NCBI GenBank assembly: GCA_029210625.1
Contig: JARGFU010000007.1
Coordinates: forward strand, 27,742 to 91,741
From: Deltaproteobacteria bacterium
GTDB lineage: Bacteria; Myxococcota; Myxococcia; SLRQ01
Reading direction: 5' to 3'
Length of the DNA stretch: 64,000 nt
Shown here one piece after another: positions 1 to 64,000 of this stretch; within the stretch, counting starts at the first letter, position 1, and each line of letters starts with the position of its first letter. The notes beneath the pieces are model-generated. The model worked only from the letters and a program-made list of their open reading frames with translations, had not been told where the DNA came from and did no database searches. The position numbers and the translations under genes are program-made.

Positions 1-1950
1 GAGCTCGGGCCAGAGGGCGAAGGCCTCCTCCAGGCTGTCCACCAGGACGATGCCCGCCATGAGGTGATCGACGATCTCCTCGAAGCCCGGCTCGACCTTC
101 ACGGCCTCCCGGGCCGGGCCGATGATGCCGGGCTTGCCCAGCAGCGAGCTGGGATCCGCGTCGGTGTGGGGCCGCAGGTCGTCCATCGGGACGAAGCCGC
201 CGCGGCCGCCGGTGCGGTCCTTGAGGAAGTTGACCAGGGTCAGGCCGGCCTCGCGGGAGCGCACCAGGATGTGCTGTAGGCGGTCGCCGAGGGCGGCCTC
301 GAGGGCGACCTCGAACTCGGGCTGGGACTGGATGACGTCGGCCAGCAGCCCGGCGACGGCGTCCTCGGCCAGGCCCTCGGCCTCGTCGCGGTGGAGCATG
401 ACGGTCTGCACCGCCGGCTCGTAGCCCTCGTAGCTCTGCTGGATGGCGACGATGGACTCGTGCCGCGCCCGCTTGTCGGCGAGCACGTCCCGCAGGGAGC
501 CCAGCTCGGCCTCGAGGCTGGCGATCTTCCCCCGCACGAGGTCCAGCTCGACGCTGGTGGCCTGGCGCCGGTCCTCCAGCTGCAGCTGCAGCTGGCGGGT
601 GCCCTCGAGCTTCTCGCCCAGGGCGCTCTGGTGGACCTGCAGCTCCTCGATGCGGGCGCGAGAGGTCTCGCGCTCCTCGCGGGCCCGCTCCTGCCGGGCC
701 TCGAGGTCCGCGCGCTGCTTGGCCAGGCCCTCGAGGTGGGTCTTGCCCTGGGAGAGGAGGCGGACGGCCTCGAGGGCGGCGGTCCGCTGGGTCTCCAGCC
801 GCTCGGTCAGCCCGGCCAGCTCCTCCCGGTGACGGGTGGTCTGCTGCTGCCGGCCGTCGAGGACCTCCTTGTCGGCGGTGAGGACGGCCTCGAGCTCGCC
901 CCGCTCGGCGGCCAGCTCCTCGAGCTTGGCCTTCAGCTCGGTGAGGCGCTCCTCGAGGTGGGCGATCTCCTCGCGGCTCTCCACCGCGCGGGTGCCCAGG
1001 CTCTCCTTCTCGCGCTCGAGGTTCTGGAGCCGCTCCTCGTGGAGGCGGACGTCACCCTCGGCGCGGGCGGCCTGCTCCTGCAGGGCCGCGAGGCGGGCCT
1101 CGTCCGCGGTCATGGCCTCGCGGGCCTCGGCGAGGGCAGCCTGGGAGGTGTGGATCTGCTCGGCGTCGTCGTCCAGGTGGAGGTGGGCGGTCTGCTCCTG
1201 CAGGCGCAGGGCCTCGCGCTCCGCGCGGACCTCCAGCCAGCGGTGGGAGGTGAGGTGCACCTCGATGTCGCGCAGCTCGGCCTTGTAGGCCTTGTAGCGC
1301 TCGGCCTTCTTGGCCTGACGGTTCAGGCTGTTGAGCCGGCTGCCCAGCTCGGCGACGAGGTCGCCGACCCGCAGCAGGTTCTGCTGGGTGGCCTCCATCT
1401 TCCGCTCGGCGGCCTTGCGCTTGGCCTTGAAGCGGGTGATGCCGGCGGCCTCCTCGATGATGGCGCGGCGGTCGTCGGGCTTCGCCGAGACGATGAGGCC
1501 GATGCGGCCCTGCTCGATGATCGAGTAGGCCTTGGTGCCCATGCCGGTGCCGAGGAAGAGCTCGGTGATGTCGAGGAGCCGGCAGGGCTGCTTGTTGATC
1601 AGGTACTCGGACTCGCCGGTGCGGAAGAGGCGCCGGGTGATGGCGATCTCCGCGAAGCTCCGGTAGCGGGTGGGGACCTCTTCGGGGGTGTCGTTCTTGA
1701 AGGTGAGGGTGACCTCGGCCATGCCCGCCGGGGGCCGGGCCTGGGAGCCGTTGAAGATGACGTCGGCCATGTTGCCGCCGCGCAGGTGCTTGGCGCTCTG
1801 CTCACCGAGGACCCACCGGATGGCGTCCACGATGTTGGACTTCCCGCAGCCGTTGGGGCCGACGACCCCGGTGACCCCGTCGTCGAAGCGCAGGACGGTC
1901 CGGTCCATGAAGGACTTGAAGCCGATGATCTCGAGGCGCTTTAGCCGCAT
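1..1950 (-). CDS. smc: Chromosome segregation protein SMC, N-terminal ~650 aa; the gene continues beyond the left window edge
   Basis: The reverse-complement translation begins MRLKRLEIIGFKSFMDRTVLRFDDGVTGVVGPNGCGKSNIVDAIRWVLGEQSAKHLRGG. This contains a Walker A GPNGCGKSN motif followed by long coiled-coil sequence. The start codon complement lies at 1948-1950. The + strand ORF 391..1944 is its low-complexity antisense. Confidence 0.85.
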   Translation of the reverse strand, partial: MRLKRLEIIGFKSFMDRTVLRFDDGVTGVVGPNGCGKSNIVDAIRWVLGEQSAKHLRGGNMADVIFNGSQARPPAGMAEVTLTFKNDTPEEVPTRYRSFAEIAITRRLFRTGESEYLINKQPCRLLDITELFLGTGMGTKAYSIIEQGRIGLIVSAKPDDRRAIIEEAAGITRFKAKRKAAERKMEATQQNLLRVGDLVAELGSRLNSLNRQAKKAERYKAYKAELRDIEVHLTSHRWLEVRAEREALRLQEQTAHLHLDDDAEQIHTSQAALAEAREAMTADEARLAALQEQAARAEGDVRLHEERLQNLEREKESLGTRAVESREEIAHLEERLTELKAKLEELAAERGELEAVLTADKEVLDGRQQQTTRHREELAGLTERLETQRTAALEAVRLLSQGKTHLEGLAKQRADLEARQERAREERETSRARIEELQVHQSALGEKLEGTRQLQLQLEDRRQATSVELDLVRGKIASLEAELGSLRDVLADKRARHESIVAIQQSYEGYEPAVQTVMLHRDEAEGLAEDAVAGLLADVIQSQPEFEVALEAALGDRLQHILVRSREAGLTLVNFLKDRTGGRGGFVPMDDLRPHTDADPSSLLGKPGIIGPAREAVKVEPGFEEIVDHLMAGIVLVDSLEEAFALWPEL

Positions 1951-2148
1951 TCGCAGGTATCTCCGCTGGTCCCTACTGCCGCCGGACCCCCGGGGGAGCC
2001 CCGGTGACCGACAAAAATAGCTTCTCCGAGCCGGATCCGTGAAAGGCGCAACACTTTTGGTCCGGGTCTTCCGCATCGAGGTGCGGTAAAAAACGGAACC
2101 TATTCGATCAGGTCGGACCTGATCCATCGAAAAGTGACGTGACCCTAC

Positions 2149-3543
2149 ATGACAATACCTGCCAGATCCGGGCCTGAGAAGGCCGGGCGGCCCCGGCTGC
2201 GTTCGCTAAGGCGCGAGATTCGCGAGACTCTCGCGCTCTCGGCGCCGGTGGCGGCCACCCAGCTCGGGATGATGGCCATGGGGCTGGTGGACATCGTCAT
2301 GGTGGGGCCCCTGGGCACCGAGTCCCTGGCGGCGGTCAGCGTGGGCAACTCGGTCTTCTTCGCCCTGCTCATCCTCTGCCTGGGCGTGGTGCAGGCCCTC
2401 GATCCCCTGGTGGCCCAGGCCGTCGGGGCGAGGGACCGGGAGGCCGCCGGCCGCCACCTCTGGCAGGGGGCCTGGCTGGCCGTCTTCCTGGGCATCCCCC
2501 TGACCCTGCTCTTCATCGACTGCACCTGGATGTTCCGGCTGCTGGCCCAGGAGGAGGCGGTGAGCGTGCTGGCCGGCGACTACCTGGCCGGCCGGGCCTA
2601 CTCCATCCTCCCCTTCCTGGTCTTCGCCGCCGGGCGCAGCTTCCTCAACGGCCTGGGGGACACCCGGCCGGTGATGTGGGTCGCCCTGGGGGCCAACGCG
2701 GTGAACGCCGCGGCCGACTGGGTGCTGATCTACGGCAACCTCGGCGCGCCCCGCCTGGGGGTGATGGGCGCCGGATTGGCGACCTCGATCGTCCGGGTCT
2801 GCATGCTCGCCGCGGTCTTCGTCCTCCTCGCCCGGCCCCACTACGCCGCCCTCCGGGGCCGGCCGGCCTGGCCCCACCTCGGGCACCTGCGGCGGATCGC
2901 CAACGTGGGGCTGCCCATCGGCGGCCAGCTCTTCCTGGAGGTCGGCCTCTTCGCCACCATGAGCATCTTCTCGGGCTGGCTGGGGGCCCGGGCCCAGGCC
3001 GCCCACCAGATCGCCCTCTCCCTGGCCTCCTTCTCCTTCATGGCCCCCCTGGGGCTCTCGATGGGGGCGACCGTGCGGGTGGGGCACGCGGTGGGGGCCG
3101 GCCGCCTCGACGCCGCCGAGCGGGCCGGGAAGGTCGCCATCGCGCTGGGCGCGGCGATCATGGGGACCGGGGCCGTCTTCTTCCTGCTCTTCCCCCGGGC
3201 CCTCTCCTCGATCTTCTCCCCCGAGCCCGAGGTGCTGGCGACCTCGGCGGTGCTGGTGGCCATCGCCGGCATCTTCCAGGTCTCGGACGGGGTGCAGGTG
3301 GTGGCCACCGGCTGCCTGCGGGGGGCGGGCGACACCCGCACCCCCTTCTGGGCCAACGCCCTCTCCCACTGGGCGCTGGGGGTCCCCCTGGCCTGGCTGC
3401 TGGCCTTCCCCGGCGAGATGGGGGTGCGCGGGCTCTGGTGGGGGATCACCGCCTCCCTCACCGGGGTGGCGGTGGTGGAGACCATCCTCTTTCTCAGGGG
3501 GGGATGGCGGAGCCTGGCCCGCCTCGAGGCCGGCCCGAGTTGA
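2149..3543 (+). CDS. MATE family multidrug/efflux transporter (NorM/DinF-like)
   Basis: The 464-aa product has 12 predicted TM segments and typical MATE sequence (LALSAPVAATQLGMMAMGLVDIVMVG...). It is transcribed divergently from smc. Confidence 0.8.
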   Translation: MTIPARSGPEKAGRPRLRSLRREIRETLALSAPVAATQLGMMAMGLVDIVMVGPLGTESLAAVSVGNSVFFALLILCLGVVQALDPLVAQAVGARDREAAGRHLWQGAWLAVFLGIPLTLLFIDCTWMFRLLAQEEAVSVLAGDYLAGRAYSILPFLVFAAGRSFLNGLGDTRPVMWVALGANAVNAAADWVLIYGNLGAPRLGVMGAGLATSIVRVCMLAAVFVLLARPHYAALRGRPAWPHLGHLRRIANVGLPIGGQLFLEVGLFATMSIFSGWLGARAQAAHQIALSLASFSFMAPLGLSMGATVRVGHAVGAGRLDAAERAGKVAIALGAAIMGTGAVFFLLFPRALSSIFSPEPEVLATSAVLVAIAGIFQVSDGVQVVATGCLRGAGDTRTPFWANALSHWALGVPLAWLLAFPGEMGVRGLWWGITASLTGVAVVETILFLRGGWRSLARLEAGPS

Positions 3544-3574
3544 CGCGGGGCGGCGTGGGGTCCTAGCTAGCTCC

Positions 3575-4147
3575 ATGGCAGCTCCCCTCTGGATCTCCGT
3601 CGACATCGAGTCCACCGGGCCCGCGCCCGGCGTCTTCTCGATGATCTCCTTGGGCGCCTGGGTGGTGGGCAAGGACCGCCAGCAGGAGGGGACGACCTTC
3701 TATGCCGAGCTCGAGCCCATCTCCGAGAAGTACCAGGAGGCGGCGCTGAAGGTGGCCGCGCCGGGCAAGACCCACGCCCAGCTCTACACCGACGGAGAGG
3801 ATCCCCAGATGGTGATGATCCGCTTCGTGGACTGGGTGAAGGATCAGGCGAGGCGCTACGGCGGCAGCCCCACCTTCGTCGCCCACAACGCGCCCTTCGA
3901 CTGGATGTTCGTCACCTGGTACCTCTGGCGCTACGTCGAGGAGAACCCCTTCGGCTGGGCGGCCGTGGACACCCGGGCCCTCTTCTTCGGGATGAGCGAC
4001 GCGGGCTGGAGCAAGACCCGCCTCGAGCAGATCAAACAGCGCTTCCCCCTCGACCGGATGCACAAGCACCACGCCCTCGAGGACGCGATCGAGCAGGGCG
4101 AGCTCTTCCTGAAGCTCCTCGAGGCCCGCCGGCCGCTGCCCGGCTAG
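3575..4147 (+). CDS. DEDDh-type 3'-5' exonuclease (DnaQ-like fold)
   Basis: The 190-aa product carries an Exo I motif (VDIESTG) and an Exo III motif (HHALEDA). Confidence 0.65.
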   Translation: MAAPLWISVDIESTGPAPGVFSMISLGAWVVGKDRQQEGTTFYAELEPISEKYQEAALKVAAPGKTHAQLYTDGEDPQMVMIRFVDWVKDQARRYGGSPTFVAHNAPFDWMFVTWYLWRYVEENPFGWAAVDTRALFFGMSDAGWSKTRLEQIKQRFPLDRMHKHHALEDAIEQGELFLKLLEARRPLPG

Positions 4148-4267
4148 GCACGGGGCCGGGGAGCGGCAAGGTGGGGCAGGGGTGGGGGATGCACCCGCTC
4201 TTTCGGCTTCCGTGCCGATTGGGTAGCTTCGCGCCTCCCATAGAACCCCCACCTCCGGAGAGGCGCC

Positions 4268-4945
4268 ATGCTCCCACGCGCGATTTCTCTTCTCGTCCTC
4301 CTTCCCTTCCTCCTCCTCCCCGCCTGCCAGACCACGGTCAGCACCCCGGCCGGCGGTGGCGGCGGCGACGCCGTCGCGAAGAAGGCACACGACTGCAGCC
4401 AGCACGCCGAGGGCGAGGAGGGCTGCGGGGGTGACTGCGGCGCCAAGGCCGAGGCCAAGGAGGGCGAGGGCCACGACTGCAGCGCCGGCGCCGGAAACAA
4501 GATCGAGCACCCCGATGTCGAGAAGGAGGTCGTCGACGGGACGACCGTGCTGAAGGCCGGCGTCCCGCTGGGCAGCACCGCCGGCGCCACGGAGGTCACC
4601 GTCCAGGCCCTCCTCGACGAGCCCGAGAAGTTCGCGGGCAAGGTGGTGAAGGTCACCGGTGACGTCTCGGCGATGTGCCACCACAAGCGGGGCTGGTTCG
4701 CCCTGGTGGCGCCGGACAAGAGCGGCCGCAACCTCCGCGTGCTCACCGCCCCGAGCTTCCTGGTCCCCGAGGGTGTCATCGGCATGAACGCTTCCACCGA
4801 GGGCGTGGTCGAGCTGATCGAGATCCCCGAGGAGGCGGCCCGCCACTACGCCAAGGAGCACAAGCTCGGCGATCCGATGGAGATCGTCGGCCCGCAGAAG
4901 CAGGCCGTGATCCGCGCCGCCGGCGCCGCCTTCCGCCAGGCCTGA
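4268..4945 (+). CDS. Hypothetical lipoprotein
   Basis: It has a signal peptide with a lipobox (LLLPAC) followed by a Gly/Cys/His-rich segment and a conserved C-terminal domain of unknown function. Confidence 0.55.
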   Translation: MLPRAISLLVLLPFLLLPACQTTVSTPAGGGGGDAVAKKAHDCSQHAEGEEGCGGDCGAKAEAKEGEGHDCSAGAGNKIEHPDVEKEVVDGTTVLKAGVPLGSTAGATEVTVQALLDEPEKFAGKVVKVTGDVSAMCHHKRGWFALVAPDKSGRNLRVLTAPSFLVPEGVIGMNASTEGVVELIEIPEEAARHYAKEHKLGDPMEIVGPQKQAVIRAAGAAFRQA

Positions 4946-4959
4946 TCCCGCCCGCCTCG

Positions 4960-5598
4960 ATGTCCGACGCCAAGGCGAAGCGCCGGCCCGGCAAGGGCTG
5001 GCGACGGTGGCTCTACGACCTGCACCGCGACGCGGGCTTCCTCGTCGCGGGGCTGGTCTTCGTCTACGTGGTCAGCGGCATCGCCGTGAACCACCGCGAG
5101 CACTGGGACTTCAACTCGGTCATCGAGGAGAGGACCGAGCCCCTGGCCTCCCCGGCCGAGCTCCTGGGGCTGGCAGACGATCCCCGCGAGCCGGGCGTGC
5201 TTGCCCGGGACGAGGAGGCGGCCCTGGTCGCCGCGATCGGGAAGCGGCTGCGCCGCAGCCAGGTCCCCTTCAAACAGATGTGGCGCGGGCCGGACCGGCT
5301 CTCCCTCCTCTACGGCGTGGGCGGGAAGGACGTCGTCGACTACTTCCCCTCCACCGGAGAGGTCGAGCACCAGAAGCGCAGGGACCGCTTCCTCTTCCGG
5401 GCCTTGAACTACCTCCACCTCAACGAGGGGCGGGGCGCGTGGACCTGGCTGGCCGACGTCTTCGCCCTGCTCCTCTTCTTCCTGGCCGCCTCGGGCCTGG
5501 TGATGGTGAAGGCGCGGCGGGGCTGGCGCAGCCGGGCGGGCGTGCTCCTGGCCCTGGGCATCGTGCTGCCCTTCGTGGCGCTGGCGTTGATGCGATGA
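4960..5598 (+). CDS. PepSY-associated TM helix family membrane protein
   Basis: The product starts MSDAKAKRRPGKGWRRWLYDLHRDAGFLVAGLVFVYVVSGIAVNHREHW, a typical PepSY_TM N-terminus, and has a C-terminal TM helix. The start ATG at 4960 is in frame with ORF 4675..5598; the upstream part of that ORF overlaps the preceding gene and is rejected. Confidence 0.55.
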   Translation: MSDAKAKRRPGKGWRRWLYDLHRDAGFLVAGLVFVYVVSGIAVNHREHWDFNSVIEERTEPLASPAELLGLADDPREPGVLARDEEAALVAAIGKRLRRSQVPFKQMWRGPDRLSLLYGVGGKDVVDYFPSTGEVEHQKRRDRFLFRALNYLHLNEGRGAWTWLADVFALLLFFLAASGLVMVKARRGWRSRAGVLLALGIVLPFVALALMR

Positions 5599-5646
5599 GC
5601 GCGAGGGGCGTGGACAGAGGGCCAGGCCCCCAGCCTATGCTGGGGC

Positions 5647-6537
5647 GTGCCCAGCCCTCCCGAAGACCCTCCGAGCGCGGCCGGCGCCTCGCCGGTGGTC
5701 GCTGCCCTCTCCTTCGCCGCGATCCTCGGCATCGCGGTGGTCGACTGGTGGGTGACCCAGGGGCTCTCCTTCTCGATCTTCTACCTGGTCCCGGTCTCGC
5801 TCCTGGCCTGGCGCGGCTCACTCACCCTCGGCCTCGTCGGCGCCGTCGTCGCGAGCTTCTTCTGGTTCGTGGCCGACTACAACAGCACCGTCTACGTCCA
5901 CGCCTCGATCGGCGTCTGGAACGGCTTCGTCCGGCTCTCGATCTTCGTCGCCGCGGCGGTGGTCCTCGATCGGCACCGCAAGTCCCTCGGCCGGGAGCGG
6001 GCCCTGGCGCGCATCGACGGCCTGACCGGCTGCCGGACCTCCCGGGCCTTCTACGGCCACCTGGAGCTGGAGCTCGCCCGGAGCCAGCGCAGCGGCGAGC
6101 CCCTCACCGTCGCCTTCATCGACCTGGATCACTTCAAGAACGTGAACGATCGCCTGGGCCACCCGGCGGGGGACCGGGTGCTGGCCAGCGTCGGCGAGCG
6201 GCTGCGCGCGGAGGTGCGCCCCACCGACATCGTCGGGCGCCTCGGGGGCGACGAGTTCGGCCTCGTCCTGCCCGGCCTCGGCGAGGCGGCCGCGAAGGAT
6301 GCCCTCGGGCGGCTCCTGGCGGCGGTCACCACCGTCCTCGACGGGATCGACCCCCTCGCGGGGGAGGTGGGCGCCAGCTTCGGCGCGATCACCTGTCAGG
6401 CCCCCGACATCGAGGCCAGGGGTCTGCTGCAGGCCGCCGACGATCTGATGTACCGGGCCAAGCGCGCCGGAGGTGCTCGCCTGCACCTGGAGCTCTGGCC
6501 CCCGCCCCCCTCGCCCCCCTCCCTCCCCTCGCAGTGA
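5647..6537 (+). CDS. Membrane-anchored diguanylate cyclase (GGDEF domain)
   Basis: An N-terminal TM region is followed by a GGDEF domain with the motif RLGGDEFGLVL and a conserved DLDHFKNVND. The start is GTG at 5647; a later start is possible. Confidence 0.8.
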   Translation: MPSPPEDPPSAAGASPVVAALSFAAILGIAVVDWWVTQGLSFSIFYLVPVSLLAWRGSLTLGLVGAVVASFFWFVADYNSTVYVHASIGVWNGFVRLSIFVAAAVVLDRHRKSLGRERALARIDGLTGCRTSRAFYGHLELELARSQRSGEPLTVAFIDLDHFKNVNDRLGHPAGDRVLASVGERLRAEVRPTDIVGRLGGDEFGLVLPGLGEAAAKDALGRLLAAVTTVLDGIDPLAGEVGASFGAITCQAPDIEARGLLQAADDLMYRAKRAGGARLHLELWPPPPSPPSLPSQ

Positions 6538-6548
6538 GAGGTGAAGCC

Positions 6549-8183
6549 ATGCCCCGAGTGACACCCCAGACGCTCCCGGTCCCGGCCCTCCTGGCCGGTC
6601 TGCTCCTCCTCGCCCAGCCCGGCTGCCGCGCCGGCGACGACCTCTCCTTCGCCGAGGCGGGCCCGGTGGCGGGGGAGGCCGGGCGGGGCTCCTTCACCTT
6701 CGGCGCCGCCACGGCCGCCGCCCAGATCGAGGAGGGCAACGAGCACGCCGACTGGTGGGTCTTCACCCAGCCGGAGTCGGAAGGGGGCCTGGGCAAGGGC
6801 ACCTTCGTGGGGGACGCGGTGGAGGGGTACTCGCGGGCGCTCGAGGACCTCGCCCTGATCGAGGAGCTGGGCCTCGACGCCTATCGCTTCTCGATCAACT
6901 GGGCGCGCATCGAGCCGGAGCGCGACGTGATCGACGCGACGGCGGTGGCCCACTACGGAGAGGTGATCGACGGCCTGGTCGCCGCGGGGGTGAAGCCCAT
7001 GCTGACCGTCCACCACTTCTCCAGCCCGATCTGGGTGGACGACCCGCGGCAGAGCGCCTGCCCGGCGACGGAGACGGACACCAACCTCTGCGGCTGGGAC
7101 GGGCCCCACGTGGACGCCGTCATCGCCGAGCTGGCCGAGCTGGCGGGGATGCTCGCCGCCGAGTACGGCGACCGGGTCGACGAGTGGTGCACGGTCAACG
7201 AGCCGATCAATTACCTGATCGCGGCCTACGGCATCGGGCAGTTCCCGCCCGGGGGCAACCTGCTCCTCGGGGACATCGGCAACGGGAACCTCGAGGGGAC
7301 GACCCGGGTCATCAAGAACTACCTGCGGGCCCACGTCGCGATCTACGAGGCGATCGCCGCCAACGACACCATCGATGCCGATGGCGACGGCGTGGCCGCC
7401 AACATCGGCCTGACCCTCAACATCAACGAGTGGCAGCCCTGGGGGCCGGACGCCGACGATGTCATGGTCGTCTCCGAACACCCGGATGACGTCCGGGCCG
7501 CCGAGAACGTGGAGTACGTCTACCACCACGTCTTCGTCGACGCGCTGGTGCACGGCGAGTTCGACAACGATCTGGATCGGGTGCGCGAGGAGGCGCAGCC
7601 GGACTGGGAGGGGAAGATCGACTTCGTCGGCGTGCAGTACTACGCCCGCATCCCGGTGACCGGGGCGTCATCCATGCTGATCCCGAGGGTCGACGGAATG
7701 ATCTGCTTCGCCGGTCTCTCGGCCCTCGGAGGCTTCGGCGACGAGTGCCCCAGCGCCGGCGACGCGACCCACTGGGTTCCCGACATGCACTACGAGTACT
7801 GGGAGCCGGGCCTCTACAACATCCTGGCCGACTTCGGCTCCCGCTGGCCCGACCTGCCGATCACGGTGACCGAGTCGGGGCTGGCGACCCACACCGGCGC
7901 TCGCCGCGCCGAGCACGTCGTGCGCTCGCTGGAGCAGATCGCGCAGGCGCGCGACGAGGGCATCGACGTCCGCGGCTACTACCACTGGAGCCTGATGGAC
8001 AACTTCGAGTGGGCCGAGGGCTACGAGCCGCGCTTCGGCCTCTACACCGTCGATCGCTCGACCTTCGCGCGGACGCCCACCGAGGGCGCCACCCTCTACG
8101 CCCAGATCACCGCCGCGCGGGAGATCACGGGCGAGCAGCGGGAGACCTACGGCGGCCTCGGCCCCATGACGCCCGAGGAGTGA
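6549..8183 (+). CDS. Glycoside hydrolase family 1 (beta-glucosidase-like), secreted
   Basis: The product has a signal peptide (MPRVTPQTLPVPALLAGLLLLAQPGC) and GH1 catalytic motifs: the acid/base TVNEP and the nucleophile ITVTESG. The ORF track's 5007..8183 upstream extension is a low-complexity run-on. Confidence 0.8.
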   Translation: MPRVTPQTLPVPALLAGLLLLAQPGCRAGDDLSFAEAGPVAGEAGRGSFTFGAATAAAQIEEGNEHADWWVFTQPESEGGLGKGTFVGDAVEGYSRALEDLALIEELGLDAYRFSINWARIEPERDVIDATAVAHYGEVIDGLVAAGVKPMLTVHHFSSPIWVDDPRQSACPATETDTNLCGWDGPHVDAVIAELAELAGMLAAEYGDRVDEWCTVNEPINYLIAAYGIGQFPPGGNLLLGDIGNGNLEGTTRVIKNYLRAHVAIYEAIAANDTIDADGDGVAANIGLTLNINEWQPWGPDADDVMVVSEHPDDVRAAENVEYVYHHVFVDALVHGEFDNDLDRVREEAQPDWEGKIDFVGVQYYARIPVTGASSMLIPRVDGMICFAGLSALGGFGDECPSAGDATHWVPDMHYEYWEPGLYNILADFGSRWPDLPITVTESGLATHTGARRAEHVVRSLEQIAQARDEGIDVRGYYHWSLMDNFEWAEGYEPRFGLYTVDRSTFARTPTEGATLYAQITAAREITGEQRETYGGLGPMTPEE

Positions 8184-8192
8184 GCCCGGGGC

Positions 8193-10436
8193 TCAGGCCT
8201 TCTGGCTGATCATCAGGAGGGGGCAGCGGGTGGCCGTGGCGATCTCGATCAGGGTCTTGCCGAAGGTCAGGCGGCCGCCGCGCCGCCGCTGGAGGCCGAG
8301 GATCATCAGGTCGGCCCGATCGGCCTGCGCCGCCACCTCGGCGGTCATCGCCTCGGCGTGGATCACCTCGACGGAGCTGGCCCGGGGGGCCTCGTCGCGG
8401 CAGAGCAAGGCGAGCTGGGCCCGCACCCGGCGATCCTCCTCCCGGCTGGCGTCCGCGGGTAGGACCCCCAGGAAGGTGATCTCCCGGGGCGCCGCGCGCA
8501 GCAGGGAGCCCAGGAGGCGCGCCCGGATCGGCCCGTGGTCCACCCCGCCGCGGGCGGGGATGAGGATCCGGCGGGCCTCCTCGGGGCGCCAGCCCGGCGG
8601 GGCGCGCAGGATCACGACGTCGGCGTCGATGGAGTCGACCAGGTGCTCCAGGGGGCCGGAGATCATCTCCGGGCCGAGCTCACCGACACCCAGCAGCACC
8701 CGCTGGCAGCGGGTGCGCCGGGCGATGCGTGCGATCTCGCTCCAGGGATCGTCGCTCAGGGTGATCAGGGCCTCGGGCTGCATCCGGGTCTCCAGCGCCG
8801 CCGCCAGCGCGCCACCGAGCACCTGCTGGGCGTCGACGAGGGCGGGAAGCTGGGCGAGGCCCTCGGTCTCCGAGTCCAGGACCTCCGGGCGGCGCACCAC
8901 CGAGAGGAGCTGGATCCGGGAGGCCGGCCCGGGCGAGAGGGCGCTGGCCAGCTTCACCAGGGTCGGGGCGCTGGCCGGGTTGGCGATGGGGACGAGCACC
9001 AGGGGCGTGCGCCCGCGCAGCTTGAGGATCTCCGGGTCGAAGGCCTCGGAGCCGGCGTCGACGGTCCGGGCCCTCGGCGCGAGGAGGGTGACGTAGAGCA
9101 TCGCGCCCAGGGAGAGCCAGAGGGCGGCGAGGACGCCGGCCGAGGGCACCGCCACCGCCTGGTAGAGCCCGAGGGCCAGGCAGCTCACCCCGCCGAGGGC
9201 GGGCACCAGGGGGAAGGCCCGGGTCTGGAAGCCGGAGTGCTGGCTGCCCCGCTTCCGGGCGAGGTAGGCGATGCCGTGGGCGAGGGTGAAGCTCGCCAGG
9301 AAGATGAGGCTGGAGACGGCGCCGGCGGTGGCGACGTCCGGCACGGCGATGAGCACGAAGGTCACCGCGCCGGTGGTGAGGAAGATCGCCGCCCGCGGCG
9401 TGCGGCCCCGGCCCGAGAGCTCGGCGTAGCGGGGGGGCAGCGTCCGGTCCATCGCCATCGTGCGCGCGAAGGCGGAGGCCGCGAGCAGGTTGGCGTGGAG
9501 CGCCGAGAGCATCGAGAGGAGGCCGGCGACGAGCACCAGCCAGTAGCCGCTCGGCCCGAGGAAGGCGCGGGTGGCGGTGGCCACCAGGATCTCGGGATCC
9601 TTCGCCGCGGCCTGGGAGATCGGCAGTTCGGGGCTGCCCACCGCCACGATGAGGAAGAGGAGGGGGAGGTAGATGACGAGGGCGGTGCCCAGCGAGAGCA
9701 GCATCGCCCGCGGGATGTTCCGCTGGGGATCCTGGACCCGGCCGCCCACGGCGGCGATGAGGTCGAAGCCCTGCAGGGCGATGAAGGTGTAGCCCATGGC
9801 CTGGAGCAGGCCGCTGCCGCCCCGGGCCAGGAAGGGCTGGAAGCGCTCCCCGAGGGTGTGGAGGGAGGGCGGCGCCACCACCAGGACGAAGAAGCCCGCC
9901 AGGATGAGGAAGCCGAAGACCACGACCTTGCCCACCGTGGCCCACTGGCCGCCGCCGGCCGTCGAGCGCAGGAGGGCCAGGGCGTAGCCGCCGACCGCCA
10001 GGAGGGCGAGGACCAGGGCGGCGATCCGGCCGCCGAGCCAGGCGGGCGGCTCGCCGCCGAGGGCGTGGATCAGCGCTTCGAGGAAGGGCACCAGGAAGAC
10101 GGCGAAGCCCAGGGCGTAGAGCACCGCCGCCACCACGGAGGCGAACCAGACCACCCAGCCGACCCCGAAGGCCGCCTCGATGGTGAGCACCTTGCGGGCG
10201 TAGGTGTAGGTGCCACCGGACTGGGGGAAGCGGCTGGCGAGCTCGGCGAAGGAGAGGGCGGTGAGCAGCGCGATGCCGCCGTTGAGCGCGAAGGCCAGGA
10301 TCGCCGAGGGCCCGGAGGTGGCGAAGGCGACGCCGGCCAGGGCCAGGACCCCGCCGCCGACGATCGCACCGACGCCCACCCCGGTCGCGGGCAGGAGGCC
10401 GAGATCGCGCTCTTCGATGGTGTGGCTCGCGCTCAT
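8193..10436 (-). CDS. APC-family amino acid permease fused to C-terminal tandem universal stress protein (UspA) domains
   Basis: The 747-aa product has about 12 TM helices of APC type (GVGAIVGGGVLALAGVAFATSGPSAILAF...) followed by about 280 aa of Usp-like alpha/beta domain. The ORFs 8535..10472(+) and 8680..10764(-) are frame artefacts. Confidence 0.8.
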   Translation of the reverse strand: MSASHTIEERDLGLLPATGVGVGAIVGGGVLALAGVAFATSGPSAILAFALNGGIALLTALSFAELASRFPQSGGTYTYARKVLTIEAAFGVGWVVWFASVVAAVLYALGFAVFLVPFLEALIHALGGEPPAWLGGRIAALVLALLAVGGYALALLRSTAGGGQWATVGKVVVFGFLILAGFFVLVVAPPSLHTLGERFQPFLARGGSGLLQAMGYTFIALQGFDLIAAVGGRVQDPQRNIPRAMLLSLGTALVIYLPLLFLIVAVGSPELPISQAAAKDPEILVATATRAFLGPSGYWLVLVAGLLSMLSALHANLLAASAFARTMAMDRTLPPRYAELSGRGRTPRAAIFLTTGAVTFVLIAVPDVATAGAVSSLIFLASFTLAHGIAYLARKRGSQHSGFQTRAFPLVPALGGVSCLALGLYQAVAVPSAGVLAALWLSLGAMLYVTLLAPRARTVDAGSEAFDPEILKLRGRTPLVLVPIANPASAPTLVKLASALSPGPASRIQLLSVVRRPEVLDSETEGLAQLPALVDAQQVLGGALAAALETRMQPEALITLSDDPWSEIARIARRTRCQRVLLGVGELGPEMISGPLEHLVDSIDADVVILRAPPGWRPEEARRILIPARGGVDHGPIRARLLGSLLRAAPREITFLGVLPADASREEDRRVRAQLALLCRDEAPRASSVEVIHAEAMTAEVAAQADRADLMILGLQRRRGGRLTFGKTLIEIATATRCPLLMISQKA

Positions 10437-10484
10437 GAACGGGGAAGAGGCATCGCTGTGGCCTCGATCTAGCCCCTCTCCCGG

Positions 10485-12170
10485 CTAGCGCCAGTCGCCG
10501 TGGAAGCGCGCGCCGCCGCCCAGGAGGCAGGCGTCCATCGCCAGGGAGCGGCGGTTGGGGCCGGCCTCCCAGCGGGTCGCCCCGGACTCGCTGACGGCCG
10601 TCACCTTCCAGGCGAAGATCGCGCCCACCGGGAGGGGGACGTCCTCGAGCGTGGTCCAGAAGGGGTAGGACGTGGCGTCGGTGAAGAGGGGGACGCCCTC
10701 GCCGCGCTCGCCCCACGCGCCGAGGCGCTCGGCGTCGCCCCGCACGTGGACGCTCTCCCCCCACTCGGTCTGGGCCGTGGCGGTGAAGCCCACCGGCGCG
10801 TCGGGCCAGCCGGCCTGCGCGAGGAGCTCGGCGGCGACCACCCCGAAGGGGGCCTCATCCTCGTCGGCGCTCTGATCCGCGTAGCGCTCGAGCACCTTCA
10901 TCCACTGGCCGAGGTAGCGCCGGCCGAGGTGGGGCAGGCCGGCGGCCGCGGTGTCCACGAAGAGCATGCTCTCGTGGTTGCGGGCGGTGCGGGTGTCGGA
11001 GCCGAGGGCGGCGTAGGAGTAGTTCGCCGCGTCGGTGATCACCCGGATCCGCGTCCGGCCCAGGATGGCCACCTTGTGGTGCATGGCGGTGAAGGGGGTG
11101 GCGCGGTTGGTGACCTCGTAGACGTGGACCCCGGCGCCGCGGAGGCGATCCTCGGTGCGGTCGTTGCGATAGACGGGGTTGCCGTCGGCGTCGACGCCGT
11201 CGGACTGCTTGCGGTCGGTGATGAGGTAGACGGGCACGCCGGCCTTCGCCTTCGCCTTCAGGATGTCGACGAGGGAGCCGTCGACCCCCGCGGCGGTGAC
11301 GTCGCGCAGGCTGTAGACCATCAGCAGGATCTGCTCGTCCTCCTCCTGGAGCCACTGCAGCAGGCGGGTGCCGGCCCGGGGCCCGGAGGCCGCGGGGGTG
11401 AAGAGGACGTTGAGGGCGGCGCCCTCGTCCCAGACGTTGGGGACGCGCCGGTCCTCGAGGACCGCCCGGTAGGCCTCGTCGTAGCGGGCGATCAGGGCCG
11501 GGTCGCGGATGAGGTGGAGGGTCTCCTCGTTGAGCACGGCGTTGTCGCCGGGGTTCATCGAGCCCGAGATCACCGCCTCGAAGCCCGGCGCCTGGAAGAT
11601 GCGGGTCTTCAGGTGCATCAGCCCGCTGCCGGTGACGCCGATCAGGTCGGCCTCTCGCCGCCCGCCCTCGTCGAGGGCGCGGTGGTCGGGCGCGTACTCG
11701 AAGCCGGCGTCGATCAGGCGCTCGTCCATCTGGTTGTAGTCGCGGGCGGGGTCGAGCTGATCGGCCTCGATCAGCACCTGCACGTCCACCCCGCGCGCGG
11801 CGGCGTCGATCAGGGCGTCGGTGATCCGCTCGTTACGCAGGTTGTAGACAGCGTAGCGGATCGTGAAGGGGTTCTCGCCCTCCTCGTGGGCGGCGGGGTC
11901 GGCCTCCCGGCGGGCGGCGATCTCCTCGATGAGGGTGAGCTCGAGCGTGCTCACCGGATCGTCGGGCGCGAAGAGCACCGCCAGCGGCGCGTCGAGGACG
12001 GCGTCCGCGGGCAGGGGCGCGCTCGCCCTCAGGCTGTCGATGAAGCCGTCGGCCTTGCCCTCGGCGACGGGGCTGCCGTCCTCGTAGCCATCGGGGATCT
12101 CCTCGCCGCCGCAGGCGGGAAGGAGGAGCAGGCCGAAGAGGGCGAGAGCAGAGAGCGTGAGGCGACGCAT
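10485..12170 (-). CDS. Phospholipase D superfamily lipoprotein with C-terminal CBM20 (starch-binding-like) module
   Basis: The product has a lipobox (LLLPAC) and two HKD motifs (HLKTRIF and HHKVAIL). The C-terminal ~100 aa (VGFTATAQTEWGESVHVRGDAERLGAWGE...YPFWTTLEDVPLP...FAWKVTAVSESGATRWEAGPNRR) match the CBM20 pattern. Confidence 0.7.
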   Translation of the reverse strand: MRRLTLSALALFGLLLLPACGGEEIPDGYEDGSPVAEGKADGFIDSLRASAPLPADAVLDAPLAVLFAPDDPVSTLELTLIEEIAARREADPAAHEEGENPFTIRYAVYNLRNERITDALIDAAARGVDVQVLIEADQLDPARDYNQMDERLIDAGFEYAPDHRALDEGGRREADLIGVTGSGLMHLKTRIFQAPGFEAVISGSMNPGDNAVLNEETLHLIRDPALIARYDEAYRAVLEDRRVPNVWDEGAALNVLFTPAASGPRAGTRLLQWLQEEDEQILLMVYSLRDVTAAGVDGSLVDILKAKAKAGVPVYLITDRKQSDGVDADGNPVYRNDRTEDRLRGAGVHVYEVTNRATPFTAMHHKVAILGRTRIRVITDAANYSYAALGSDTRTARNHESMLFVDTAAAGLPHLGRRYLGQWMKVLERYADQSADEDEAPFGVVAAELLAQAGWPDAPVGFTATAQTEWGESVHVRGDAERLGAWGERGEGVPLFTDATSYPFWTTLEDVPLPVGAIFAWKVTAVSESGATRWEAGPNRRSLAMDACLLGGGARFHGDWR

Positions 12171-12201
12171 GGCCGCATTCTAGGCTGGCCCCGGCGATCG
12201 G

Positions 12202-12978
12202 TCACGGGCGCAGGAGCGCGTCGGCGTAGGGGTAGCCGCCCTCGATGAGGGTGCGGGCCGAGGCCTGCACCAGGGCCCGGCGCTCGGGGGTGGCCTCGCG
12301 CTTCCAGTAGGCGAGGGTGTCGAAGGTCGGGCCGGGGTTCTCCCGGGAGATGTCGTTCATCGCCTCGGCGACCTCGGCGCGCACCCGCTCGATGGGATCG
12401 TCCTTGAGGAGGTCGAGCAGATCGAGCGCCGGGTCGGGCCGGTCGGCGAAGTAGGAGAAGGGCTCGGCGCCCGGCAGGTAGGGGCGGATGCCCCTCGCCA
12501 CCAGCATCCGCACGTGCGCCGAGAGGTCCCGGGTCCAGAGCTTGAGGACCCGGAAGGTCTCGGGGAAGTCGGCCTCGACGAAGATGCGCAGCTGGCGCTC
12601 CGCCGAGCAGCGGGTGGTGAGCTGGTGGAGGCCGTTCATGCCCTGTCTCCAGTGCTCGCGGCCGTTCCGGGCGACGAGCTCCAGCGCGGGCAGGACGACC
12701 CGCCGGTCCTCGCCCTCTCCGCTCAGGGGGCGGGGCAGGGGGGAGGCGTCGATCAGGAGCCCGACCGCGTCGGCGAAGGACGCGGGCAGCTGCTCGGCCA
12801 GGGCGTCGGCCGCGTGGCGGGCGCGCCCCTCGAGGTCGAGGGCCTCGAAGCCCTCGCTGACGCGCGCGAAGAAGGTCCCGGGGTCGAAGTCGGCGTCCAC
12901 GACGTGGAGCCGCTCACCGAAGGCGCGGAGGGAGGGGAGGTCGAGATCGTCCGGCTGGGCGTGCGCGATGTCGTTCAT
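12202..12978 (-). CDS. HEAT-like-repeat protein, possibly an AlkD/AlkC-family DNA alkylation repair glycosylase
   Basis: The 258-aa helical repeat protein has segments (RVRAEVAEAMNDISRENP, WKREATPERRALV) that resemble AlkD repeat signatures. The assignment is tentative without an HMM search. Confidence 0.4.
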   Translation of the reverse strand: MNDIAHAQPDDLDLPSLRAFGERLHVVDADFDPGTFFARVSEGFEALDLEGRARHAADALAEQLPASFADAVGLLIDASPLPRPLSGEGEDRRVVLPALELVARNGREHWRQGMNGLHQLTTRCSAERQLRIFVEADFPETFRVLKLWTRDLSAHVRMLVARGIRPYLPGAEPFSYFADRPDPALDLLDLLKDDPIERVRAEVAEAMNDISRENPGPTFDTLAYWKREATPERRALVQASARTLIEGGYPYADALLRP

Positions 12979-13458
12979 TCAGGGCAGTCTGCTCTGCCCC
13001 TTGGCCGGAGACAACGCCCCGAGGCCGACGCCGGAGCGGGCCCGCGAGGGGAGGGAGGCCACCCGGGCCTGCAGCCAGGTCCCCAGGAGCATCCCCAGCA
13101 CGGTGAAGAGGGCCAGCAGCTTCCCCTCGCCCAGCTGGACGAAGGCGGTGCCGGGGCAGGTGCCCGAGAGCCCCCAGCCCACCCCGAAGATCGTGGCGCC
13201 GGCGAGGGTGCGCGCCGAGACCCGGGTGATCGCGCCGAGATCGGTGGCGAGCCGGCGCCGGGCGCGCAGCCAGACCACCCCGCGGTAGGTGAGGGCGCCC
13301 AGGGCGACCGCCCCGCCGATGACCAGGAGGAGGTGGAGCTCGCGCAGCGCGAACATCCCCGCGATGAGGTCGGGGTCGGTGGCCCGCGCCCGGGAGAGGA
13401 CGAAGCCGAAGGCCGCGCCCCAGAGGAGGAAGCGGTGGCGGTGGAGGAGGGCGGTCAT
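12979..13458 (-). CDS. YeeE/YedE family membrane protein (sulfur-compound transport), second half-gene
   Basis: The product contains the LSGTCPG motif typical of YeeE/YedE. It directly abuts the downstream gene at 12978/12979. Confidence 0.65.
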   Translation of the reverse strand: MTALLHRHRFLLWGAAFGFVLSRARATDPDLIAGMFALRELHLLLVIGGAVALGALTYRGVVWLRARRRLATDLGAITRVSARTLAGATIFGVGWGLSGTCPGTAFVQLGEGKLLALFTVLGMLLGTWLQARVASLPSRARSGVGLGALSPAKGQSRLP

Positions 13459-13967
13459 GGCGTGAGGCCTCCCAGGAGGTGGAGGAGGTTCGAGGTCAGG
13501 GCCGCCACGAGGAAGAAGACCCCGGTGGCCGCCAGGCTGGTGCGCCGCCCGAGGGCGCAGCCGACGATGCCGTGGCCCGAGGTGCAGCCGCCGCCCTGGC
13601 GGGTGCCCCAGCCGATGAGGACGCCGCCGCCGAGGAGGAGGAGGGCCGTCCCGGAGACGCCGCCGGCCAGCGCGCCGAGGCTGCCCATGGAGAGGGAGAG
13701 CGAGAGGTCACCGCCGAGGAGGCCCGAGGCCAGGCCGCCGAGGGGGAGGCCCAGGAGGAAGGCGCCGCGCCAGCGGGGCGACTCGGCGGCCGGCCCGTCC
13801 CCGCAGGCCGCCGCCCGCTCCGGGACCAGGCCGAGGAGAGCGGAGAGTCCGCTGGACACCCCCAGCCGCCGGCCCTCGACCAGCAGGAGGGCGGTGCTCA
13901 CGGTGACCAGGCCCAGGGCGGCCAGCCACCAGGGCCAGGGCTCGGAGAGGATCTGCGACCAGTTCAT
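13455..13967 (-). CDS. YeeE/YedE family membrane protein, first half-gene
   Basis: The product contains the GGCTSGHG motif. Its stop overlaps the next gene's start by 4 bp (13455-13458). Confidence 0.65.
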   Translation of the reverse strand: MNWSQILSEPWPWWLAALGLVTVSTALLLVEGRRLGVSSGLSALLGLVPERAAACGDGPAAESPRWRGAFLLGLPLGGLASGLLGGDLSLSLSMGSLGALAGGVSGTALLLLGGGVLIGWGTRQGGGCTSGHGIVGCALGRRTSLAATGVFFLVAALTSNLLHLLGGLTP

Positions 13968-14073
13968 TTACTACTAATCCTATCGTGAATAAAACAGCGA
14001 TATTCGACGACTAGAAGTTAGTAGCCTGGAAAACGGATCACAAGCCAAAAATAATTACCAGTAAATCGATGTA
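13968..14073. promoter_or_regulatory. 106-bp AT-rich intergenic island; probable promoter region for the yeeE/yedE operon
   Basis: The sequence tactactaatcctatcgtgaataaaacagcgatattcgacgactagaagttagtagcctggaaaacggatcacaagccaaaaataattaccagtaaatcgatgtattattcc is roughly 33% GC in a ~70% GC background. Confidence 0.4.
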
Positions 14074-15140
14074 TTATTCCTGGCCGGAGAAGCGCATGGG
14101 CACCCGCCCCCGCAGGCGCCCGAGGGCGAGGTAGAGGAGGGCCGCCGAGAGCAGGATCAGGCCCAGGAAGGCGGCCGGGTGGTAGAGGGCGCGGGTCGCC
14201 GGAAAGAAGGTGGGCAGGGCCCCCAGGACCAGCACCAGGCAGGCCAGCCCGAAGGAGAGCCCCGGGCGGCCCGGGAGGATGGCCGTGATGGCGACCAGGG
14301 TCACCGGCATGGTCATCTGGAAGAGGAACATCCCGGTGACCAGGAGCACCGGGGAGTCGCCGAAGTAGGCGATGAGCGGGGCCGAGAGGACGAGGGCGCC
14401 GACGCTGGTGGCGATCCAGCCGAGGCGATCCGAGAGGAAGCCTCCGAGGCCCTTGCCCAGGAAGGAGGCGAGGATGAGGGCCAGGGGCACCCAGGCGAGC
14501 TTCGGGCAGTCCCGGCCGCCGGCGTAGCCCACCAGGGCGCGGGTGAAGATCGTGAAGAGGAGCAGCGCGGCGATGAGGTGGGGCGCCGGGATCGCGAGGG
14601 TGGGGCGCTCCTCGATCGTCGGGAGGATGGGGTGCTCGGCCCTCCGGGCGAAGGCGAAGCAGAGGGCGAGGGCGAGGACCATCGGCGCGAGGGCGTAGAT
14701 GCCCTCGTTACCCAGGTGGTAGCCCAGCCCCAGCCCCAGCGCGCCGGGGGCGACGAAGATCCCCGGCGGCGTCGCCCGGCCGGGGCGGACATAGAGGGAG
14801 AGCGCCCCGGCGCCCACGTGGAAGAGGGCGTTGCCCAGGCCCACCAGGGCGATCGCCGCCAGCGCCGAGAGGGGCAGGAAGAGCGCGCCGAGGGCCGAGA
14901 GGGCGATGCCGGCGAGGAGCGCCTCCCGCGGCCAGCGCAGGCGGTCGACCAGATAGCCCAGGGGCGCCTGGCCGGCGAAGGCCAGCAGGTCGTAGGCGAT
15001 GATGCCGTAGAAGGTCCACTGCAGGCTCAGGTCGTGGACGATGAGGGTGCTGTAGACCGTCATCACCGTGACCGTGTCGACGACCGCGTGGATCACCCCG
15101 TGGGTGAGGGCGAAGTGGCGGGCGGCGCGGGGAGCGAGCA
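14074..15140 (-). CDS. Polytopic integral membrane protein of unknown family
   Basis: The ~355-aa product has about 10 TM segments. The start MLAPRAARHF was re-derived at 15140; the upstream part of ORF 14074..16023 is antisense junk. Confidence 0.5.
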
Positions 15141-15213
15141 TCGGTTCCAGGGTAGTGCGGACGCACGGGCTTCGGTAGCATCGAGGCTGCTCGCTCCCAC
15201 CGAAAGGAAAGCC

Positions 15214-15561
15214 ATGCGCTACCTTCTCGCCGCCCTCGTGGTCTCGCTCCTCACCGCGTCCCTGGCGTCCCCGGCCCTGGCGGACATCGGGCCCGGCCCC
15301 AGCTGCACCATCGACGATCGCTCCGACAAGCGGACGGAGTGCGTCGCCTGCGCCACCACCGCCGAGTGCGAGGCGCTGGGGTCGGAGTGGGTCTACGAGT
15401 GCACGGGCGCCGTGGGCGACATCTACTGCCGCCCGGATCCCGACTACGAAGGCGGCTGCGCCAGCAGCGGCGGCGCCCGGAAGCCGGTGATCTTCACCGG
15501 GCTGCTCGCGATCTTCGGGGCGCTCCTCCTGCGCCGCTCGCGGCGGAAGGCAGCCTCCTAG
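15214..15561 (+). CDS. Small secreted Cys-rich protein with MYXO-CTERM-like C-terminal sorting signal
   Basis: An AAAGGAAA RBS lies upstream. The product has a signal peptide (MRYLLAALVVSLLTASLASPALA), a mature region with 9 Cys, and a C-terminus GGCASSGGARKPVIFTGLLAIFGALLLRRSRRKAAS (Cys motif, hydrophobic helix, basic cluster). Confidence 0.6.
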   Translation: MRYLLAALVVSLLTASLASPALADIGPGPSCTIDDRSDKRTECVACATTAECEALGSEWVYECTGAVGDIYCRPDPDYEGGCASSGGARKPVIFTGLLAIFGALLLRRSRRKAAS

Positions 15562-15579
15562 GCCCCTTTCGGGGCGGGC

Positions 15580-15933
15580 ATGACCGAGCTGCCTCCGATC
15601 GGGCTCTGGGCGCAGGCCTTCGCCCTGACCCTCCTGATCGAGGTGCCGATCTACGCCGGGCTGGCGCCGGAGGGCTGCGGGCGCGCGCGGGCCGCCCTCG
15701 CCGGGGCCGCCGGCAGCGCCCTGACCCACCCGCTGCTCTGGTACGTCTGGGTCCCGCTGATCCCGGGGTACGGCCGGGCGGTGATGAGCGGGGAGGTGCT
15801 GGTGGTGGTGCTCGAGATCCTCGTCTTCCATCTCCTCACCGGCCGGCGCTCCCTGCGGCGGGCGGCCGCCGCCGCCCTGCTGGCGAACGCCGCCTCCTAC
15901 GGCCTGGGGCTGGTCTGGCAGGCGCTGCGCTGA
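15580..15933 (+). CDS. Small hypothetical membrane protein (3 predicted TM)
   Basis: The 117-aa hydrophobic product is encoded immediately downstream of the MYXO-CTERM protein. Confidence 0.4.
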   Translation: MTELPPIGLWAQAFALTLLIEVPIYAGLAPEGCGRARAALAGAAGSALTHPLLWYVWVPLIPGYGRAVMSGEVLVVVLEILVFHLLTGRRSLRRAAAAALLANAASYGLGLVWQALR

Positions 15934-16025
15934 GCGGGAGCGCTGGCTTGCGGCGAGGCCTCCGGGCATCCATGTTCGGGTCGGGCGGGGATCCCGACCC
16001 GAGGCCCGATCCCGAAAGGACACCG

Positions 16026-16874
16026 ATGAAGACCCCAGACCTGTCCCTTCTCTCCCTGCTGGTGCTCACCCTCCTGGCGCCTTCCGCCGCGGCCGCCGCC
16101 GGAGAAGAGGACGAGGGCCTGAGCGTCCGGGCGGCCGCCGAGCTCGGCTACCTCGGGGTGCTCTCCCACGAGATCCAGCTCGACAGCGCGGGCACCCTCA
16201 TCGACTACAAGGCCGAGGGGGGCCAGGAGGTGCTCTTCCCGGTGAGCCGCCTCTCCCTCGAGCTGGGCCTGAACGCCCGCCACCGGCTGGTCTTCCTCTA
16301 CCAGCCGCTGCGCATCGAGACCGTCAACGTCCTCCCCCGGGATCTGGTGATCCAGGAGGCGACCTTCGCCGCCGGGACCCCGGTGCGCTTCGTCTACGGC
16401 TTCCCCTTCTGGCGGGCGAGCTGGCTCTACGACTTCGCGCCGGGCGCCGAGCGGGAGCTCGCCTTCGGCATCTCGCTGCAGCTGCGCAACGCCACCATCA
16501 ACTTCGAGAGCCTCGACGGCGCCCTGACCCGCACCAACCGCGACCTCGGACCCGTCCCCATCCTCAAGGGACGCTGGCGCCGGCCCCTCGGCCGCAGCTT
16601 CTTCGTCGGGGCCGAGGCCGACGGCTTCTACGCGCCCATCAGCTACATCAACGGCAGCGACAACGAGGTCGTGGGCGCCATCCTCGACGCGAGCGTGCGG
16701 GGTGGGGTCGTCCTCGAGGAGGGGCCGGTCCTCTTCCTCAACCTGCGCTACCTCGGTGGGGGCTCGGTGGGCACCGGCACCCCCGACGGTGCGGGGGATG
16801 GCTACCTGAAGAACTGGCTCCACTTCTTCACGGTCACCGTGGGGGCCAGCTACGACCTCGCCGTCCGCTGCTAG
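16026..16874 (+). CDS. Hypothetical secreted beta-rich protein, possibly an outer-membrane beta-barrel
   Basis: The product has a signal peptide (MKTPDLSLLSLLVLTLLAPSAAAAAG), alternating hydrophobic patterns and a C-terminal aromatic residue. Confidence 0.5.
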   Translation: MKTPDLSLLSLLVLTLLAPSAAAAAGEEDEGLSVRAAAELGYLGVLSHEIQLDSAGTLIDYKAEGGQEVLFPVSRLSLELGLNARHRLVFLYQPLRIETVNVLPRDLVIQEATFAAGTPVRFVYGFPFWRASWLYDFAPGAERELAFGISLQLRNATINFESLDGALTRTNRDLGPVPILKGRWRRPLGRSFFVGAEADGFYAPISYINGSDNEVVGAILDASVRGGVVLEEGPVLFLNLRYLGGGSVGTGTPDGAGDGYLKNWLHFFTVTVGASYDLAVRC

Positions 16875-18034
16875 TCGAGCCCGGCCACGCGCAGCGGGCC
16901 GCGGGCCCGCCACCAGGCCGGGAAGAGGGGCGGCGCGCCCTCGCGCAGCTCCACCGGGCGGCCCTGCACCGGCGTGAGGATCAGCGAGCCGGTCTCCGCC
17001 GCCGCGATCAGCAGCCGGTCACCCGGCTCGTGCCAGTCGTGGAGGGCGAGCGGGAAGGAGGCCCAGTGGATGGGGAGCATCACCTCGCCCCTCAGCTGGC
17101 GGTGGGCCTGCAGGGCCTCCTCCGGGTTCAGGTGCATCTCCGCCCAGGCCTCGTCGTAGGCCCCGATGGGCAGGAGGGTGAGATCGAAGGGCCCCTCGCG
17201 CTCGCCGATCTCGGCGTAGCCCGGGAACATCCCCGAGTCGCCGCCGAAGTAGACCCGGTGCTCCGGCCCCCGCACCACCCAGGAGGCCCAGAGGGTGCTG
17301 TTGCGGTCGGTGAGCGAGCGGCCGGAGAAGTGATGCGCCGGGGTGCAGACGAGCGTCACGGCCCCGAGGTCGCTCTCCTGCCACCAGTCGAGCTCGACGA
17401 TCTTCGAGGAGGGGACGCCCCAGCGCTCGAGGTGGGCGCCGATGCCCAGGGGGACGACGAAGCGCTCGGTGCGCGTCTGCAGCGCCTCGATCGTGGGCTG
17501 ATCGAGGTGGTCGTAGTGGTCGTGGGAGATCACCACGGCCTGCAGCTGCGGCAGGTCGGTCAGCGGGATCGGCGGCGCCTGGAAGCGCTTCGGGCCGGCC
17601 CAGGCGACCGGCGAGACCCGCTCGCTCCAGACCGGGTCGAAGAGGATCTGGGCTCCATCGAGGGAGAGGAGGACCGAGGAGTGTCCCATCCAGGTGACCC
17701 GCAGCCCGGACGCGGGGGGCGCGGCGAGCTCGGACGCGCTGGGCCGGGCGCGAGGGAGGGGCTTCGCCGGGGAGCGGAGGTTGTCGTCGAAGATCCGCCC
17801 CAGGGCCTTCCAGGGCTGGTGGGGGCGAGGCTCGGAGAGGGCGACGTTCAGGAAGGTGCCCTCTCCGAAGTTCGGGGAGGCCTCCATCCTCGCCAGCCGG
17901 GGGCCGGTCGCCCGGGCGCCGAAGGCCGCGCCGCAGCCGGTGGAGGCGAAGGCGAAGGCCACGAGGGCCAGGGTGCCGAGGCCCAGGCCCGGCAGGAGCC
18001 AGCGGCGGAGGGTTCGGCGGAGGGGAGGGGCCAT
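16871..18034 (-). CDS. MBL-fold metallo-hydrolase (NAPE-PLD-like Zn-dependent hydrolase)
   Basis: The product carries the HDHYDH metal-binding motif (VVISHDHYDHLD). Its N-terminal signal or TM segment begins MAPPLRRTLRRWLLPGLGLGTLALVAFAFA. An alternative start at 18106 is possible. Confidence 0.7.
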   Translation of the reverse strand: MAPPLRRTLRRWLLPGLGLGTLALVAFAFASTGCGAAFGARATGPRLARMEASPNFGEGTFLNVALSEPRPHQPWKALGRIFDDNLRSPAKPLPRARPSASELAAPPASGLRVTWMGHSSVLLSLDGAQILFDPVWSERVSPVAWAGPKRFQAPPIPLTDLPQLQAVVISHDHYDHLDQPTIEALQTRTERFVVPLGIGAHLERWGVPSSKIVELDWWQESDLGAVTLVCTPAHHFSGRSLTDRNSTLWASWVVRGPEHRVYFGGDSGMFPGYAEIGEREGPFDLTLLPIGAYDEAWAEMHLNPEEALQAHRQLRGEVMLPIHWASFPLALHDWHEPGDRLLIAAAETGSLILTPVQGRPVELREGAPPLFPAWWRARGPLRVAGLD

Positions 18035-18427
18035 GGCTTCACGATAGCCCTCCGTCCGGGAGGGACCAGCGTCCGGGTGCGGGGTCGTCATCGGTTTGCG
18101 CTCCAAAAGAGAAGGGGGGCGACAGCAGAGCCTCCGGGGAGGTCTCCACCGCCGCCCCCCGCGGGGAGGAACAGGGTCTAGTTGGCGTCGATCCGCGCCA
18201 CGGTGCCGTCGTTCAGCTGGGCGGCGAGGAACACGTTGCCCATGCTGTCGTTATCGAGGCGGGGACGCCGGCCTCGGAGGCGGCGCGACGGATCCGGGAG
18301 GCCCCCGCGGCGAGCGAGCCGGTGGTGGTGACGGCCAAGCCCGGTCGATCGGGCGCCGCTCCTCCAGGGGGCCTACGAGGCGATCCTGGAGTTCCGGCCC
18401 CGCCGCCTCGAGCAGATCCTGCTCCGG

Positions 18428-18946
18428 GTGGAGGGGAGCCTCCCCGCGGCCCGCCTCTTCGAGGAGGTCCTGGTGCCGCTGATGGTGCGGGTGGGGGAGG
18501 GCTGGCACCGGGGCGAGCTCGGCGTCGCCCAGGAGCACCTGGCCTCGGTGGTGGTCGATCGGCTCATCACCCGGCTGCTCGGCAGCGTGCAGCCCCTCGA
18601 GCCCACCGGCAAGGCGCTGCTCGCCTGTGTGGAGGGGGAGCGTCACGTGCTGCCGCTCCAGGGCGCGGCCCTGCGCCTCACCCAGCAGGGCTACCGGACC
18701 CTCCTCCTGGGCGCCGACACCCCGGCCGAGGCCCTGGGGGAGGCGGTGCGGCGGCTGCAGCCCGAGCTCGTCGGGCTCTCGATGACCCCGGACGTGCAGC
18801 GAGCGGATCCGGCCGCCTTCCTGGCCGCCTCCGCCCGCGCCTGCGCAGGCGTGCGCTGGGCGGTGGGCGGCGCGGCGACCCGCTCGCTGGCTCCGCTGAT
18901 CCGCGAGCTCGGCGGCGAGCTCGACCCCGGAAGCGGCGGCGGCTGA
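18428..18946 (+). CDS. Stand-alone cobalamin (B12)-binding domain protein (CarH C-terminal-domain-like), lacking an HTH
   Basis: The product has a B12-binding-2 helical bundle plus a Rossmann-like B12-binding segment (EHLASVVVDRLI...LSMTPD). The frame is open upstream only to an in-frame TGA near 18334, so no MerR-type DNA-binding domain can be encoded. The start codon is uncertain (GTG). Confidence 0.55.
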   Translation: MEGSLPAARLFEEVLVPLMVRVGEGWHRGELGVAQEHLASVVVDRLITRLLGSVQPLEPTGKALLACVEGERHVLPLQGAALRLTQQGYRTLLLGADTPAEALGEAVRRLQPELVGLSMTPDVQRADPAAFLAASARACAGVRWAVGGAATRSLAPLIRELGGELDPGSGGG

Positions 18947-18953
18947 CCCGGAT

Positions 18954-19115
18954 CTAAACCAGAAATCACGATTCCCGATCACGCCTGGCTTGCAGGCCGC
19001 ACCCGCCTGCGGCGTCAGGCCTCGGTCACCTAGCTAAGGCTAGGCTCCCTCACCCTTCCTTGCATCCGGGCACGTCCGCGGCGCCATCCGCTGTTCGGGA
19101 ATCATGATCTCTGGT

Positions 19116-19118
<3 letters not shown>
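18954..19118. repeat. Imperfect 24-bp inverted repeat pair (22/24 match) bracketing 117 bp between two convergent genes
   Basis: The left arm is ctaaaccagaaatcacgattcccg (18954-18977). The right arm is cgggaatcatgatctctggtttag (19095-19118), which overlaps the ettA stop codon. Both arms are AT-richer than the surroundings. Confidence 0.4.
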
Positions 19119-20786
<1,668 letters not shown>

Positions 20787-20919
20787 GGGCCGGCATCCTA
20801 CACCGGAGACCCCGGCTTGCCCGATGGGATCGTGGGGGCGACAATGTGAGCGGGGGGGGTCGACCCAACAAGAGCCGGTGCCCGGGGGGTGCCGGCATCA
20901 GCCCGAAAGACGCCCCACG

Positions 20920-22272
20920 ATGATCGAACGCGGAATCTTCGATCGCCGCACCCAGACCCTCTTCGCTCTGGGGCAGGTGGTGGCCTCCCTGGGCTTCGGG
21001 TTCGGGGTGCTGGGGCTGGTCCTCCACGATCTGGACTTCGGCGCCATCAACCTCCTGCCGCCCCTGGTCGGCGCGCTCGGCGGGGGGATCGCCCTCTGGT
21101 TGCTGGGCGCGGGCCGGGAGCGGGCGGGGGCCTGGGTGTTGCTCTCGAGCGCGCTGGTGGCGGTCACCGGCTCGATGATGTCCATGGGGGGCTTCTCGGG
21201 TCAGAGCCCGACGATCTTCGTCTGGCCGGTGCTCATGGCCGGGCTGCTCCTGGGCCAGCGTCACGCCTTCCTCGCGGCCGCCCTGGCCAGCGTCGTCCAG
21301 GTGACCCTCGGCCTCCTCGAGCTCGGGGGCCTCTTCTCTCCCTCCCTCCCGCCGACGGACCCCAACCTGCGCATCCTCGCGGTGGGGGTGCCGGTGGTGG
21401 TCTTCTGGCTGGTGGCCCTGCTCTCCTGGCTCTCGGCCAAGCACCTGGGCGCCGCCCTGGAGGTCCACGCCCAGGTCCTCGACCACGCCGAGCAGGAGCT
21501 GGGGCCAGTCGCCGACAGCCTGGCCTCCAGCATGGAGCAGCTCCTGGAGTCCACCACCGAGGTGAGGGTGCGGACCCGCGAGCTCTCCCGGGGGGCCGAG
21601 ACCCAGGCGGCCTTCCTCATGCGGGGCCGGGGCTCGGCCGAGATCGTCGCCACCTCGACCCGCGAGCTGGCGCAGCGCGCCCGGGACGCCCAGGGAGCCA
21701 CCTCCGAAGCGAGCCGGCTCCTCGAGGAGGCGGTGCGGGTCTTCCAGGCTCTCAACCGGCGCCTCGAGGGCATCGACGAGATCGTCGAGACGATGCAGGG
21801 GCTGGCCGAGAGGACCGACATCCTGGCCCTCAACGCCACCCTCGAGTCCGCCCGCGCCGGCGAGTACGGTCGCTCCTTCGGCCTGGTGGCGGATCGGGTC
21901 CGCGAGAGCGCCGAGCTCACCGGCCAGGCGGCGCGCCGGATCGGAGATCTGAACCGCACGATCGAGGCGGACTTCGAGCTCATCGGTGCCTCGGTGGAAC
22001 GGGTCCGCCAGGCGATCCACACCGGCGAGCGGCTCGCCACCGACACCGTCTCCGCGATGTTCGAGCAGGAGACCTCCTCGCAGGCCATCGTCGAGGCCCT
22101 CACGGAGCTGGCCATCAGCGCCGGCGCCTCCGCCCGCTCGGCAGAGCAGATCGCGGTCACGGTGGATGAGCAGGGTCAATCCGTGGCGTTCGCCACCGAG
22201 AGCGCCGGGCGGGTCGCCGCCCTGGTCGAGGCGATCCAGCGCCGGGAGAAGGTCGAGGACGAAGAGCCCTAG
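20920..22272 (+). CDS. Methyl-accepting chemotaxis protein
   Basis: An N-terminal region with about 6 TM helices is followed by an MCP signalling domain (DILALNATLESARAGEYGRSFGLVADRV). The start was re-derived at the ATG MIERGIF. Confidence 0.75.
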   Translation: MIERGIFDRRTQTLFALGQVVASLGFGFGVLGLVLHDLDFGAINLLPPLVGALGGGIALWLLGAGRERAGAWVLLSSALVAVTGSMMSMGGFSGQSPTIFVWPVLMAGLLLGQRHAFLAAALASVVQVTLGLLELGGLFSPSLPPTDPNLRILAVGVPVVVFWLVALLSWLSAKHLGAALEVHAQVLDHAEQELGPVADSLASSMEQLLESTTEVRVRTRELSRGAETQAAFLMRGRGSAEIVATSTRELAQRARDAQGATSEASRLLEEAVRVFQALNRRLEGIDEIVETMQGLAERTDILALNATLESARAGEYGRSFGLVADRVRESAELTGQAARRIGDLNRTIEADFELIGASVERVRQAIHTGERLATDTVSAMFEQETSSQAIVEALTELAISAGASARSAEQIAVTVDEQGQSVAFATESAGRVAALVEAIQRREKVEDEEP

Positions 22273-23207
22273 CCGAAGTGCACCGCGGAGAGGCGGATGC
22301 CGAGGATCTCGTCCCGGTAGGGCAGGCTGGCCGCGTCCTCCCCGGCGGCGCCGGCGATGACGTGGAGGGGCAGCAGGTGCTCCTCCCGGGGATGGCAGTG
22401 CCGGGCGTGGGGCGCGCGCTCCCACTCGACCAGGGCGGTGTCCCGTCCGTCGGCGTCGCGGCGCACCGCGGCCTCGAGCCAGTCGTCGAAGGCGGCGGCC
22501 GGCCCGGCGGGCGCCGGCCCCCCCTGGAGGGCGACGAGGAGGCCCTGCAGGTTGTGGTAGCTCATGCCGCTGCCCACCAGCAGGATGCCCCGCTCGCGGA
22601 GCGGCTCGAGGGCTCGCCCGAGGGCGAGGTGCTGACGGGGGTCGAGGCCCCGCACCAGGGAGAGCTGGAGGGTGGGCACCTCGGCCCCGGGGTAGGCCAG
22701 CTTGAGCGGCACGTAGGTGCCGTGATCGAAGCCGCGCTTCGGGTCGGCGCCGGCGGCGATGCCCGCCGCCGCGAGGAGCTCGCTGACCTCGGTGACGACC
22801 TCCGGCGCGCCGGGCGCGGGCCACTGCACCTCGTAGGCCTCCGGCGGGAAGTCGAAGTAGTCGTAGAGCATCGGCGGCCGGGGCGAGCTCTGCAGGGTCG
22901 CCACGCTCTCCTCCCAGTGGGCCGAGATCACGAGGATGGCGCGCGGGGGCGTCCGGGGGAGGGCCCCGAGACCCTTCAGGTAGGCCGCCATCCGGTCCCA
23001 GGTGCCGGGAGGTCCCAGGGGATCGTTCACGAAGGGCCAGGGGCCGCCGCCGTGGGGCAGGAAGAGGGCGGGCATCCGGGCGGTCGTCATCGGCTTCTCC
23101 TCACGTGGACGGACCCGGCTCTGGCAGGCCGGGAGGGCCGCGGCCGCGGCGAGGGCGCCGAGCCTTCGCAGCGCCTGCCGGCGGCCGATGAGGTGGGGGT
23201 CGCGCAT
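22269..23207 (-). CDS. Extradiol ring-cleavage dioxygenase, class III (LigB/DODA family), with Tat-like signal
   Basis: The product has a twin-arginine-like N-terminus (RRQALRRLGALAAAAALPA) and LigB-type features (LFLPHGGGPW, ILVISAHWEE, HNLQ). Confidence 0.65.
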   Translation of the reverse strand: MRDPHLIGRRQALRRLGALAAAAALPACQSRVRPREEKPMTTARMPALFLPHGGGPWPFVNDPLGPPGTWDRMAAYLKGLGALPRTPPRAILVISAHWEESVATLQSSPRPPMLYDYFDFPPEAYEVQWPAPGAPEVVTEVSELLAAAGIAAGADPKRGFDHGTYVPLKLAYPGAEVPTLQLSLVRGLDPRQHLALGRALEPLRERGILLVGSGMSYHNLQGLLVALQGGPAPAGPAAAFDDWLEAAVRRDADGRDTALVEWERAPHARHCHPREEHLLPLHVIAGAAGEDAASLPYRDEILGIRLSAVHFG

Positions 23208-23214
23208 GGGCTCA

Positions 23215-23240
23215 CCCCGGAAGTCAAAACCCCTCCGGGG
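23215..23240 (-). terminator. GC-rich hairpin with a U-rich loop, downstream of the methyltransferase gene
   Basis: The sequence ccccggaagtcaaaacccctccgggg forms a 7-bp stem, CCCCGGA / TCCGGGG. Confidence 0.3.
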
Positions 23241-23267
23241 AAGGCGCCACCTGGGGGCCGCGCGCCT

Positions 23268-23984
23268 TCAGGCGGTCCGGCGGGCCACCGCGAAGAGCGA
23301 GGTCCCCATCGGCAGGGGAGCGCCCCAGCGCAGGAGCGTCATCTCCAGGGCCATCAGCCGGTAGAAGAGGCGGTCGAGGCGGGGGTCGAGCTCGAAGTAG
23401 CTCAGCGAGGAGCGGTCGCGGCCCCGGTCGAGCCAGCGGTGGGCCGCCAGCGGAAGGAAGAGGGTGCAGGTCCAGTAGCCGAGCCGCTCCAGCTCGAGCC
23501 CGGAGAGGAGGCGCTGGAGGGTCGCCCGGGAGTAGCGCCGGTGGTGGCCCAGCGCCCGGTCATGGGCGCCGTAGAGGAAGGCGTGGGCCGGCACGGTCAG
23601 GAGGAGCGCGCCGCCCGGCCGCAGCACCCGGCGGATCTCGGCCAGGGCGACGTGGTCGTCCTCGACGTGCTCGAGCAGATCGAAGGCGGTGACCACGTCG
23701 AAGGTGGCGTCGGCGAAGGGCAGGGCGCAGACGTCGCCGACCTGCTTGGCCTCGACCAGGGCCTCGGGTACCAGCGCGACGGCCTCCGGAGAGGCGTCGA
23801 GGATCTGGACCCGCCCGTGACGGCGGATGACCTCGAGGTCCTCGCCCACCCCGGCGCCCACGTTCAGGATCGAGAGGTCCCGGGCGGGGGTGTGGCGGCG
23901 GAAGAGCGAGGCGATGAGATCGCGCTTGGCCCGGAACCAGAAGTAGTCGGCGGGCACGCCTCGCTGGTGGTCGCGGTAGTCCAT
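23268..23984 (-). CDS. Class I SAM-dependent methyltransferase
   Basis: The product has a SAM-binding motif I (ILNVGAGVGEDL) and motif post-I (ILDASPEAV), plus an acidic DLLEHV. Confidence 0.7.
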   Translation of the reverse strand: MDYRDHQRGVPADYFWFRAKRDLIASLFRRHTPARDLSILNVGAGVGEDLEVIRRHGRVQILDASPEAVALVPEALVEAKQVGDVCALPFADATFDVVTAFDLLEHVEDDHVALAEIRRVLRPGGALLLTVPAHAFLYGAHDRALGHHRRYSRATLQRLLSGLELERLGYWTCTLFLPLAAHRWLDRGRDRSSLSYFELDPRLDRLFYRLMALEMTLLRWGAPLPMGTSLFAVARRTA

Positions 23985-24003
23985 CGGCTCCCCCTGCCGG
24001 CCC

Positions 24004-25431
24004 TCAGGGCTGGTGCAGCTCGGTGAGGCGCTCGACCAGCGCCTCGTCGGGAGGCGGCGTGAGCAGCGAGGCGACGACCATGACGAGCGCGCTGGCGCCG
24101 AGGCCGAGGAGGGCGCCGGAGAAGGTGGGCAGGGCCTTGGAGAGCTCGACCCCTGCGTAGACGCCGGCGCCCGAGATCATGGAGAGGAGGCCGCCGAGGG
24201 TCGTGGCCCGGCGCCACCAGAGCCCCGCGACCAGGGGGACGAAGAGCCCGGCGGCGAGCAGGCCGATGGCCAGCGAGTAGAAGATGGTGATCAGCTTCGG
24301 CGGCGAGTAGGCGAGGAACATCGCGACGAGGCCGATGATCCAGGGCACCGCCAGGGTGACGGCCTTGCGCGTGCCCTCGCTCGCCCGGGCCAGGCGCTCG
24401 CCGAGGAGGTCGTGGGTGACCGCGGCGCTGCAGGCCAGCAGCAGGGCGTCGGTGGTGGACATCACGGCGGCCAGCACCGCGGCGACCGCCAGGCCCCGCA
24501 GGAGGGCCGGGAAGTGCCCCTCCATCACCGAGAGGAAGACCCGGTCCGCGTCCGCCAGCTCGGGGAAGAGGCTCTTGCCCACCGGCACGATGACCAGCAC
24601 CGCGGCGAGGATCATCACGCTGTAGAAGATCATCGCCAGGTTGAGGGAGAGCCTGGCGCCGGCGGCGTCCTTCGCGGAGAGCACCCGCATGACGATGTGG
24701 GGCGTCACCGGGATCGCGGCTGCCCAGAGGACGAAGATGCCCACCAGGCTCGCCAGGGGCTTGTCGAGCATCGTGCCCAGGGCGGGGGCCGCGGTGGTGG
24801 CCTCCGTGAGGAGGGTCAGGGGGGAGCCCCGCGAGACGAGGAGCGCGCCGGCGGTGATCAGGATGACCCCGAGCATCAGCACGCCCTGCACGATGTCGGT
24901 CCAGGTCACCGCCAGCATGCCGCCCACCGAGACGTAGGCGACGAAGACGACGGTGGCGATGGTGACGGCGGTCTTGTACTCCAGGCCCAGGAGCACCTCG
25001 GCGGTGATCCCGGCCGCCTTCATCTGCGCCACGATGTAGACGCTGAAGGAGAGCAGGATCAGCAGCGGCACGAAGGTGCGCACCGCCGGGTGGGGGTAGC
25101 GGAAGACGAAGAAGTCACTCAGGGTGAACTTCCCCAGGCGCCGCAGGGGGGCGGCGACCAGGATGGCCGCCAGAGGGAAACCCAGCACCGCGCCGGCGAA
25201 GAGGGAGAGCGCGTAGGGGATGCCGCCCTTGTAGGCCAGGCCCATCACCCCGATGATCGAGCCGCCGCTGGCCAGCGCCGCCATGATGGCCAGCGCGTTG
25301 GCCCAGACTCCGATCTTCCGCCCGGCCACCCAGAGGTCGTCGGCCGAGGAGAGGCTGCGGCGGGCCGCCCAGAGGCCGATGGCGATGCAGCCCAGGAGGT
25401 AGAGGACGACGAGGAGGGCCTCCAGGGTCAT
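24004..25431 (-). CDS. Sodium:solute symporter family transporter, large subunit
   Basis: The ~475-aa product has about 13 TM helices and an SSS signature. The start MTLEALLVVLYLLG overlaps the upstream gene's stop by 4 bp. Confidence 0.8.
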   Translation of the reverse strand: MTLEALLVVLYLLGCIAIGLWAARRSLSSADDLWVAGRKIGVWANALAIMAALASGGSIIGVMGLAYKGGIPYALSLFAGAVLGFPLAAILVAAPLRRLGKFTLSDFFVFRYPHPAVRTFVPLLILLSFSVYIVAQMKAAGITAEVLLGLEYKTAVTIATVVFVAYVSVGGMLAVTWTDIVQGVLMLGVILITAGALLVSRGSPLTLLTEATTAAPALGTMLDKPLASLVGIFVLWAAAIPVTPHIVMRVLSAKDAAGARLSLNLAMIFYSVMILAAVLVIVPVGKSLFPELADADRVFLSVMEGHFPALLRGLAVAAVLAAVMSTTDALLLACSAAVTHDLLGERLARASEGTRKAVTLAVPWIIGLVAMFLAYSPPKLITIFYSLAIGLLAAGLFVPLVAGLWWRRATTLGGLLSMISGAGVYAGVELSKALPTFSGALLGLGASALVMVVASLLTPPPDEALVERLTELHQP

Positions 25432-25675
25432 GCCTCGTCCTCCCCGTCGGGGCGCGGGCGCCGCTCGCGCAGGGAGCGGACGACCGCGACGAGGGGAACC
25501 AGCACCATCAGGCCGGCCATCCACCAGCCGAAGAGGGCCACCCCGGCGAAGCGCTCCTCCCGGAGGGCGGGGACGAGGAAGCCCACCGCGGAGAGGAGGA
25601 GGAAGGTCGCGAGGAAGATCGCGTCCCCGCGCTGCATCGCGATCCGGGGCCGGGGCCCGCTCTGCTGCTCCGCCA
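25428..25675 (-). CDS. Putative solute:sodium symporter small subunit (DUF4212/DUF485-type 2-TM protein)
   Basis: The 82-aa product MAEQQSGPRPRIAMQRGDAIFLATFLLLSAVGFLVPALREERFAGVALFGWWMAGLMVLVPLVAVV... has two TM helices. It is translationally coupled (ATGA overlap) to the SSS transporter. Confidence 0.55.
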
Positions 25676-25825
25676 TGCGCCTACCTATACCGGTAGGGCG
25701 GAGATGGTTCCAGGTCCGCGAGATCATTTGCCTTTTCGACCACGCTCGCATTCCGGCTTGCGCCTGAACCTGTTCGGCCCAGGCTATGCTCGTGACCCCG
25801 GGGGGCCGCGCCAGCAGGAGCCAAG

Positions 25826-25939
25826 GATGTCCGATCCGACCAAGACCAGCGCCCTGCTCACCAGGCCCCCCGATCCGGTGCAGCTCCGCGAGCTCGTCGA
25901 GGAGTTCCTCTCCCGCTCCACGGCGCTCCCGGCCTGAGG
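25826..25939 (+). pseudogene. 37-aa ORF resembling the C-terminal ~30 aa of the adjacent response regulator; a duplication remnant or small protein
   Basis: The product MSDPTKTSALLTRPPDPVQLRELVEEFLSRSTALPA aligns with the regulator's C-terminus ...EKQKNALLTKPLDPDEIRELVKRFLGE. An AGGAG motif lies about 10 nt upstream of its ATG. Confidence 0.3.
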
Positions 25940-25952
25940 CCCCCGGGTCGGG

Positions 25953-26402
25953 GTGGCGCTCCTGCCCCGAGACGTGGCAGAACGAGGCGAAACACCTGCC
26001 GGGAACTCCAAGAGGGGCGAGCACGTGGCCGAGCAGAAGAAGATCCTGATCGTGGACGACATGCGGACGATCCGCGCGCTGCTCGGGGCCTACCTCGAGG
26101 GCGCGGACTACCGCTACCTCGAGGCCGAGTCGGGCGTCGATGCGATCCAGAACCTCGTGGTCTACCAGCCGGACCTGGTCATCTCGGACATCAACATGCC
26201 AGGGATGAGCGGCATCGAGTTCTGCAATCAGGCCCGGGACATCCCCGGCTTCGAGGAGCTGCCGGTCATCCTGATCACCAGCGATCCCGAGGCGGCCCGG
26301 GGCATCGGCGACCTGGACGAGAAGCAGAAGAACGCGCTGCTCACCAAGCCCCTGGATCCCGACGAGATCCGGGAGCTGGTGAAGCGCTTCCTGGGCGAGT
26401 AG
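25953..26402 (+). CDS. Single-domain response regulator (CheY-like receiver)
   Basis: The product is a receiver domain with acidic pocket residues (ILIVDDMRT) and a phospho-acceptor Asp (LVISDINMPGMSG). The true start may be the GTG at 26025 (VAEQKKILIVDD). Confidence 0.75.
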   Translation: MALLPRDVAERGETPAGNSKRGEHVAEQKKILIVDDMRTIRALLGAYLEGADYRYLEAESGVDAIQNLVVYQPDLVISDINMPGMSGIEFCNQARDIPGFEELPVILITSDPEAARGIGDLDEKQKNALLTKPLDPDEIRELVKRFLGE

Positions 26403-26403
26403 C

Positions 26404-27720
26404 TCAGGCGGTCAGCTCGGTCAGGCACTCGTCGAGGATGGCGAGGCCGGTCTCGACGTCGTAGTCGTCGATCACCAGCGGCGGGGCGAGCCGGATGGTG
26501 CTGTTGCCGCAGGAGAGGAGCAGCAGGCCCTTCCTGAAGGCCAGCTGCATCAGGTCCTCGGTGAGCTGGGAGTGGGGCTCCTTGCTCTCGCGATCCTTCA
26601 CGAACTCGACGCCGATGAAGAGGCCGACGCCCCGCACGTCGCCGATGACGGCGTGCTTCTCCATCAGCTTCTCCATGCCGGCCTTCAGCTTCTCTCCCAT
26701 CACCCGGGCGTTCTCGAGCAGGCCGCCCTCGATCAGGTCGAGGGTGGCCAGGGCCGCGGCGCAGCCCACCGGGCTGCCACCGAAGGTGGAGCCGTGAGAG
26801 CCGGGCGCCCACTTCATGATCGACCCCCGGGCCACGATGGCGCCGATGGAGATGCCCGAGCCCAGCCCCTTGGCCGAGAGGAGCACGTCCGGGGCGACGC
26901 CGTAGTAGTCCGCGGCCCACATGTGGCCGGTGCGGCCGGCGCCGGTCTGGATCTCGTCGAAGACCAGGAGGATGCCGGTCTCGTCGCAGAGCGCCCGCAG
27001 GTCCTCGAGGAAGGACTTCGGCGGGATGACGTAGCCGCCCTCGCCCAGCATCGGCTCGAGGAAGATCGCCGCGATGTCGTCGGGTGAGACGACGCTCTCG
27101 AAGATGACCTCGCGGATGTAGTCGACGCCGGTCTTCTTGGTCGGCAGGTCCCGGTAGGGGTCGGGGTAGGGCACGTGGTAGACGCCCGGGAGGAAGGGGC
27201 CGAAGCCGGCGCGCTGCTTGGCCTTGCTGGCGGTGAGGCTGATGGCGCCCATGCTGCGGCCGTGGAAGGCGCCCCGGAAGGCGATGAGGCCGCCCCGGCG
27301 CCGCGAGTTGCGCACCAGCTTGATCGCCCCCTCGACGGCCTCGGTCCCCGAGTTGGTGAGGAAGACCCGCTTCTTCTCCGGGCCCGGCGCCGACTTCGCG
27401 AGCCGCTCACAGAGATCGGACATCTCCGGGTAGTAGAAGTCCGTGGAGCACATCGAGAAGAAGCGACCCGCGACCTCTCGCACCGCCTCGACCACCTTCG
27501 GGTGGGCGTAGCCGGTCGAGGCCACCGCGATGCCCGCCATGAAGTCGAGGAAGCGATTCCCATCGACGTCCTCGAGCATGGCGCCCTGGCCGTGAGAGAC
27601 GACGAGGGGATAGCACTTGATGTAGCTGGTGGAGGCGAACTCGGCGTCCTTGGCGACGATGGGTTTGCCCTTGGGGCCCGGCAGCTCGGTGATGATCTTG
27701 GGGTAGTCGCGGGTCGTCAT
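26404..27720 (-). CDS. Class-III pyridoxal-phosphate aminotransferase (GABA/ornithine-type)
   Basis: The 438-aa product has a PLP-lysine context consistent with class III. Its start MTTRDYPKIITELPGPKG was re-derived at 27720. It is co-directional with the P5C dehydrogenase gene at a 7-bp spacing. Confidence 0.8.
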   Translation of the reverse strand: MTTRDYPKIITELPGPKGKPIVAKDAEFASTSYIKCYPLVVSHGQGAMLEDVDGNRFLDFMAGIAVASTGYAHPKVVEAVREVAGRFFSMCSTDFYYPEMSDLCERLAKSAPGPEKKRVFLTNSGTEAVEGAIKLVRNSRRRGGLIAFRGAFHGRSMGAISLTASKAKQRAGFGPFLPGVYHVPYPDPYRDLPTKKTGVDYIREVIFESVVSPDDIAAIFLEPMLGEGGYVIPPKSFLEDLRALCDETGILLVFDEIQTGAGRTGHMWAADYYGVAPDVLLSAKGLGSGISIGAIVARGSIMKWAPGSHGSTFGGSPVGCAAALATLDLIEGGLLENARVMGEKLKAGMEKLMEKHAVIGDVRGVGLFIGVEFVKDRESKEPHSQLTEDLMQLAFRKGLLLLSCGNSTIRLAPPLVIDDYDVETGLAILDECLTELTA

Positions 27721-27727
27721 CTCTCGC

Positions 27728-29305
27728 TCACTCCTCGACGAGGGTGCGGCTCTGCTCTCGCATGAACTGCAGGGTGTAGTACGGGCCGCAGCCGCCCTTG
27801 CCGGTGCTGCCGGAGCCCTTCCAGCCACAGAAGGGCTGGGCGCCCGGCCAGGCGCCGGTGGTCGCGCCGGTGCGCTTGTTCACGTAGGTCACGCCGGACT
27901 CGATCTCGTCGAAGAAGCGCGCGATCTCCGCCTTGTCGGCGCTGTAGAAGCCGGCGGTGAGGCCGTACTCGGCGCGGTTGCTCTCCTCGAGGGCCTGGTC
28001 GAGGGAGTCGACCACGCCGATGGCGAGGAAGGGCGTGAAGAACTCCTCCATGAAGAGGGTGCTCTCCAGGGGGGCCCGGGCGATGGTGGGGGCCACGAAG
28101 CGGCCCTTGGCGAGGTCGCCCTCGGTCAGGCGCTCGCCGCCGTGGAGGATCTCGCCCTCCTTCTTCGCCTGGTCGACCGCGCCCTGCCAGGTCCGGATGG
28201 CGCCCTCGCTGATCACCGGGCCGAAGTAGACGTCCTTCTGGGTGACGTCACCGATGGTGATCTCCCGGGTGAGCTTCAGCAGCTTTTCGACGAAGGCGTC
28301 GGCCACGTCCTTGTGCACGTAGACGCGCGAGCAGGCGCTGCACTTCTGGTTCTGCAGGCCCCAGGCGGACTTCATGACGCCCATGGCGGCCATGTCGAGG
28401 TCGGCCGAGGGCATGATGATCGCCGGGTTCTTGCCGCCCAGCTCGAGCAGGCAGGGCTTGATCCACTTCTGGCTCATGCCGTGGAAGATGTGGAGGCCGA
28501 CGGCCTTGGAGCCGGTGAAGACGACGCCGTCCACGCCCGGGTGGAAGACCAGGGGATCACCCATCACCGAGCCGCGGCCGGTGAGGAAGTTGATCACGCC
28601 CGGGGGCACGCCCGCGTCGCGGTAGCACTCGAAGACCTTCAGGCCGGTCCAGGGGGTGTCGGTGGCGGGCTTGTAGATGACCGCGTTGCCGGTCACCAGC
28701 GCCGCCGAGGACATGCCGAAGGAGAGGGCCGCCGGGAAGTTGAAGGGGGCGACGCAGGCGAAGACGCCGTAGGGGCGCAGCACGTCGGTGTTGGTCTCGA
28801 TCGGCGTCAGCTTGTTCATGTCGCGGACCCAGCCCTTGGCGTCCTCGACCTGCTGCGCGTAGTAGTCGATGAGATCGGCGGACTCCTCGGCGTCGCCGAG
28901 GGCCTCGAGGCGGTTCTTGCCGACCTCGATGCTCATGATGGCGGCGAGCTCGAACTTGCGCTTGCGCACGACCTTGGCGGCCTCGCGCAGGATGGCGACG
29001 CGCTCCTGCCAGGGGCGGGCGGCCCAGGCCTTCTGGGCGGCGCGGGCGGCCTTCACCGCCATGTCGACGTGCTCGAGCTGGCCGTTCTGGAACTTGCCCA
29101 GCACGATGCTGGTGTCGATGGGCGAGACGTCCGTGTTGGGCTCGGCGTCGGCGGTGACCTCCTCGCCCCCGATGACGAGGGGGTGGGTCTTGCCGAACTC
29201 GCCCCGGATCTTCTCGAGGGCCTCGTCGAAGTACTGGTGGACCTCCTCCATCTGATCGGCGGTGGTCGTGTAGGTGATGCGCAGGTTCTCGGGAGCCGTG
29301 GCCAT
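27728..29305 (-). CDS. rocA: 1-pyrroline-5-carboxylate dehydrogenase (RocA/PruA-type aldehyde dehydrogenase)
   Basis: The 525-aa product has an ALDH fold with a catalytic Cys (KCSACSRVYV) and Glu (LELGGKNP). Its N-terminus is RocA-like. The start MATAPENL was re-derived at 29305. Confidence 0.8.
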   Translation of the reverse strand: MATAPENLRITYTTTADQMEEVHQYFDEALEKIRGEFGKTHPLVIGGEEVTADAEPNTDVSPIDTSIVLGKFQNGQLEHVDMAVKAARAAQKAWAARPWQERVAILREAAKVVRKRKFELAAIMSIEVGKNRLEALGDAEESADLIDYYAQQVEDAKGWVRDMNKLTPIETNTDVLRPYGVFACVAPFNFPAALSFGMSSAALVTGNAVIYKPATDTPWTGLKVFECYRDAGVPPGVINFLTGRGSVMGDPLVFHPGVDGVVFTGSKAVGLHIFHGMSQKWIKPCLLELGGKNPAIIMPSADLDMAAMGVMKSAWGLQNQKCSACSRVYVHKDVADAFVEKLLKLTREITIGDVTQKDVYFGPVISEGAIRTWQGAVDQAKKEGEILHGGERLTEGDLAKGRFVAPTIARAPLESTLFMEEFFTPFLAIGVVDSLDQALEESNRAEYGLTAGFYSADKAEIARFFDEIESGVTYVNKRTGATTGAWPGAQPFCGWKGSGSTGKGGCGPYYTLQFMREQSRTLVEE

Positions 29306-29421
29306 GGCAAACCTCCTTGAGGGGTCGCAATCGTTCGAGAGGGGTCCGCAACCTACCGCTCGCCCCCGGGCGCGGCAAGGACCGCCGTCCGGGGCCGGAG
29401 GGCCCTGGAACACGCTGTTTC

Positions 29422-29450
29422 AGCCGCCCGGAGCGTTCTTCCGGGCGGCT
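29422..29450 (-). terminator. Strong GC hairpin 17 nt downstream of the giant gene's stop; a putative intrinsic terminator
   Basis: The sequence agccgcccggagcgttcttccgggcggct forms an 11-bp perfect stem with a 7-nt loop. The downstream U-tract on the minus-strand transcript is weak. Confidence 0.4.
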
Positions 29451-29466
29451 CGGGGTGCGCGGAGCG

Positions 29467-32400
29467 CTAGCGTCGGCGCCGCCGCAGGGGCAGGGCCAGG
29501 AGCGCCAGCAGGGCCGCGAGGGCGATCCCGCCGCCGCCGACGTCGCTCTCGGACGCCATGCAGTTGCAGCCGCGGCCGGTGCCGACGTCCGGCGGCTCGG
29601 CGACGGTGAAGGTCCGGATCTCGCCGAAGCCGGTGCCGCCCTCGCTCCCCGCGATGGCGCAGAAGTAGTAGGTGCCCGCGCCGGGGTTGGGCAGCGTCTC
29701 GGCGAACTGCACCGCGAAGTTGCCGGCGCCCAGGATGGTGCCCTCGCCCTCGCCGGCGGGCACCCGGGTGCCGAAGCTGTCGTCGCAGGCGGCGGGCTCC
29801 TGCAGGCTGTAGCGGAACCAGCCCACCGCGTCGAAGCCCTGCGGGTTGCCGGAGCCGGCGAGGGTGACCTGCTGGGCGTTGGACGAGCTCGAGAGGGTCA
29901 ACACCAGCGGCGGCACGTCGGCGGTGGTGAAGGACTGCACGTTCCCGAAGGCCGCGCCCGCCAGGTTGCTGGCCGCGGCGCAGTAGTAGTAGGTCGTGCC
30001 GGGGCTCAGGCCGGCCGCGTTCACCGAGAAGGGCGCGGGGCTGAAGGCCGCGCCCAGGGCGATGCCGCCGGTGTCCGGCACCCGCTGGCCGAAGGCGTCG
30101 TCGCAGGTGCCCGGGTCGGTGTCACCGAGGCGGAACCAGCCGGTGGCCTCGGTGCCGTTCGGGGTCGCGGCGCCGGCCAGGGTGGCCGAGGTCCCCACCA
30201 CGTCCGTCGCCGGATCGGTGACCACGTCGGGCGCCGTGGCGCCGGTGGTGAAGGACTCGAGCTGCCCGAAGGTCATGCCCAGGCCGTTCTCGGCGATGGC
30301 GCAGTAGTAGTAGGTCACGCCCGGATCGAGGCCCGTGGCGGGCTCGGAGAAGGCGACCGGATCGACGCCGGCCCCGAGGTCGTGGCCGAGGGCGTCCGGC
30401 AGGCGGATGCCGAAGCTGTCGTCGCAGCTGCCGGGATCGACGCTGTCGATCCGGAACCAGCCCAGGGTCAGGTCGGCGTTGGGGTTGGCCGTGCCGTTGA
30501 GGACCGCCGAGGAGAGATCGACCCCGGTCGCCGGATCGGTGGTGACGCTCGGGTAGTCGGCCGGGGTGGTCAGCATCCGCACCTCGCCGAAGCCGAAGCC
30601 GTCGCTGTTCTGGGCGATGGCGCAGAAGTAGTAGGTGGTGTTCGGCGTCAGGCCGGTGAGGGTCTCGGTGAAGGGCGTGACCCCGGCGCCGGCGGTGATG
30701 GGGGTGCCGCCGCTGGCGGGGAGCCGGGTGCCGAAGAGGTCGTCACAGCTGCCCGGGCTGGTCGTGCCGTAGCGGAACCAGGCGGTGGTGGCGAGGGGGC
30801 CGGGTTCGGCCGTGCCGTGGAGGTCGGCGCCGGTCGCGACGATCTGGTCGGCCGGCTCGGTGGTGACCCGCGGCGAGCCGAGGGTGGTGAAGGAGAGGAC
30901 CGCCCCGAAGCCCAGGCCGGTGGCGTTCTGGGCGACGGCGCAGAAGTAGTAGGTCGTCCCCGCCGTGAGGCCCACCAGGCTTTCGCTGAAGGTGACCGGG
31001 CTGGTGCCCGAGCCCAGGGAGGTGCCGCCGAAGGAGGGCGCCCGCATCCCGAAGGTGTCGTTGCAGGTGCCCGGGCTGGTGGTGTCGTAGCGGAAGTAGC
31101 CGGTGGAGGCGCCGGCGTTCGGGTTGGCCACGCCCTCCAGGGTGGCGGTGGTGTGGCCGAGGCTGGTGGCCGCCAGGGTGGTGGTCGCCGGGGCCTCCAG
31201 GGTGGTGAAGGAGAGGACCGAGCCGATCCCCGTGCCGGTGGCGTTCTGCGCGATGGCGTAGAAGTAGTAGGTCGTGCCGGGCTGGAGGCCGGTGATGCCC
31301 TGGGTGTAGGGGACCGGGCTGCTGCCGGAGCCCAGGGCGGTGCCGGAGGCGGCCGGGGCCCGGGTGCCGAAGCTGTCGTTGCAGAAGACCGGATCCGCGG
31401 TGTCGTAGCGGAAGTGGCCGGTCGTCGCGGCGAGGTTCGGGTTCGCCGAGCCGCCGAGCACCGCGCTGCTGCCGGTGATCGAGGTGGCCGCCACGGTGGT
31501 CACCGAGGGGCTCGCCGGGGTGGTGAAGGAGAGGACCGTGCCGAAGCCCGGGCCGGTCGAGTTCGTGGCGATGGCGCAGTAGTAGTAGGTGGTGCTCGGG
31601 GTCAGGCCGGTGATGCCCTGGCTGTACTGCACGGCGCTGCCGCCGTTGCCGAGGCTGGTGCCTCCCGCGAAGGGCGCCCGCGTCCCGAAGGTGTCGTTGC
31701 AGCTCGACGGAGCGGTGCTCGCGTAGCGGAAGTAGCCGGTGCTGGCGGAGAGGTTGGGGTTCGCCCAGCCCTCGAGGGTGGCCCCGGTGCTGCTGACGCC
31801 GGTCGGGGGCAGGGTGGCGACCGTCGGCGCAGAGGGCGTCGTGAAGGAGAGCACGCTGCCGTAGCCGGCGCCGGTGGCGTTGGAGGCGATGGCGCAGAAG
31901 TAGTAGGTGGTCCCCGCCGTGAGCCCCGAGATGGCCTGCGAGTAGGGCACGGCGCTGCTGCCGTTGCCGAGGTCGGCGCCGCCGGAGGCCGGCATCCGCG
32001 TGCCGAAGCTGTCGTTGCAGAAGGTGGGATCCGTGGCGCTGTAGCGGAAGTAGCCCGTGGTGGCCGTCAGGTTCGGGTTGGCCGATCCGTTGAAGACCGC
32101 GCCGGTGCTGGTCACCGAGGTCGCCGCCACGGTGGTGACGGTGGGCTCGGCCGGGGTGGTGAAGGAGAGGACCGTGCCGAAGCCCGGGCCCTCGCTGTTG
32201 GTGGCGATGGCGCAGAAGTAGTAGGTGGTCGCCGGGGTGAGGCCGGTGATGCTCTCGGCGTAGGCCTGCGGGGCGCTACCAGCGCCGAGGTCGGCGCCGC
32301 CGCCGGCCGGGGCGCGGGTCCCGAAGGTGTCGTTGCAGGTGCCCGGGCTGGTGGTGGCGTAGCGGAAGTGGCCGGTGGTGGTCGAGGCGTTCGGATCCGC

Positions 32401-35400
32401 CGAGCCGTTCAGGGTCGCGCCCCAGCCGGAGAGGCTGGTGGCCGCCAGGGTGGTGACCGCGGGAGGCGCCAGGGTGGTGAAGGAGAGCACCTGGCCGAGC
32501 TCCAGGCCCACGGCGTTCTGGGCGATGGCGCAGAAGTAGTAGGTCGTCCCGGGGACGAGACCGGTGAGGGTCTGGGTGTAGGTCACCGGGGTGCCGCCGG
32601 CCCCGAGGGAGACGCCGCCGGTGGCCGGGGTCCGGGTGCCGAAGCTGTCGTTGCAGGCGCCCGGGTTCACGGGGCCGTAGCGCAACCAGCCGGTGGTGGC
32701 CGAGAGGTTCGGGTTGGCGCTGCCCTCGAGGGTGGCGGTGCTGCCGGCCACCCCGCTGGCGGCGAGGGTGGTGACGCTCGGGCTCGCGAGGGTGGTGAAG
32801 CTCTGCACCCCGCCGAAGGTGCGCCCCTCGGCGTTCACCGCCGCGGCGCAGAAGTAGTAGGTCGTCGCCGGCGAGAGGCCGGTGACCGCGAGGCTGTAGG
32901 GCACGGAGAGGTTGCCGGCGCCGAGCGCCTCACCGCCGGTGGAGGGGTGGCGGGTGCCGTAGGCGTCGCTGCAGGTGCCCGGCGCGGTGGTGCCGAGGCG
33001 GAAGTAGCCGGTGGCGGCCGCGAGGTTCGGATCGGCCGAGCCCTCGAGGGTCGCGCCGGTGCTGCTCACCGCCGTCGCGGCGAGGCTCGCCACGGTGGGC
33101 GCCGCCGGGGTGGTGAAGGAGAGCACGCTGCCGAAGTCGGTGCCGGTGGCGTTCTGGGCGATGGCGCAGAAGTAGTAGGTCGTCCCGGCGGCCAGGCCCG
33201 AGACGGCCTGCGTGAAGGGCACGTTCGCGCTGCCGGCGCCGAGGTTGGCGCCGCCCGAGGCGGGCGCCCGGGTACCGAAGCTGTCGTTGCAGACCGAGGG
33301 ATCGGTGCTGCTGTAGCGGAAGTAGCCGGTCGTGGGAGACAGGTTCGGGTTGGCCGAGCCGGCCAGGACCGCGCTGCTGCCCGTCACCGAGGTCGCGGGC
33401 GAGGTCACGACGTTGGGCGCCGCCGGCGTGCTGAAGCTCGAGATGGCGCCGAAGGAGGTGCCCTGGGCGTTACTGGCGATGGCGCAGTAGTAGTAGGTCG
33501 TCGCCGCGGAGAGGCCCACCAGGCTCTGGCTGAAGGGCACGGGGACGCTGCCCGAGCCGAGGCTCGCGCCGCCGGTGAGGGGAGCGCGGGTGCCGAAGCT
33601 GTCGTCACAGGCGCCGGGGTTGGTGGTGGAGTAGCGGAAGTGCCCGGTGGTGGCCGAGTTGCTCGGGTTGGCGGAGCCCTCGAGGGTGGCGCTCGTGGCC
33701 GCGACGGAGGTCGCGGGCGCGGTGGTCACCGTGGGCGGCGCCGCGGTCGTGAAGGAGAGGACGAGGCCGAAGCCGGTGCCGTAGGTGTTCGAGGCGATGG
33801 CGCAGTAGAAGTAGGTCGTGCCCGTCGTCAGGCCGGTGATGGCCTCGGAGAAGGGGACGCTGGCGCCGCCCGAGCCGAGGTCGGTGCCGCCCGCCGCCGG
33901 CACCCGGGTGCCGAAGGCGTCGTTGCAGACCCCCGGATCGGTGGTGGCGAAGCGGAAGTGCGCGGTGGTCGCCTCGAAGTTGGGGTTGCCGGAGCCGGTG
34001 AGGGTGGCGCCGGTGCCGGTCACCGCGGTCACGGCGCTGGTCAAGACGGTCGGCGCCGCGGCGGTGGTGAAGGTCTGCACGCCGCCGAAGCCCGTGCCCT
34101 CGGAGTTGGAGGCGATGGCGCAGTAGAAGTAGGTCGTCCCGGTCGAGAGGCCCGTGAGCGGCTCGCTGAAGGGCACGGGGCTGCTGCCCGACCCGAGCGA
34201 GGTGCCGCCGGCGGCCGGGAGCCGGGTGCCGAAGCTGTCGCTGCAGGTGCCCGGATCGGTGGTCGAGAAGCGGAAGTGCCCGGTGGCCGCCCGCAGGTTC
34301 GGGGTCGCCGAGGCCTGGAGGGTGGCGGTGGTGCTGGTCACGCCGGTGGCGGCCAGGGTCGCGACGGTCGGGGCCGCCGGCGTGGTGAAGGAGAGGACCG
34401 CTCCGTAGCCGTTGCCCGTGCCGCTCTGGGCGATGGCGCAGAAGTAGTAGGTCGTGCCGGCGCCGAGGCCGGTGAGGGCCTGCGAGTAGGGCACCGGGCT
34501 GCCGCCCGCACCGAGGGAGACACCGCCGGCGGCCGGGGCCCGGGTGCCGAAGCTGTCGTTGCAGGTGGTGGGGTCGGTGCTGCTGTAGCGGAAGTACCCG
34601 GTGGTCGCGTCGAGGTTCGGGTTCGCCGAGCCGTTGAGCACCGCGCTGGTGCTCGTGACCGAGGTCGCCGCAGCGGTGGTCACGGCGGGCAGGGTCGGCG
34701 TGGTGAAGGAGAGCACGGCGCCGAGGGCGGTGCCCTCCGCGTTGATGGCGATGGCGCAGTAGTAGTAGGTCGTGCCCGAGGCGAGGCCGGTGAGGACCTC
34801 GGTGTAGGCCAGCGGGGCGGCGCCCGAGCCGAGATCGGTCCCGCCCGTGGCCGGGACGCGGGTGCCGAAGCTGTCGTCACAGACCCCGGGGGAGGTCGTC
34901 GCGTAGCGGAAGTGGCCGGTGGTGGGGGAGCGGTTGGCGATCGCCGTGCCCTCGAGGGTGGCGCCGGTGGCCGAGACGGCGGTGGCCGGATCGGTGGTCA
35001 CGACGGGGACGTCGGCGGTGGTGAAGCTCTGGAGCACGCCGAAGCTCGTGCCCACCGCGTTGGTGGCGATGGCGCAGAAGTAGTAGGTCGTCCCGGCGGA
35101 GAGGCCGGAGAGGGCCTGGGTGTAGGGCACGGGGCTGCCGCCGCTGCCCAGGGAGGCGCCGCCGGTGGCCGGAGCGCGCAGGCCGAAGCTGTCGTCACAG
35201 ACCCCGGGGTCGGTCGTCGCGTAGCGGAAGTGGCCGGTGGTGGCCTCGAGGTTGGGATCGGCGGACGCCGAGAGGATCGCGCTGGAGCCGGTGATCGCCG
35301 TGGCGCTGCCGGTGGAGACCGAGGGGGCGTCGGCGGTGGTGAAGCTCAGCACGCCGCCGAAGGCCGTGCCCTCGGCGTTGGTGGCGATGGCGCAGTAGTA

Positions 35401-38400
35401 GTAGGTCGTCCCGGTCGAGAGGCCGGAGAGGGTCCGCGAGTAGAAGACGTCGGAGCTGCCCGCCCCCAGCGCGGTGCCGCCGGTGGCCGGGGTGCGCGTG
35501 CCGAAGGTGTCGTTGCAGGTCCCCGGATCGGTGGTGGCGTAGCGGAAGTGGCCGGTCGAGGCCGAGAGGTTGGGGTTGGCGGCGCCCTCGAGGGTCGCGC
35601 CGGTGCCGCTCACCGCCGAGGCGGCGAGGGTGGTCACCGCCGGCGCCGAGGGCGTGGTGAAGGAGATCACGCTGCCGAAGCCCGTGCCCGTGGCGCTCTG
35701 CGCGATGGCGCAGAAGTAGTAGGTGGTGCCGGAGGCGAGGCCGGTGAGGGAGTTGGAGTAGGGCACCGGGCTGTTCCCCGAGCCCAGGTCCGTCCCACCG
35801 GAGGCCGGGGTGCGGGTGCCGAAGCTGTCGTTGCAGGTGGTCGGATCGGTGCTGCTGTAGCGGAACCACCCCGTCGTGGCGTCGAGGTTGGGATCGGCCG
35901 AGCCGTTGAGCACCGCGCCGCTGCTGGTCACCGAGGTCGCCGCGGCGGTGGTCACCGTCGGCAGAGTCGGGGTGGTGAAGGAGAGCACGGCCCCGAAGGA
36001 GGTGCCCTCGGCGTTCGCCGCGATGGCGCAGTAGTAGTAGGTCGTCGAGGAGGCCAGCCCGGTGAGGACCTCGTCGTAGGGGAGGGCGCTGCTGCCGGCG
36101 CCCAGGGCGGTCCCGCCGGAGGCCGGGGCGCGGGTGCCGAAGCTGTCGTTGCAGGTGCCCGGATCGCTGGAGGCGTAGCGGAAGTAGCCGCTGGTGCCCG
36201 AGAGGTTCGGGTTGGCGGAGCCCTGGAGCGTGGCCCCGCTGGCGCTGACCGCAGTCGCCGCGAGGGTGCTCACGGTCGGGGCGTCGGGCGTGGTGAAGGA
36301 GAGGACGCCGCCGAAGGCGGTGCCCACGGCGTTCGTGGCCGCGGCGCAGAAGTAGTAGGTGGTCGAGGCGGAGAGGCCCGCGAGCACCTCGTCGAAGGAG
36401 ATCGGCGTGCCGCCGGCGCCCAGGTCGGTGCCGCCCGAGGCCGGGACGCGGGTGCCGAAGCTGTCGTTGCAGGTGCCCGGGTCGATCGTGCCGTAGCGGA
36501 AGTAGCCGGTGGCGGCGAGGAGCTGCGGGTTGGCCTGGCCGTCGAGGGTGGCGCCGGTGCTGCTCACGCCGCTGACGGCGACGGTGGTGACGGTCGGCGC
36601 CGCCGCGGTGGAGAAGGAGCGGACCACGCCGAAGCCGGTGCCCTCGGCGTTGTTGGCGATGGCGCAGTAGTAGTACGTCGTCCCGGTGGCGAGCCCGGTG
36701 ACGCTCTGGGTGTAGGGCACGGGCGCGCTGCCGGCGCCGAGGGAGGCGCCGCCGCTGGCCGGGGCCCGGGTGCCGAAGCTGTCGTTGCAGGTGCCCGGAT
36801 CCGTGGCGCTGTAGCGGAAGTAGCCGGTGGTCGGCGAGAGGTTCGGGCTGGCCGTGCCCTCGAGGGTGGCGCTGGTGCCCGTCACCGCGCTGGCGGTCAC
36901 GGTGGTCACCCCCGGCGGGCCGGTGGTGGTGAAGGAGAGCACGCCACCGAAGTCGAGGCCGGTGGCGTTCTGGGCGATGGCGCAGAAGTAGTAGGTGATG
37001 CCGCTCGAGAGGCCGCTGATGGCCTGGGCGAAGGCGATGGGGCTGCCGCCGGCGCCGAGGGAGGCGCCGCCGGTGGCCGGGGTGCGGGTGCCGAAGGTGT
37101 CGTCGCAGCTGGCCGGAGGCGTGGCCGAGTAGCGGAACCAGCCGGTGGTCGAGGAGAGGTTCGGGTTGGCCGAGCCGTTGAGGGTCGCGCCCGAGCTGGA
37201 GATCAGGCTGGCGGCGACGGTGGTGACCGTCGGGGTGGCCGGCGTGGTGAAGGTCGCCACGCTGCCGAAGCCGGTGCCCACGGCGTTCGAGGCGATGGCG
37301 CAGAAGTAGTAGGTGGTGCCCGAGGAGAGGCCGGTGATGGCCTGGGTGTAGGGCACGGCGATGTCGCCGGCACCCAGCGAGGCGCCGCCGGAGGCCGGGG
37401 CGCGGGTGCCGAAGCTGTCGTCGCAGGTGCCCGGATCGGTGGTGTCGTAGCGGAAGTAGCCGGTGCTGCCGTTCAGGTTGGGATCGGCCTGGCCGGCCAG
37501 GGTGGCCCCCGAGCTGGTGATCGAGCTGGCCACGCCGGTGGTCACCGTCGGGGCGGCGGGCGTGGTGAAGGAGAGGATCTCACCCACGGCGTTGCCCACG
37601 CTGCTCGAGGCGAGGATGCAGAAGTAGTAGGTCGTGCCCGGGTTCAGCGAGGTGACCGCCTGGGCGTGAGGCACCGGCGTGTTGCCGCCGCCGAGGTCCG
37701 CCCCGCCGGTGGCCGGGGTGCGGGTGCCGAAGGTGTCGTTGCAGGTGCCCGGGTTGGTGGTGCTGTGGCGGAACCAGGCGGTGGTGGGATCGCCGTTGGG
37801 GTTCACCGTGCCGTTGAGGGTCGCGCCGGTGGAGGCGATGGCCGTGGCCGCCAGGGTGGTCGCCGCGGGCGGCGCCGCCGGGGTGGTGAAGGAGAGGACC
37901 GGCCCGAGGGTCTTGCCCACGCTGCTCTCGGCGATGGCGCAGAAGTAGTAGGTGGTCGCCGGCGCGAGCCCGGAGAGGGGCTGGGCCATGGCGACCGGCA
38001 CCGAGCCGCTCCCCAGGGAGTAGGTCGTGGAGACCGTGCCGAAGGTGTCGTTGCAGCCCGCCGGATCGGTGGTGTCGTAGCGGAACCAGCCGGTGGTCGT
38101 GTAGCTGTTCGGGGTGATCGCGGCGTTGAGGGTCGCGGTGGTCGAGGTGACCGGCGTGGCGGCCAGGGTGACGACCGTCGGCGGGGTGGTCGTGGTGAAG
38201 CTGCGGACGGTGCCGAAGGAGATGCCCACCGCGTTCTGGGCGACGGCGCAGAAGTAGTAGGTCGTCCCCGGGGAGAGCCCGGTGATCGCCTGGGAGAAGC
38301 TGGTGTTGCTGGTGCCCGAGCCGAGGTTGGTGCCGCCGGTGGTCGGCGCCCGGGTCCCGAAGCTGTCGTTGCAGGTGCCGGGGCTGGCCGTGCCGTAGCG

Positions 38401-41400
38401 GTACCAGCCGGTGGTGGCGCTGCCCCAGGGGTTGGCGTAGCCGTTGAGGGTGGCGAGGGTGGGGCTGACGCCGGTGGCGCTGTTGGTGCCGACCGTCGGC
38501 TCCACGGAGTCGGTGGTGAAGGTCTGCACCGAGCCCCAGCTGGTGCCGTAGGAGTTCCGGGCCAGCGCGCAGTAGTAGTAGGTCGTCCCGGGCTGGAGGC
38601 TGGTGCGCGAGCGGGAGAAGCTCACGACCCCGGCGCCGGTGCCGAGGTAGGTGTCCGAGGTGCTCGAGGAGGGCCAGCGGGTGCCGAAGACGTCGCTGCA
38701 GACCCCGGGGTTCGAGGTCGAGAAGCGGAAGTAGCCGTAGGTCCCGTTGTTGTTGGGGTTGGCCGTGCCCTGGAAGACCACCGAGGAGGAGGTGATCGAG
38801 GTGGGCGGCTCGGTGGTGACGATCGGCGCGTCGGCGGTGGTCACGGAGACCACCGTGCCGAAGGCCGTGCCCTCGGCGGAGGAGACGATGGCGCAGTAGT
38901 AGTAGGTGGTGCCCGCCGAGAGGCCGCTGATGGTCTGGTTGAAGGAGACGCCCGAGGTGCCCGAGCCCAGGCTGGTGCCACCGGTGGTGGGCGCCCGGGA
39001 GCCGAAGGTGTCGTTGCAGGTGCCCGGGTCGGTGAGGGCGTAGCGGAACCAGCCGGTGGTGGCCGCGCCGTTCGGGGTGCCAGTGCCGTAGAGGCGCACC
39101 GAGGAGTTGGTGATGCTGCCCGCGGCCTCGGTGACCACCGTCGGCGGCGTCGGGGTGGTGAAGCTGACGATCGAGCCGAAGGTCTTGCCGACGCTGTTCT
39201 CGGCGATGGCGCAGTAGTAGTAGGTCGTGCCGGCGACGAGGCCGGTGATGTCCTCACTGAAGGAGACGTTGTTGGTGCCCGCGCCGAGGGCGTCCCCGCC
39301 GGTGGTGGGGGCCCGGGTGCCGAAGGTGTCGTTGCAGGTGCCGGGGCTGGTGGTCGAGTAGCGGAACCAGCCGGTGGTGGCCGCGCCGCCCGGGTCGGAG
39401 GCGCCGCGCAGGGTGGCGGTGGTGCCGGTCAGGTTGATGGCGCTGTAGGTCGTCGCGGTCGGGGCGTCGGGCAGGGTGGTGAAGGAGAGCACCGAACCCC
39501 AGCTGGTGCCGTAGGAGTTCCGGGCCAGGGCGCAGTAGTAGTAGGTCGTCCCGGGCAGGAGGCTGGTGTAGGAGCGGGCGTAGAAGACCGGGGCGCTGCC
39601 GGTGCCCAGGTAGGTGTCGGAGGTCGTGGAGCTGGGCCAGCGCGTACCGAAGCTGTCGCTGCAGGCGCCCGGATCGGTGGTGGAGAAGCGGAAGTAGCCG
39701 TAGGTGCCGGCGGCGTTGGGGTCGGCCGAGCCGTTGAAGAGCACCGACGAGGAGGTGATCGAGGTCGGCGGCTCGGTCGTCACCGTCGGCGCGTCGGCCG
39801 TGGTGAAGGTGATCACCGCGCCGAAGGCGGTGCCCTCGGCCGAGGAGACGATGGCGCAGTAGTAGTAGGTCGAGCCCACCGAGAGCCCGGCGATGGACTG
39901 GGAGAAGGAGACCCCGCTGGTGCCGGTGCCGAGGTTGGTGCCGCCGGAGGTGGGGGCGCGAGAGCCGAAGGTGTCGTTGCAGGTCCCCGGATCGGTGGGG
40001 CTGTAGCGGAACCACCCGGTGGTGGCGGAGCCGTTGGGCGTGCCGGTGCCGCGCAGGGTGGCGTCGTCCTGGGTGATCCCGGTGGCGGGATCGGTGGTGA
40101 CCAGCGGCGGGGTGGGCGTCGTGAAGCTCACCATCGAGCCGAAGGCCTTGCCCACGCTGTTCTCGGCGATGGCGCAGTAGTAGTAGGTCGTGCCCGCGAC
40201 GAGGCCGGTGACGTTCTCGTTGAAGGAGACCGTGCTGTTCCCGGCGCCGAGGGCATCACCGCCGGTGGTGGGGGCGCGGGTACCGAAGGTGTCGTTGCAG
40301 GTGCCGGGGCTGGCCGTGGCGTAGCGGAACCAGGCGGTGGTCGTGGCGCCGCCGGGGTTCGCGCCGCCCCGCAGCTGGGCGCCGGTGCCCGTCAGGGCGG
40401 TGGCGCTGTAGGTGCTCACCGTCGGCAGGGCGGCCAGGGTGGTGAAGGACTGCACGGTGCCCCAGGAGGTCCCGTAGGAGTTCCGGGCCAGGGCGCAGTA
40501 GTAGTAGGTGTTCCCCGGCAGGAGGCCCGTGAGGGTGCGGGCGAAGGGCACCGCAGCCGTGCCGGTGCCGAGGTAGGTGTCGGAGCTCGTCGACGAGGGC
40601 CAGCGGGTGCCGAAGCTGTCGCTGCAGGTGCCCGGGTTGGTGGTGGAGTAGCGGAAGAAGCCGTAGGCGCCGTTGCTGTTCGGATCACCGGTGCCGTTGA
40701 AGACCACCGAGGTGGCCGTGATCGAGTTCGGCGCCTCGGTGGTCACCGCCGGCACGTCGGCGGTGGTGAAGCTCATCACCGCGCCGAAGGCGGTGCCCTC
40801 GGCCGAGGCGGCGATGGCGCAGTAGTAGTAGGTGGTCCCGGCCGAGAGGCCGGAGATGGCGCGGGAGTAGGGGACCGCGGCGGTGCCCGAGCCCAGGCTG
40901 GTGCCGCCGGTGGTGGGCGCCCGCGAGCCGAAGACGTCGTCGCAGTCGGTGGGCTCGGTCAGGGCGTAGCGGAACCAGCCGGTGGTGGCCGAGCCGTTGG
41001 GATCGGCCTGTCCCCGCAGGGTGGCCCCGCTGTTGGTGAGGCCGGTGATGGTGTCGGTGGTGACGATGGGCGGCGTCGGCGTGGTGAAGCTGACGATCGT
41101 GCCGTAGGTCTTGCCCTCGCTGTTCTCGGCGATGGCGCAGTAGTAGTAGGTGGTGCCGGCGGTCAGCCCGGAGATGGTCTCGTTGTAGGAGACCGTGCTG
41201 GTGCCCGAGCCGACGTCGTCGCCGCCGGTGGTGGGGGCGCGGGTGCCGAAGGTGTCGTTGCAGGTGCCCGGGCTGGAGGTGTCGTAGCGGAACCAGGCGG
41301 TGGTGGCCGCGCCGCCCGGATCGACCCCACCGCGAAGCAGCGCGGTGGTGGCGGTCAGGCCGGTGGCGCTGTAGGTCGAGACCCCCGGCGGATCCGCGAG

Positions 41401-44028
41401 GGTGGTGAAGGACTGCACCGTGCCCCAGTTGGTGCCGTAGGAGTTCCGGGCCAGGCCGCAGAAGTAGTAGGTGGTGCCCGGCAAGAGTCCGGTGATCGTG
41501 CGCCCGAAGGGCACCGGATCGGTGCCGGTGCCGAGATAGGTGTCCGAGACGGTCGAGGAGGGGATGCGCGTCCCGAAGCTGTCGCTGCAGGTGCCGGGGT
41601 TGGTGGTGCTGTAGCGGAAGAAGCCGTAGGCGCCGTTGCCGTTCGGATCGCCGGTGCCGTTGAGGACGACCGAGGAGGAGGTGATCGAGGTCGCCGGCTC
41701 GGTGGTCGCGACCGGCGCGTCGGCGGTGGTGAAGGTGAGCACCGCGCCGAAGGCCGTGCCCTCGGCGGAGGTGACGATGGCGCAGTAGTAGTAGAGGGTG
41801 CCGGCCGAGAGGCCGCTGACGTTCTGGTAGTAGCTGACGGCGCTGCTGCCGGAGCCGAGGTTGGAGCCCCCGGTGGCGGGCGCGCGCGAGCCGAAGGTGT
41901 CGTTGCAGGTGACCGGATCGGTCGTGCTGTAGCGGAAGTGGCCGGTGGAGGTGGCCAGGTTGGGGGTGCCGGTGCCGTTGAGCCGGGCGCTGCTGTTGGT
42001 GAGGCTGGAGGCGGGCTCGGTCGTCGCCAGGGGCGGGGTGGGCGTGGTGAAGGTGCGGACGGTGCCGAAGGCGATGCCCACCGAGTTCTGGGCGATGGCG
42101 CAGAAGTAGTAGGTCTGGCCAGCGACCAGGCCGGTGACGGCGTCGTTGAAGCTCACCGTGCTGTTGCCCGAGCCGAGGTCGTCACCGCCGGTGGTGGGGG
42201 CGCGGGTGCCGAAGGTGTCGTTGCAGCTGCCGGGGCTGCTGGTGGAGAAGCGGAACCAGCCCGAGGTCGTGGCGCCGCCGGGGTTCGCCGAGCCGTTGAG
42301 CTGCGCCGTGGTGCCGGTCAGCAGGGTGGCGCTGCTGGTGCTCACCGTCGGGAGGGCCGCCAGGGTGGTGAAGGACTGCACGCTGCCCCAGTTCGTCCCG
42401 TAGGAGTTCCGGGCCAGGGCGCAGTAGTAGTAGGTCGTGCCCGGCACGAGGCTGGTGTAGGAGCGCGAGTAGTCGACCGGGACGTCGCCGGTGCCCAGGT
42501 AGGTGTCCGAGGTGCTGGAGGTGGGCCAGCGGGAGCCGAAGGCGTCGCTGCAGGTGCCGGGGTTGGTGGAGCTGAAGCGGAAGTAGCCGTAGGTGCCGTT
42601 GAGGTTGGGCGTGGCCGAGCCCTGGAAGACCGCGCTGGTCGCCGTGATGGAGGTCGGGGGGTTGGTGGTCACGTCCGGGGCGTCGGCGGTCTTGAAGGAG
42701 ACCACGGTGCCGAAGGCCAGGCCCTCGCTGTTCTGGGCGATGGCGCAGAAGTAGTAGGTCGTGCCGGCCGAGAGCCCGCTGACGTTCTGGTAGAAGGTGA
42801 TGGACGAGGTGCCCGAGCCGAGGGCCGAGCCGCCGGTGGCCGGCGCCCGGGAGCCGAAGACGTCGTCGCAGGTGCCCGGATCGGTGAGGCCGTAGCGGAA
42901 CCACCCGGTGGCCGAGGCGCCGCTGGGGATGGCCTCGCCGTTGAGGCGGGCGCCGCTGCTGGTGAGGCTGCTCGCGGGGTTGGTGGTGACGATCGGGGCC
43001 GAGGGCGTGGTGAAGCTGCGGACGGTGCCGAAGCTCTTGCCCACGCTGTTCTGGGCGATGGCGCAGAAGTAGTAGGTCGTCGCCGAGGAGAGGCCGGTCA
43101 CGCCCACGGCGTAGCCAACCGACGAGTTGCCCGAGCCGAGGGCCGAGCCGCCGGTGGTGGGGGCGCGGGTGCCGAAGACGTCGTCGCAGGAGGCGGGGTT
43201 GGTCGTGGAGTAGCGGAACCAGCCGGTGGTCGCCGCGCCGCCCGGGTTGGCCGAGCCGTTGAGCTGGGCGGAGGTGCCGGTGACGAGGGTGGCGCTGGAG
43301 GTCGAGACCACCGGGGCGTTGGCCAGGGCGGTGAAGGAGAGCACCTCGCCGAAGGAGGTGCCGTGGGTGTTACTGGCGATGGCGCAGTAGTAGTAGGTCG
43401 AGCCCGGCTGGAGGCCGGTGATGCCGCGGGTATAGGAGACCGGGGAGTTGCCGGAGCCCAGGGCGGTGCCGCCGCTGGCCGGAGCGCGGGAGCCGAAGCT
43501 GTCGTCACAGGTGCCCGGATCGATCGTGTCGTAGCGGAACCAGCCGGTGGAGGAGGCCGCGCTGGGGTTCGCCGAGCCCTCGAGGGTGGCGGTGGTGCTG
43601 GTGATGGCCGTCGCGCCGACGGTCGTCACGGCGGGGGCGCCCGGCACCGTGAAGGAGACGATCCCTCCGAAGGCGGTGCCCGAGGCGTTGTTCACGATCG
43701 CGCAGAAGTAATAGGTGACCCCCGAGGTCAGCCCCGTCGCGAGGATCGAGTAGGGGACCGAGCCGGTGCCCGAGCCCAGATCGGTGCCGCCGGTCACCGG
43801 CACCCGGGTGCCGAAGGCGTCGGTGCAGGTGCCGGGATCGGTGGCGCTGATCCGGAACCAGCCGGTGCTCTGCTCGCCGTTCGGGTTGCCCGTGCCGTTG
43901 AGCTGGGCCGAGGACGTCGTGATCGACGTCGCCGCCGAGGTCGAGGCCGTCGGCGCGGCGGCGAGCGAAGGAACGGCAGTCAGGAGAACCACTGCGGGCA
44001 GAAGAGCCCGGGCAAGAGCACGGCGCAT
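29467..44028 (-). CDS. Giant (4,853 aa) secreted protein of 45 tandem FN3-like repeats with a MYXO-CTERM-like sorting signal
   Basis: A single uninterrupted ORF. It has a signal peptide (MRRALARALLPAVVLLTAVPSLAAAP) followed by 45 repeats of about 106 aa. The consensus is ..P.VTT.AATS.T...A.LNGSANPN...TTG(W/Y)FRYS.TDPG.C.D.FG.RAP..GG..LG.G...V.....L.GL..GTTYY(Y/F)CAIA.N..G..FG.V.SFTT. The TTYYFxAxAxN 'tyrosine corner' is FN3-like. The C-terminus is GRGCNCMASESDVGGGGIALAALLALLALPLRRRRR. The product is very rich in Thr, Ser, Gly and Ala. Confidence 0.8.
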   Translation of the reverse strand: MRRALARALLPAVVLLTAVPSLAAAPTASTSAATSITTSSAQLNGTGNPNGEQSTGWFRISATDPGTCTDAFGTRVPVTGGTDLGSGTGSVPYSILATGLTSGVTYYFCAIVNNASGTAFGGIVSFTVPGAPAVTTVGATAITSTTATLEGSANPSAASSTGWFRYDTIDPGTCDDSFGSRAPASGGTALGSGNSPVSYTRGITGLQPGSTYYYCAIASNTHGTSFGEVLSFTALANAPVVSTSSATLVTGTSAQLNGSANPGGAATTGWFRYSTTNPASCDDVFGTRAPTTGGSALGSGNSSVGYAVGVTGLSSATTYYFCAIAQNSVGKSFGTVRSFTTPSAPIVTTNPASSLTSSGARLNGEAIPSGASATGWFRYGLTDPGTCDDVFGSRAPATGGSALGSGTSSITFYQNVSGLSAGTTYYFCAIAQNSEGLAFGTVVSFKTADAPDVTTNPPTSITATSAVFQGSATPNLNGTYGYFRFSSTNPGTCSDAFGSRWPTSSTSDTYLGTGDVPVDYSRSYTSLVPGTTYYYCALARNSYGTNWGSVQSFTTLAALPTVSTSSATLLTGTTAQLNGSANPGGATTSGWFRFSTSSPGSCNDTFGTRAPTTGGDDLGSGNSTVSFNDAVTGLVAGQTYYFCAIAQNSVGIAFGTVRTFTTPTPPLATTEPASSLTNSSARLNGTGTPNLATSTGHFRYSTTDPVTCNDTFGSRAPATGGSNLGSGSSAVSYYQNVSGLSAGTLYYYCAIVTSAEGTAFGAVLTFTTADAPVATTEPATSITSSSVVLNGTGDPNGNGAYGFFRYSTTNPGTCSDSFGTRIPSSTVSDTYLGTGTDPVPFGRTITGLLPGTTYYFCGLARNSYGTNWGTVQSFTTLADPPGVSTYSATGLTATTALLRGGVDPGGAATTAWFRYDTSSPGTCNDTFGTRAPTTGGDDVGSGTSTVSYNETISGLTAGTTYYYCAIAENSEGKTYGTIVSFTTPTPPIVTTDTITGLTNSGATLRGQADPNGSATTGWFRYALTEPTDCDDVFGSRAPTTGGTSLGSGTAAVPYSRAISGLSAGTTYYYCAIAASAEGTAFGAVMSFTTADVPAVTTEAPNSITATSVVFNGTGDPNSNGAYGFFRYSTTNPGTCSDSFGTRWPSSTSSDTYLGTGTAAVPFARTLTGLLPGNTYYYCALARNSYGTSWGTVQSFTTLAALPTVSTYSATALTGTGAQLRGGANPGGATTTAWFRYATASPGTCNDTFGTRAPTTGGDALGAGNSTVSFNENVTGLVAGTTYYYCAIAENSVGKAFGSMVSFTTPTPPLVTTDPATGITQDDATLRGTGTPNGSATTGWFRYSPTDPGTCNDTFGSRAPTSGGTNLGTGTSGVSFSQSIAGLSVGSTYYYCAIVSSAEGTAFGAVITFTTADAPTVTTEPPTSITSSSVLFNGSADPNAAGTYGYFRFSTTDPGACSDSFGTRWPSSTTSDTYLGTGSAPVFYARSYTSLLPGTTYYYCALARNSYGTSWGSVLSFTTLPDAPTATTYSAINLTGTTATLRGASDPGGAATTGWFRYSTTSPGTCNDTFGTRAPTTGGDALGAGTNNVSFSEDITGLVAGTTYYYCAIAENSVGKTFGSIVSFTTPTPPTVVTEAAGSITNSSVRLYGTGTPNGAATTGWFRYALTDPGTCNDTFGSRAPTTGGTSLGSGTSGVSFNQTISGLSAGTTYYYCAIVSSAEGTAFGTVVSVTTADAPIVTTEPPTSITSSSVVFQGTANPNNNGTYGYFRFSTSNPGVCSDVFGTRWPSSSTSDTYLGTGAGVVSFSRSRTSLQPGTTYYYCALARNSYGTSWGSVQTFTTDSVEPTVGTNSATGVSPTLATLNGYANPWGSATTGWYRYGTASPGTCNDSFGTRAPTTGGTNLGSGTSNTSFSQAITGLSPGTTYYFCAVAQNAVGISFGTVRSFTTTTPPTVVTLAATPVTSTTATLNAAITPNSYTTTGWFRYDTTDPAGCNDTFGTVSTTYSLGSGSVPVAMAQPLSGLAPATTYYFCAIAESSVGKTLGPVLSFTTPAAPPAATTLAATAIASTGATLNGTVNPNGDPTTAWFRHSTTNPGTCNDTFGTRTPATGGADLGGGNTPVPHAQAVTSLNPGTTYYFCILASSSVGNAVGEILSFTTPAAPTVTTGVASSITSSGATLAGQADPNLNGSTGYFRYDTTDPGTCDDSFGTRAPASGGASLGAGDIAVPYTQAITGLSSGTTYYFCAIASNAVGTGFGSVATFTTPATPTVTTVAASLISSSGATLNGSANPNLSSTTGWFRYSATPPASCDDTFGTRTPATGGASLGAGGSPIAFAQAISGLSSGITYYFCAIAQNATGLDFGGVLSFTTTGPPGVTTVTASAVTGTSATLEGTASPNLSPTTGYFRYSATDPGTCNDSFGTRAPASGGASLGAGSAPVPYTQSVTGLATGTTYYYCAIANNAEGTGFGVVRSFSTAAAPTVTTVAVSGVSSTGATLDGQANPQLLAATGYFRYGTIDPGTCNDSFGTRVPASGGTDLGAGGTPISFDEVLAGLSASTTYYFCAAATNAVGTAFGGVLSFTTPDAPTVSTLAATAVSASGATLQGSANPNLSGTSGYFRYASSDPGTCNDSFGTRAPASGGTALGAGSSALPYDEVLTGLASSTTYYYCAIAANAEGTSFGAVLSFTTPTLPTVTTAAATSVTSSGAVLNGSADPNLDATTGWFRYSSTDPTTCNDSFGTRTPASGGTDLGSGNSPVPYSNSLTGLASGTTYYFCAIAQSATGTGFGSVISFTTPSAPAVTTLAASAVSGTGATLEGAANPNLSASTGHFRYATTDPGTCNDTFGTRTPATGGTALGAGSSDVFYSRTLSGLSTGTTYYYCAIATNAEGTAFGGVLSFTTADAPSVSTGSATAITGSSAILSASADPNLEATTGHFRYATTDPGVCDDSFGLRAPATGGASLGSGGSPVPYTQALSGLSAGTTYYFCAIATNAVGTSFGVLQSFTTADVPVVTTDPATAVSATGATLEGTAIANRSPTTGHFRYATTSPGVCDDSFGTRVPATGGTDLGSGAAPLAYTEVLTGLASGTTYYYCAIAINAEGTALGAVLSFTTPTLPAVTTAAATSVTSTSAVLNGSANPNLDATTGYFRYSSTDPTTCNDSFGTRAPAAGGVSLGAGGSPVPYSQALTGLGAGTTYYFCAIAQSGTGNGYGAVLSFTTPAAPTVATLAATGVTSTTATLQASATPNLRAATGHFRFSTTDPGTCSDSFGTRLPAAGGTSLGSGSSPVPFSEPLTGLSTGTTYFYCAIASNSEGTGFGGVQTFTTAAAPTVLTSAVTAVTGTGATLTGSGNPNFEATTAHFRFATTDPGVCNDAFGTRVPAAGGTDLGSGGASVPFSEAITGLTTGTTYFYCAIASNTYGTGFGLVLSFTTAAPPTVTTAPATSVAATSATLEGSANPSNSATTGHFRYSTTNPGACDDSFGTRAPLTGGASLGSGSVPVPFSQSLVGLSAATTYYYCAIASNAQGTSFGAISSFSTPAAPNVVTSPATSVTGSSAVLAGSANPNLSPTTGYFRYSSTDPSVCNDSFGTRAPASGGANLGAGSANVPFTQAVSGLAAGTTYYFCAIAQNATGTDFGSVLSFTTPAAPTVASLAATAVSSTGATLEGSADPNLAAATGYFRLGTTAPGTCSDAYGTRHPSTGGEALGAGNLSVPYSLAVTGLSPATTYYFCAAAVNAEGRTFGGVQSFTTLASPSVTTLAASGVAGSTATLEGSANPNLSATTGWLRYGPVNPGACNDSFGTRTPATGGVSLGAGGTPVTYTQTLTGLVPGTTYYFCAIAQNAVGLELGQVLSFTTLAPPAVTTLAATSLSGWGATLNGSADPNASTTTGHFRYATTSPGTCNDTFGTRAPAGGGADLGAGSAPQAYAESITGLTPATTYYFCAIATNSEGPGFGTVLSFTTPAEPTVTTVAATSVTSTGAVFNGSANPNLTATTGYFRYSATDPTFCNDSFGTRMPASGGADLGNGSSAVPYSQAISGLTAGTTYYFCAIASNATGAGYGSVLSFTTPSAPTVATLPPTGVSSTGATLEGWANPNLSASTGYFRYASTAPSSCNDTFGTRAPFAGGTSLGNGGSAVQYSQGITGLTPSTTYYYCAIATNSTGPGFGTVLSFTTPASPSVTTVAATSITGSSAVLGGSANPNLAATTGHFRYDTADPVFCNDSFGTRAPAASGTALGSGSSPVPYTQGITGLQPGTTYYFYAIAQNATGTGIGSVLSFTTLEAPATTTLAATSLGHTTATLEGVANPNAGASTGYFRYDTTSPGTCNDTFGMRAPSFGGTSLGSGTSPVTFSESLVGLTAGTTYYFCAVAQNATGLGFGAVLSFTTLGSPRVTTEPADQIVATGADLHGTAEPGPLATTAWFRYGTTSPGSCDDLFGTRLPASGGTPITAGAGVTPFTETLTGLTPNTTYYFCAIAQNSDGFGFGEVRMLTTPADYPSVTTDPATGVDLSSAVLNGTANPNADLTLGWFRIDSVDPGSCDDSFGIRLPDALGHDLGAGVDPVAFSEPATGLDPGVTYYYCAIAENGLGMTFGQLESFTTGATAPDVVTDPATDVVGTSATLAGAATPNGTEATGWFRLGDTDPGTCDDAFGQRVPDTGGIALGAAFSPAPFSVNAAGLSPGTTYYYCAAASNLAGAAFGNVQSFTTADVPPLVLTLSSSSNAQQVTLAGSGNPQGFDAVGWFRYSLQEPAACDDSFGTRVPAGEGEGTILGAGNFAVQFAETLPNPGAGTYYFCAIAGSEGGTGFGEIRTFTVAEPPDVGTGRGCNCMASESDVGGGGIALAALLALLALPLRRRRR
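29580..43940 (-). repeat. Coding tandem-repeat array: 45 units of about 318 bp
   Basis: The period comes from the protein repeats. Units are diverged at nucleotide level; for example, the antisense mini-ORFs in different units are only about 50% identical. Confidence 0.75.
38480..43300 (-). repeat. Higher-order repeat zone: five copies of a 3-unit (A-B-C) super-repeat of about 320 aa (~960 bp)
   Basis: Repeats 3-17 of the protein alternate three sub-types. Type A has GWFRY...GGD.LG.GNSTVSFN...AIAENSVGK. Type B has PNGSATTGWFRY...AIVSSAEGTAFG...FTTADAP. Type C has (T/A)YG(Y/F)FR(F/Y)S...RWPSS.TSDTYLGTG...YYYCALARNSYGT(S/N)WG...FTTLAALP. Cognate units in different copies are about 85% identical. 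Confidence 0.65.
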
Positions 44029-44146
44029 GGGGCAACCCCTCCGGTTGGGTGTCGAGACGACCCAACGAGTTTAGGGGATCGCGCGCGGCCCGGATACGAT
44101 CGGAGCGAGGGGGGCGGATTTCCCCCGGAGAGCCCGAATTCGGGCT

Positions 44147-45544
44147 CTATTCGGCAGAAGTGGGGGGCTCGTCCCCCTCGTCATCCTCCCCGTCGGACCA
44201 GGCGGAGAGCTTCCGGTAGATCGTCCGGGTGGAGAGGCCCAGGAGGCGGGCGGCGAGCTGCTTGTCGCCCCTCGTCTGCTCCAGCGTCGCGAGGATCACC
44301 GAGCGCTCGATCTCCTCGAGGGGAGCGCCGACGGGCACCACCAGCTCCCGCCGCGCACCGCCGCGCTGCTGGGCGATCTCCTCGGGCAGCTCCGGGAGAT
44401 CGATCCGGTCGCCGCGGCAGAGGACGACGGCCCGCTGCACGATGTTCTGCAGCTGCCGCACGTTCCCGGGGAAGGCGAAGCCCTCCAGGGCGTTCATCGC
44501 GGCCTCGGTGAAGCCGGCGAGGTTCTTGCCGTTCTCCGAGGCGTAGCGGGCCAGGAAGTGCTGGGCGAGCAGCGGGACGTCTCCGCTGCGCTCGCGCAGG
44601 GGCGGCAGGGTCAGGGTGATGACGTTCAGGCGGTAGAAGAGATCCTCCCGGAAGGTGCCCTGGGACACCGCCTCGGAGAGGTCCTTGTTGGTGGCGGCCA
44701 GCACCCGGACGTCGGCCCGGAGGGTCTCGCCGCCGCCGAGCCGCTCGAACTCGCCGCTCTGCAACACCCGCAGGAGCTTGGCCTGCACCGGGGCGGAGAG
44801 CTCGCCGACCTCGTCGAGGAAGAGGGTCCCGCGATCGGCCCGCTGGAAGCGTCCGGCCCGCCGCGCCGAGGCGCCGGTGTAGGCGCCCTTCTCGACGCCG
44901 AAGAGCTCCGACTCCAGCAGGGTCTCCGGGATGGCCGCGCAGTTCACGGCCACGAAGGGGCCGTCGCTGCGCTCGGAGAGGGCGTGGAGGGCCCGGGCGA
45001 TCAGCTCCTTGCCGGTGCCCGACTCGCCCTGGAGGAGGACGGTGGCGTTGGAAGGGGCGGCCTGCCGCACCAGATCGAGGGAGGCGCGGAAGGCCGGAGA
45101 CTGGCCGATGAGCCCGTCGGGGGAGGCCAGGGTCTTCAGGCGGGCCCGCAGGGTGCGGTTCTCCAGGACGAGGGCCTGGCGATCGAGGGCCTTGCGGACG
45201 GCCTTCACGATCACCATCCGCTTGAGGGGCTTGGTGACGAAGTCGTAGGCCCCCTCCTTCATCGCCTCCACCGCGGTCTCCACCGTGCCGTGGGCGGTCA
45301 TCAGGACGACCTCGATCTCCGGGGCGATGGTCCGGACGGCGCGCAGCAGCTCGGTCCCGCTCATCCCCGGCATCATCAGATCGGTGAGGACGACGTTCAC
45401 CTCTTCTGCCCGGAGCAGCTCGAGGGCCTGCGCCCCGTTGGTGGCCTTCAGGACCTCCCACTCCTCGCGGGAGAAGATCCGCTCGAGGGAGTCGAGGTTC
45501 GACTGCTCGTCGTCGACGATCAGGACCTTGGGCGGGGCGTCCAT
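44147..45544 (-). CDS. Sigma-54-dependent response regulator (NtrC/Fis family: REC + AAA+ sigma-54 interaction + HTH)
   Basis: The product has a receiver domain (VLIVDDEQ...[12 protein letters not shown]), a Walker A motif GESGTGKE, a GAFTGA-like segment, and a C-terminal Fis-type HTH. Its start [12 protein letters not shown] was re-derived at 45544. Confidence 0.85.
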
Positions 45545-45561
45545 CTCACGCTCCTCCACGC

Positions 45562-46257
45562 TTACTTCCCGACGGGGGCGTGCACGCCGAGGGTGAGGGA
45601 GGGGAAGAGGACGTGCCCGCCCGAGCCCTCCGGCAAGGGGTGATCGATCCCGCCGCTCCAGTCGGTGACATAGCGGGACAACTTCAGAGGCACCCAGGTG
45701 ATTCCGGCGCCCAGGGAGAGCCAGTCGGTGGCGAAGGCCTCGGCCCGCAGGCCGAAGGCCAGGACCAGCCCGTCCATCGCCCGATCCTCGCCGATCACGC
45801 CGTAGCCGGCGCCCAGGTGGATCGACGCGTCCCACCAGCGGCGGGCGGTGGGGGAGAGCACCTCCAGCGCCTCCAGGAGGGCCGCCGGGTGCCAGCCCAG
45901 CTCGAGGGTGGCCAGGCCGGCGCCGCCCCGCTGGGAGCTGCCGAGGTCCCAGCCGTGGCCGCGCAGCTGCAGCAGGATGCTGGCGTGGCCCCGGATGTTG
46001 TAGCCGATGCCCAGGCCGAGCCCGAGGCTGTTCTCGGTCTGCTGCACCAGGAGGGGATCGACGAAGGGGCGCTCGAAGACCGGCACCTGATCCGCGATCC
46101 GGGGACCGTCCAGGGTCCAGGCGGAGTAGCCCGGCTCGAGGCGGATGGTCAGCCCCTCCTCCAGCCGGCGCTGGGGCTCGACCGGGGCGCCGTCCGCCCG
46201 GGCGAGGGCGGGCAGCAGGAGGAGGGCGAGGAGGGGGAGGGTGAGGCGGTGCGGCAT
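45562..46257 (-). CDS. Hypothetical secreted beta-rich protein, possibly a small outer-membrane protein
   Basis: The product has a signal peptide (MPHRLTLPLLALLLLPALARA) and Gly/aromatic-rich alternating segments. Confidence 0.45.
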   Translation of the reverse strand: MPHRLTLPLLALLLLPALARADGAPVEPQRRLEEGLTIRLEPGYSAWTLDGPRIADQVPVFERPFVDPLLVQQTENSLGLGLGIGYNIRGHASILLQLRGHGWDLGSSQRGGAGLATLELGWHPAALLEALEVLSPTARRWWDASIHLGAGYGVIGEDRAMDGLVLAFGLRAEAFATDWLSLGAGITWVPLKLSRYVTDWSGGIDHPLPEGSGGHVLFPSLTLGVHAPVGK

Positions 46258-46324
46258 GGGAGGCGCGTACCAGAGGAAGGCGTCGCTGTCAGCCACCCGC
46301 AAGTGCCTAGGTTGATGGCATGGA

Positions 46325-46347
46325 GCGAGGGGCTCCGGGCCCCTCGC
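46325..46347 (+). promoter_or_regulatory. Perfect 9-bp-stem hairpin in the 5' leader of the downstream gene, 1 nt before its RBS
   Basis: The sequence gcgaggggc-tccgg-gcccctcgc is followed by gaaaaggagg and then the ATG at 46364. Confidence 0.3.
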
Positions 46348-46363
46348 GAAAAGGAGGCGCACG

Positions 46364-47074
46364 ATGATCCGCAGAGGTCCCGGTCATCTCGATCATCTGA
46401 TCGACCGCCACGTGGCGCTGTTGGATGTCCAGAAGCGAGTCCAGTCCGAGAAGGCCGGAGAGCGCGCTGCCCAGGCCGCCCCCGAAGAGGGGCACTGGTT
46501 GACCGTCTCGATGGGGATGGGGGTGCAGGGCGAGGCGATCGGCCGGGCGGTGGGTGAGCGCCTCGGCTGGCGGGTCTTCGATCGCGAGCTCCTCGACGTG
46601 ATCGCCCGGACCGAGCACACCCGCGAGCGACTGCTCGCCCGCCTCGACGAGCGAGCGGTGGGCAAGCTCGAGGAGTTCTTCTCCCGCTTCCTGATGCCCC
46701 GGGAGCCGAGCCGCTCCATCCTGGTCAACGACCTGATGCAGGTGATCTGGGCCCTGGGCCGGGAGGGCTCGGTGGTCCTCCTCGGGCGTGGCGCGAACTT
46801 CGTCCTCGCCGGCACCGGCGGCCTGCGGGTGCGGCTGGTCGCCACGCTGGAGGAGCGCGTCGCGCGGGTCGCCGAGGAGGAGAAGCTCTCGAGCGCCGAA
46901 GCCAAGGCCAAGATCCTCGCGGACGACACCCGCCGGGAGGGGTTCCTCCGGCAGACCTACGGCCGCGCGATCAACGATCCCCGAGCCTACGACCTCATCC
47001 TGAACACCGGCACGCTGGGGGTGGAGCGGTCGGTGGAGCTGATCCTCACCGCCCTGGGCGAGGAAGAGGTCTAG
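46364..47074 (+). CDS. Cytidylate kinase-like family protein (P-loop NTPase-like)
   Basis: The 236-aa product has a degenerate glycine-rich loop (LTVSMGMGVQGEAIGRA). Confidence 0.5.
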   Translation: MIRRGPGHLDHLIDRHVALLDVQKRVQSEKAGERAAQAAPEEGHWLTVSMGMGVQGEAIGRAVGERLGWRVFDRELLDVIARTEHTRERLLARLDERAVGKLEEFFSRFLMPREPSRSILVNDLMQVIWALGREGSVVLLGRGANFVLAGTGGLRVRLVATLEERVARVAEEEKLSSAEAKAKILADDTRREGFLRQTYGRAINDPRAYDLILNTGTLGVERSVELILTALGEEEV

Positions 47075-47514
47075 TGCCGCCAGTCGGCGCGCACGAGCTT
47101 CCAGTCCTCACCCTCGAGGGTGAAGCCGAAGTCGAGCTCGATGCTGTCGGCGCTCGCGGGGACGATCGTCTCGCCGCGGGCGAGCAGGGCCTTCGTCTGC
47201 ACGTCGGCCTGGGTCGAGCTCTCCAGGGTGATCTGCCGCTCGGTGAGGAGCACCTGGGTCCAGCGGCCCTGGCGCAGCTGCACGAAGAGCATCCCCTTGA
47301 GCTGGTCCCGGGTCATGCCTCGCCCTTTGAAGGACTCGGAGACGTGCTCCATGATCCCGCCCAGGTCCTGCTCCCGCGTCGCCTGCACCATCTCGTCGAG
47401 CACCGCCGAGATCGCCTCCTCCGGCGTCTTGGGCTCGTCCGAGGAGAAGAGGAAGAGCCCCGCCGCGACGAGGCAGGAGCCCAGGACCAGCAGAACCAGC
47501 GTGCGGACCGACAT
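47071..47514 (-). CDS. Hypothetical membrane-anchored protein
   Basis: The 147-aa product has an N-terminal TM segment (MSVRTLVLLVLGSCLVAAGLFLF). Its stop overlaps the adjacent convergent gene's stop by 4 bp. Confidence 0.45.
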   Translation of the reverse strand: MSVRTLVLLVLGSCLVAAGLFLFSSDEPKTPEEAISAVLDEMVQATREQDLGGIMEHVSESFKGRGMTRDQLKGMLFVQLRQGRWTQVLLTERQITLESSTQADVQTKALLARGETIVPASADSIELDFGFTLEGEDWKLVRADWRH

Positions 47515-47619
47515 CCCCCGAGTCTACCCACTCGCAGCTCATAGCTCGAAGCCAATCGAGCCGCCACCGGCGGACTGCGGCGGCTCGAGAGCAGAGCGAG
47601 TCGATGTGCGTCGCCGGGG

Positions 47620-49293
47620 CTACCGGATGAGCGCCTTCGACTCGTCCATCCAGGGCTGGTAGTAGCGCTTGAACTTCTTGTCCTTCTTCAGCGCTTCGCC
47701 CACGTCCTCCCGGATCTTGTTGAGCTTGTCCCGCTCCACCCGGTCGTTCTTGAAGAAGGTGAGCGCCTTGGCGAAGAGGGGCAGCGCCTCGTTGAAGTGA
47801 CCCTGCTCGGAGTAGAGCCAGCCCATCGCCTCGTAGACCTCGGCGTACTGCTCCTTGATGCCGACGGCGGTGTTGTAGGCGTCGATCGCCTTGTCGTACT
47901 CCTTCTTCCGCTCCTCCTCGTCCTTCATGCCCCGGGCGGCCTTCTGATGGATCATGCCGATCCGCAGGTAGGCCTCGCGCGCCTCCGGGTCCGCCTTGAT
48001 GGCGTCCTGGAAGTGCTTCGTCGCCTCCTCGATGTGCTCGTCACCCTTCTTCAGGAGGATGTTGCCGTAGGCGACGTGGTAGTTGGCGGACTTCGCGACG
48101 TTCTTGCCCCAGAGCTCCATGATCTGGAGGGCCTCCTCGGCGCGGTTCTGCTCGAGGAGCGCGAGCGCGGCGAGGTGATAGGCGCGAGGAGCGTAGGGGT
48201 AGTTCTCGTAGGCGGTCTGGAGGGCCGGCAGGGCGGTGGCGTTGCCCATGTTGGCCAGGGCCACGCCCTTGGCGAAGTGGGCCACCGGCAGCTTCGGCGC
48301 CGCCGCGAGGGCCTCCTCGGCCGCGGTCACGGCCTTCTGGTACTCGCGGTTGTAGATGTGGAACTCGGCCAGGGTCGCCTTGGCGTAGGCCAGCAGGTAG
48401 GGGTTCAGCTCGCCCTCGGGGCGGGCGAGGACGTCGTCGAGGTTGTCCTTGGCCTTCTTGACGTCGTCGTCGCGGGCGATGTTGACCCGCGACTCGAGGA
48501 GCAGGCCCAGGATGTGGTTGGGGTTCGCGTCCAGGGTCTTCTTCACGAAGCTCTTGGCGTTCGTGAGCTCGTTGTCCTGCAGGTAGATCTCGGCGGTGTA
48601 GGCGTTGTAGCGCGGGTTGCGCCACTCGCTCTCGGCCGCCGCCCGCAGGCTCTTGCGCGCGTCGCCCAGCTTGCCCTGGTAGCGCTGCGCCAGCCCGAGG
48701 CCCTCGAAGATCGAGGCGCCGCGGCCGCCCTGGTTGACGATGTCGACCAGGTAGGTCTCGGCCTCGGCGTACTTGCCCTCGGCGACCATGAGGATGCCCT
48801 TGGCGCCGTAGCGCTCCTGCTTCTGGACGTCCTTCTTCTCGGCCTGCCCGGAGAAGTCGTTGGCGACGGCCTTGGCGCTCTCGATCCCGTACTCCTGGTA
48901 GAGGCGGGCGTTGATCAGGGCCTTGGTGGCCACGACGTACTTGTGGCCCGAGTCGAGGCCGAGGGCCTCGTCGAGCAGCGTCTGGGCCTTGGCCAGATCG
49001 GCGGGGTTGTCCCGCATCATCGCGTCCTTGGCCTGCGACGCGAGATCGCGCACCTGCTCCTGGACCTGGACGTGGTTCCAGTAGAAGTAGAGCGCGCCCA
49101 TGAAGAGCCCGGTGGCGATGATGATCTGGATGGAGGCCTTGCCGAAGGACTCGCGCGTGACCGGAGCGGTCCGCTGGAAGCCCTCGACGAAAGCCTCGTC
49201 GGGCAGCTGTGCACCGCTGCTGCCGTTGGTCCCGCCGTCAGCAATCTTCTCGTCGTCAGACACCGGCTCGACCTCGCGCTGGGGGCTCGACAT
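47620..49293 (-). CDS. Tetratricopeptide-repeat protein with N-terminal TM anchor
   Basis: The product is 557 aa with multiple TPR-like 34-aa repeats. Confidence 0.7.
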   Translation of the reverse strand: MSSPQREVEPVSDDEKIADGGTNGSSGAQLPDEAFVEGFQRTAPVTRESFGKASIQIIIATGLFMGALYFYWNHVQVQEQVRDLASQAKDAMMRDNPADLAKAQTLLDEALGLDSGHKYVVATKALINARLYQEYGIESAKAVANDFSGQAEKKDVQKQERYGAKGILMVAEGKYAEAETYLVDIVNQGGRGASIFEGLGLAQRYQGKLGDARKSLRAAAESEWRNPRYNAYTAEIYLQDNELTNAKSFVKKTLDANPNHILGLLLESRVNIARDDDVKKAKDNLDDVLARPEGELNPYLLAYAKATLAEFHIYNREYQKAVTAAEEALAAAPKLPVAHFAKGVALANMGNATALPALQTAYENYPYAPRAYHLAALALLEQNRAEEALQIMELWGKNVAKSANYHVAYGNILLKKGDEHIEEATKHFQDAIKADPEAREAYLRIGMIHQKAARGMKDEEERKKEYDKAIDAYNTAVGIKEQYAEVYEAMGWLYSEQGHFNEALPLFAKALTFFKNDRVERDKLNKIREDVGEALKKDKKFKRYYQPWMDESKALIR

Positions 49294-49368
49294 CCACAGC
49301 CTCCGGAAAAACCCCTGTAGGACAAGGGGGTTGGATCAATTGGAAGGAGCGATGGGTAGCAGGGCTTT

Positions 49369-50304
49369 TCAGAGAGTGTCAAGGATCGACCGCTCCACCA
49401 CGCCGGCCACCTCCGGCAGGGCCGAGACGGCCAGGAAGGCGCCCGCCCGGGCCCCCACCGCGAGGAGGGGGATGGGGTTGCGGGTGTGGGTCCTCACCGA
49501 GAGATCCTCCAGGTTTCCGTGATCACTGGTGACCACGAGGGTGTCCCGGGAGAGGTCGAGGCCCTCGAGGGCGCCCTGCAGCAGGCCCTCCAGGCGCAGG
49601 AGGGCGTCCTCGGCGGCCTCGAAGTCCTGGTCGTGGCCGGCCTTGTCGGTGAGGAAGAACTCGAAGAGCCCCAGGTCGAGGTGTTCGCGCTCGGCGGCGA
49701 GGATCCGGCCGGCCGCGATCGGCTCCACGGCCGGCAGGTCGAAGCCCCGGCCGCGGGGCCCCGCCAGGGTGACGTCGTGGAAGACCGCCCTCCCCTCGAG
49801 GACGTCATCGAAGGTGCGAAAGAGGATCCCCGCGGCGTGGGTCGCCACCGTCGTCACCGAGGGGTGGCGGTAGAGCCGCGGGATCGTCAGCGGCGGCTCG
49901 GGACGGCGGGGCGGAGGCTGGGGGAAGCCCACCGCGTTCAGGTACTGCGTGTGGTAGGCGTTGAGGAAGGCGACCGAGCGCCCCCGCCGGGAGAGGCGGG
50001 CGAGCAGGCCGTGCTGCTCGACGAAGGCGCGCAGCTTCGGGCCCGGGAAGCCGGTGACGTGGCTGCCCATGAAGGCGCCGGCGTTCTGCCCCGTGAGGAG
50101 GCTGGCCTGGCCGGTGGCGCTCTGGGGCCGGCCCGGTAGGCCGAGGTTCGCGTCGATGGCGCGGAAGCGAGCCTCGGGCGGGAGCGGCCGGGAGTGGCTG
50201 CCGTCGAGGAAGTGAGAGAGGAGCGTGGGCGTGCGCGCCAGCGGGTTCCGCGCCGGATCGCGCTCGCCGACCCCGACGCCGTCCACGAAGCAAAGGAGGA
50301 TCAT
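49369..50304 (-). CDS. Alkaline-phosphatase-superfamily 'metalloenzyme' domain protein (cofactor-independent phosphoglycerate mutase / phosphopentomutase-like)
   Basis: The product begins MILLCFVDGVGVGERDPARNPLA... and has a TSDHGN motif. It is translationally coupled (ATGA) to hyuB upstream. Confidence 0.55.
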   Translation of the reverse strand: MILLCFVDGVGVGERDPARNPLARTPTLLSHFLDGSHSRPLPPEARFRAIDANLGLPGRPQSATGQASLLTGQNAGAFMGSHVTGFPGPKLRAFVEQHGLLARLSRRGRSVAFLNAYHTQYLNAVGFPQPPPRRPEPPLTIPRLYRHPSVTTVATHAAGILFRTFDDVLEGRAVFHDVTLAGPRGRGFDLPAVEPIAAGRILAAEREHLDLGLFEFFLTDKAGHDQDFEAAEDALLRLEGLLQGALEGLDLSRDTLVVTSDHGNLEDLSVRTHTRNPIPLLAVGARAGAFLAVSALPEVAGVVERSILDTL

Positions 50305-51893
50305 GGCTCCGGCACCCCGTGCCCTCCTCCGCCCGGCGTCTCGATCCACAGGGCGTCGCCCGGCTCGAGGCGCACCTCGCACTTGGCCGGCAGCGCCTCC
50401 TTCCGGCCCCCCGCGCGCACGATCCGCTCGGCGCCCGGGAGCCCCGCCCCGCCACCGGCCGCGCCCGCCGGGGCGCGCTCGCGCCGCTCGCCCACCAGGG
50501 TCACCTCGGTGGGCTCGAGGGCCAGGTAGCCGCGCACGAGCCCCTCGCCCCCGGGGCGCGCGCCCGCGCCGCCGCTGCCCCGGCGCAGGCGATAGGCCAG
50601 CACCCGCAGGGGGGTGGTGTGCTCGATCACCTCGATCGGCGTGTTGAGGGTGTTGGTCATGTGGCTGTGCACCGCCGAGGCGCCCGCCCGTCCGGGGCCG
50701 GCGCCCGCGCCGCCGCCGAGGGTCTCGTAGTAGGCCCAGGGGTGGGGGCGGCTGCCGCCCATCAGGACGTTGTTCATCGTGCCCTGGCTCTGGGCCGGGA
50801 TCTCCCCGGGCAGGGCGCCGGCGAGCGCCGCCAGGATCAGATCGACCACCCGCTGGCTGGTCTCCACGTTGCCGCCGGCCACCGGGGAGGGGTGGCGCGC
50901 GTCGAGGATCGAGCCCGGGCGGGTCAGGATCTCCACCGGCTCGAGCAGGCCGCTGGAGTCGGGCACGTCGTCGTCGGTGAGGAGGCGCAGGGCATAGAGG
51001 GTGGCGCTGACCACGATGGCCCGCACCGCGTTCAGGGGACCCTCACAGGCGTCGGCGCTGCCCCGGAAGTCGAGGGTGGCGCGCTCGCCCTCGAGGGTGA
51101 GGGCGAGGTGCAGCTCGAGCGGGCCGTGGCCGCGGCCGTCGTCGTCGAGCCAGTCCCGCGCCTCGAAGCGTCCGTCGGGCAGGGCCCGCAGGGTCGCCCG
51201 CATCGCGCGGCCGGCGTGGGCGACCAGGCCCTGCAGGGCGGCGTCGAGCCGCGCCTCGCCGAAGCGGTCCGCCAGGGAGCGCAGGCGGGCGGCCCCGGCG
51301 CGGCTGGCGGCGAGCTGCGCCTCGAGGTCCCCGCGGCGCTCGGCGGGATCCCGGGAGGCGTTGGCGAAGGCCTCGATCGCCGCGCCCACCGGCGCGCCGG
51401 CCCGCTGCACCAGGGTCGGGGGCAGCCGCACCCCCTCGGCGTCGATGTGATCGGTGAGGGGCATCGAGCCCGGCCGCTCGCCGCCCACGTCCGCGTGGTG
51501 GGCCCGCACCGCGACCAGCCCCAGCAGCCGCTCGCCGCGCTCGTCGAAGACGGCCTCCACGCTGGTGAGGTCGGGCAGGTGCGTCCCGCCGGCGAAGGGA
51601 TCGTTGAGGATGGCGACGTCCCCGGGGCCCAGGTCGAGGGCCGCGCGGGCCGCGGCGACCGAGAGGGGGGTGGCCCCGAGGTGCACGGGGATGTGCGCGG
51701 CGTGGGCCACCATCTCCCCGCCGGGCTCGAAGAGGGCGCAGGAGAAGTCCCGCCGCTCCTTGATGTTGGGGGAGAAGGCGGCCCGGCCGAGGACGACCCC
51801 CATCTCCTCGGTCAGCGCCGAGAGGAGGTGCCGCCAGACGGTCAGCTCCACCGGATCGTCGAGGCGCTCCCCCGGGGTGGGCCGGTCGCTCAT
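50301..51893 (-). CDS. hyuB: Hydantoinase B/oxoprolinase family protein
   Basis: The 529-aa product has typical HyuB sequence (NDPFAGGTHLPD, GGNVETSQRVVD). Its start MSDRPT is at 51893, overlapping hyuA's stop by 4 bp. Confidence 0.8.
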   Translation of the reverse strand: MSDRPTPGERLDDPVELTVWRHLLSALTEEMGVVLGRAAFSPNIKERRDFSCALFEPGGEMVAHAAHIPVHLGATPLSVAAARAALDLGPGDVAILNDPFAGGTHLPDLTSVEAVFDERGERLLGLVAVRAHHADVGGERPGSMPLTDHIDAEGVRLPPTLVQRAGAPVGAAIEAFANASRDPAERRGDLEAQLAASRAGAARLRSLADRFGEARLDAALQGLVAHAGRAMRATLRALPDGRFEARDWLDDDGRGHGPLELHLALTLEGERATLDFRGSADACEGPLNAVRAIVVSATLYALRLLTDDDVPDSSGLLEPVEILTRPGSILDARHPSPVAGGNVETSQRVVDLILAALAGALPGEIPAQSQGTMNNVLMGGSRPHPWAYYETLGGGAGAGPGRAGASAVHSHMTNTLNTPIEVIEHTTPLRVLAYRLRRGSGGAGARPGGEGLVRGYLALEPTEVTLVGERRERAPAGAAGGGAGLPGAERIVRAGGRKEALPAKCEVRLEPGDALWIETPGGGGHGVPEP

Positions 51894-53902
51894 GGCCTCC
51901 TCCCCAGGCGCAGGAGCCCCAGCGCGTCGACCCGCGCCCGGAAGCCGGCGGGCACCCAGGTGGTGCCGGTGCGCTCGACGATCGCGGCCGGGCCCTCGAC
52001 GAGGCTGCCCGGGCCGAGCTCCTCGCGCCGGGCGGTGACCCCCGCGCCACCGCTGATCGTCCGGGCGCTGCCCGCGGAGACGAGCGGCGCCGGCACCTCC
52101 GGGGCCCGGCCCCGCGCCTCGACCCGGGCGGTGACCCACTCCAGGGGGCGGGGGAGGGTGAAGCCGAAGGCCTCGGCGTGCCGGCGGGCGAAGGCGGCGG
52201 CCGCGTCGGCGACGAGGGTCGCGCTGGCGGGCTCGACGGGCACCTCGAGGGTGGCGCTCTGGCCCCGGTAGCGCAGCTCGGCGGTGGCCTCGAGCTCGGG
52301 GTGCGCCTCGCCCTCGGCGGCGAGGGCCGCGCGGGCCCGGGCCTCGAGCTCGGCGTAGGCGCTGGCGAGCTGCCCGGCGAGGGGAGCGTCCGCGGGGCCC
52401 CGCTCGGCGGGCAGGGGGAGCTGGAGGGTGCGCCGGCGCAGATCCCGGCGGCGCGCGGCGAGGGCGCCGTAGGCGCAGAGGAGGCCGGGCTCGGGCGGGA
52501 CCACCACCTCGGGGATCTCGAGGAGCTCGGCGAGCTCGGCGGCGTGGAGGCCCCCGGCGCCGCCGAAGGGCATCAGGACGAAGTCCCGGGGATCGTGTCC
52601 GCGCTCGAGGCTCACCCGGCGCAGGGCCCGGGCCATCACCGCGCCGGCCACCCGCACGATCCCGGCGGCGCAGGCCTCGGCGTCCAGGCCGAGGCGGGCG
52701 CCCAGGCCGGCCACCGCGCGGCGGGCCGCCTCGAGGTCGAGGGGCAGCTCGCCGCCCAGGAGGAGGTCGGGGGGTAGGCGGCCCAGCACCAGGTGGGCGT
52801 CGGTGAGGGTGGGCTCCTCGCCGCCCCGGCCGTAGGCCGCCGGGCCGGGGTCGGCGCCGGCGGAGCGGGGACCCACCCGCAGCGCGCCGCCGCCGTCGAT
52901 CCAGGCCAGGGAGCCGCCGCCGGCCCCGACGGTGTAGATGTCGAGGGCGGGAATGCGCAGGGGCAGCTCGCCGATCTCGATCTGATCCCGGCGCAGGGGC
53001 GTGCCCTCGACCACCACGCAGACGTCGGTGGAGGTGCCGCCCATGTCGAGGGTGAGCACCCGGGAGAGGCCCGCCTGCCGGGCGACCCGCGCCGCGCCGG
53101 TGACGCCGCCGGCGGGCCCGGAGAGGGCCGTGTGCACCGGCGCCACCCGGGCGGAGGCCGAGGCGCGGACGCCCCCATCCGAGCGCAGCACCGTCAACCG
53201 GGTGGGCGCGAGCGCCCCGGCGTCGGACGCCGCGGCCAGCGCCTCGTCGACCCGCGCCAGGTAGCGCTGGCAGGTGGGGGCGACGAAGGCGTTGGCGACG
53301 CAGGTCGAGCTGCGCTCGTACTCGCGGATCTCGGGCGAGAGCCGGTGGGAGAGGGTGAGGGGCAGGTCCAGGCCGGCGAGGGCCTCGGCGACGCGCGCCT
53401 CGTGCTCGCCGTTGGCGTAGGCGTGGAGGAGGACCACCGCCACGGCCTCGGCGCCCAGGCTGCGGAGGCGATCGCGCAGCTGCGCGGCCTCGTCCTCGTC
53501 CAGGGTCAGCGCTCGCAGCACCTCGCCGTGGGGTCCCAGCCGCTCGGGGAGGCCCAGCCGCCGCCCGGCCGGGACCAGGGGCGGGGGGAGGGCCGGCTCC
53601 AGGGCGTGGAGCTCGGGGCGGCTCTGCCGGCGGATCTCGAGGACGTCCTCGAAGCCCTCGGTGGTCAGCAGCACCACCCGGGCGCCGCGCCGCTCGAGCA
53701 GCGCGTTGGTGGCGACGGTGGAGCCGTGGGCGACTCCCTCCGGCGACCGCCCCGCCTCGCGGCGCACCCGCTCGAGGGCCTCGAGCACGGCCCGGGCCGG
53801 ATCGTCGGGGGTCGAGGGGATCTTCGCCCGGAAGAGGGCGCCGTCCTCGCCGACCGCGATCAGGTCGGTGAAGGTGCCCCCCGTATCTACCCCGATGCGC
53901 AT
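51890..53902 (-). CDS. hyuA: Hydantoinase A/oxoprolinase family protein
   Basis: The product begins MRIGVDTGGTFTDLIAV... and contains LDMGGTSTDV; it is 670 aa. Confidence 0.8.
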   Translation of the reverse strand: MRIGVDTGGTFTDLIAVGEDGALFRAKIPSTPDDPARAVLEALERVRREAGRSPEGVAHGSTVATNALLERRGARVVLLTTEGFEDVLEIRRQSRPELHALEPALPPPLVPAGRRLGLPERLGPHGEVLRALTLDEDEAAQLRDRLRSLGAEAVAVVLLHAYANGEHEARVAEALAGLDLPLTLSHRLSPEIREYERSSTCVANAFVAPTCQRYLARVDEALAAASDAGALAPTRLTVLRSDGGVRASASARVAPVHTALSGPAGGVTGAARVARQAGLSRVLTLDMGGTSTDVCVVVEGTPLRRDQIEIGELPLRIPALDIYTVGAGGGSLAWIDGGGALRVGPRSAGADPGPAAYGRGGEEPTLTDAHLVLGRLPPDLLLGGELPLDLEAARRAVAGLGARLGLDAEACAAGIVRVAGAVMARALRRVSLERGHDPRDFVLMPFGGAGGLHAAELAELLEIPEVVVPPEPGLLCAYGALAARRRDLRRRTLQLPLPAERGPADAPLAGQLASAYAELEARARAALAAEGEAHPELEATAELRYRGQSATLEVPVEPASATLVADAAAAFARRHAEAFGFTLPRPLEWVTARVEARGRAPEVPAPLVSAGSARTISGGAGVTARREELGPGSLVEGPAAIVERTGTTWVPAGFRARVDALGLLRLGRRP

Positions 53903-53973
53903 GGACGCCGACTATAATCGGTGACGATGACCCGGAGGTGGTTCGAGAGGAGCCCGGCGCGAGGCATGGCGAG

Positions 53974-54849
53974 ATGAGCGACCTGGAGCTGAAGACCGGC
54001 GGGGCCCTCGAGCGCCGGGAGGGCGACGACCTGCGCCTCGCCTACGCCGAGCTCACCGCGGCGCGGACCCACCACGCCGCCTTCCTGCTGGAGAGGGAGG
54101 CGCGCGAGGCGGCGCTGGGCCGCAAGTCCCACCACGTGCAGGGCGCCCTCGAGGCCGCGAAGGCCTTCCTGGCCGGGGCGGGGGAGGGGGAGGCCGCCGC
54201 CTCCCTGCCGGTCCCCGCCGAGGACTTCCGGGCGGAGCTGCAGCAGGGCCGGGAGGCCTTCGAGGCCTGGGCGAGGGAGGAGACCGGGCGCCTGGAGGCG
54301 GCGATCGAGGCGGCGTCCGCCGAGGTGACCGCCCGGGTGGAGCGCTGGCTCGAGCACTTCCGGCCGCACCTGCGGCTGGAGGTGGCCGCGATCGGGAAGG
54401 AGCGCTCGGTGGTGCACCTGCCCACCCCGCGGGGGGACGAGGCGGTGCTCCTCTGCGCCCTGCTCACCGGCAAGCCCCCCCTCACCTACGACTTCCTCCT
54501 CGACGACGCCGTCGACCACCTCGGTCAGCCCTCGGCCCTGGCCGCGGCGGGGGCGGGGATCGATCTCTCGGCCCTGCGGGAGGGGAGCGCCGACGACGAG
54601 GACGCGATCGCCCACGGCAGCGAGGCGACGCTCCTCCCCATCCGCCGCCACCTGCCCCTCACCGATCCGATCCTGGGCTGGCCCCGCTTCCGGCTGATGC
54701 TGCGCGGCCCGGTCCTGGAGCTGGAGTCCCGGGAGGCGGACACGGGCTACACCCACCTGCTGCCCGCCGCCCACGCCGAGCGCTTCACCGGCTACCTCGT
54801 CGCCCTCCAGGCGAAGGGGAAGCTCGAAGTCGCGGTCGATCTGGGCTAA
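53974..54849 (+). CDS. Hypothetical protein
   Basis: The ORF has coding-like composition and is Glu/Ala/Arg-rich with predicted helices. No family was recognised. Confidence 0.4.
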   Translation: MSDLELKTGGALERREGDDLRLAYAELTAARTHHAAFLLEREAREAALGRKSHHVQGALEAAKAFLAGAGEGEAAASLPVPAEDFRAELQQGREAFEAWAREETGRLEAAIEAASAEVTARVERWLEHFRPHLRLEVAAIGKERSVVHLPTPRGDEAVLLCALLTGKPPLTYDFLLDDAVDHLGQPSALAAAGAGIDLSALREGSADDEDAIAHGSEATLLPIRRHLPLTDPILGWPRFRLMLRGPVLELESREADTGYTHLLPAAHAERFTGYLVALQAKGKLEVAVDLG

Positions 54850-54864
54850 TCCAGTAGCCCGGGC

Positions 54865-57387
54865 ATGGCATTGAAGATTCGATCCAGGCGGCGGCTGGCG
54901 GCCGCGAGCAGCGGCCTCTTCGTGGGGCTCTTCGTGCTCGCGCTCTCCTTCCTCGAGCTGGTGCCCACCAGCTTCGACGAGATGGCCTACGACGCGCTGA
55001 TGCGGGCCACCGCCGACGAGACCCGGGCCAGCGATCGGATCGTCCTGGTGCACTTCGACGAGGAGAGCCTGGGCTGGGTGGAGCGGGAGATGGGCGAGGA
55101 GTGGCCCTGGCCCCGGGAGTACCACGGCATCCTGCTCTCCACCCTGCGCAGCTGGGGCGCCCGCGTCGTCGCCTTCGACATCCTCTTCGATCAGGACCGG
55201 GTGGGGCACTTCGGCTGGTCGGACACCGCGGCCTTCACCGAGCACCTGCGCGAGGCCGGGCAGGCGGTCCTCGCCGGCGGCCACAACGCGGGCGAGCGGG
55301 CGCCGATCCCCGCCCGGGGCCACGGGATCCGGCTGGCCGCCTATCCCGACTGGGACGCCGCCCTCGAGGGCGCCGGCCGCCTCACCGCCCTGGCGCGCCA
55401 GGCCTACCTGCAGGCCGAGGGCGAGGGCTACCGGCTCTGGGTCGGCGGCTTCGACTCCGACGAGGAGGCCCGGGCGGCGGTCACGGCCTGGGGCACGGCG
55501 GTCCTCCCGCTGCTGGAGAAGCGCCCCGAGACGGCGACCCGGGTCGACCGGGCGGCGCTGTCGGCCTGGCTCGCCGAAGTGGTGAAGGACCGGGCCGGCG
55601 AGGTGCCGGAGGCCGCCGAGCACGTCGGCGACGCCGAGTTCCTCCGCCGCTTCCGCCTCTCGGCCCCCTCGGGCGAGGCCGAGACCGGCGTGGACACCCT
55701 GCCCCAGGCGCCCTTCCTCCTGGCCGCCGCCGGCTTCGGCATCGCCGAGCAGCTCCCCGACTCCGACGGCATCCTGCGCCGGATGCAGCTCACCGCCCGC
55801 CTCGAGAGCGGGGTCTACCCCTCCTTCCCCCTCGCCATCTACCTGGCCGCCCAGAAGGGCCACGTGCCGGTGCAGCTGGGGAAGGGGAAGCTGGTGGTGG
55901 GGGATCAGAAGGTCCCGGTGGACGCCGAGGACCGGGTGCGGGTGCGGCTGCACGGCGTCGATCCCTACGACGACGTGCCCGCCTGGAAGGTGCTGCGGGC
56001 CGCGATCCTCCAGCAGGAGGGGCAGGAGCTCGACCAGGCCGAGCTCGACCCGGCGCGCTTCGCGGATCGCATCGTGATCATGAGCGGGAGCGCGGTCTCC
56101 CTGATGGACCGCCGGCCCTCCTCCCTCTCCCAGAGCCACAACGGCTCGGACCTCAACGCCGCCATGGTCGATGCCCTCATCGCCGGGTGCTGGGTGCGCC
56201 GCGCGCCGGGCTGGCTGATGGCCCTCTCGACCCTGCTCATGGGGATCTTCGCCGCGCTCCTGGGGGCCTTCGCCACCGAGCCGCGGCCCCTGGCCCGGAT
56301 CGAAGGCGCCCTGGGCTCGATCCTGCGCCTGGCGACCCGGGGGGTGATGGCCGGCGTCGCCATCGCGGTGGTCATCGGCCCCCTGCTGGTGGTGGCGGTC
56401 TACCTCTTCGGCTCCTTCGACTTCTGGGTGCCGGTGGCCCTCCCCATCCTCACCGCCGGCGGCGCCCTGATCACGGCCCTGGGGGTGCTGGAGTACGTCG
56501 AGTACCGGGACCGCCGGGCCATCCACCAGGCCCTGGGCATCTACACCAGCGACCTGGTCGCCAACCTGGTCGCCACCGGCGGGGTGAAGGCCCTCGACGC
56601 CCGGCGCGACGACGTGAGCGTCTACTTCTCCGACCTCGAGGGCTTCACCTCCTTCTCGGAGAACCTCGAGCCCGAGCAGCTCTCCGCGCTGCTCTCCGAC
56701 TACCTAACGGCGATGACCGACGTGATCCTCGAGCACGAGGGCGTGGTCGACAAGTACATCGGCGACGCGATCATGGCCTTCTGGGGCTGGCGGGAGACCC
56801 AGCCCGACCACCCCCTGCGGGCCGTGCGCTGCGCGGCGGCGATGCGCAGCCGGATGGCCGAGCTGCGACCGGTCTGGGAGGAGCGCTACGGCGTGGTGCT
56901 CAAGGCCCGGGCGGGGATCAACTCCGGGATCGCGGTCGTCGGCAACATGGGCTCGGCCCAGAAGATGAACGTCACCCTCCTGGGCGACGTCGTGAACCTC
57001 GCCGCGCGGCTCGAGGGCGCCAACAAGGCCTACGGCACCGAGCTGATGGTCGGCGAGGCGACCTACGAGGAGGCGAAGGCGGGCTTCGAGTTCCGGGAGC
57101 TCGACATCCTGCGGGTGAAGGGCAAGGCGAAGCCGGTGCGGGTCTACGAGCCGCTGGTGCCCGCCGGCGAGGTCAACGGTGATCTGCGCTGGCGCGATAG
57201 CTTCGAGTCCGGGCTCGCCGCCTTCCGGGAGGCCGACTTCTCCGCCGCCCGGGCGCACTTCGAGGAGGTCCTCACCCTGCGCCCCGGGGACGCTCCGGCG
57301 AAGCTCTACCTCGAGCGCTGCGCGGCCTACGCGGCCGCCCCGCCCCCGGCGGACTGGGACGGCGTCTACGTGATGACCACGAAGTGA
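54865..57387 (+). CDS. Class III adenylate/guanylate cyclase with N-terminal CHASE2 sensor domain
   Basis: The 840-aa product has a TM segment, a periplasmic CHASE2-like region, further TM helices, and a cyclase homology domain (VSVYFSDLEGFTSFSE...VVDKYIGDAIMAFWG...VVGNMGS...LLGDVVNLAARLE). It has a TPR-like C-terminal tail. Confidence 0.85.
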   Translation: MALKIRSRRRLAAASSGLFVGLFVLALSFLELVPTSFDEMAYDALMRATADETRASDRIVLVHFDEESLGWVEREMGEEWPWPREYHGILLSTLRSWGARVVAFDILFDQDRVGHFGWSDTAAFTEHLREAGQAVLAGGHNAGERAPIPARGHGIRLAAYPDWDAALEGAGRLTALARQAYLQAEGEGYRLWVGGFDSDEEARAAVTAWGTAVLPLLEKRPETATRVDRAALSAWLAEVVKDRAGEVPEAAEHVGDAEFLRRFRLSAPSGEAETGVDTLPQAPFLLAAAGFGIAEQLPDSDGILRRMQLTARLESGVYPSFPLAIYLAAQKGHVPVQLGKGKLVVGDQKVPVDAEDRVRVRLHGVDPYDDVPAWKVLRAAILQQEGQELDQAELDPARFADRIVIMSGSAVSLMDRRPSSLSQSHNGSDLNAAMVDALIAGCWVRRAPGWLMALSTLLMGIFAALLGAFATEPRPLARIEGALGSILRLATRGVMAGVAIAVVIGPLLVVAVYLFGSFDFWVPVALPILTAGGALITALGVLEYVEYRDRRAIHQALGIYTSDLVANLVATGGVKALDARRDDVSVYFSDLEGFTSFSENLEPEQLSALLSDYLTAMTDVILEHEGVVDKYIGDAIMAFWGWRETQPDHPLRAVRCAAAMRSRMAELRPVWEERYGVVLKARAGINSGIAVVGNMGSAQKMNVTLLGDVVNLAARLEGANKAYGTELMVGEATYEEAKAGFEFRELDILRVKGKAKPVRVYEPLVPAGEVNGDLRWRDSFESGLAAFREADFSAARAHFEEVLTLRPGDAPAKLYLERCAAYAAAPPPADWDGVYVMTTK

Positions 57388-57430
57388 TCTCACGCACGCC
57401 GCCGCGGGGCGTTGTTGCTACAATGCCGGG

Positions 57431-57937
57431 ATGAGCTTCTCCAAGCGATTCGTGGCCCTGCTGCTCTTCTCGGGGCTGCTCCTCGGGGCCGGCAGCGACG
57501 CCGGCTCCTCGGCCTTCTTCGTCCACGAGGTGAAGGCGCACCTGATGCCCCGCACCTCCCGCTTCGGCAAGCCGGTGAAGGTGCTGGGGCTGGGCACGAA
57601 GCTGACCCTCGTCGACGACAGCCAGGCCGACGGCGGCTGGCTGAAGGTCCGCACCGAGGACGGCGCCGAGGGCTTCATCCCCCTCCAGGCGGTGACCCAC
57701 GGGGATCGGCAGCTGCGCGCGGGGAGCTCCGCCGGCGCCGACAAGGTCCACCGCGGCTCGGTGCAGCTGGCCGCCCGCGGCTTCTCGCAGGACGTCGAGC
57801 AGGAGAGCCGCAAGGCGCACCCCGAGCTGGACTACACCCTGGTGGACGCCATCGAGGCCAGCGGCCCCGGGCCCGAGCTGGTCACCCGGCACGCCGAGGA
57901 AGGCGGCCTGCGCCTCGAGGCGGAGGTGGCGCGATGA
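57431..57937 (+). CDS. Hypothetical secreted protein with SH3b-like domain
   Basis: The product has a signal peptide and the segment KVLGLGTKLTLVDDSQADGGWLKVRTEDGAEGFIPLQAV. Confidence 0.45.
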   Translation: MSFSKRFVALLLFSGLLLGAGSDAGSSAFFVHEVKAHLMPRTSRFGKPVKVLGLGTKLTLVDDSQADGGWLKVRTEDGAEGFIPLQAVTHGDRQLRAGSSAGADKVHRGSVQLAARGFSQDVEQESRKAHPELDYTLVDAIEASGPGPELVTRHAEEGGLRLEAEVAR

Positions 57938-59016
57938 GAAGGCCTCACCCGATCCACCTCGCCCTGGCCGCCTTCACGATGGTCTTCCTCCTGGGGGCGT
58001 CTCCCTGCGGCACCATGGGGTCGCAGATCCGCAACAACATCCAGCAGGCCGAGCGGAACCTGAGGATCAACAGCGCGCAGGACATCCGCCGCGTCGGCCA
58101 GCGGATCACCTCGGCGACCAAGCACCTCGACGCGGCCCTGCAGAAGCACCTGCCGGCCCTGAAGAAGGGCCTGGACCACCCGGCGGCCACCGAGCTCACC
58201 CCGGAGCAGGAGTACTACCTGGGCCGGACCGTCTGCGCGCAGATCCTGGCCGAGCGCTTCGAGAACCGGGTCGTGGCCGTGAAGGGCAAGGGCCGCGAGG
58301 CCACCGGCAGCGCCGACCTCCACTACCTGCAGGCCATCGCCAACGCCCTGGTGCCGGCCGCCGAGCGATCGCACCTCGACGCCCTGCCCCCCGAGCGGAT
58401 CCCCACCGCCCTGCGGGTGGCGGTGGTGCCGGGCGACGCCCCCAACGCCTACGCCACCCCCGGCGGCTTCGTCGTGGTCACCTCGGGGATGCTCTCCCTG
58501 GCCGAGAACGAGGACGAGCTCGCCGCGGTGCTGGCCCACGAGCTCTCCCACGTGACCCTGGCCCACGGCCTCTCGGCCATCGACAAGGCCGAGGCCCCCC
58601 TGCTCAAGCGGATCGGGCGGGGCGCCGAGGCCCTCGGGACCTCGATGGGGGTGGATCTGAGCGAGCTGACCCAGGCCTTCGACAAGTTCACCGGCGCCAT
58701 CTCGGCGAAGCTCACCAAGGGCTACGACGCCGACTACGAGTTCGCCGCCGACGCCCGGGCCGCCAGCATCCTGGAGGAGGCGGGCTACGACCCCTCGGCG
58801 CTGCCCCGGATCGTCGATCGCCTCGGCAGCTGGCTCGAGGCCAACGGTCAGAAGGGCTTCGGCGAGACCCACCCCTCCCCCAAGGACCGCCTGGCCCGGC
58901 TGGGTGAGGTGCCCGTCGTGCCCGGCGCCGAGGGTCACCAGCGGGTGAGAGAGGTGCGCTTCGCCGCCCACACCCCCAAGCTGGTCCAGCAGGGCGCCCA
59001 GCTGGCGAGCCGCTAG
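57934..59016 (+). CDS. M48 family zinc metallopeptidase lipoprotein
   Basis: The product carries an HELSHV (HExxH) motif and a lipoprotein-type signal (LLGASPCG). It is ATGA-coupled to the upstream gene. Confidence 0.75.
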   Translation: MRRPHPIHLALAAFTMVFLLGASPCGTMGSQIRNNIQQAERNLRINSAQDIRRVGQRITSATKHLDAALQKHLPALKKGLDHPAATELTPEQEYYLGRTVCAQILAERFENRVVAVKGKGREATGSADLHYLQAIANALVPAAERSHLDALPPERIPTALRVAVVPGDAPNAYATPGGFVVVTSGMLSLAENEDELAAVLAHELSHVTLAHGLSAIDKAEAPLLKRIGRGAEALGTSMGVDLSELTQAFDKFTGAISAKLTKGYDADYEFAADARAASILEEAGYDPSALPRIVDRLGSWLEANGQKGFGETHPSPKDRLARLGEVPVVPGAEGHQRVREVRFAAHTPKLVQQGAQLASR

Positions 59017-59039
59017 GGGAAGACCGCGAGGGCCAGGCG

Positions 59040-59840
59040 ATGAAGCTCTGGATCGGGGGCAAGGTCACCGGGGCCGCGGTCGGGATGGCCGTGGGGGGGC
59101 CGGTGGGCGCGCTGGTCGGCCTGGCCGTCGGCCACGCCCTCGATCACTTCACCAAGCCCGAGGACGTGGACGAGCTGCTGCGTCAGGAGCGTCAGGAGCG
59201 GCAGCAGCGCGCGCCGCTGCCCGCCGGGGAGAGCGCGAGCGACCGCGAGGCGCGGCTGCAGTTCACCACCCACCTGGTGGCCCTCTTCGCCGCCGTGGCC
59301 CAGGCCGACGGCAACGTGCGCCGGGAGGAGGTCCGCACCATCCGGAGCTTCTTCTCCGACCGGCTCCACATCTCCGGGAAGGATCTGGAGTTCGTCCGGC
59401 TGCTGCTCAAGAAGGCGCTGCGGGACCCGGTGGACGTCGAGGCCGCCGCCCGGACCTACAAGGCGGCCTCCACCGGCGCCGACCGGATGCTCTTCGTCCA
59501 GGCCCTCTACGAGATGGTCTGCGACCGGGGGGAGCCCAACCCGGCCCAGCAGAAGATGATCAACCAGATCGTGGTGGCCCTCGACCTCTCCGAGGCCGAC
59601 CACCACACGATCCGCTCGATCTACTTCTCGGTCCCCGGCCTCGACGAGGACTACGCCCTCCTGGGGCTCCCCGAGGGCTGCGGCGACGATGACCTCAAGC
59701 GGGCCTTCCGCACCCTGGCCGCCAAGCACCACCCGGACAAGGTGACCCACCTGGGCACCGACGCGGTCGCCATGGCCGGCAAGCGCTTCGCCGAGATCAA
59801 GGGGGCCTACGACCGGATCCGGGCCGCCAGGGGCCTTTGA
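59040..59840 (+). CDS. djlA: Co-chaperone DjlA (TerB-like domain + C-terminal J domain)
   Basis: The product has an N-terminal TM segment, a TerB-like middle region, and a C-terminal J domain (DYALLGL...HHPDK). Confidence 0.8.
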   Translation: MKLWIGGKVTGAAVGMAVGGPVGALVGLAVGHALDHFTKPEDVDELLRQERQERQQRAPLPAGESASDREARLQFTTHLVALFAAVAQADGNVRREEVRTIRSFFSDRLHISGKDLEFVRLLLKKALRDPVDVEAAARTYKAASTGADRMLFVQALYEMVCDRGEPNPAQQKMINQIVVALDLSEADHHTIRSIYFSVPGLDEDYALLGLPEGCGDDDLKRAFRTLAAKHHPDKVTHLGTDAVAMAGKRFAEIKGAYDRIRAARGL

Positions 59841-59886
59841 GCCCGGGCCGCATGTGATATTGCGCCTGCCCCAGGAGGGGAGACTC

Positions 59887-62800
59887 ATGAAGACCCATTT
59901 CGTTCTGTGGCCGATGCTCGTCCTGCTGGCCGTCTCCGGCTGCAACTGCGGCAAGGGAGAGGGTGACAACGACGGTGGCTCCACCGCCGTCGATCCCACG
60001 CGCTCGACCGTGGTGGCGACCTCGCCGGTCCCCGCGGACGGCACCAGCACTTCGGAGGTGACCGTCACCCTCCTCGACGCCGAGGGCAACCCGGTGGCGG
60101 GCGTGAGCGTGACCCTGGCCTCCGACCGGGCCGGTGACACGGTGAGCGATCCGGCCGCCGCCTCGGACGCCTCGGGCGTGGCCGTGGGCAGCGTCGCCTC
60201 CACCGAGGTGGGGGACGCGGTGATCACCGCCAGCGCCGGAGGCCAGGTCCTCGGGCAGACGGCAACCGTCACCTTCGAGGTCGTCGGCCCGACCTGCAAC
60301 GGGCAGCCCGTCGACACCGACACCGACCCCCTCCACTGCGGCCGCTGCGACAACGCCTGCCCCGCGGGCCTCAACGAGGAGGCCACCTGCGCCGGCGGCC
60401 AGTGCGGGACGACCTGCGCTGCGGGCTTCGACGACTGCAACCCGGCGGTGGACGGCTGCGAGGCCGACCTGACGAGCGCGGCGACCTGCGGCGACTGCGG
60501 CACCACCTGCCCCGACGGCGCCAACGCCACCGGCGCCTGTGTCGACCCCTCCACCTCCACCTGCGGCTACGACTGCGCCGCCGGCTGGGGGGACTGCGAT
60601 CCGGCGGTGGACGGCTGCGAGGTGCGGATCGACACCGCCGCCCGCTGCGGCGACTGCGCCACCGACTGCAACCTCCCGACCATCCTCAACGGGGTGGCCA
60701 CCTGCGCCGATCCCGCCACCGGCACCTGCGGGGTGAGCTGCGACGTGGGCTCGCAGAACTGCGACGGCGACCCCACCAACGGGTGCGAGCCGCTGACCTC
60801 GGCGGCGGCCTGCGGTAGCTGCGCGGTGACCTGCAACGACGAGCCCAACGCCAGCGGGATCTGCGTCGAGCCGACCACCGGCACCTGCGGGCTGGACTGC
60901 GATCCGGGCTACGCCGACTGCGATCTGGCCCAGGCCGGCTGCGAGACCGACACCGGCGTGGACATGAACCACTGCGGCGGCTGCAACCGGCCCTGCACGG
61001 TCTCCGGCGCCGAGGCCACCGCCACCTGCAGCAACTCCCTCTGCAGCCGGGGCTGCAACGGGGGCTTCGCCGACTGCAACCTCGACCTCGACGATCCCAC
61101 CGGAGACGGCTGCGAGACCGACCTCTCCACCGGCGACTGCGGGTGCAGCCTCTCGGCCACCGGGGCCACGGCGACCTGCCTGACGGGCGGCTCCGGAGCC
61201 CGCACCGTGATCTGGACGCAGCTGCGGGACGCCGGCGGCACGCCCGTGACCGGCGCCACCGTGACCATCGACAGCGCCGACCTCACCTGGCTGGGGCCGG
61301 TCACCGAGTCGAGCAGCGCCCCGGGCACCTACTTCCGCGAGGCCGAGCCCCTCGCGGCGACCGGCGCCGTCCAGGTCACCCTCACGGCCAGCTCCGCCAC
61401 CTGCGGCGCCAGCGCCCCGCTGCGGCCGGTCACCCTCGACATCGTCGACCCCGTCATCGACGCCGGCGCCACCGCGACCGGCGGCTGCGCGCTGCGGCAG
61501 ACCAACCTGCGGGTGAAGGTCGTCGCCGAGGAGGACGGCGCGCCCCTGGCCGGCGCCTTCGTGATGCTCGGCGAGGCGGTCGACGCCGCGGCCTTCCATG
61601 GCAGCTTCGAGGACACCCTCGCCGGCGCCGCCGGGACCCTGGGCAACACGGCCCTCACCGACGCCAACGGCTTCGCCACCTTCGTCGATCACGGCACGAT
61701 CGGGATGGAGGCGGTGAGCATCGTCAGCGCCGGCGCGGCGAACCGCGCCTACGTCTCCCTGGTGGGCATCGACGCCGGCGACGTCATCCTCTCTCTGCCC
61801 CAGCTGCCGCCCTATCCGACGCGGGTCTCCCTCGGAGGCAACGTCACCGGCGCCAGCTACCCGCTGGACAACGACGGCGTGGTGCAGACCGCGATGATCA
61901 TGCCGGTGCTGGACCTGGACTTCGTCGCGGCCTTCGATCTGAACCGGCTGCTCTCGGACGTCCGGAACCTCACCATCAGCTCTCTGGGCTTCTGCCGGGC
62001 CGACGGCCAGACCTTCCCCATCCCCGGGAACATCCACGTGCCGGATCAGGTCGAGCTCGGCGCCTGTCAGCTCGCCGGCGGTCACCCCTGGTACATCGAT
62101 CACCCCAGCGGCGGGCAGGTGGACCTGGTGGGCGTGCGGGCCGACGGCGACATCTTCAGCCTCCTGGGCCTCATCGGGGGCACCGGCACCGCCGAGGAGC
62201 TCCTGGCGCTGATGACCCCCTCCGCGGCCGGGATGATCACCGGGGTCTCCGCCGCCTCGAATCAGACCAACCTCACCATCCCGCTGACCGAGACGGTGAC
62301 CGAGACCATGCCGGTGGACATCCAGGGCGCGCCCCTGGGCACCCTCTACGCCCTGGCCCTGGCCGACCTCGACGGGGCCAACGGCACCGGGCGGCTCTTC
62401 CTCGAGGGCTTCAAGGTCCAGCAGAACGCCACCGACCTCACGACGATGGTGGCCACCTCCGACGGCCTCTCCACCTTCGCCGGCAAGAGCGACCTCGGGG
62501 TGGGGCTCTCCACCGACGGCGCGGCGACCTCCATCGTGATGGATCGGACGACCCTCAACGCCACCAGCCCCCGCGTCTTCTCCGACTTCTTCCTCTATCC
62601 GGCCGGCGCGGCGGTCGGGCGCACCTTCAGCTGGAGCGACATCGCCGGCACGACCCCGGATCACCACTACAGCAAGTCGGTGCTGCGGCGGGTCTCGGCC
62701 CTCGGCGACTACGCCCGGCGCTACGAGCCCTTCTGGATCGTCTACACCGATCCGGGTCACCGCCTGCCCTCGGGCAGCCGTGGCTTCTCCCTGCCGACCC

Positions 62801-62997
62801 TGCCGGCGAGCGCCCCGCGGGGCTTCGACGGTGGCTACCTCGTGCCGGGCTTCAACCAGGTCAACCGCTGGCTCTTCTCCGGCTGGTACCTGGGCCTGAA
62901 CCCCAACGCTGCGGCCCTCGATCTGCGCAGCTTCACCTTCCAGAACAACACCCAGGAACTCACCCGGATCGTGAGTGAGTCCGTCGCGATGCCATGA
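59887..62997 (+). CDS. Large lipoprotein: Ig-like (Big_1-type) N-terminal domain, about 6 tandem Cys-rich ~45-aa repeats (Myxococcus cysteine-rich-repeat-like), large C-terminal domain
   Basis: The product has a lipobox (LLAVSGC). Its Cys-rich repeats follow the pattern HCG.C...CP.G.N....C..G.C...C..G..DC(N/D)....GCE.(D/L). The long minus-strand ORF 59797..63003 is its antisense. Confidence 0.7.
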   Translation: MKTHFVLWPMLVLLAVSGCNCGKGEGDNDGGSTAVDPTRSTVVATSPVPADGTSTSEVTVTLLDAEGNPVAGVSVTLASDRAGDTVSDPAAASDASGVAVGSVASTEVGDAVITASAGGQVLGQTATVTFEVVGPTCNGQPVDTDTDPLHCGRCDNACPAGLNEEATCAGGQCGTTCAAGFDDCNPAVDGCEADLTSAATCGDCGTTCPDGANATGACVDPSTSTCGYDCAAGWGDCDPAVDGCEVRIDTAARCGDCATDCNLPTILNGVATCADPATGTCGVSCDVGSQNCDGDPTNGCEPLTSAAACGSCAVTCNDEPNASGICVEPTTGTCGLDCDPGYADCDLAQAGCETDTGVDMNHCGGCNRPCTVSGAEATATCSNSLCSRGCNGGFADCNLDLDDPTGDGCETDLSTGDCGCSLSATGATATCLTGGSGARTVIWTQLRDAGGTPVTGATVTIDSADLTWLGPVTESSSAPGTYFREAEPLAATGAVQVTLTASSATCGASAPLRPVTLDIVDPVIDAGATATGGCALRQTNLRVKVVAEEDGAPLAGAFVMLGEAVDAAAFHGSFEDTLAGAAGTLGNTALTDANGFATFVDHGTIGMEAVSIVSAGAANRAYVSLVGIDAGDVILSLPQLPPYPTRVSLGGNVTGASYPLDNDGVVQTAMIMPVLDLDFVAAFDLNRLLSDVRNLTISSLGFCRADGQTFPIPGNIHVPDQVELGACQLAGGHPWYIDHPSGGQVDLVGVRADGDIFSLLGLIGGTGTAEELLALMTPSAAGMITGVSAASNQTNLTIPLTETVTETMPVDIQGAPLGTLYALALADLDGANGTGRLFLEGFKVQQNATDLTTMVATSDGLSTFAGKSDLGVGLSTDGAATSIVMDRTTLNATSPRVFSDFFLYPAGAAVGRTFSWSDIAGTTPDHHYSKSVLRRVSALGDYARRYEPFWIVYTDPGHRLPSGSRGFSLPTLPASAPRGFDGGYLVPGFNQVNRWLFSGWYLGLNPNAAALDLRSFTFQNNTQELTRIVSESVAMP

Positions 62998-63650
62998 CCA
63001 CACCCAAGCGCTTCATCGCCCTCGCCGGGAACATCGGGACCGGCAAGACCACCGCCGCCAAGATCCTCTCGCGAGAGCTGGGCTACGAGCTCTTCGACGA
63101 GCCGGTGATCGACAACCGCTTCCTGCGTCACTACTACGCCGACATGAAGCGGTGGTCCTTCACCCTCCAGCTGGAGTTCCTGATCCGGCGGGTGGAGCAC
63201 CACGAGCTGATCGCCACGGTGCCGAAGTCCTGCGTGCAGGACCGCACCCTCTACGAGGATCCGGAGATCTTCGCCAAGTACCTCCACGGCCTCGGCTACA
63301 TGACCGGCGACGAGCTCGATCTCTACTTCGAGTACTTCGACCGCCTGAGCCGCTCCCTCCACAAGCCGGACCTCGTGATCATGCTCCAGGGCGTGACGCC
63401 CACCGGGCTCCTCGATCGCATCAAGACCCGCGGCCGCAAGGAGGAGCAGGGCATCCCCGAGGACTTCCTCCAGGGCCTCTCCGGCTACTACCTCTCCTTC
63501 CCCATGGTCTGTAAGGAGAAGTACGGCCTGCCGGTGGTGAAGTTCGACGTCTCGGAGACCGACATCCGCAAGGGGCCGGGCCGCCAGGCCTTCCTGGACG
63601 CCGTGCAGAAGGGACTCGACGGGCTCGGCGGCCTGCGCAAGGTCAAGTAG
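62994..63650 (+). CDS. Deoxynucleoside kinase (dAK/dGK family)
   Basis: The product has a P-loop (AGNIGTGKTT), an ERS-like motif and a DRTLYED segment. It is ATGA-coupled to the upstream gene. Confidence 0.8.
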   Translation: MTTPKRFIALAGNIGTGKTTAAKILSRELGYELFDEPVIDNRFLRHYYADMKRWSFTLQLEFLIRRVEHHELIATVPKSCVQDRTLYEDPEIFAKYLHGLGYMTGDELDLYFEYFDRLSRSLHKPDLVIMLQGVTPTGLLDRIKTRGRKEEQGIPEDFLQGLSGYYLSFPMVCKEKYGLPVVKFDVSETDIRKGPGRQAFLDAVQKGLDGLGGLRKVK

Positions 63651-64000
63651 GCGCGTCGCCGCCCTCGGAGGCCTCGCTCGCCACCCAGGTGGCGAGGTCG
63701 TCCACCCAGTGGCCCACGGCCTTCAGGGCCGCCGAGGTCCGCTCCGGGGCGAAGTTGAAGCCCGCGGCCAGCGAGACCGCGCCCAGGATCAGGAGCAGCA
63801 CCCCCAGGCGCACCACGCGCCGCATGCGGGAGCGCAGGGTCTCGAGCTGCACCGAGACCTGCAGCAGGGCGCTGGCCTCGGCCAGGTCCTCCTCGTCCTC
63901 GGCCTGCGCCTCGAGCGCGATCTCCTCCTCCTCCTCCTCTTCCTCCTCCTCCTCCTCCTCGAGCTCGGGCTCCTCTTCCTCCTCCTCGTCCAGGCCCCGG
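63643..64000 (-). CDS. Hypothetical protein, C-terminal part; the gene continues beyond the right window edge
   Basis: An open frame runs to the window end. It has an extremely acidic poly-Glu stretch followed by a TM helix (VVRLGVLLLILGAVSLAAGF). Confidence 0.3.
   Translation of the reverse strand, partial: RGLDEEEEEEPELEEEEEEEEEEEEEIALEAQAEDEEDLAEASALLQVSVQLETLRSRMRRVVRLGVLLLILGAVSLAAGFNFAPERTSAALKAVGHWVDDLATWVASEASEGGDAPT

What the first reader, a model, noticed from the sequence alone, without database searches (positions are those of the whole stretch)
29467..44028. 14.6-kb gene for a 4,853-aa surface protein made of 45 FN3-like repeats with conserved Cys pair and a MYXO-CTERM anchor
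One uninterrupted ORF occupies 23% of the window. It has a signal peptide, then 45 consecutive beta-sandwich-like repeats of about 106 aa, each with an invariant Trp/Tyr-Phe-Arg-Tyr strand, a Y-corner (TTYYFCAIA.N), and two conserved Cys (about 90 Cys in total, suggesting one disulfide per domain). It ends in a Cys-motif, hydrophobic helix and RRRRR tail typical of the myxobacterial MYXO-CTERM sorting signal. This is the architecture of a giant cell-surface fibril or adhesin. Proteins of this size with this exact repeat type are, to my knowledge, not functionally characterised. A beta-sandwich of about 3.5-4 nm times 45 would span roughly 150-180 nm if extended.
Basis: partly seen in the sequence, partly recalled or inferred. 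Interest (0 to 1): 0.75.

Follow-up and report, generated by a model that had tools for sequence, protein, structure and literature searches.

The report
Giant all-FN3 myxobacterial surface protein
This is a real 14.6-kb gene on the minus strand for a 4,853-residue protein that is 45 fibronectin-III-type domains in a row between a secretion signal and a myxobacterial surface-anchoring tag. It is the longest example I found of a widespread but unstudied family, not a new kind of system.

Summary
ORF 29467-44028 on the minus strand encodes 4,853 aa with GC3 of 0.98. The overlapping 5,064-aa plus-strand ORF is a shadow frame. The protein is a Sec-type signal peptide, 45 repeats of 104-109 aa, and a Cys-motif/hydrophobic helix/RRRRR tail. 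44 of 45 repeats carry two Cys.

Repeats are diverged (mean DNA identity 68%, longest exact repeat 42 nt), so assembly collapse is unlikely.

The family is common in Myxococcota, with 14-41 repeats, two Cys per repeat and GCGC...RRRR tails. The end repeats tend to keep their positions between species, and the interior varies in number. This protein has the longest array found. No partner gene is conserved.

Most likely it is exported by Sec and processed through the MYXO-CTERM/myxosortase/T2SS route. It would then be displayed as a long, lipid-anchored, headless FN3 rod that acts as an adhesin or spacer. Its function, the disulfide and its extended length are inferred, not shown. Verdict: a new member of a known kind, of moderate to low interest.

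The parts
29467..44028 (-). Complete coding sequence of the giant protein (4,853 aa plus stop TAG at 29467-29469)
   Evidence: ORF list and translation. GC3 is 0.98 against 0.53 for the antisense ORF.
44036..44042 (-). Shine-Dalgarno-like GGAGGGG, 7 nt upstream of the ATG
   Evidence: Read directly from the sequence.
43954..44028 (-). Sec-type signal peptide, aa 1-25 (MRRALARALLPAVVLLTAVPSLAAA), with probable cleavage at the S-L-A/A-A site
   Evidence: Positive n-region, hydrophobic core and small residues at -3/-1, judged by inspection. Complete relatives have equivalent A-x-A signal peptides followed directly by repeat 1. No SignalP run was possible.
43315..43953 (-). Repeats R1-R2 (aa 26-238), the N-terminal and presumably membrane-distal cap
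   Evidence: R1 best matches repeat 1 of the complete relatives P0123, P0124 and P0128 (60-70%). The signal peptide plus R1 is 71-73% identical to L002 and L007.
38182..43314 (-). Repeats R3-R18 (aa 239-1949), a block built from a 3-repeat super-unit (106/106/109 aa). The third type carries an SSTSDTYLG insert and CALARNSYGT.WG.
   Evidence: Identity at lag 3 is 72% against 49% at lag 1. Alignment.
37552..38181 (-). Repeats R19-R20 (aa 1950-2159), the junction between the two blocks. R19 is short (104 aa) and lacks the R-x-P motif.
   Evidence: Alignment. The same junction pair is found in relative P0122: R19 matches its repeat 15 at 73% and R20 its repeat 16 at 66%.
30874..37551 (-). Repeats R21-R41 (aa 2160-4385), a uniform 106-aa block with a weak period of 4. 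It includes R40, where Tyr replaces the second Cys (codon 31258-31260).
   Evidence: Spacing and identity matrix. R26, R30, R34 and R38 are 71-80% identical to each other.
29593..30873 (-). Repeats R42-R45 (aa 4386-4812), divergent repeats next to the anchor
   Evidence: These have the lowest identity to the other repeats (34-59%). R44 best matches the penultimate repeat of P0121, P0122, P0125 and P0127. R43 best matches the third- or fifth-from-last repeat in P0121, P0122, P0124, P0127 and P0128.
29470..29592 (-). MYXO-CTERM-type sorting signal (aa 4813-4853): PDVGTGRG-C-N-C motif, spacer, hydrophobic helix GGGGIALAALLALLALPL, then RRRRR
   Evidence: TIGR03901 scores 19.6 bits (cutoff 20). 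TIGR03382 scores 15.9 bits (cutoff 15.85). Relatives end in GCGC...hydrophobic...RRRR.
29422..29450 (-). Perfect 11-bp hairpin (AGCCGCCCGGA / TCCGGGCGGCT, 7-nt loop) 17 nt after the stop; a possible transcript end without a T-run
   Evidence: Read from the sequence. The consensus terminator scan did not call it, because there is no T-tract.
44131..44146 (-). Palindrome AGCCCGAATTCGGGCT immediately after the stop of the upstream regulator gene, separating the two genes
   Evidence: Read from the sequence. The consensus scans found no promoter or terminator.

Best explanation
The gene encodes a very large (about 477 kDa mature), acidic, Thr/Ser/Gly/Ala-rich cell-envelope protein of a myxobacterium, probably from the Polyangiaceae group.

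**What it is made of.** It consists only of 45 tandem FN3-type beta-sandwich domains. There is no catalytic domain and no distinct 'head' domain.

**How it most likely reaches the surface (inferred from the published MYXO-CTERM model):**
1. The N-terminal signal peptide sends it through Sec.
2. Each domain folds in the periplasm. An extra 12-residue C-C' loop is probably stapled onto the outer face of strand F by the conserved Cys pair.
3. The C-terminal helix holds the precursor in the inner membrane, and the motif Cys is lipidated.
4. Myxosortase (MrtX) cuts off the helix and Arg tail.
5. [quoted passage not shown]

**What it then does (inferred).** The N-terminus projects outward on a long chain of domains joined by short Pro-containing linkers. 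The chain would act as a passive extender: an adhesin, cohesin or spacer in cell-cell, cell-matrix or cell-substrate contacts. Near-absence of Lys and one staple per domain would make it durable in a protease-rich secretome. Array length is the evolvable parameter: the end repeats tend to be conserved in position, and the interior grows and shrinks by block duplication.

**Shown:** the ORF, the repeat anatomy, the predicted FN3 fold, the tail anatomy, the family distribution and purifying selection.
**Inferred:** the disulfide, lipidation and cleavage, T2SS export, the extended length and the adhesive or spacer role.
For: **Real coding gene**
- GC3 is 0.98 across 14.6 kb with no stop codon.
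- dN/dS between the closest paralogous repeats is 0.27-0.74.
- A Shine-Dalgarno sequence lies 7 nt upstream.

**FN3 fold**
- The single-repeat model has pLDDT 97.2 and pTM 0.88.
- A profile of the repeat finds titin FN3 domains through the E-F tyrosine-corner motif.
- Pfam Pur_ac_phosph_N (FN3-like) scores 31-34 bits against a cutoff of 30.

**Tandem arrangement**
- The 3-repeat model has pLDDT 96.4 and pTM 0.75. Only about 5 residues separate strand G from the next strand A.

**Cys pair**
- Two Cys in 44 of 45 repeats here.
- Two Cys in 221 of the 224 repeats of eight relatives.
- In the HMM alignment to titin, Cys84 aligns with the Arg of titin's YYFRV strand-F motif. From general FN3 knowledge that position faces outward.
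- Cys43 lies in the 12-residue loop between strands C and C'.

**Sorting signal**
- The tripartite tail scores at the cutoffs of both MYXO-CTERM models.
- Relatives carry canonical GCGC...RRRR tails.
- The pathway is described in PMC11980579 and PMC3325183.

**Family context**
- Hits are almost all Myxococcota.
- Relatives have 14-41 repeats and the same architecture.
- End repeats tend to keep their positions while the interior is not collinear.

**Stand-alone gene and composition**
- No neighbour is conserved in 54 loci.
- Lys is 0.12% against 2.42% in 30 neighbouring genes; pI is about 4.35.
- A precedent exists for an FN3 plus MYXO-CTERM protein with an attachment or motility phenotype: SgmI.
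Against: - There is no direct evidence of expression, localisation, lipidation or cleavage.
- TIGR03901 falls 0.4 bits below its cutoff, and the motif is GCNC rather than the generic GCGC.
- No myxosortase or T2SS genes lie in the window. This is expected from the literature but leaves their presence unverified.
- The source organism was not identified: exact look-ups failed.
- The Cys-Cys distance could not be measured, because model coordinates are not exposed.
- The 3-domain model does not superpose well on any solved FN3 tandem (TM 0.24-0.39). Whether the chain is straight, zig-zag or curved is unknown, and so is its real length.
- A 45-domain folded substrate is far larger than any T2SS substrate I know of, so the export step is an extrapolation.
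- The lack of a distinct ligand-binding domain weakens a simple 'adhesin' reading.
Confidence: 0.72

Rival explanations
1. The protein is a shed or secreted matrix protein rather than an anchored surface rod. It follows the same export route but is released from the cell by proteolysis near the tail or by failed anchoring. It then acts as a soluble or self-associating fibre of the extracellular matrix.
For: [quoted passage not shown] TraA without its tag is released by the T2SS (PMC11980579).
- The C/flap/C'/F face of every repeat is the most conserved surface. That could be a lateral self-association or polymer-binding face.
Against: - The full tripartite tail is conserved in nearly all giant relatives, which argues that anchoring or processing matters.
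- There is no evidence of a cleavage site between R45 and the Cys motif.
Confidence: 0.15
2. The array length is an assembly artefact. The gene is real, but 45 repeats reflects mis-joined or expanded repeats.
For: - Tandem arrays are a classic source of assembly error.
- The exact protein is not found in public collections.
- One long-read MAG homologue (L007) lacks the expected MYXO-CTERM tail in its reading frame, which shows such loci can be error-prone.
Against: - Repeats are only 68% identical on average at the DNA level. The maximum is 85%, and the longest exact repeat is 42 nt. Short reads can place them uniquely.
- The frame stays open with GC3 of 0.98 for 14.6 kb.
- The ordered super-repeat pattern and junction repeats are mirrored in relative P0122.
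- Independent assemblies carry 41-, 37- and 33-repeat arrays.
Confidence: 0.05
3. The protein stays in the periplasm or inner membrane. The C-terminal helix is a plain membrane anchor that is never processed, and the FN3 chain fills or structures the periplasm.
For: - TIGR03901 scores just under its cutoff.
- The chain is much longer than the periplasm is wide, which raises the question of how the T2SS would handle it. This last point is my own reasoning.
Against: - The G-C-x-C motif sits directly before the helix and Arg cluster, exactly as in MYXO-CTERM, and relatives have canonical GCGC.
- The composition (Lys-poor, hydroxyl-rich, acidic, two Cys per domain) is typical of exposed extracellular proteins.
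- Forty-five domains have no obvious role in a periplasm roughly 25-30 nm wide. The width is from general knowledge, not measured here.
Confidence: 0.05
4. The plus-strand 5,064-aa ORF (29317..44511) is the real gene, or both strands code.
For: The ORF is open for 15.2 kb.
Against: - Its GC3 is 0.53 and its GC1 is 0.97, the mirror image of the minus-strand codon bias. With sense GC3 near 1, antisense codons almost never start with T, so stops cannot arise.
- The translation is low-complexity G/R/A/E/V with no domain or signal.
- All homologues match the minus-strand product.
Confidence: 0.01

Closest known systems
MYXO-CTERM surface proteins of Myxococcus xanthus: TraA (MXAN_6895), MXAN_4924 and SgmI (MXAN_2561)
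   Same: - An N-terminal Sec signal plus a C-terminal Cys motif, TM helix and Arg tail.
- The published route is lipidation, MrtX cleavage and T2SS delivery to the outer surface (PMC11980579, PMC3325183).
- SgmI also contains FN3 domains and affects attachment and T4P-dependent motility (bioRxiv 10.64898/2026.08.28.747804).
- TraA uses Cys-rich repeats as a proposed rigid stalk.
   Different: - TraA has a PA14 recognition head and is about 700 aa. SgmI has two FN3 domains.
- Here there are 45 FN3 domains and no head.
- The motif is GCNC rather than TraA's CC or the generic GCGC.
- No experimental data exist for this family.
Giant repeat adhesins of Gram-negative bacteria secreted by type I systems (for example Marinomonas MpIBP, Pseudomonas LapA, Salmonella SiiE); recalled from my own knowledge
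   Same: - Proteins of hundreds of kDa in which tens of tandem beta-sandwich domains of about 100 aa act as an extender that projects the far end of the protein away from the cell.
- Repeat number varies between strains or species.
   Different: - Those have Big/Ig-like, Ca-rigidified repeats that are often near-identical at the DNA level.
- They carry an RTX/T1SS C-terminal signal, an N-terminal retention module in the outer membrane, and ligand-binding domains at the distal end.
- Here the repeats are FN3 with a Cys pair and are diverged (55% identity). Export is Sec plus MYXO-CTERM, the anchor is C-terminal, and no ligand-binding module was found.
- A Pfam scan of the last 327 aa found no RTX or T1SS-type family.
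Eukaryotic FN3 arrays: titin A-band, fibronectin, Dscam and contactins
   Same: - The same E-F tyrosine-corner motif.
- Long tandem arrays with super-repeat organisation, as in titin.
   Different: - Sequence identity is only 12-25%.
- There is an extra loop of about 12 residues between strands C and C' holding one Cys, and a second Cys on strand F. Canonical FN3 has no disulfide.
- The inter-domain geometry of the 3-repeat model matches no solved tandem (TM 0.24-0.39).
Pfam Pur_ac_phosph_N (PF16656) and PhoD_N (PF16655), the FN3-like N-terminal domains of phosphatases
   Same: These are the best sequence-HMM matches. Pur_ac_phosph_N scores 31-34 bits, just above its gathering cutoff, and it is the precomputed annotation of most homologues.
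   Different: - The matches cover only the C-terminal third of the profile (E-F-G strands).
- No phosphatase catalytic domain is present anywhere in the protein.
- The match reflects shared FN3 ancestry, not function.
RsgI4 anti-sigma factor sensor domain of Pseudobacteroides cellulosolvens (PDB 7cg8/7cg5)
   Different: Sequence identity is 18%. It is a single sensor domain of a transmembrane regulator, not an array, and has no sorting tag.

Membership tests
MYXO-CTERM sorting-signal proteins (TIGR03901 / TIGR03382) | Short signature motif with an invariant Cys at the start of the C-terminal domain | tested here: met
   The motif G-R-G-C-N-C lies at aa 4817-4822. Relatives have GCGC, GCNC or GCSC at the same place.
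MYXO-CTERM sorting-signal proteins (TIGR03901 / TIGR03382) | Hydrophobic transmembrane helix followed by an Arg-rich cluster at the extreme C-terminus | tested here: met
   GGGGIALAALLALLALPL is followed by RRRRR and the stop codon.
MYXO-CTERM sorting-signal proteins (TIGR03901 / TIGR03382) | Score at or above the curated HMM cutoff | tested here: inconclusive
   TIGR03901 scores 19.6 bits against a cutoff of 20, just below. TIGR03382 scores 15.9 against 15.85, just above.
MYXO-CTERM sorting-signal proteins (TIGR03901 / TIGR03382) | N-terminal signal peptide | tested here: met
   By inspection only: MRRALARALLPAVVLLTAVPSLA|AA. Relatives have equivalent peptides. No SignalP was available.
MYXO-CTERM sorting-signal proteins (TIGR03901 / TIGR03382) | Host is a member of Myxococcota that encodes myxosortase MrtX and a T2SS | not testable with these tools
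   - Only 64 kb is available, and it holds no CPBP protease or Gsp genes.
- Taxonomy is inferred from homologues, which are almost all Myxococcota, and from 72% GC.
MYXO-CTERM sorting-signal proteins (TIGR03901 / TIGR03382) | Cleavage by MrtX, lipidation of the Cys and surface display | not testable with these tools
   This needs experiments. The mechanism is taken from PMC11980579.
Fibronectin type III fold (Pfam fn3 and related FN3-like families) | Seven-strand beta-sandwich (ABE + C'CFG) that superposes on solved FN3 domains | tested here: met
   - The predicted model has pLDDT 97.2.
- This rests on a prediction, not an experimental structure.
Fibronectin type III fold (Pfam fn3 and related FN3-like families) | Pfam fn3 (PF00041) at or above its gathering score | tested here: not met
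   The score is 19.5-19.9 bits against a cutoff of 25 for 3-repeat segments. The related FN3-like model Pur_ac_phosph_N passes at 31-34 against 30.
Fibronectin type III fold (Pfam fn3 and related FN3-like families) | Tyrosine-corner motif on the E-F strands (GL..g..Y.f.V.A.N..G) | tested here: met
   tGLsagttYyfcaiaeNaeG aligns with the titin FN3 motif. Y81 is invariant in all 45 repeats.
Type I-secreted giant RTX adhesins (LapA / MpIBP / SiiE type) | C-terminal RTX nonapeptide repeats with a T1SS signal, and an N-terminal retention module | tested here: not met
   - Pfam and NCBIfam scans of the N- and C-terminal segments show no RTX, T1SS or retention-module family.
- The N-terminus is a cleavable Sec signal and the C-terminus is a TM/Arg tail.
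Purple acid / PhoD phosphatases | Metallophosphatase or PhoD catalytic domain after the FN3-like N-domain | tested here: not met
   The whole protein between the signal peptide and the tail is accounted for by 45 repeats. There is no room for a catalytic domain, and none was hit.

The most novel reading that the evidence does not exclude
This family may be a headless 'molecular ruler'. In that reading a roughly 0.5-MDa chain of stapled FN3 domains, more than 100 nm long, is threaded lengthwise through the type II secretin and left tethered by a C-terminal lipid. Its repeat number (14-45 across species, with the end repeats tending to keep their positions) would set a defined stand-off or cohesion distance between myxobacterial cells, or between cell and substrate or prey. 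If so, it would be by far the largest T2SS/MYXO-CTERM client. It would also force a revision of how the T2SS handles substrates much longer than the periplasm is wide.
Probability: 0.15. Interest if true: 0.6.

Novelty: new member of a known kind. Interest (0 to 1): 0.3.

Why it matters
- Myxobacterial social behaviours (cohesion, swarming, outer-membrane exchange, predation) depend on surface proteins, and dozens per genome carry MYXO-CTERM tags. Only a few have been studied.
- This locus is the largest representative found here of a widespread, unnamed sub-family of such proteins. The family is one FN3 variant with a conserved Cys pair, and public HMM libraries barely recognise it.
- It would justify a dedicated family model and is a natural test case for how far the MYXO-CTERM/T2SS route can be stretched.
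- It also offers a clean system for asking whether repeat number tunes a physical distance at the cell surface.
- In itself it is an expected type of gene for this phylum.

Tried and rejected
1. The full-length protein as a homology query timed out, so a 3-repeat segment was used instead.
2. Exact-sequence look-ups of the giant protein and two neighbours to identify the source genome found nothing on record.
3. A sigma-54 link was tested because an NtrC-type enhancer-binding response regulator lies directly upstream. There is no TGGCAC-N5-TTGC-like element in the 118-nt gap, window-wide matches are below chance, and the regulator is absent from all 65 homologous loci. This was rejected as coincidental adjacency.
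4. A search for a conserved partner or operon gene across 54 homologous loci found none. The largest flank cluster covers 10 of 54 loci and does not include this window.
5. Consensus promoter and terminator scans at both gene ends found nothing. These scans are uninformative at 72% GC.
6. The afdb50 fold library was unavailable.
7. Model coordinates are not exposed to the sandbox, so the Cys-Cys distance and the rise per domain could not be measured.
8. The 3-repeat model was compared with solved FN3 tandems to judge how extended it is. TM was only 0.24-0.39, which is inconclusive.
9. Sah et al. 2020 (PMC7237302) is not held, and Table S1 of the myxosortase paper is an image. I could not determine whether M. 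xanthus DK1622 has a named orthologue.
10. A phosphatase reading suggested by the Pur_ac_phosph_N hit was rejected because there is no catalytic domain.
Full report
**1. The observation**

Two giant ORFs overlap at the flagged coordinates: 29467..44028 on the minus strand (4,853 aa, ATG) and 29317..44511 on the plus strand (5,064 aa, TTG).

- The minus-strand product has a signal-peptide-like start, a regular repeat and a Cys/hydrophobic/RRRRR end.
- The plus-strand product is G/R/A/E/V-rich low-complexity sequence.
- Codon-position GC decides between them. The minus ORF has GC1/2/3 of 0.53/0.66/0.98. The plus ORF has 0.97/0.67/0.53.
- The plus ORF is therefore a shadow frame. With sense GC3 near 1, antisense codons almost never begin with T, so stop codons cannot arise.

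**2. Repeat anatomy**

- Two independent motif anchors each occur exactly 45 times, with spacings of 103-109 aa.
- The 45 repeats account for every residue from aa 26 to aa 4812. Only a 25-aa N-terminal peptide and a 41-aa C-terminal tail lie outside them.
- Invariant positions are P1, R34, P40, C43, D45, G48, Y81, G92 and G96. C84 is present in 44 of 45 repeats; R40 has Tyr there.
- Mean pairwise identity is 54.5% for protein and 68% for DNA. The maximum DNA identity is 85% (R8/R11), and the longest exact DNA repeat in the gene is 42 nt.
- That divergence, together with 14.6 kb of unbroken frame at GC3 0.98, makes collapse or expansion by an assembler unlikely.

The array has internal structure:
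- R3-R18 is built from a three-repeat super-unit. Identity is 72% at lag 3 and 49% at lag 1.
- R19 (short) and R20 form a junction.
- R21-R41 is a uniform 106-aa block with a weak period of four.
- R42-R45 are the most divergent repeats.

dN/dS between the closest paralogous repeats is 0.27-0.74, so the domains are under purifying selection.

**3. Fold**

Sequence HMMs reach the fold only weakly.
- Pfam Pur_ac_phosph_N (an FN3-like domain) scores 31-34 bits against a cutoff of 30.
- Pfam fn3 scores 19.5-19.9 bits against a cutoff of 25. PhoD_N is weaker still.
- NCBIfam has no model for the repeat.
- A profile of the 45 repeats finds only titin FN3 domains in the PDB, through the E-F tyrosine-corner motif (E = 9e-5).

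Structure prediction is unambiguous.
- A single repeat, with the 45 repeats as its alignment, gives pLDDT 97.2 and pTM 0.88 and is all-beta.
- About 15 residues are not matched. They correspond to a 12-residue loop between strands C and C' that carries Cys43.
- In the HMM alignment to titin, Cys84 aligns with the Arg of titin's YYFRV strand-F motif. From general knowledge of FN3 domains that position faces outward on the C'CFG sheet.
- The simplest reading is that the extra loop is a flap stapled to the sheet by a Cys43-Cys84 disulfide. I could not measure the distance, because model coordinates are not exposed. This remains an inference.
- Supporting that inference, eight relatives carry exactly two Cys in 221 of their 224 repeats.
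- Variability mapping shows the C / flap / C' / F elements are the most conserved (mean column entropy 0.7-1.2 bits). The A-B-E sheet is the most variable (1.5-1.9 bits).

The three-repeat model:
- It has pLDDT 96.4 and pTM 0.75, with only about 5 residues (T-P-x-x-P) between strand G and the next strand A.
- It aligns in order with solved FN3 triplets, but global TM is only 0.24-0.39.
- The geometry of the chain, and hence its true length, is not established.

**4. Termini**

- The N-terminus MRRALARALLPAVVLLTAVPSLAAA has the features of a Sec signal peptide. Complete relatives have equivalent A-x-A peptides, immediately followed by repeat 1.
- The C-terminus is PDVGTGRG-C-N-C-MASESDV-GGGGIALAALLALLALPL-RRRRR.
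- It scores 19.6 bits on TIGR03901 (cutoff 20) and 15.9 on TIGR03382 (cutoff 15.85).
- Relatives end in canonical GCGC / GCNC / GCSC, then a hydrophobic stretch, then RRRR.
- All three parts of the MYXO-CTERM definition (PMC11980579; PMC3325183) are present.

**5. Family and context**

- A three-repeat query finds 419 proteins at E <= 1e-5. The best is 62% identical, and the hits are mostly unnamed or called 'MYXO-CTERM domain-containing protein'.
- In one genome per species, 164 stretches encode relatives. Nearly all are in Myxococcota: Polyangiaceae, Sandaracinaceae, Archangium, Myxococcaceae and Chondromyces apiculatus DSM 436. A few are in Chloracidobacterium, Anaerolinea and CPR contigs, with different C-terminal ends.
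- An exhaustive profile search of 1.84 billion cluster representatives gives 2,506 proteins at E <= 1e-30. The largest arrays have 41 repeats (4,389 aa, N-terminally truncated), 37 (4,004 aa) and 33 (3,491 aa).
- The window's protein, with 45 repeats, has the longest array found, but the difference is one of degree.
- Repeat-by-repeat comparison shows partial positional conservation at the ends. R1 best matches repeat 1 of the three complete relatives P0123, P0124 and P0128. R44 best matches the penultimate repeat in four of eight relatives. The R19/R20 junction recurs in P0122. Interior repeats are not collinear. The ends look largely fixed, and the interior expands and contracts by block duplication.
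- The signal peptide plus R1 is 71-73% identical to homologues in Chondromyces apiculatus and a Polyangiaceae MAG. With 72% GC, this suggests a Polyangiaceae-like source. The exact genome is not in the collections.

**6. Neighbourhood**

- The window is ordinary chromosome. It carries SMC, a MATE transporter, GGDEF, permeases, ABC-F, MCP, an aminotransferase and an aldehyde dehydrogenase downstream of the giant gene.
- Upstream on the same strand is an NtrC-type sigma-54 response regulator. Further upstream are a TPR protein, hydantoinases, a CHASE2 cyclase and a Big_1 lipoprotein.
- No myxosortase or secretion genes are present. This agrees with the published view that myxosortase is a housekeeping enzyme unlinked to its clients (bioRxiv 10.1101/2023.06.07.544157).
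- The upstream regulator is separated from the giant gene by a perfect palindrome. The 118-nt gap has no -24/-12 element.
- None of the window's neighbours occurs beside any of 65 homologous loci. No flanking gene is shared by more than 10 of 54 loci.
- The gene appears to be monocistronic, with a GGAGGGG ribosome-binding site and a perfect 11-bp hairpin after the stop.

**7. Mechanism**

Combining the anatomy with the published MYXO-CTERM working model (PMC11980579), the most likely sequence of events is:
1. Sec export.
2. Periplasmic folding and oxidation of each domain.
3. Retention in the inner membrane by the C-terminal helix.
4. Lipidation of the motif Cys.
5. Cleavage by myxosortase.
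6. Transfer by the T2SS to the outer surface.

The mature protein (about 477 kDa, pI about 4.35) would then be tethered by its C-terminus and project its N-terminus outward.

- It has no head domain and no enzyme domain, so the array itself is the functional entity.
- The composition is extreme: Thr 17%, Ser 11% and Lys 0.12%, against Thr 5.2%, Ser 5.7% and Lys 2.4% in 30 neighbouring genes.
- A hydroxyl-rich, nearly Lys-free, stapled domain chain would plausibly be durable among the many secreted myxobacterial proteases. This is an inference.
- I favour a passive extender role (adhesin, cohesin or spacer).
- The nearest studied precedent is SgmI, a two-FN3 MYXO-CTERM protein whose mutants behave like attachment-defective strains.
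- The main rival is release into the matrix, as seen partly for TraA and MXAN_4924.

**8. Comparison with known systems and novelty**

- Sorting signal: the protein has all three anatomical parts of MYXO-CTERM and scores at the HMM thresholds. Processing itself is untestable here.
- Fold: it is FN3. The structural test is met, the Pfam fn3 threshold is not, and a related FN3-like model passes.
- It works like the giant repeat adhesins of other bacteria but is not a member of the T1SS/RTX class. It has no RTX or T1SS signal, and its anchoring polarity is the opposite.
- Literature searches found no study of this sub-family.
- It is best classed as a new, record-length member of a known kind: a giant repetitive surface protein with a known C-terminal sorting tag.
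- It has three noteworthy variant features: a disulfide-type Cys pair in an FN3 domain, no head domain, and a size that strains the T2SS model. Interest is moderate to low.

Noticed in passing
window 29317-44511 (+): A 5,064-aa open frame lies antisense to the real gene and is longer than the gene itself. It is a compositional shadow (GC1 0.97, GC3 0.53) and could be miscalled as a gene by naive ORF finders.
   Followed up: yes
window 44147-~45545 (-): An NtrC-family sigma-54 enhancer-binding response regulator (REC + AAA+ + HTH_8) lies 118 nt upstream of the giant gene on the same strand. No -24/-12 promoter lies in the gap, and the pairing is not conserved in 65 homologous loci.
   Followed up: yes
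window 31258-31260 (-), repeat R40: This is the only repeat in which the second conserved Cys is replaced (by Tyr), leaving one unpaired Cys in the array.
   Followed up: partly
window 37552-38181 (-), repeats R19-R20: A short 104-aa repeat that lacks the R-x-P motif, plus its neighbour, mark the junction between the tri-repeat block and the uniform block. The same junction pair is present in relative P0122, so it is an old, conserved landmark and possibly a hinge.
   Followed up: partly
window 30001-44000: There is a strong, sustained GC skew (+0.20 to +0.26 on the + strand) confined to the giant gene. It probably reflects a C-rich coding strand from the Thr/Ala/Ser/Pro-rich composition rather than replication. 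Such a gene can distort skew-based origin calls.
   Followed up: partly
window 59854-62997 (+): A second large envelope protein (1,047 aa) has a Big_1/Invasin_D3 domain and a lipobox-like N-terminus (LLAVSGC). It has no MYXO-CTERM tail.
   Followed up: partly
loci L013, L016, L022, L032, L059 (Acidobacteria/Chloracidobacterium), L039 (Anaerolinea); proteins P0075, P0112 (CPR): Relatives of the repeat query also occur outside Myxococcota, in contigs whose longest ORFs end without a MYXO-CTERM tail. The domain is therefore not phylum-specific; only the giant MYXO-CTERM architecture is.
   Followed up: partly
locus L007 (Polyangiaceae MAG, long-read contig), ORF 2300-12700: The homologous giant ORF ends in H/R/P-rich sequence instead of a MYXO-CTERM tail. 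That looks like a frameshift near the 3' end, a probable long-read indel error in the public assembly.
   Followed up: no
window 50301-53902 (-): A hydantoinase/oxoprolinase B and A gene pair sits in a locally GC-richer stretch (77-79% GC against about 72%).
   Followed up: no

Follow-up and report, generated by a model that had tools for sequence, protein, structure and literature searches.

The N-terminal third of a giant protein encoded in the window (the whole stretch of 64,000 nucleotides that was analysed) contains five tandem copies of a three-domain block, A-B-C. We consider it likely that this array is an old, conserved super-repeat that grew by block duplication and is now stable rather than switchable. 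It constitutes a well-resolved bacterial higher-order repeat at the protein level, traceable across many genomes. The super-repeat is real, but it represents a familiar growth mode for repeat proteins and reveals no new mechanism.

The coding sequence (29467-44028, minus strand) specifies 4853 aa, with a computed mass of ~482 kDa and a computed pI of 4.4, arranged as a signal peptide, 45 FN3-like repeat units of 103-108 aa each and a MYXO-CTERM-type tail. The reading frame is uninterrupted across 14.6 kb, the ATG at 44028 is preceded by GGAGG 9 nt upstream, and the GC content by codon position is 0.53/0.66/0.98 (GC3 0.978). An overlapping open reading frame on the plus strand (29317-44511) is the mirror image of the giant one (0.97/0.67/0.53). 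A sigma-54 response regulator is encoded next to the gene, but no sigma-54 promoter of the type TGGCAC-N5-TTGC was seen by eye in the 118-bp spacer upstream of the gene. The signal peptide MRRALARALLPAVVLLTAVPSLAA (aa 1-24; 43957-44028, minus strand) was read from the sequence; the N-termini of the relatives are homologous to it and end in AAAP. At the extreme C-terminus, a sorting tail (29470-29592, minus strand) comprises a GCNC motif, a hydrophobic helix GGGGIALAALLALLALPL and then RRRRR, and the C-termini of the relatives read GCGC...RRRRR. MYXO-CTERM proteins, defined by an invariant-Cys motif, a TM helix and an Arg-rich end together with an N-terminal signal peptide, are processed by the myxosortase MrtX and have TraA as their prototype (PMC11980579); cleavage by MrtX and T2SS-dependent surface display belong to the definition of the class. 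The giant protein shares with TraA the signal peptide, the tripartite tag (with GCNC instead of the generic GCGC, a helix and an Arg cluster) and the origin in Myxococcota; its passenger domain, however, is unrelated, since TraA does not consist of FN3 repeats. The tail scores 19.0 bits with the TIGR03901 MYXO-CTERM HMM, just under the curated cut-off of 20, and 15.3 bits with GC_trans_RRR (cut-off 15.85). The giant protein is a Sec-exported surface protein, probably anchored via its MYXO-CTERM tail. If extended, the string of 45 domains would reach ~170 nm, at ~3.9 nm per domain.

Behind the signal peptide lie two unique N-terminal units, U1 and U2 (43318-43956; all units are on the minus strand), which are positional orthologues across genomes: U1 is 71-81% and U2 63-75% identical in amino acids to the relatives' unit 1 and unit 2, their best matches. 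Units U3 to U17 (38503-43317, residues 238-1842) form five blocks of 963 bp or 321 aa, each composed of an A unit of 107 aa, a B unit of 106 aa and a C unit of 108 aa, which align in register with zero gaps. The sequence-only reading had placed five A-B-C copies of about 320 aa at 38480-43300, a proposal that is confirmed with the boundaries given here. According to unit lengths, identity and in-register alignment, super-unit 1 (U3 A, U4 B, U5 C) occupies 42355-43317, super-unit 2 (U6 A, U7 B, U8 C) 41392-42354, super-unit 3 (U9 A, U10 B, U11 C) 40429-41391 and super-unit 5 (U15 A, U16 B, U17 C) 38503-39465, while super-unit 4 (U12 A, U13 B, U14 C; 39466-40428) is the block modelled with AlphaFold2. 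In other genomes, U3 and U4 have their positional orthologues in units 3 and 4. The same reading had described a distinctive insertion and a LARNSYG motif in every third repeat, and indeed all five C units have 108 aa and carry both SS.xSDTYLGTG and LARNSYG. The array is closed by U18 (38182-38502), a degenerate A-type unit of 107 aa which is A-like by identity and tree, with 63-66% identity to all A units but U9 (60%). The generic 106-aa units U19-U45 (29593-38181) complete the string, with a weak lag-4 periodicity in U21-41.

The period of three emerges from several comparisons within U3-17. Mean amino acid identity is 68-72% at lags 3, 6, 9 and 12 and 48-50% at all others, adjacent units included, so that the autocorrelation peaks at lag 3 and its multiples, as in a multi-domain duplication unit. 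In a label-permutation test for clustering modulo 3, none of 20000 shuffles reached the observed value. The three best partners of nearly all units lie at multiples of 3, the sole exception being the third partner of U10. Since UPGMA resolved the C type only, neighbour joining with bootstrap was used instead; it groups the units by their position within the super-unit, in clades A (59%), B (58%) and C (100%), and joins A with U18 in a further clade (58%). The earlier expectations that the units cluster by position modulo 3 and that copies resemble each other more than neighbours do were thus borne out, while its estimate of about 85% identity between cognates was too high: we measured 71% for A, 67% for B and 73% for C (mean 70%, range 58-81%), and 73-85% (mean 78%) in nucleotides, as against 49% and 65%, respectively, for non-cognates. 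The most similar unit pair is U8-U11 (81% aa, 85% nt). Whole super-units share 76-81% of their DNA sequence, i.e., copies differ at 19-24% of bases, and the closest pair is that of super-units 4 and 5 (81% nt, 77% aa). Adjacent units have an identity of 0.50 in the super-repeat region versus 0.59-0.62 elsewhere in the giant protein. Tandem Repeats Finder reported a 318-bp monomer only, because its maximum period was 500, and a repeat search with a 14-nt seed yielded monomer families only, from which the C-type units drop out, giving spacings of 645.

Growth by a block of about 960 bp, as first suggested, is backed for the 963-bp unit by perfect register, shared indels and a synonymous excess. 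At identical residues, codon identity is 0.726 among cognates (n = 1678) and 0.669 among non-cognates (n = 2993); the background across the array is 0.66-0.67, and codon usage would predict 0.59. The pS values are 0.25-0.27 (cognates) and 0.32 (non-cognates), at a GC3 of 0.98. The shared ancestry of cognates is therefore visible at synonymous sites, as in a duplication unit, and the weakness of the excess indicates an old event. The cognate dN/dS (0.6-0.9) is an unreliable ratio and was not taken as evidence of selection, because at this GC3 synonymous sites are nearly saturated. The longest exact in-register run between super-unit pairs is 23-42 nt. Furthermore, the divergence between copies (mean identity 78%) is about that of the edge units of the giant gene from those of other genera (71-81% nt, L002 excluded). 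Judged by these distances, the last amplification or homogenisation events in the source genome are old. Given the near-randomised synonymous codons and exact runs of no more than 42 nt, the recent amplification and the potential for phase or length variation that had been read into the array are unsupported here. The long, near-identical DNA tracts of a contingency locus are lacking; with copies that have drifted to 76-81% DNA identity, the array is stable and diverged, and not a contingency locus. Looking up the exact sequences of the giant protein and of two neighbouring proteins gave no same-species or near-identical sequence, and the N-terminal 237 aa, when used to scan metagenomes, brought up no relative above 65% identity. 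The best relatives of the giant protein are 65-73% identical.

At least 10 other Polyangiaceae-like genomes have the layout SP-U1-U2-(ABC)n-A'-...-MYXO-CTERM, and all with the 963-bp period. The number of blocks is 5 in L002, L005, L008, L012, L015 and L016, at least 3 in L001, L013 and L045, and 1 in L020, although numbers taken from MAGs or draft genomes may be wrong. The period remains 963 bp while the relatives differ by whole ABC blocks. An A-like unit follows the array in five of the relatives with five blocks and in L001 and L020, and is classed as a full A in L002 and L016. Searching the seven flanking proteins by tblastn against all 65 related loci gave zero conserved neighbours; as the flanking genes are non-syntenic, the orthology of the loci is judged from protein architecture alone. 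In addition, CABC... arrays with a 321-aa period are present in two Acidobacteria MAG proteins. Identity between cognates is 0.63-0.91 within genomes versus 0.60-0.75 between genomes, the within-genome value being higher except in the closest genome pairs. In comparisons between genomes, position has no effect. Exceptions are the edge units (U1-U4, U17, U18) and L012/L016, the two closest genomes, in which 11 of 15 units pair with their counterpart at the same position. Interior units thus look homogenised within each genome, and edge units look orthologous between genomes. Blocks are up to 100% identical in nucleotides over 963 bp in L005, and 84-87% identical in L001. The two fully identical blocks of L005 could be an assembly artefact, and locus L065 is a C. 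apiculatus repeat contig that is not placed in the genome.

The remaining part of the protein had been described as individually diverged, monomeric units with a PNL motif, and this is only partly right. A single-unit organisation is partly correct for U18-45, but U18 is A-like (64-66% identity to A units) and so not a plain monomeric unit, and U21-41 show a lag-4 periodicity, which only 3 of 20000 shuffles reached. This signal is driven by U22, U26, U30, U34 and U38, which share 71% of their amino acids; comparison of codon identity revealed no synonymous-site signal for the class, which indicates that selection alone can keep unit classes alike. The PNL motif is present in 15 of units 21-40, but in U5 and U7 too.

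With regard to the fold, the units match the Pfam families Pur_ac_phosph_N (52 bits, cut-off 30) and fn3 (27.6 bits, cut-off 25), the matches being limited to the C-terminal half of each unit. The AlphaFold2 model of super-unit 4 (pLDDT 95.3, pTM 0.74) displays three FN3-like beta-sandwiches. All of the top 50 Foldseek matches in the PDB (probability 1.0) are FN3-containing proteins, FN3 tandems in nearly every case, headed by those of contactin, LAR, fibronectin and titin. A profile match above cut-off thus coincides with a beta-sandwich of ~100 aa, as in FN3 domains; a conserved Cys pair (Cys44-Cys85), which may form a disulfide, is present in every FN3-like domain. The generic triplet U27-29, modelled as a control, gave the same result as ABC (pLDDT 95.8, pTM 0.76), and 8-9 strands per unit are found in both models. 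The idea of ABC as a uniquely rigid supradomain was dropped since the control scores equally, and there is no structural sign of a special rigid ABC module. On the other hand, each type has diagnostic residues, conserved across 12 genomes in 49 units of each type: G25 and P108 for A, S49 and E93 for B, and for C a 2-aa insertion with D58, plus R90 and Y93. These sites fall in the B-C loop, the C'-E loop insertion and the F-G loop. The functional specialisation of domain types proposed in the sequence-only reading is therefore plausible.

Other histories could produce such an array. The blocks might have been amplified separately in each lineage from a single ancestral ABC triplet, like that found today in L020, with no ancestral homogenised array. 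Interior units without positional orthology between most genomes, cognates more alike within than between genomes and a relative with one block would all fit such independent expansion. We regard it as unlikely, however, considering that exactly five blocks occur in seven genomes, each time with an A-type or degenerate A-like unit behind them, that the first A, first B, last C and U18 find their best match at the same position in other genomes, and that in L012/L016, the closest pair, 11 of 15 units still correspond by position. A recent five-block amplification, making the array a hot spot of RecA-mediated unequal recombination through which the surface protein varies in phase or length, is very unlikely. 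The blocks in the window are too different for it (76-81% identity, exact runs of at most 42 nt), their synonymous codons hardly differ in choice from the background of the whole array and their divergence roughly equals that between genera, even though the array has a modular, in-frame build (963 = 3 x 321), block number differs among relatives (1, at least 3, 5) and some relatives, such as L005 and L001, have very similar blocks.

It appears highly improbable that no block was ever duplicated and that the period-3 likeness reflects selection on three subtypes among very old, individually arisen units. The conservation of the subtype-diagnostic residues across genomes and the lag-4 class, alike in protein without synonymous signal, are what such selection would leave; yet the excess codon identity and lower pS of cognates, the exact 107-106-108 length pattern and the whole-block differences in copy number between genomes speak for duplication. 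Finally, mis-joining or duplication of repeat copies by the assembler is barely credible for the array in the window: long arrays do challenge assemblers, and L005 and L065 may plausibly contain artefacts, but with base differences of 19-24% no assembler would confuse the copies, the frame stays open throughout the 14.6 kb, and the same architecture recurs in independent assemblies, including large contigs.

In the favoured reading of an old super-repeat grown by block duplication, a three-domain A-B-C block would have been multiplied by unequal recombination or slippage between cognates, a mechanism suggested by the pattern alone, in an ancestor of the Polyangiaceae-like myxobacteria. Whole blocks would then have been gained and lost and the interior homogenised, with the edge units staying orthologous between genomes, to leave the present five blocks closed by the degenerate A unit, diverged and stable. 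Selection may keep the three subtypes distinct. The most likely benefit would be that neighbouring domains stay dissimilar (49% identity here, 59-62% elsewhere), which may guard tandem beta-sandwiches against inter-domain misfolding without barring growth; the subtypes may also supply specific junction or ligand surfaces. More speculatively, and in our view rather improbably, the A-B-C triplet (321 aa, ~12 nm) would be more than a duplication unit, namely a conserved functional module, or titin-like super-repeat, in a family of giant myxobacterial surface fibres. Its subtype-specific loops (B-C, C'-E and F-G) would then make up a periodic surface for binding or for junctions, the number of copies (1, 3 or 5) would determine reach or valency, and the module would be mobile enough to turn up, with an unchanged period, in unrelated Acidobacteria proteins. 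The array in the source genome is not a switchable element. The fixed grammar U1-U2-(ABC)n-A' marks the N-terminal third of a so far uncharacterised family of MYXO-CTERM FN3 proteins of ~0.3-0.5 MDa. Members of this family form a natural series (n = 1, at least 3, 5; copies 75% to 100% identical) in which to study the concerted evolution of coding tandem arrays, and could be used to probe whether alternating subtypes protect tandem beta-sandwich proteins from misfolding.

Adhesins of the Rib/alpha-C, SasG/Aap and Bap types have strain-variable copy numbers, with repeats that are typically near-identical in DNA. Like the giant protein, they are large surface proteins of tandem beta-sandwiches whose length changes by whole units; unlike theirs, the copies in the window are 76-81% identical, with no sign of current variation. 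The higher-order repeats of alpha-satellite DNA at centromeres are non-coding and homogenised to >95% identity. They too have a multi-monomer amplification unit, a homogenised interior and more diverged edges, whereas the present array encodes protein, is selected at the protein level and has diverged much further. Expansion by several domains at once is the usual mode in domain repeats, and selection against aggregation may favour it; nebulin, with its 7-domain units, is one example in a survey whose proteins were mostly eukaryotic and which included just seven bacterial proteomes (Bjorklund, Ekman and Elofsson 2006; PMC1553488). The array shares with these the similarity peak at a lag above 1, the mid-array expansion of several domains and neighbours less alike than cognates; it differs in belonging to an intronless bacterial gene, with a 3-domain unit of exactly 963 bp across many genomes. 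The titin A-band consists of 7-domain and 11-domain Ig/FN3 super-repeats (PMC10665226), in which tandem FN3-type domains are likewise conserved in sequence by position in the super-repeat. Titin, however, is intracellular and mixes Ig with FN3 in a period matching a known partner, the 43-nm myosin/MyBP-C repeat, whereas a single FN3-like family with a Cys pair makes up the present protein, which is predicted to be extracellular. The titin FN3 tandem A84-A86 ranks 28th among the Foldseek matches of the ABC model.

The window (G+C ~72%) carries two giant ORFs that overlap on opposite strands. The minus-strand gene (29467-44028) shows a G+C by codon position of 0.53/0.66/0.98 and has a GGAGG 9 nt before its ATG at 44028. 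The plus-strand ORF (29317-44511; 5064 aa) displays the mirror image of these values (0.97/0.67/0.53) and is therefore a shadow ORF, which a naive gene caller could report. The giant protein (4853 aa, ~482 kDa, pI 4.4) consists of a signal peptide, 45 FN3-like units of 103-108 aa (U1-U45, from N- to C-terminus) and a C-terminal tail with a GCNC motif, a hydrophobic helix and RRRRR. Two cysteines are conserved in all 45 units except U40 (31192-31509), the sole unit lacking the second one (TTYYFYAIA instead of the TTYYFCAIA found in the others).

The TYY[YF]C motif served as the anchor for delimiting the units. From U3 to U17 (38503-43317) the anchors are spaced 107-106-108 five times over, and the corresponding five 963-bp blocks align in register without gaps. 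Mean amino acid identity at distances of 3, 6, 9 and 12 units is 72, 70, 68 and 68%, respectively, as compared to 48-50% at the remaining lags; at the DNA level the values are 77-79% and 64-66%. None of 20000 permutations of the A, B and C subtype labels equalled the observed contrast, and in a neighbour-joining tree of all 45 units each subtype is monophyletic (bootstrap 59, 58 and 100% for A, B and C), with U18 falling in the A clade. Since the units do cluster by position modulo three, and units of the same subtype (cognates) are closer to each other than to the rest, the A-B-C higher-order repeat proposed in the sequence-only reading is real and statistically solid, and it lies in the N-terminal third of the giant protein, where that reading placed it. 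The most distinct subtype is C, whose 108-aa units indeed carry the insertion (two residues; SS.xSDTYLGTG) and the LARNSYG motif (LARNSYG..WG) already described. When gap-free DNA repeat families are built from generic units, the C units are left out, and spacings of 645 result. On the other hand, the ~85% identity attributed to cognates was too high: the actual mean is 70% for amino acids (58-81%) and 78% for nucleotides (73-85%). Within the window, lag-3 identity increases along the array in the C-terminal direction. Furthermore, the A, B and C partners are not fully congruent, the C units of super-units 2 and 3 being 81% identical vs only 61% for the B units, which indicates that more than one event took place, and in different phases.

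Units 18-45, previously taken as single-unit variants, are monomeric only in part: U18 is a degenerate A-type unit, and a lag-4 periodicity extends across U21-41 (30874-37551); it is significant (reached by 3 of 20000 shuffles), although weaker than the A-B-C pattern. The signal is carried mainly by U22, U26, U30, U34 and U38 (71% amino acid identity among them), and U25 and U29 also share 71%. We found no excess of shared synonymous codons in the lag-4 class; hence either great age or selection must account for this pattern. The PNL motif assigned to this region does occur in 15 of units 21-40, and it is present in U5 and U7 as well.

The amplification of the ABC block had been regarded as recent, a view that the DNA does not sustain. 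The five blocks are pairwise 76-81% identical, and the longest stretch that a pair of blocks shares exactly and in register is 23-42 nt. GC3 is 0.98, so that synonymous sites are essentially two-state, and pS is 0.25-0.27 between cognates, as against 0.32 between non-cognates. For identical residues encoded by at least four codons, codon choice agrees in 72.6% of comparisons between cognates and in 66-67% between any two array units, with 59% expected from codon usage. This residual trace of shared ancestry argues for a real block duplication; most of the synonymous signal is now erased. The edge units of the giant gene are 71-81% identical in DNA to those of relatives from other genera (L002 excluded), a divergence about the same as that between the ABC copies within the window. 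Low block identity, pS, near-background codon sharing and genus-level divergence together argue that the amplification is old. As a substrate for homologous recombination the array is poor today, and in this genome it is unlikely to be a contingency locus, contrary to the suggested phase or length variation of the surface protein.

Relatives were collected as 65 loci (L001-L065) by a profile search of a genome collection with the N-terminal 237 aa; their long ORFs were cut into units by HMM, and subtypes were assigned by the best BLAST match to the window's units. The closest sequences in the genome collection and in metagenomes are 65-73% identical. The relatives share a recurring grammar, namely signal peptide, U1, U2, (ABC)n, an A-like unit, generic units and MYXO-CTERM, with n = 5 in Polyangium and Polyangiaceae MAGs (L002, L005, L008, L012, L015, L016), n = 3 or more in L001 (Chondromyces apiculatus DSM 436; complete, 31 units), L013 and L045, and n = 1 in L020. 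The ABC block is exactly 963 bp in every relative where measurable, and B-C-A orders likewise occur in metagenomic protein fragments. Over 49 units per subtype from 12 genomes, the conserved diagnostic residues are G25 (NPGG, B-C loop) and P108 (linker) for A, S49 and E93 (F-G loop) for B, and the insertion with D58 plus R90 and Y93 (F-G loop) for C. The super-repeat is old, its grammar and period conserved across many genomes.

A 1461-bp orphan CABCAB contig of C. apiculatus (L065) matches the placed L001 array at only 90% identity, and the three blocks counted there are thus a lower bound. In L004, L013, L016 and L020 (long-read or MAG contigs) the giant ORFs end in stretches that translate their repeat out of frame (e.g., ...PRHLQ...), which indicates frameshift errors or pseudogenisation and makes their unit counts minima. 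Two Acidobacteria MAGs (L043, L057; Chloracidobacterium/Pyrinomonadaceae) contain CABCABCABCAB with the same 321-aa period in proteins of ~1950-1990 aa with unrelated N- and C-terminal regions and without MYXO-CTERM, which hints at either mis-binning or an inter-phylum transfer of the triplet array.

Cognate identity within a genome is mostly 0.63-0.73, rising to 0.78-0.80 in L002 and 0.86-0.91 in L005; between genomes it is 0.60-0.75, and lower than within genomes for all but the closest pairs. A shared position does not bring units of different genomes closer to each other than to cognates elsewhere, except at the edges, where the best match of U1, U2, U3 and U4 is usually, and that of U17 and U18 often, the positional counterpart, and in the closest pair (L012/L016), where 11 of 15 units lie on the diagonal. 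Some arrays are frozen (L002, L012 and L016, blocks 73-79% identical in DNA), while others are recently homogenised (L001, at 84-87%, and L005). This pattern is the classic signature of a tandem array whose interior copies undergo unequal exchange or conversion and whose edges stay stable. Alternatively, each lineage could have expanded its array independently from a single triplet, as the lack of interior orthology between genomes and the existence of an n = 1 case would allow; however, this fits poorly with exactly five blocks in seven genomes and with edge units that are orthologous at both array ends. In the L005 MAG, super-units 2 and 4 do not differ at any of their 963 bp (100% identity), through either a recent duplication or an assembly artefact.

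Pfam fn3 and Pur_ac_phosph_N match the C-terminal half of each unit. Highly confident AlphaFold2 models of U12-14 (A-B-C; pLDDT 95.3, pTM 0.74) and U27-29 (generic; pLDDT 95.8, pTM 0.76) both show three beta-sandwiches in a row, with no sign of greater rigidity of the ABC triplet, and the best PDB matches are FN3 tandems of contactins, LAR, fibronectin and titin A84-A86. In the modelled structure the long C-C' loop contains the first conserved cysteine and strand F the second, and the two would form a disulfide; the C-type insertion is a short helical turn within the C'-E loop. The tail at the C-terminus shows the three-part MYXO-CTERM architecture known from myxosortase substrates (PMC11980579); its NCBIfam HMM score of 19.0 bits is just under the cut-off of 20, and complete relatives end in GCGC...RRRRR. 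Most likely, the giant protein is a lipid-anchored surface fibre exported by the T2SS. At ~3.9 nm per domain, as in titin (43 nm per 11 domains; PMC10665226), its length could reach roughly 170 nm.

The array is a multi-domain duplication unit, or protein super-repeat, an already known kind of which it offers a well-documented further case, here in an uncharacterised family of giant MYXO-CTERM FN3 surface proteins. Domain repeats commonly grow by several domains at once, an expansion that may be favoured by selection against the aggregation of neighbours resembling each other (PMC1553488); identical tandem beta-sandwich domains can misfold through domain swapping (PMC4862688). Adjacent units are 50% identical in the super-repeat region and 59-62% elsewhere in the giant protein. 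The most economical functional reading would be that the subtypes keep neighbours dissimilar against misfolding, but it is just as plausible that the conserved loop residues mark ligand or junction surfaces specific to each subtype.

The gene immediately upstream of the giant one encodes a sigma-54-dependent NtrC-type response regulator (44147-45835, minus strand; Response_reg, Sigma54_activat, HTH_8). The spacer between them (44029-44146) holds a perfect hairpin, AGCCCGAATTCGGGCT (44131-44146), after the regulator's stop codon, and inspection by eye revealed no obvious -24/-12 promoter in it. Genes for an aldehyde dehydrogenase, a class-III aminotransferase and a sodium:solute symporter follow downstream; none of the flanking genes is conserved beside related giant genes. 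The remainder of the window consists of ordinary chromosomal genes, and 59746-62997 on the plus strand encodes another large putative surface protein (1083 aa), which has a Big_1/Invasin_D3 bacterial Ig-like domain.
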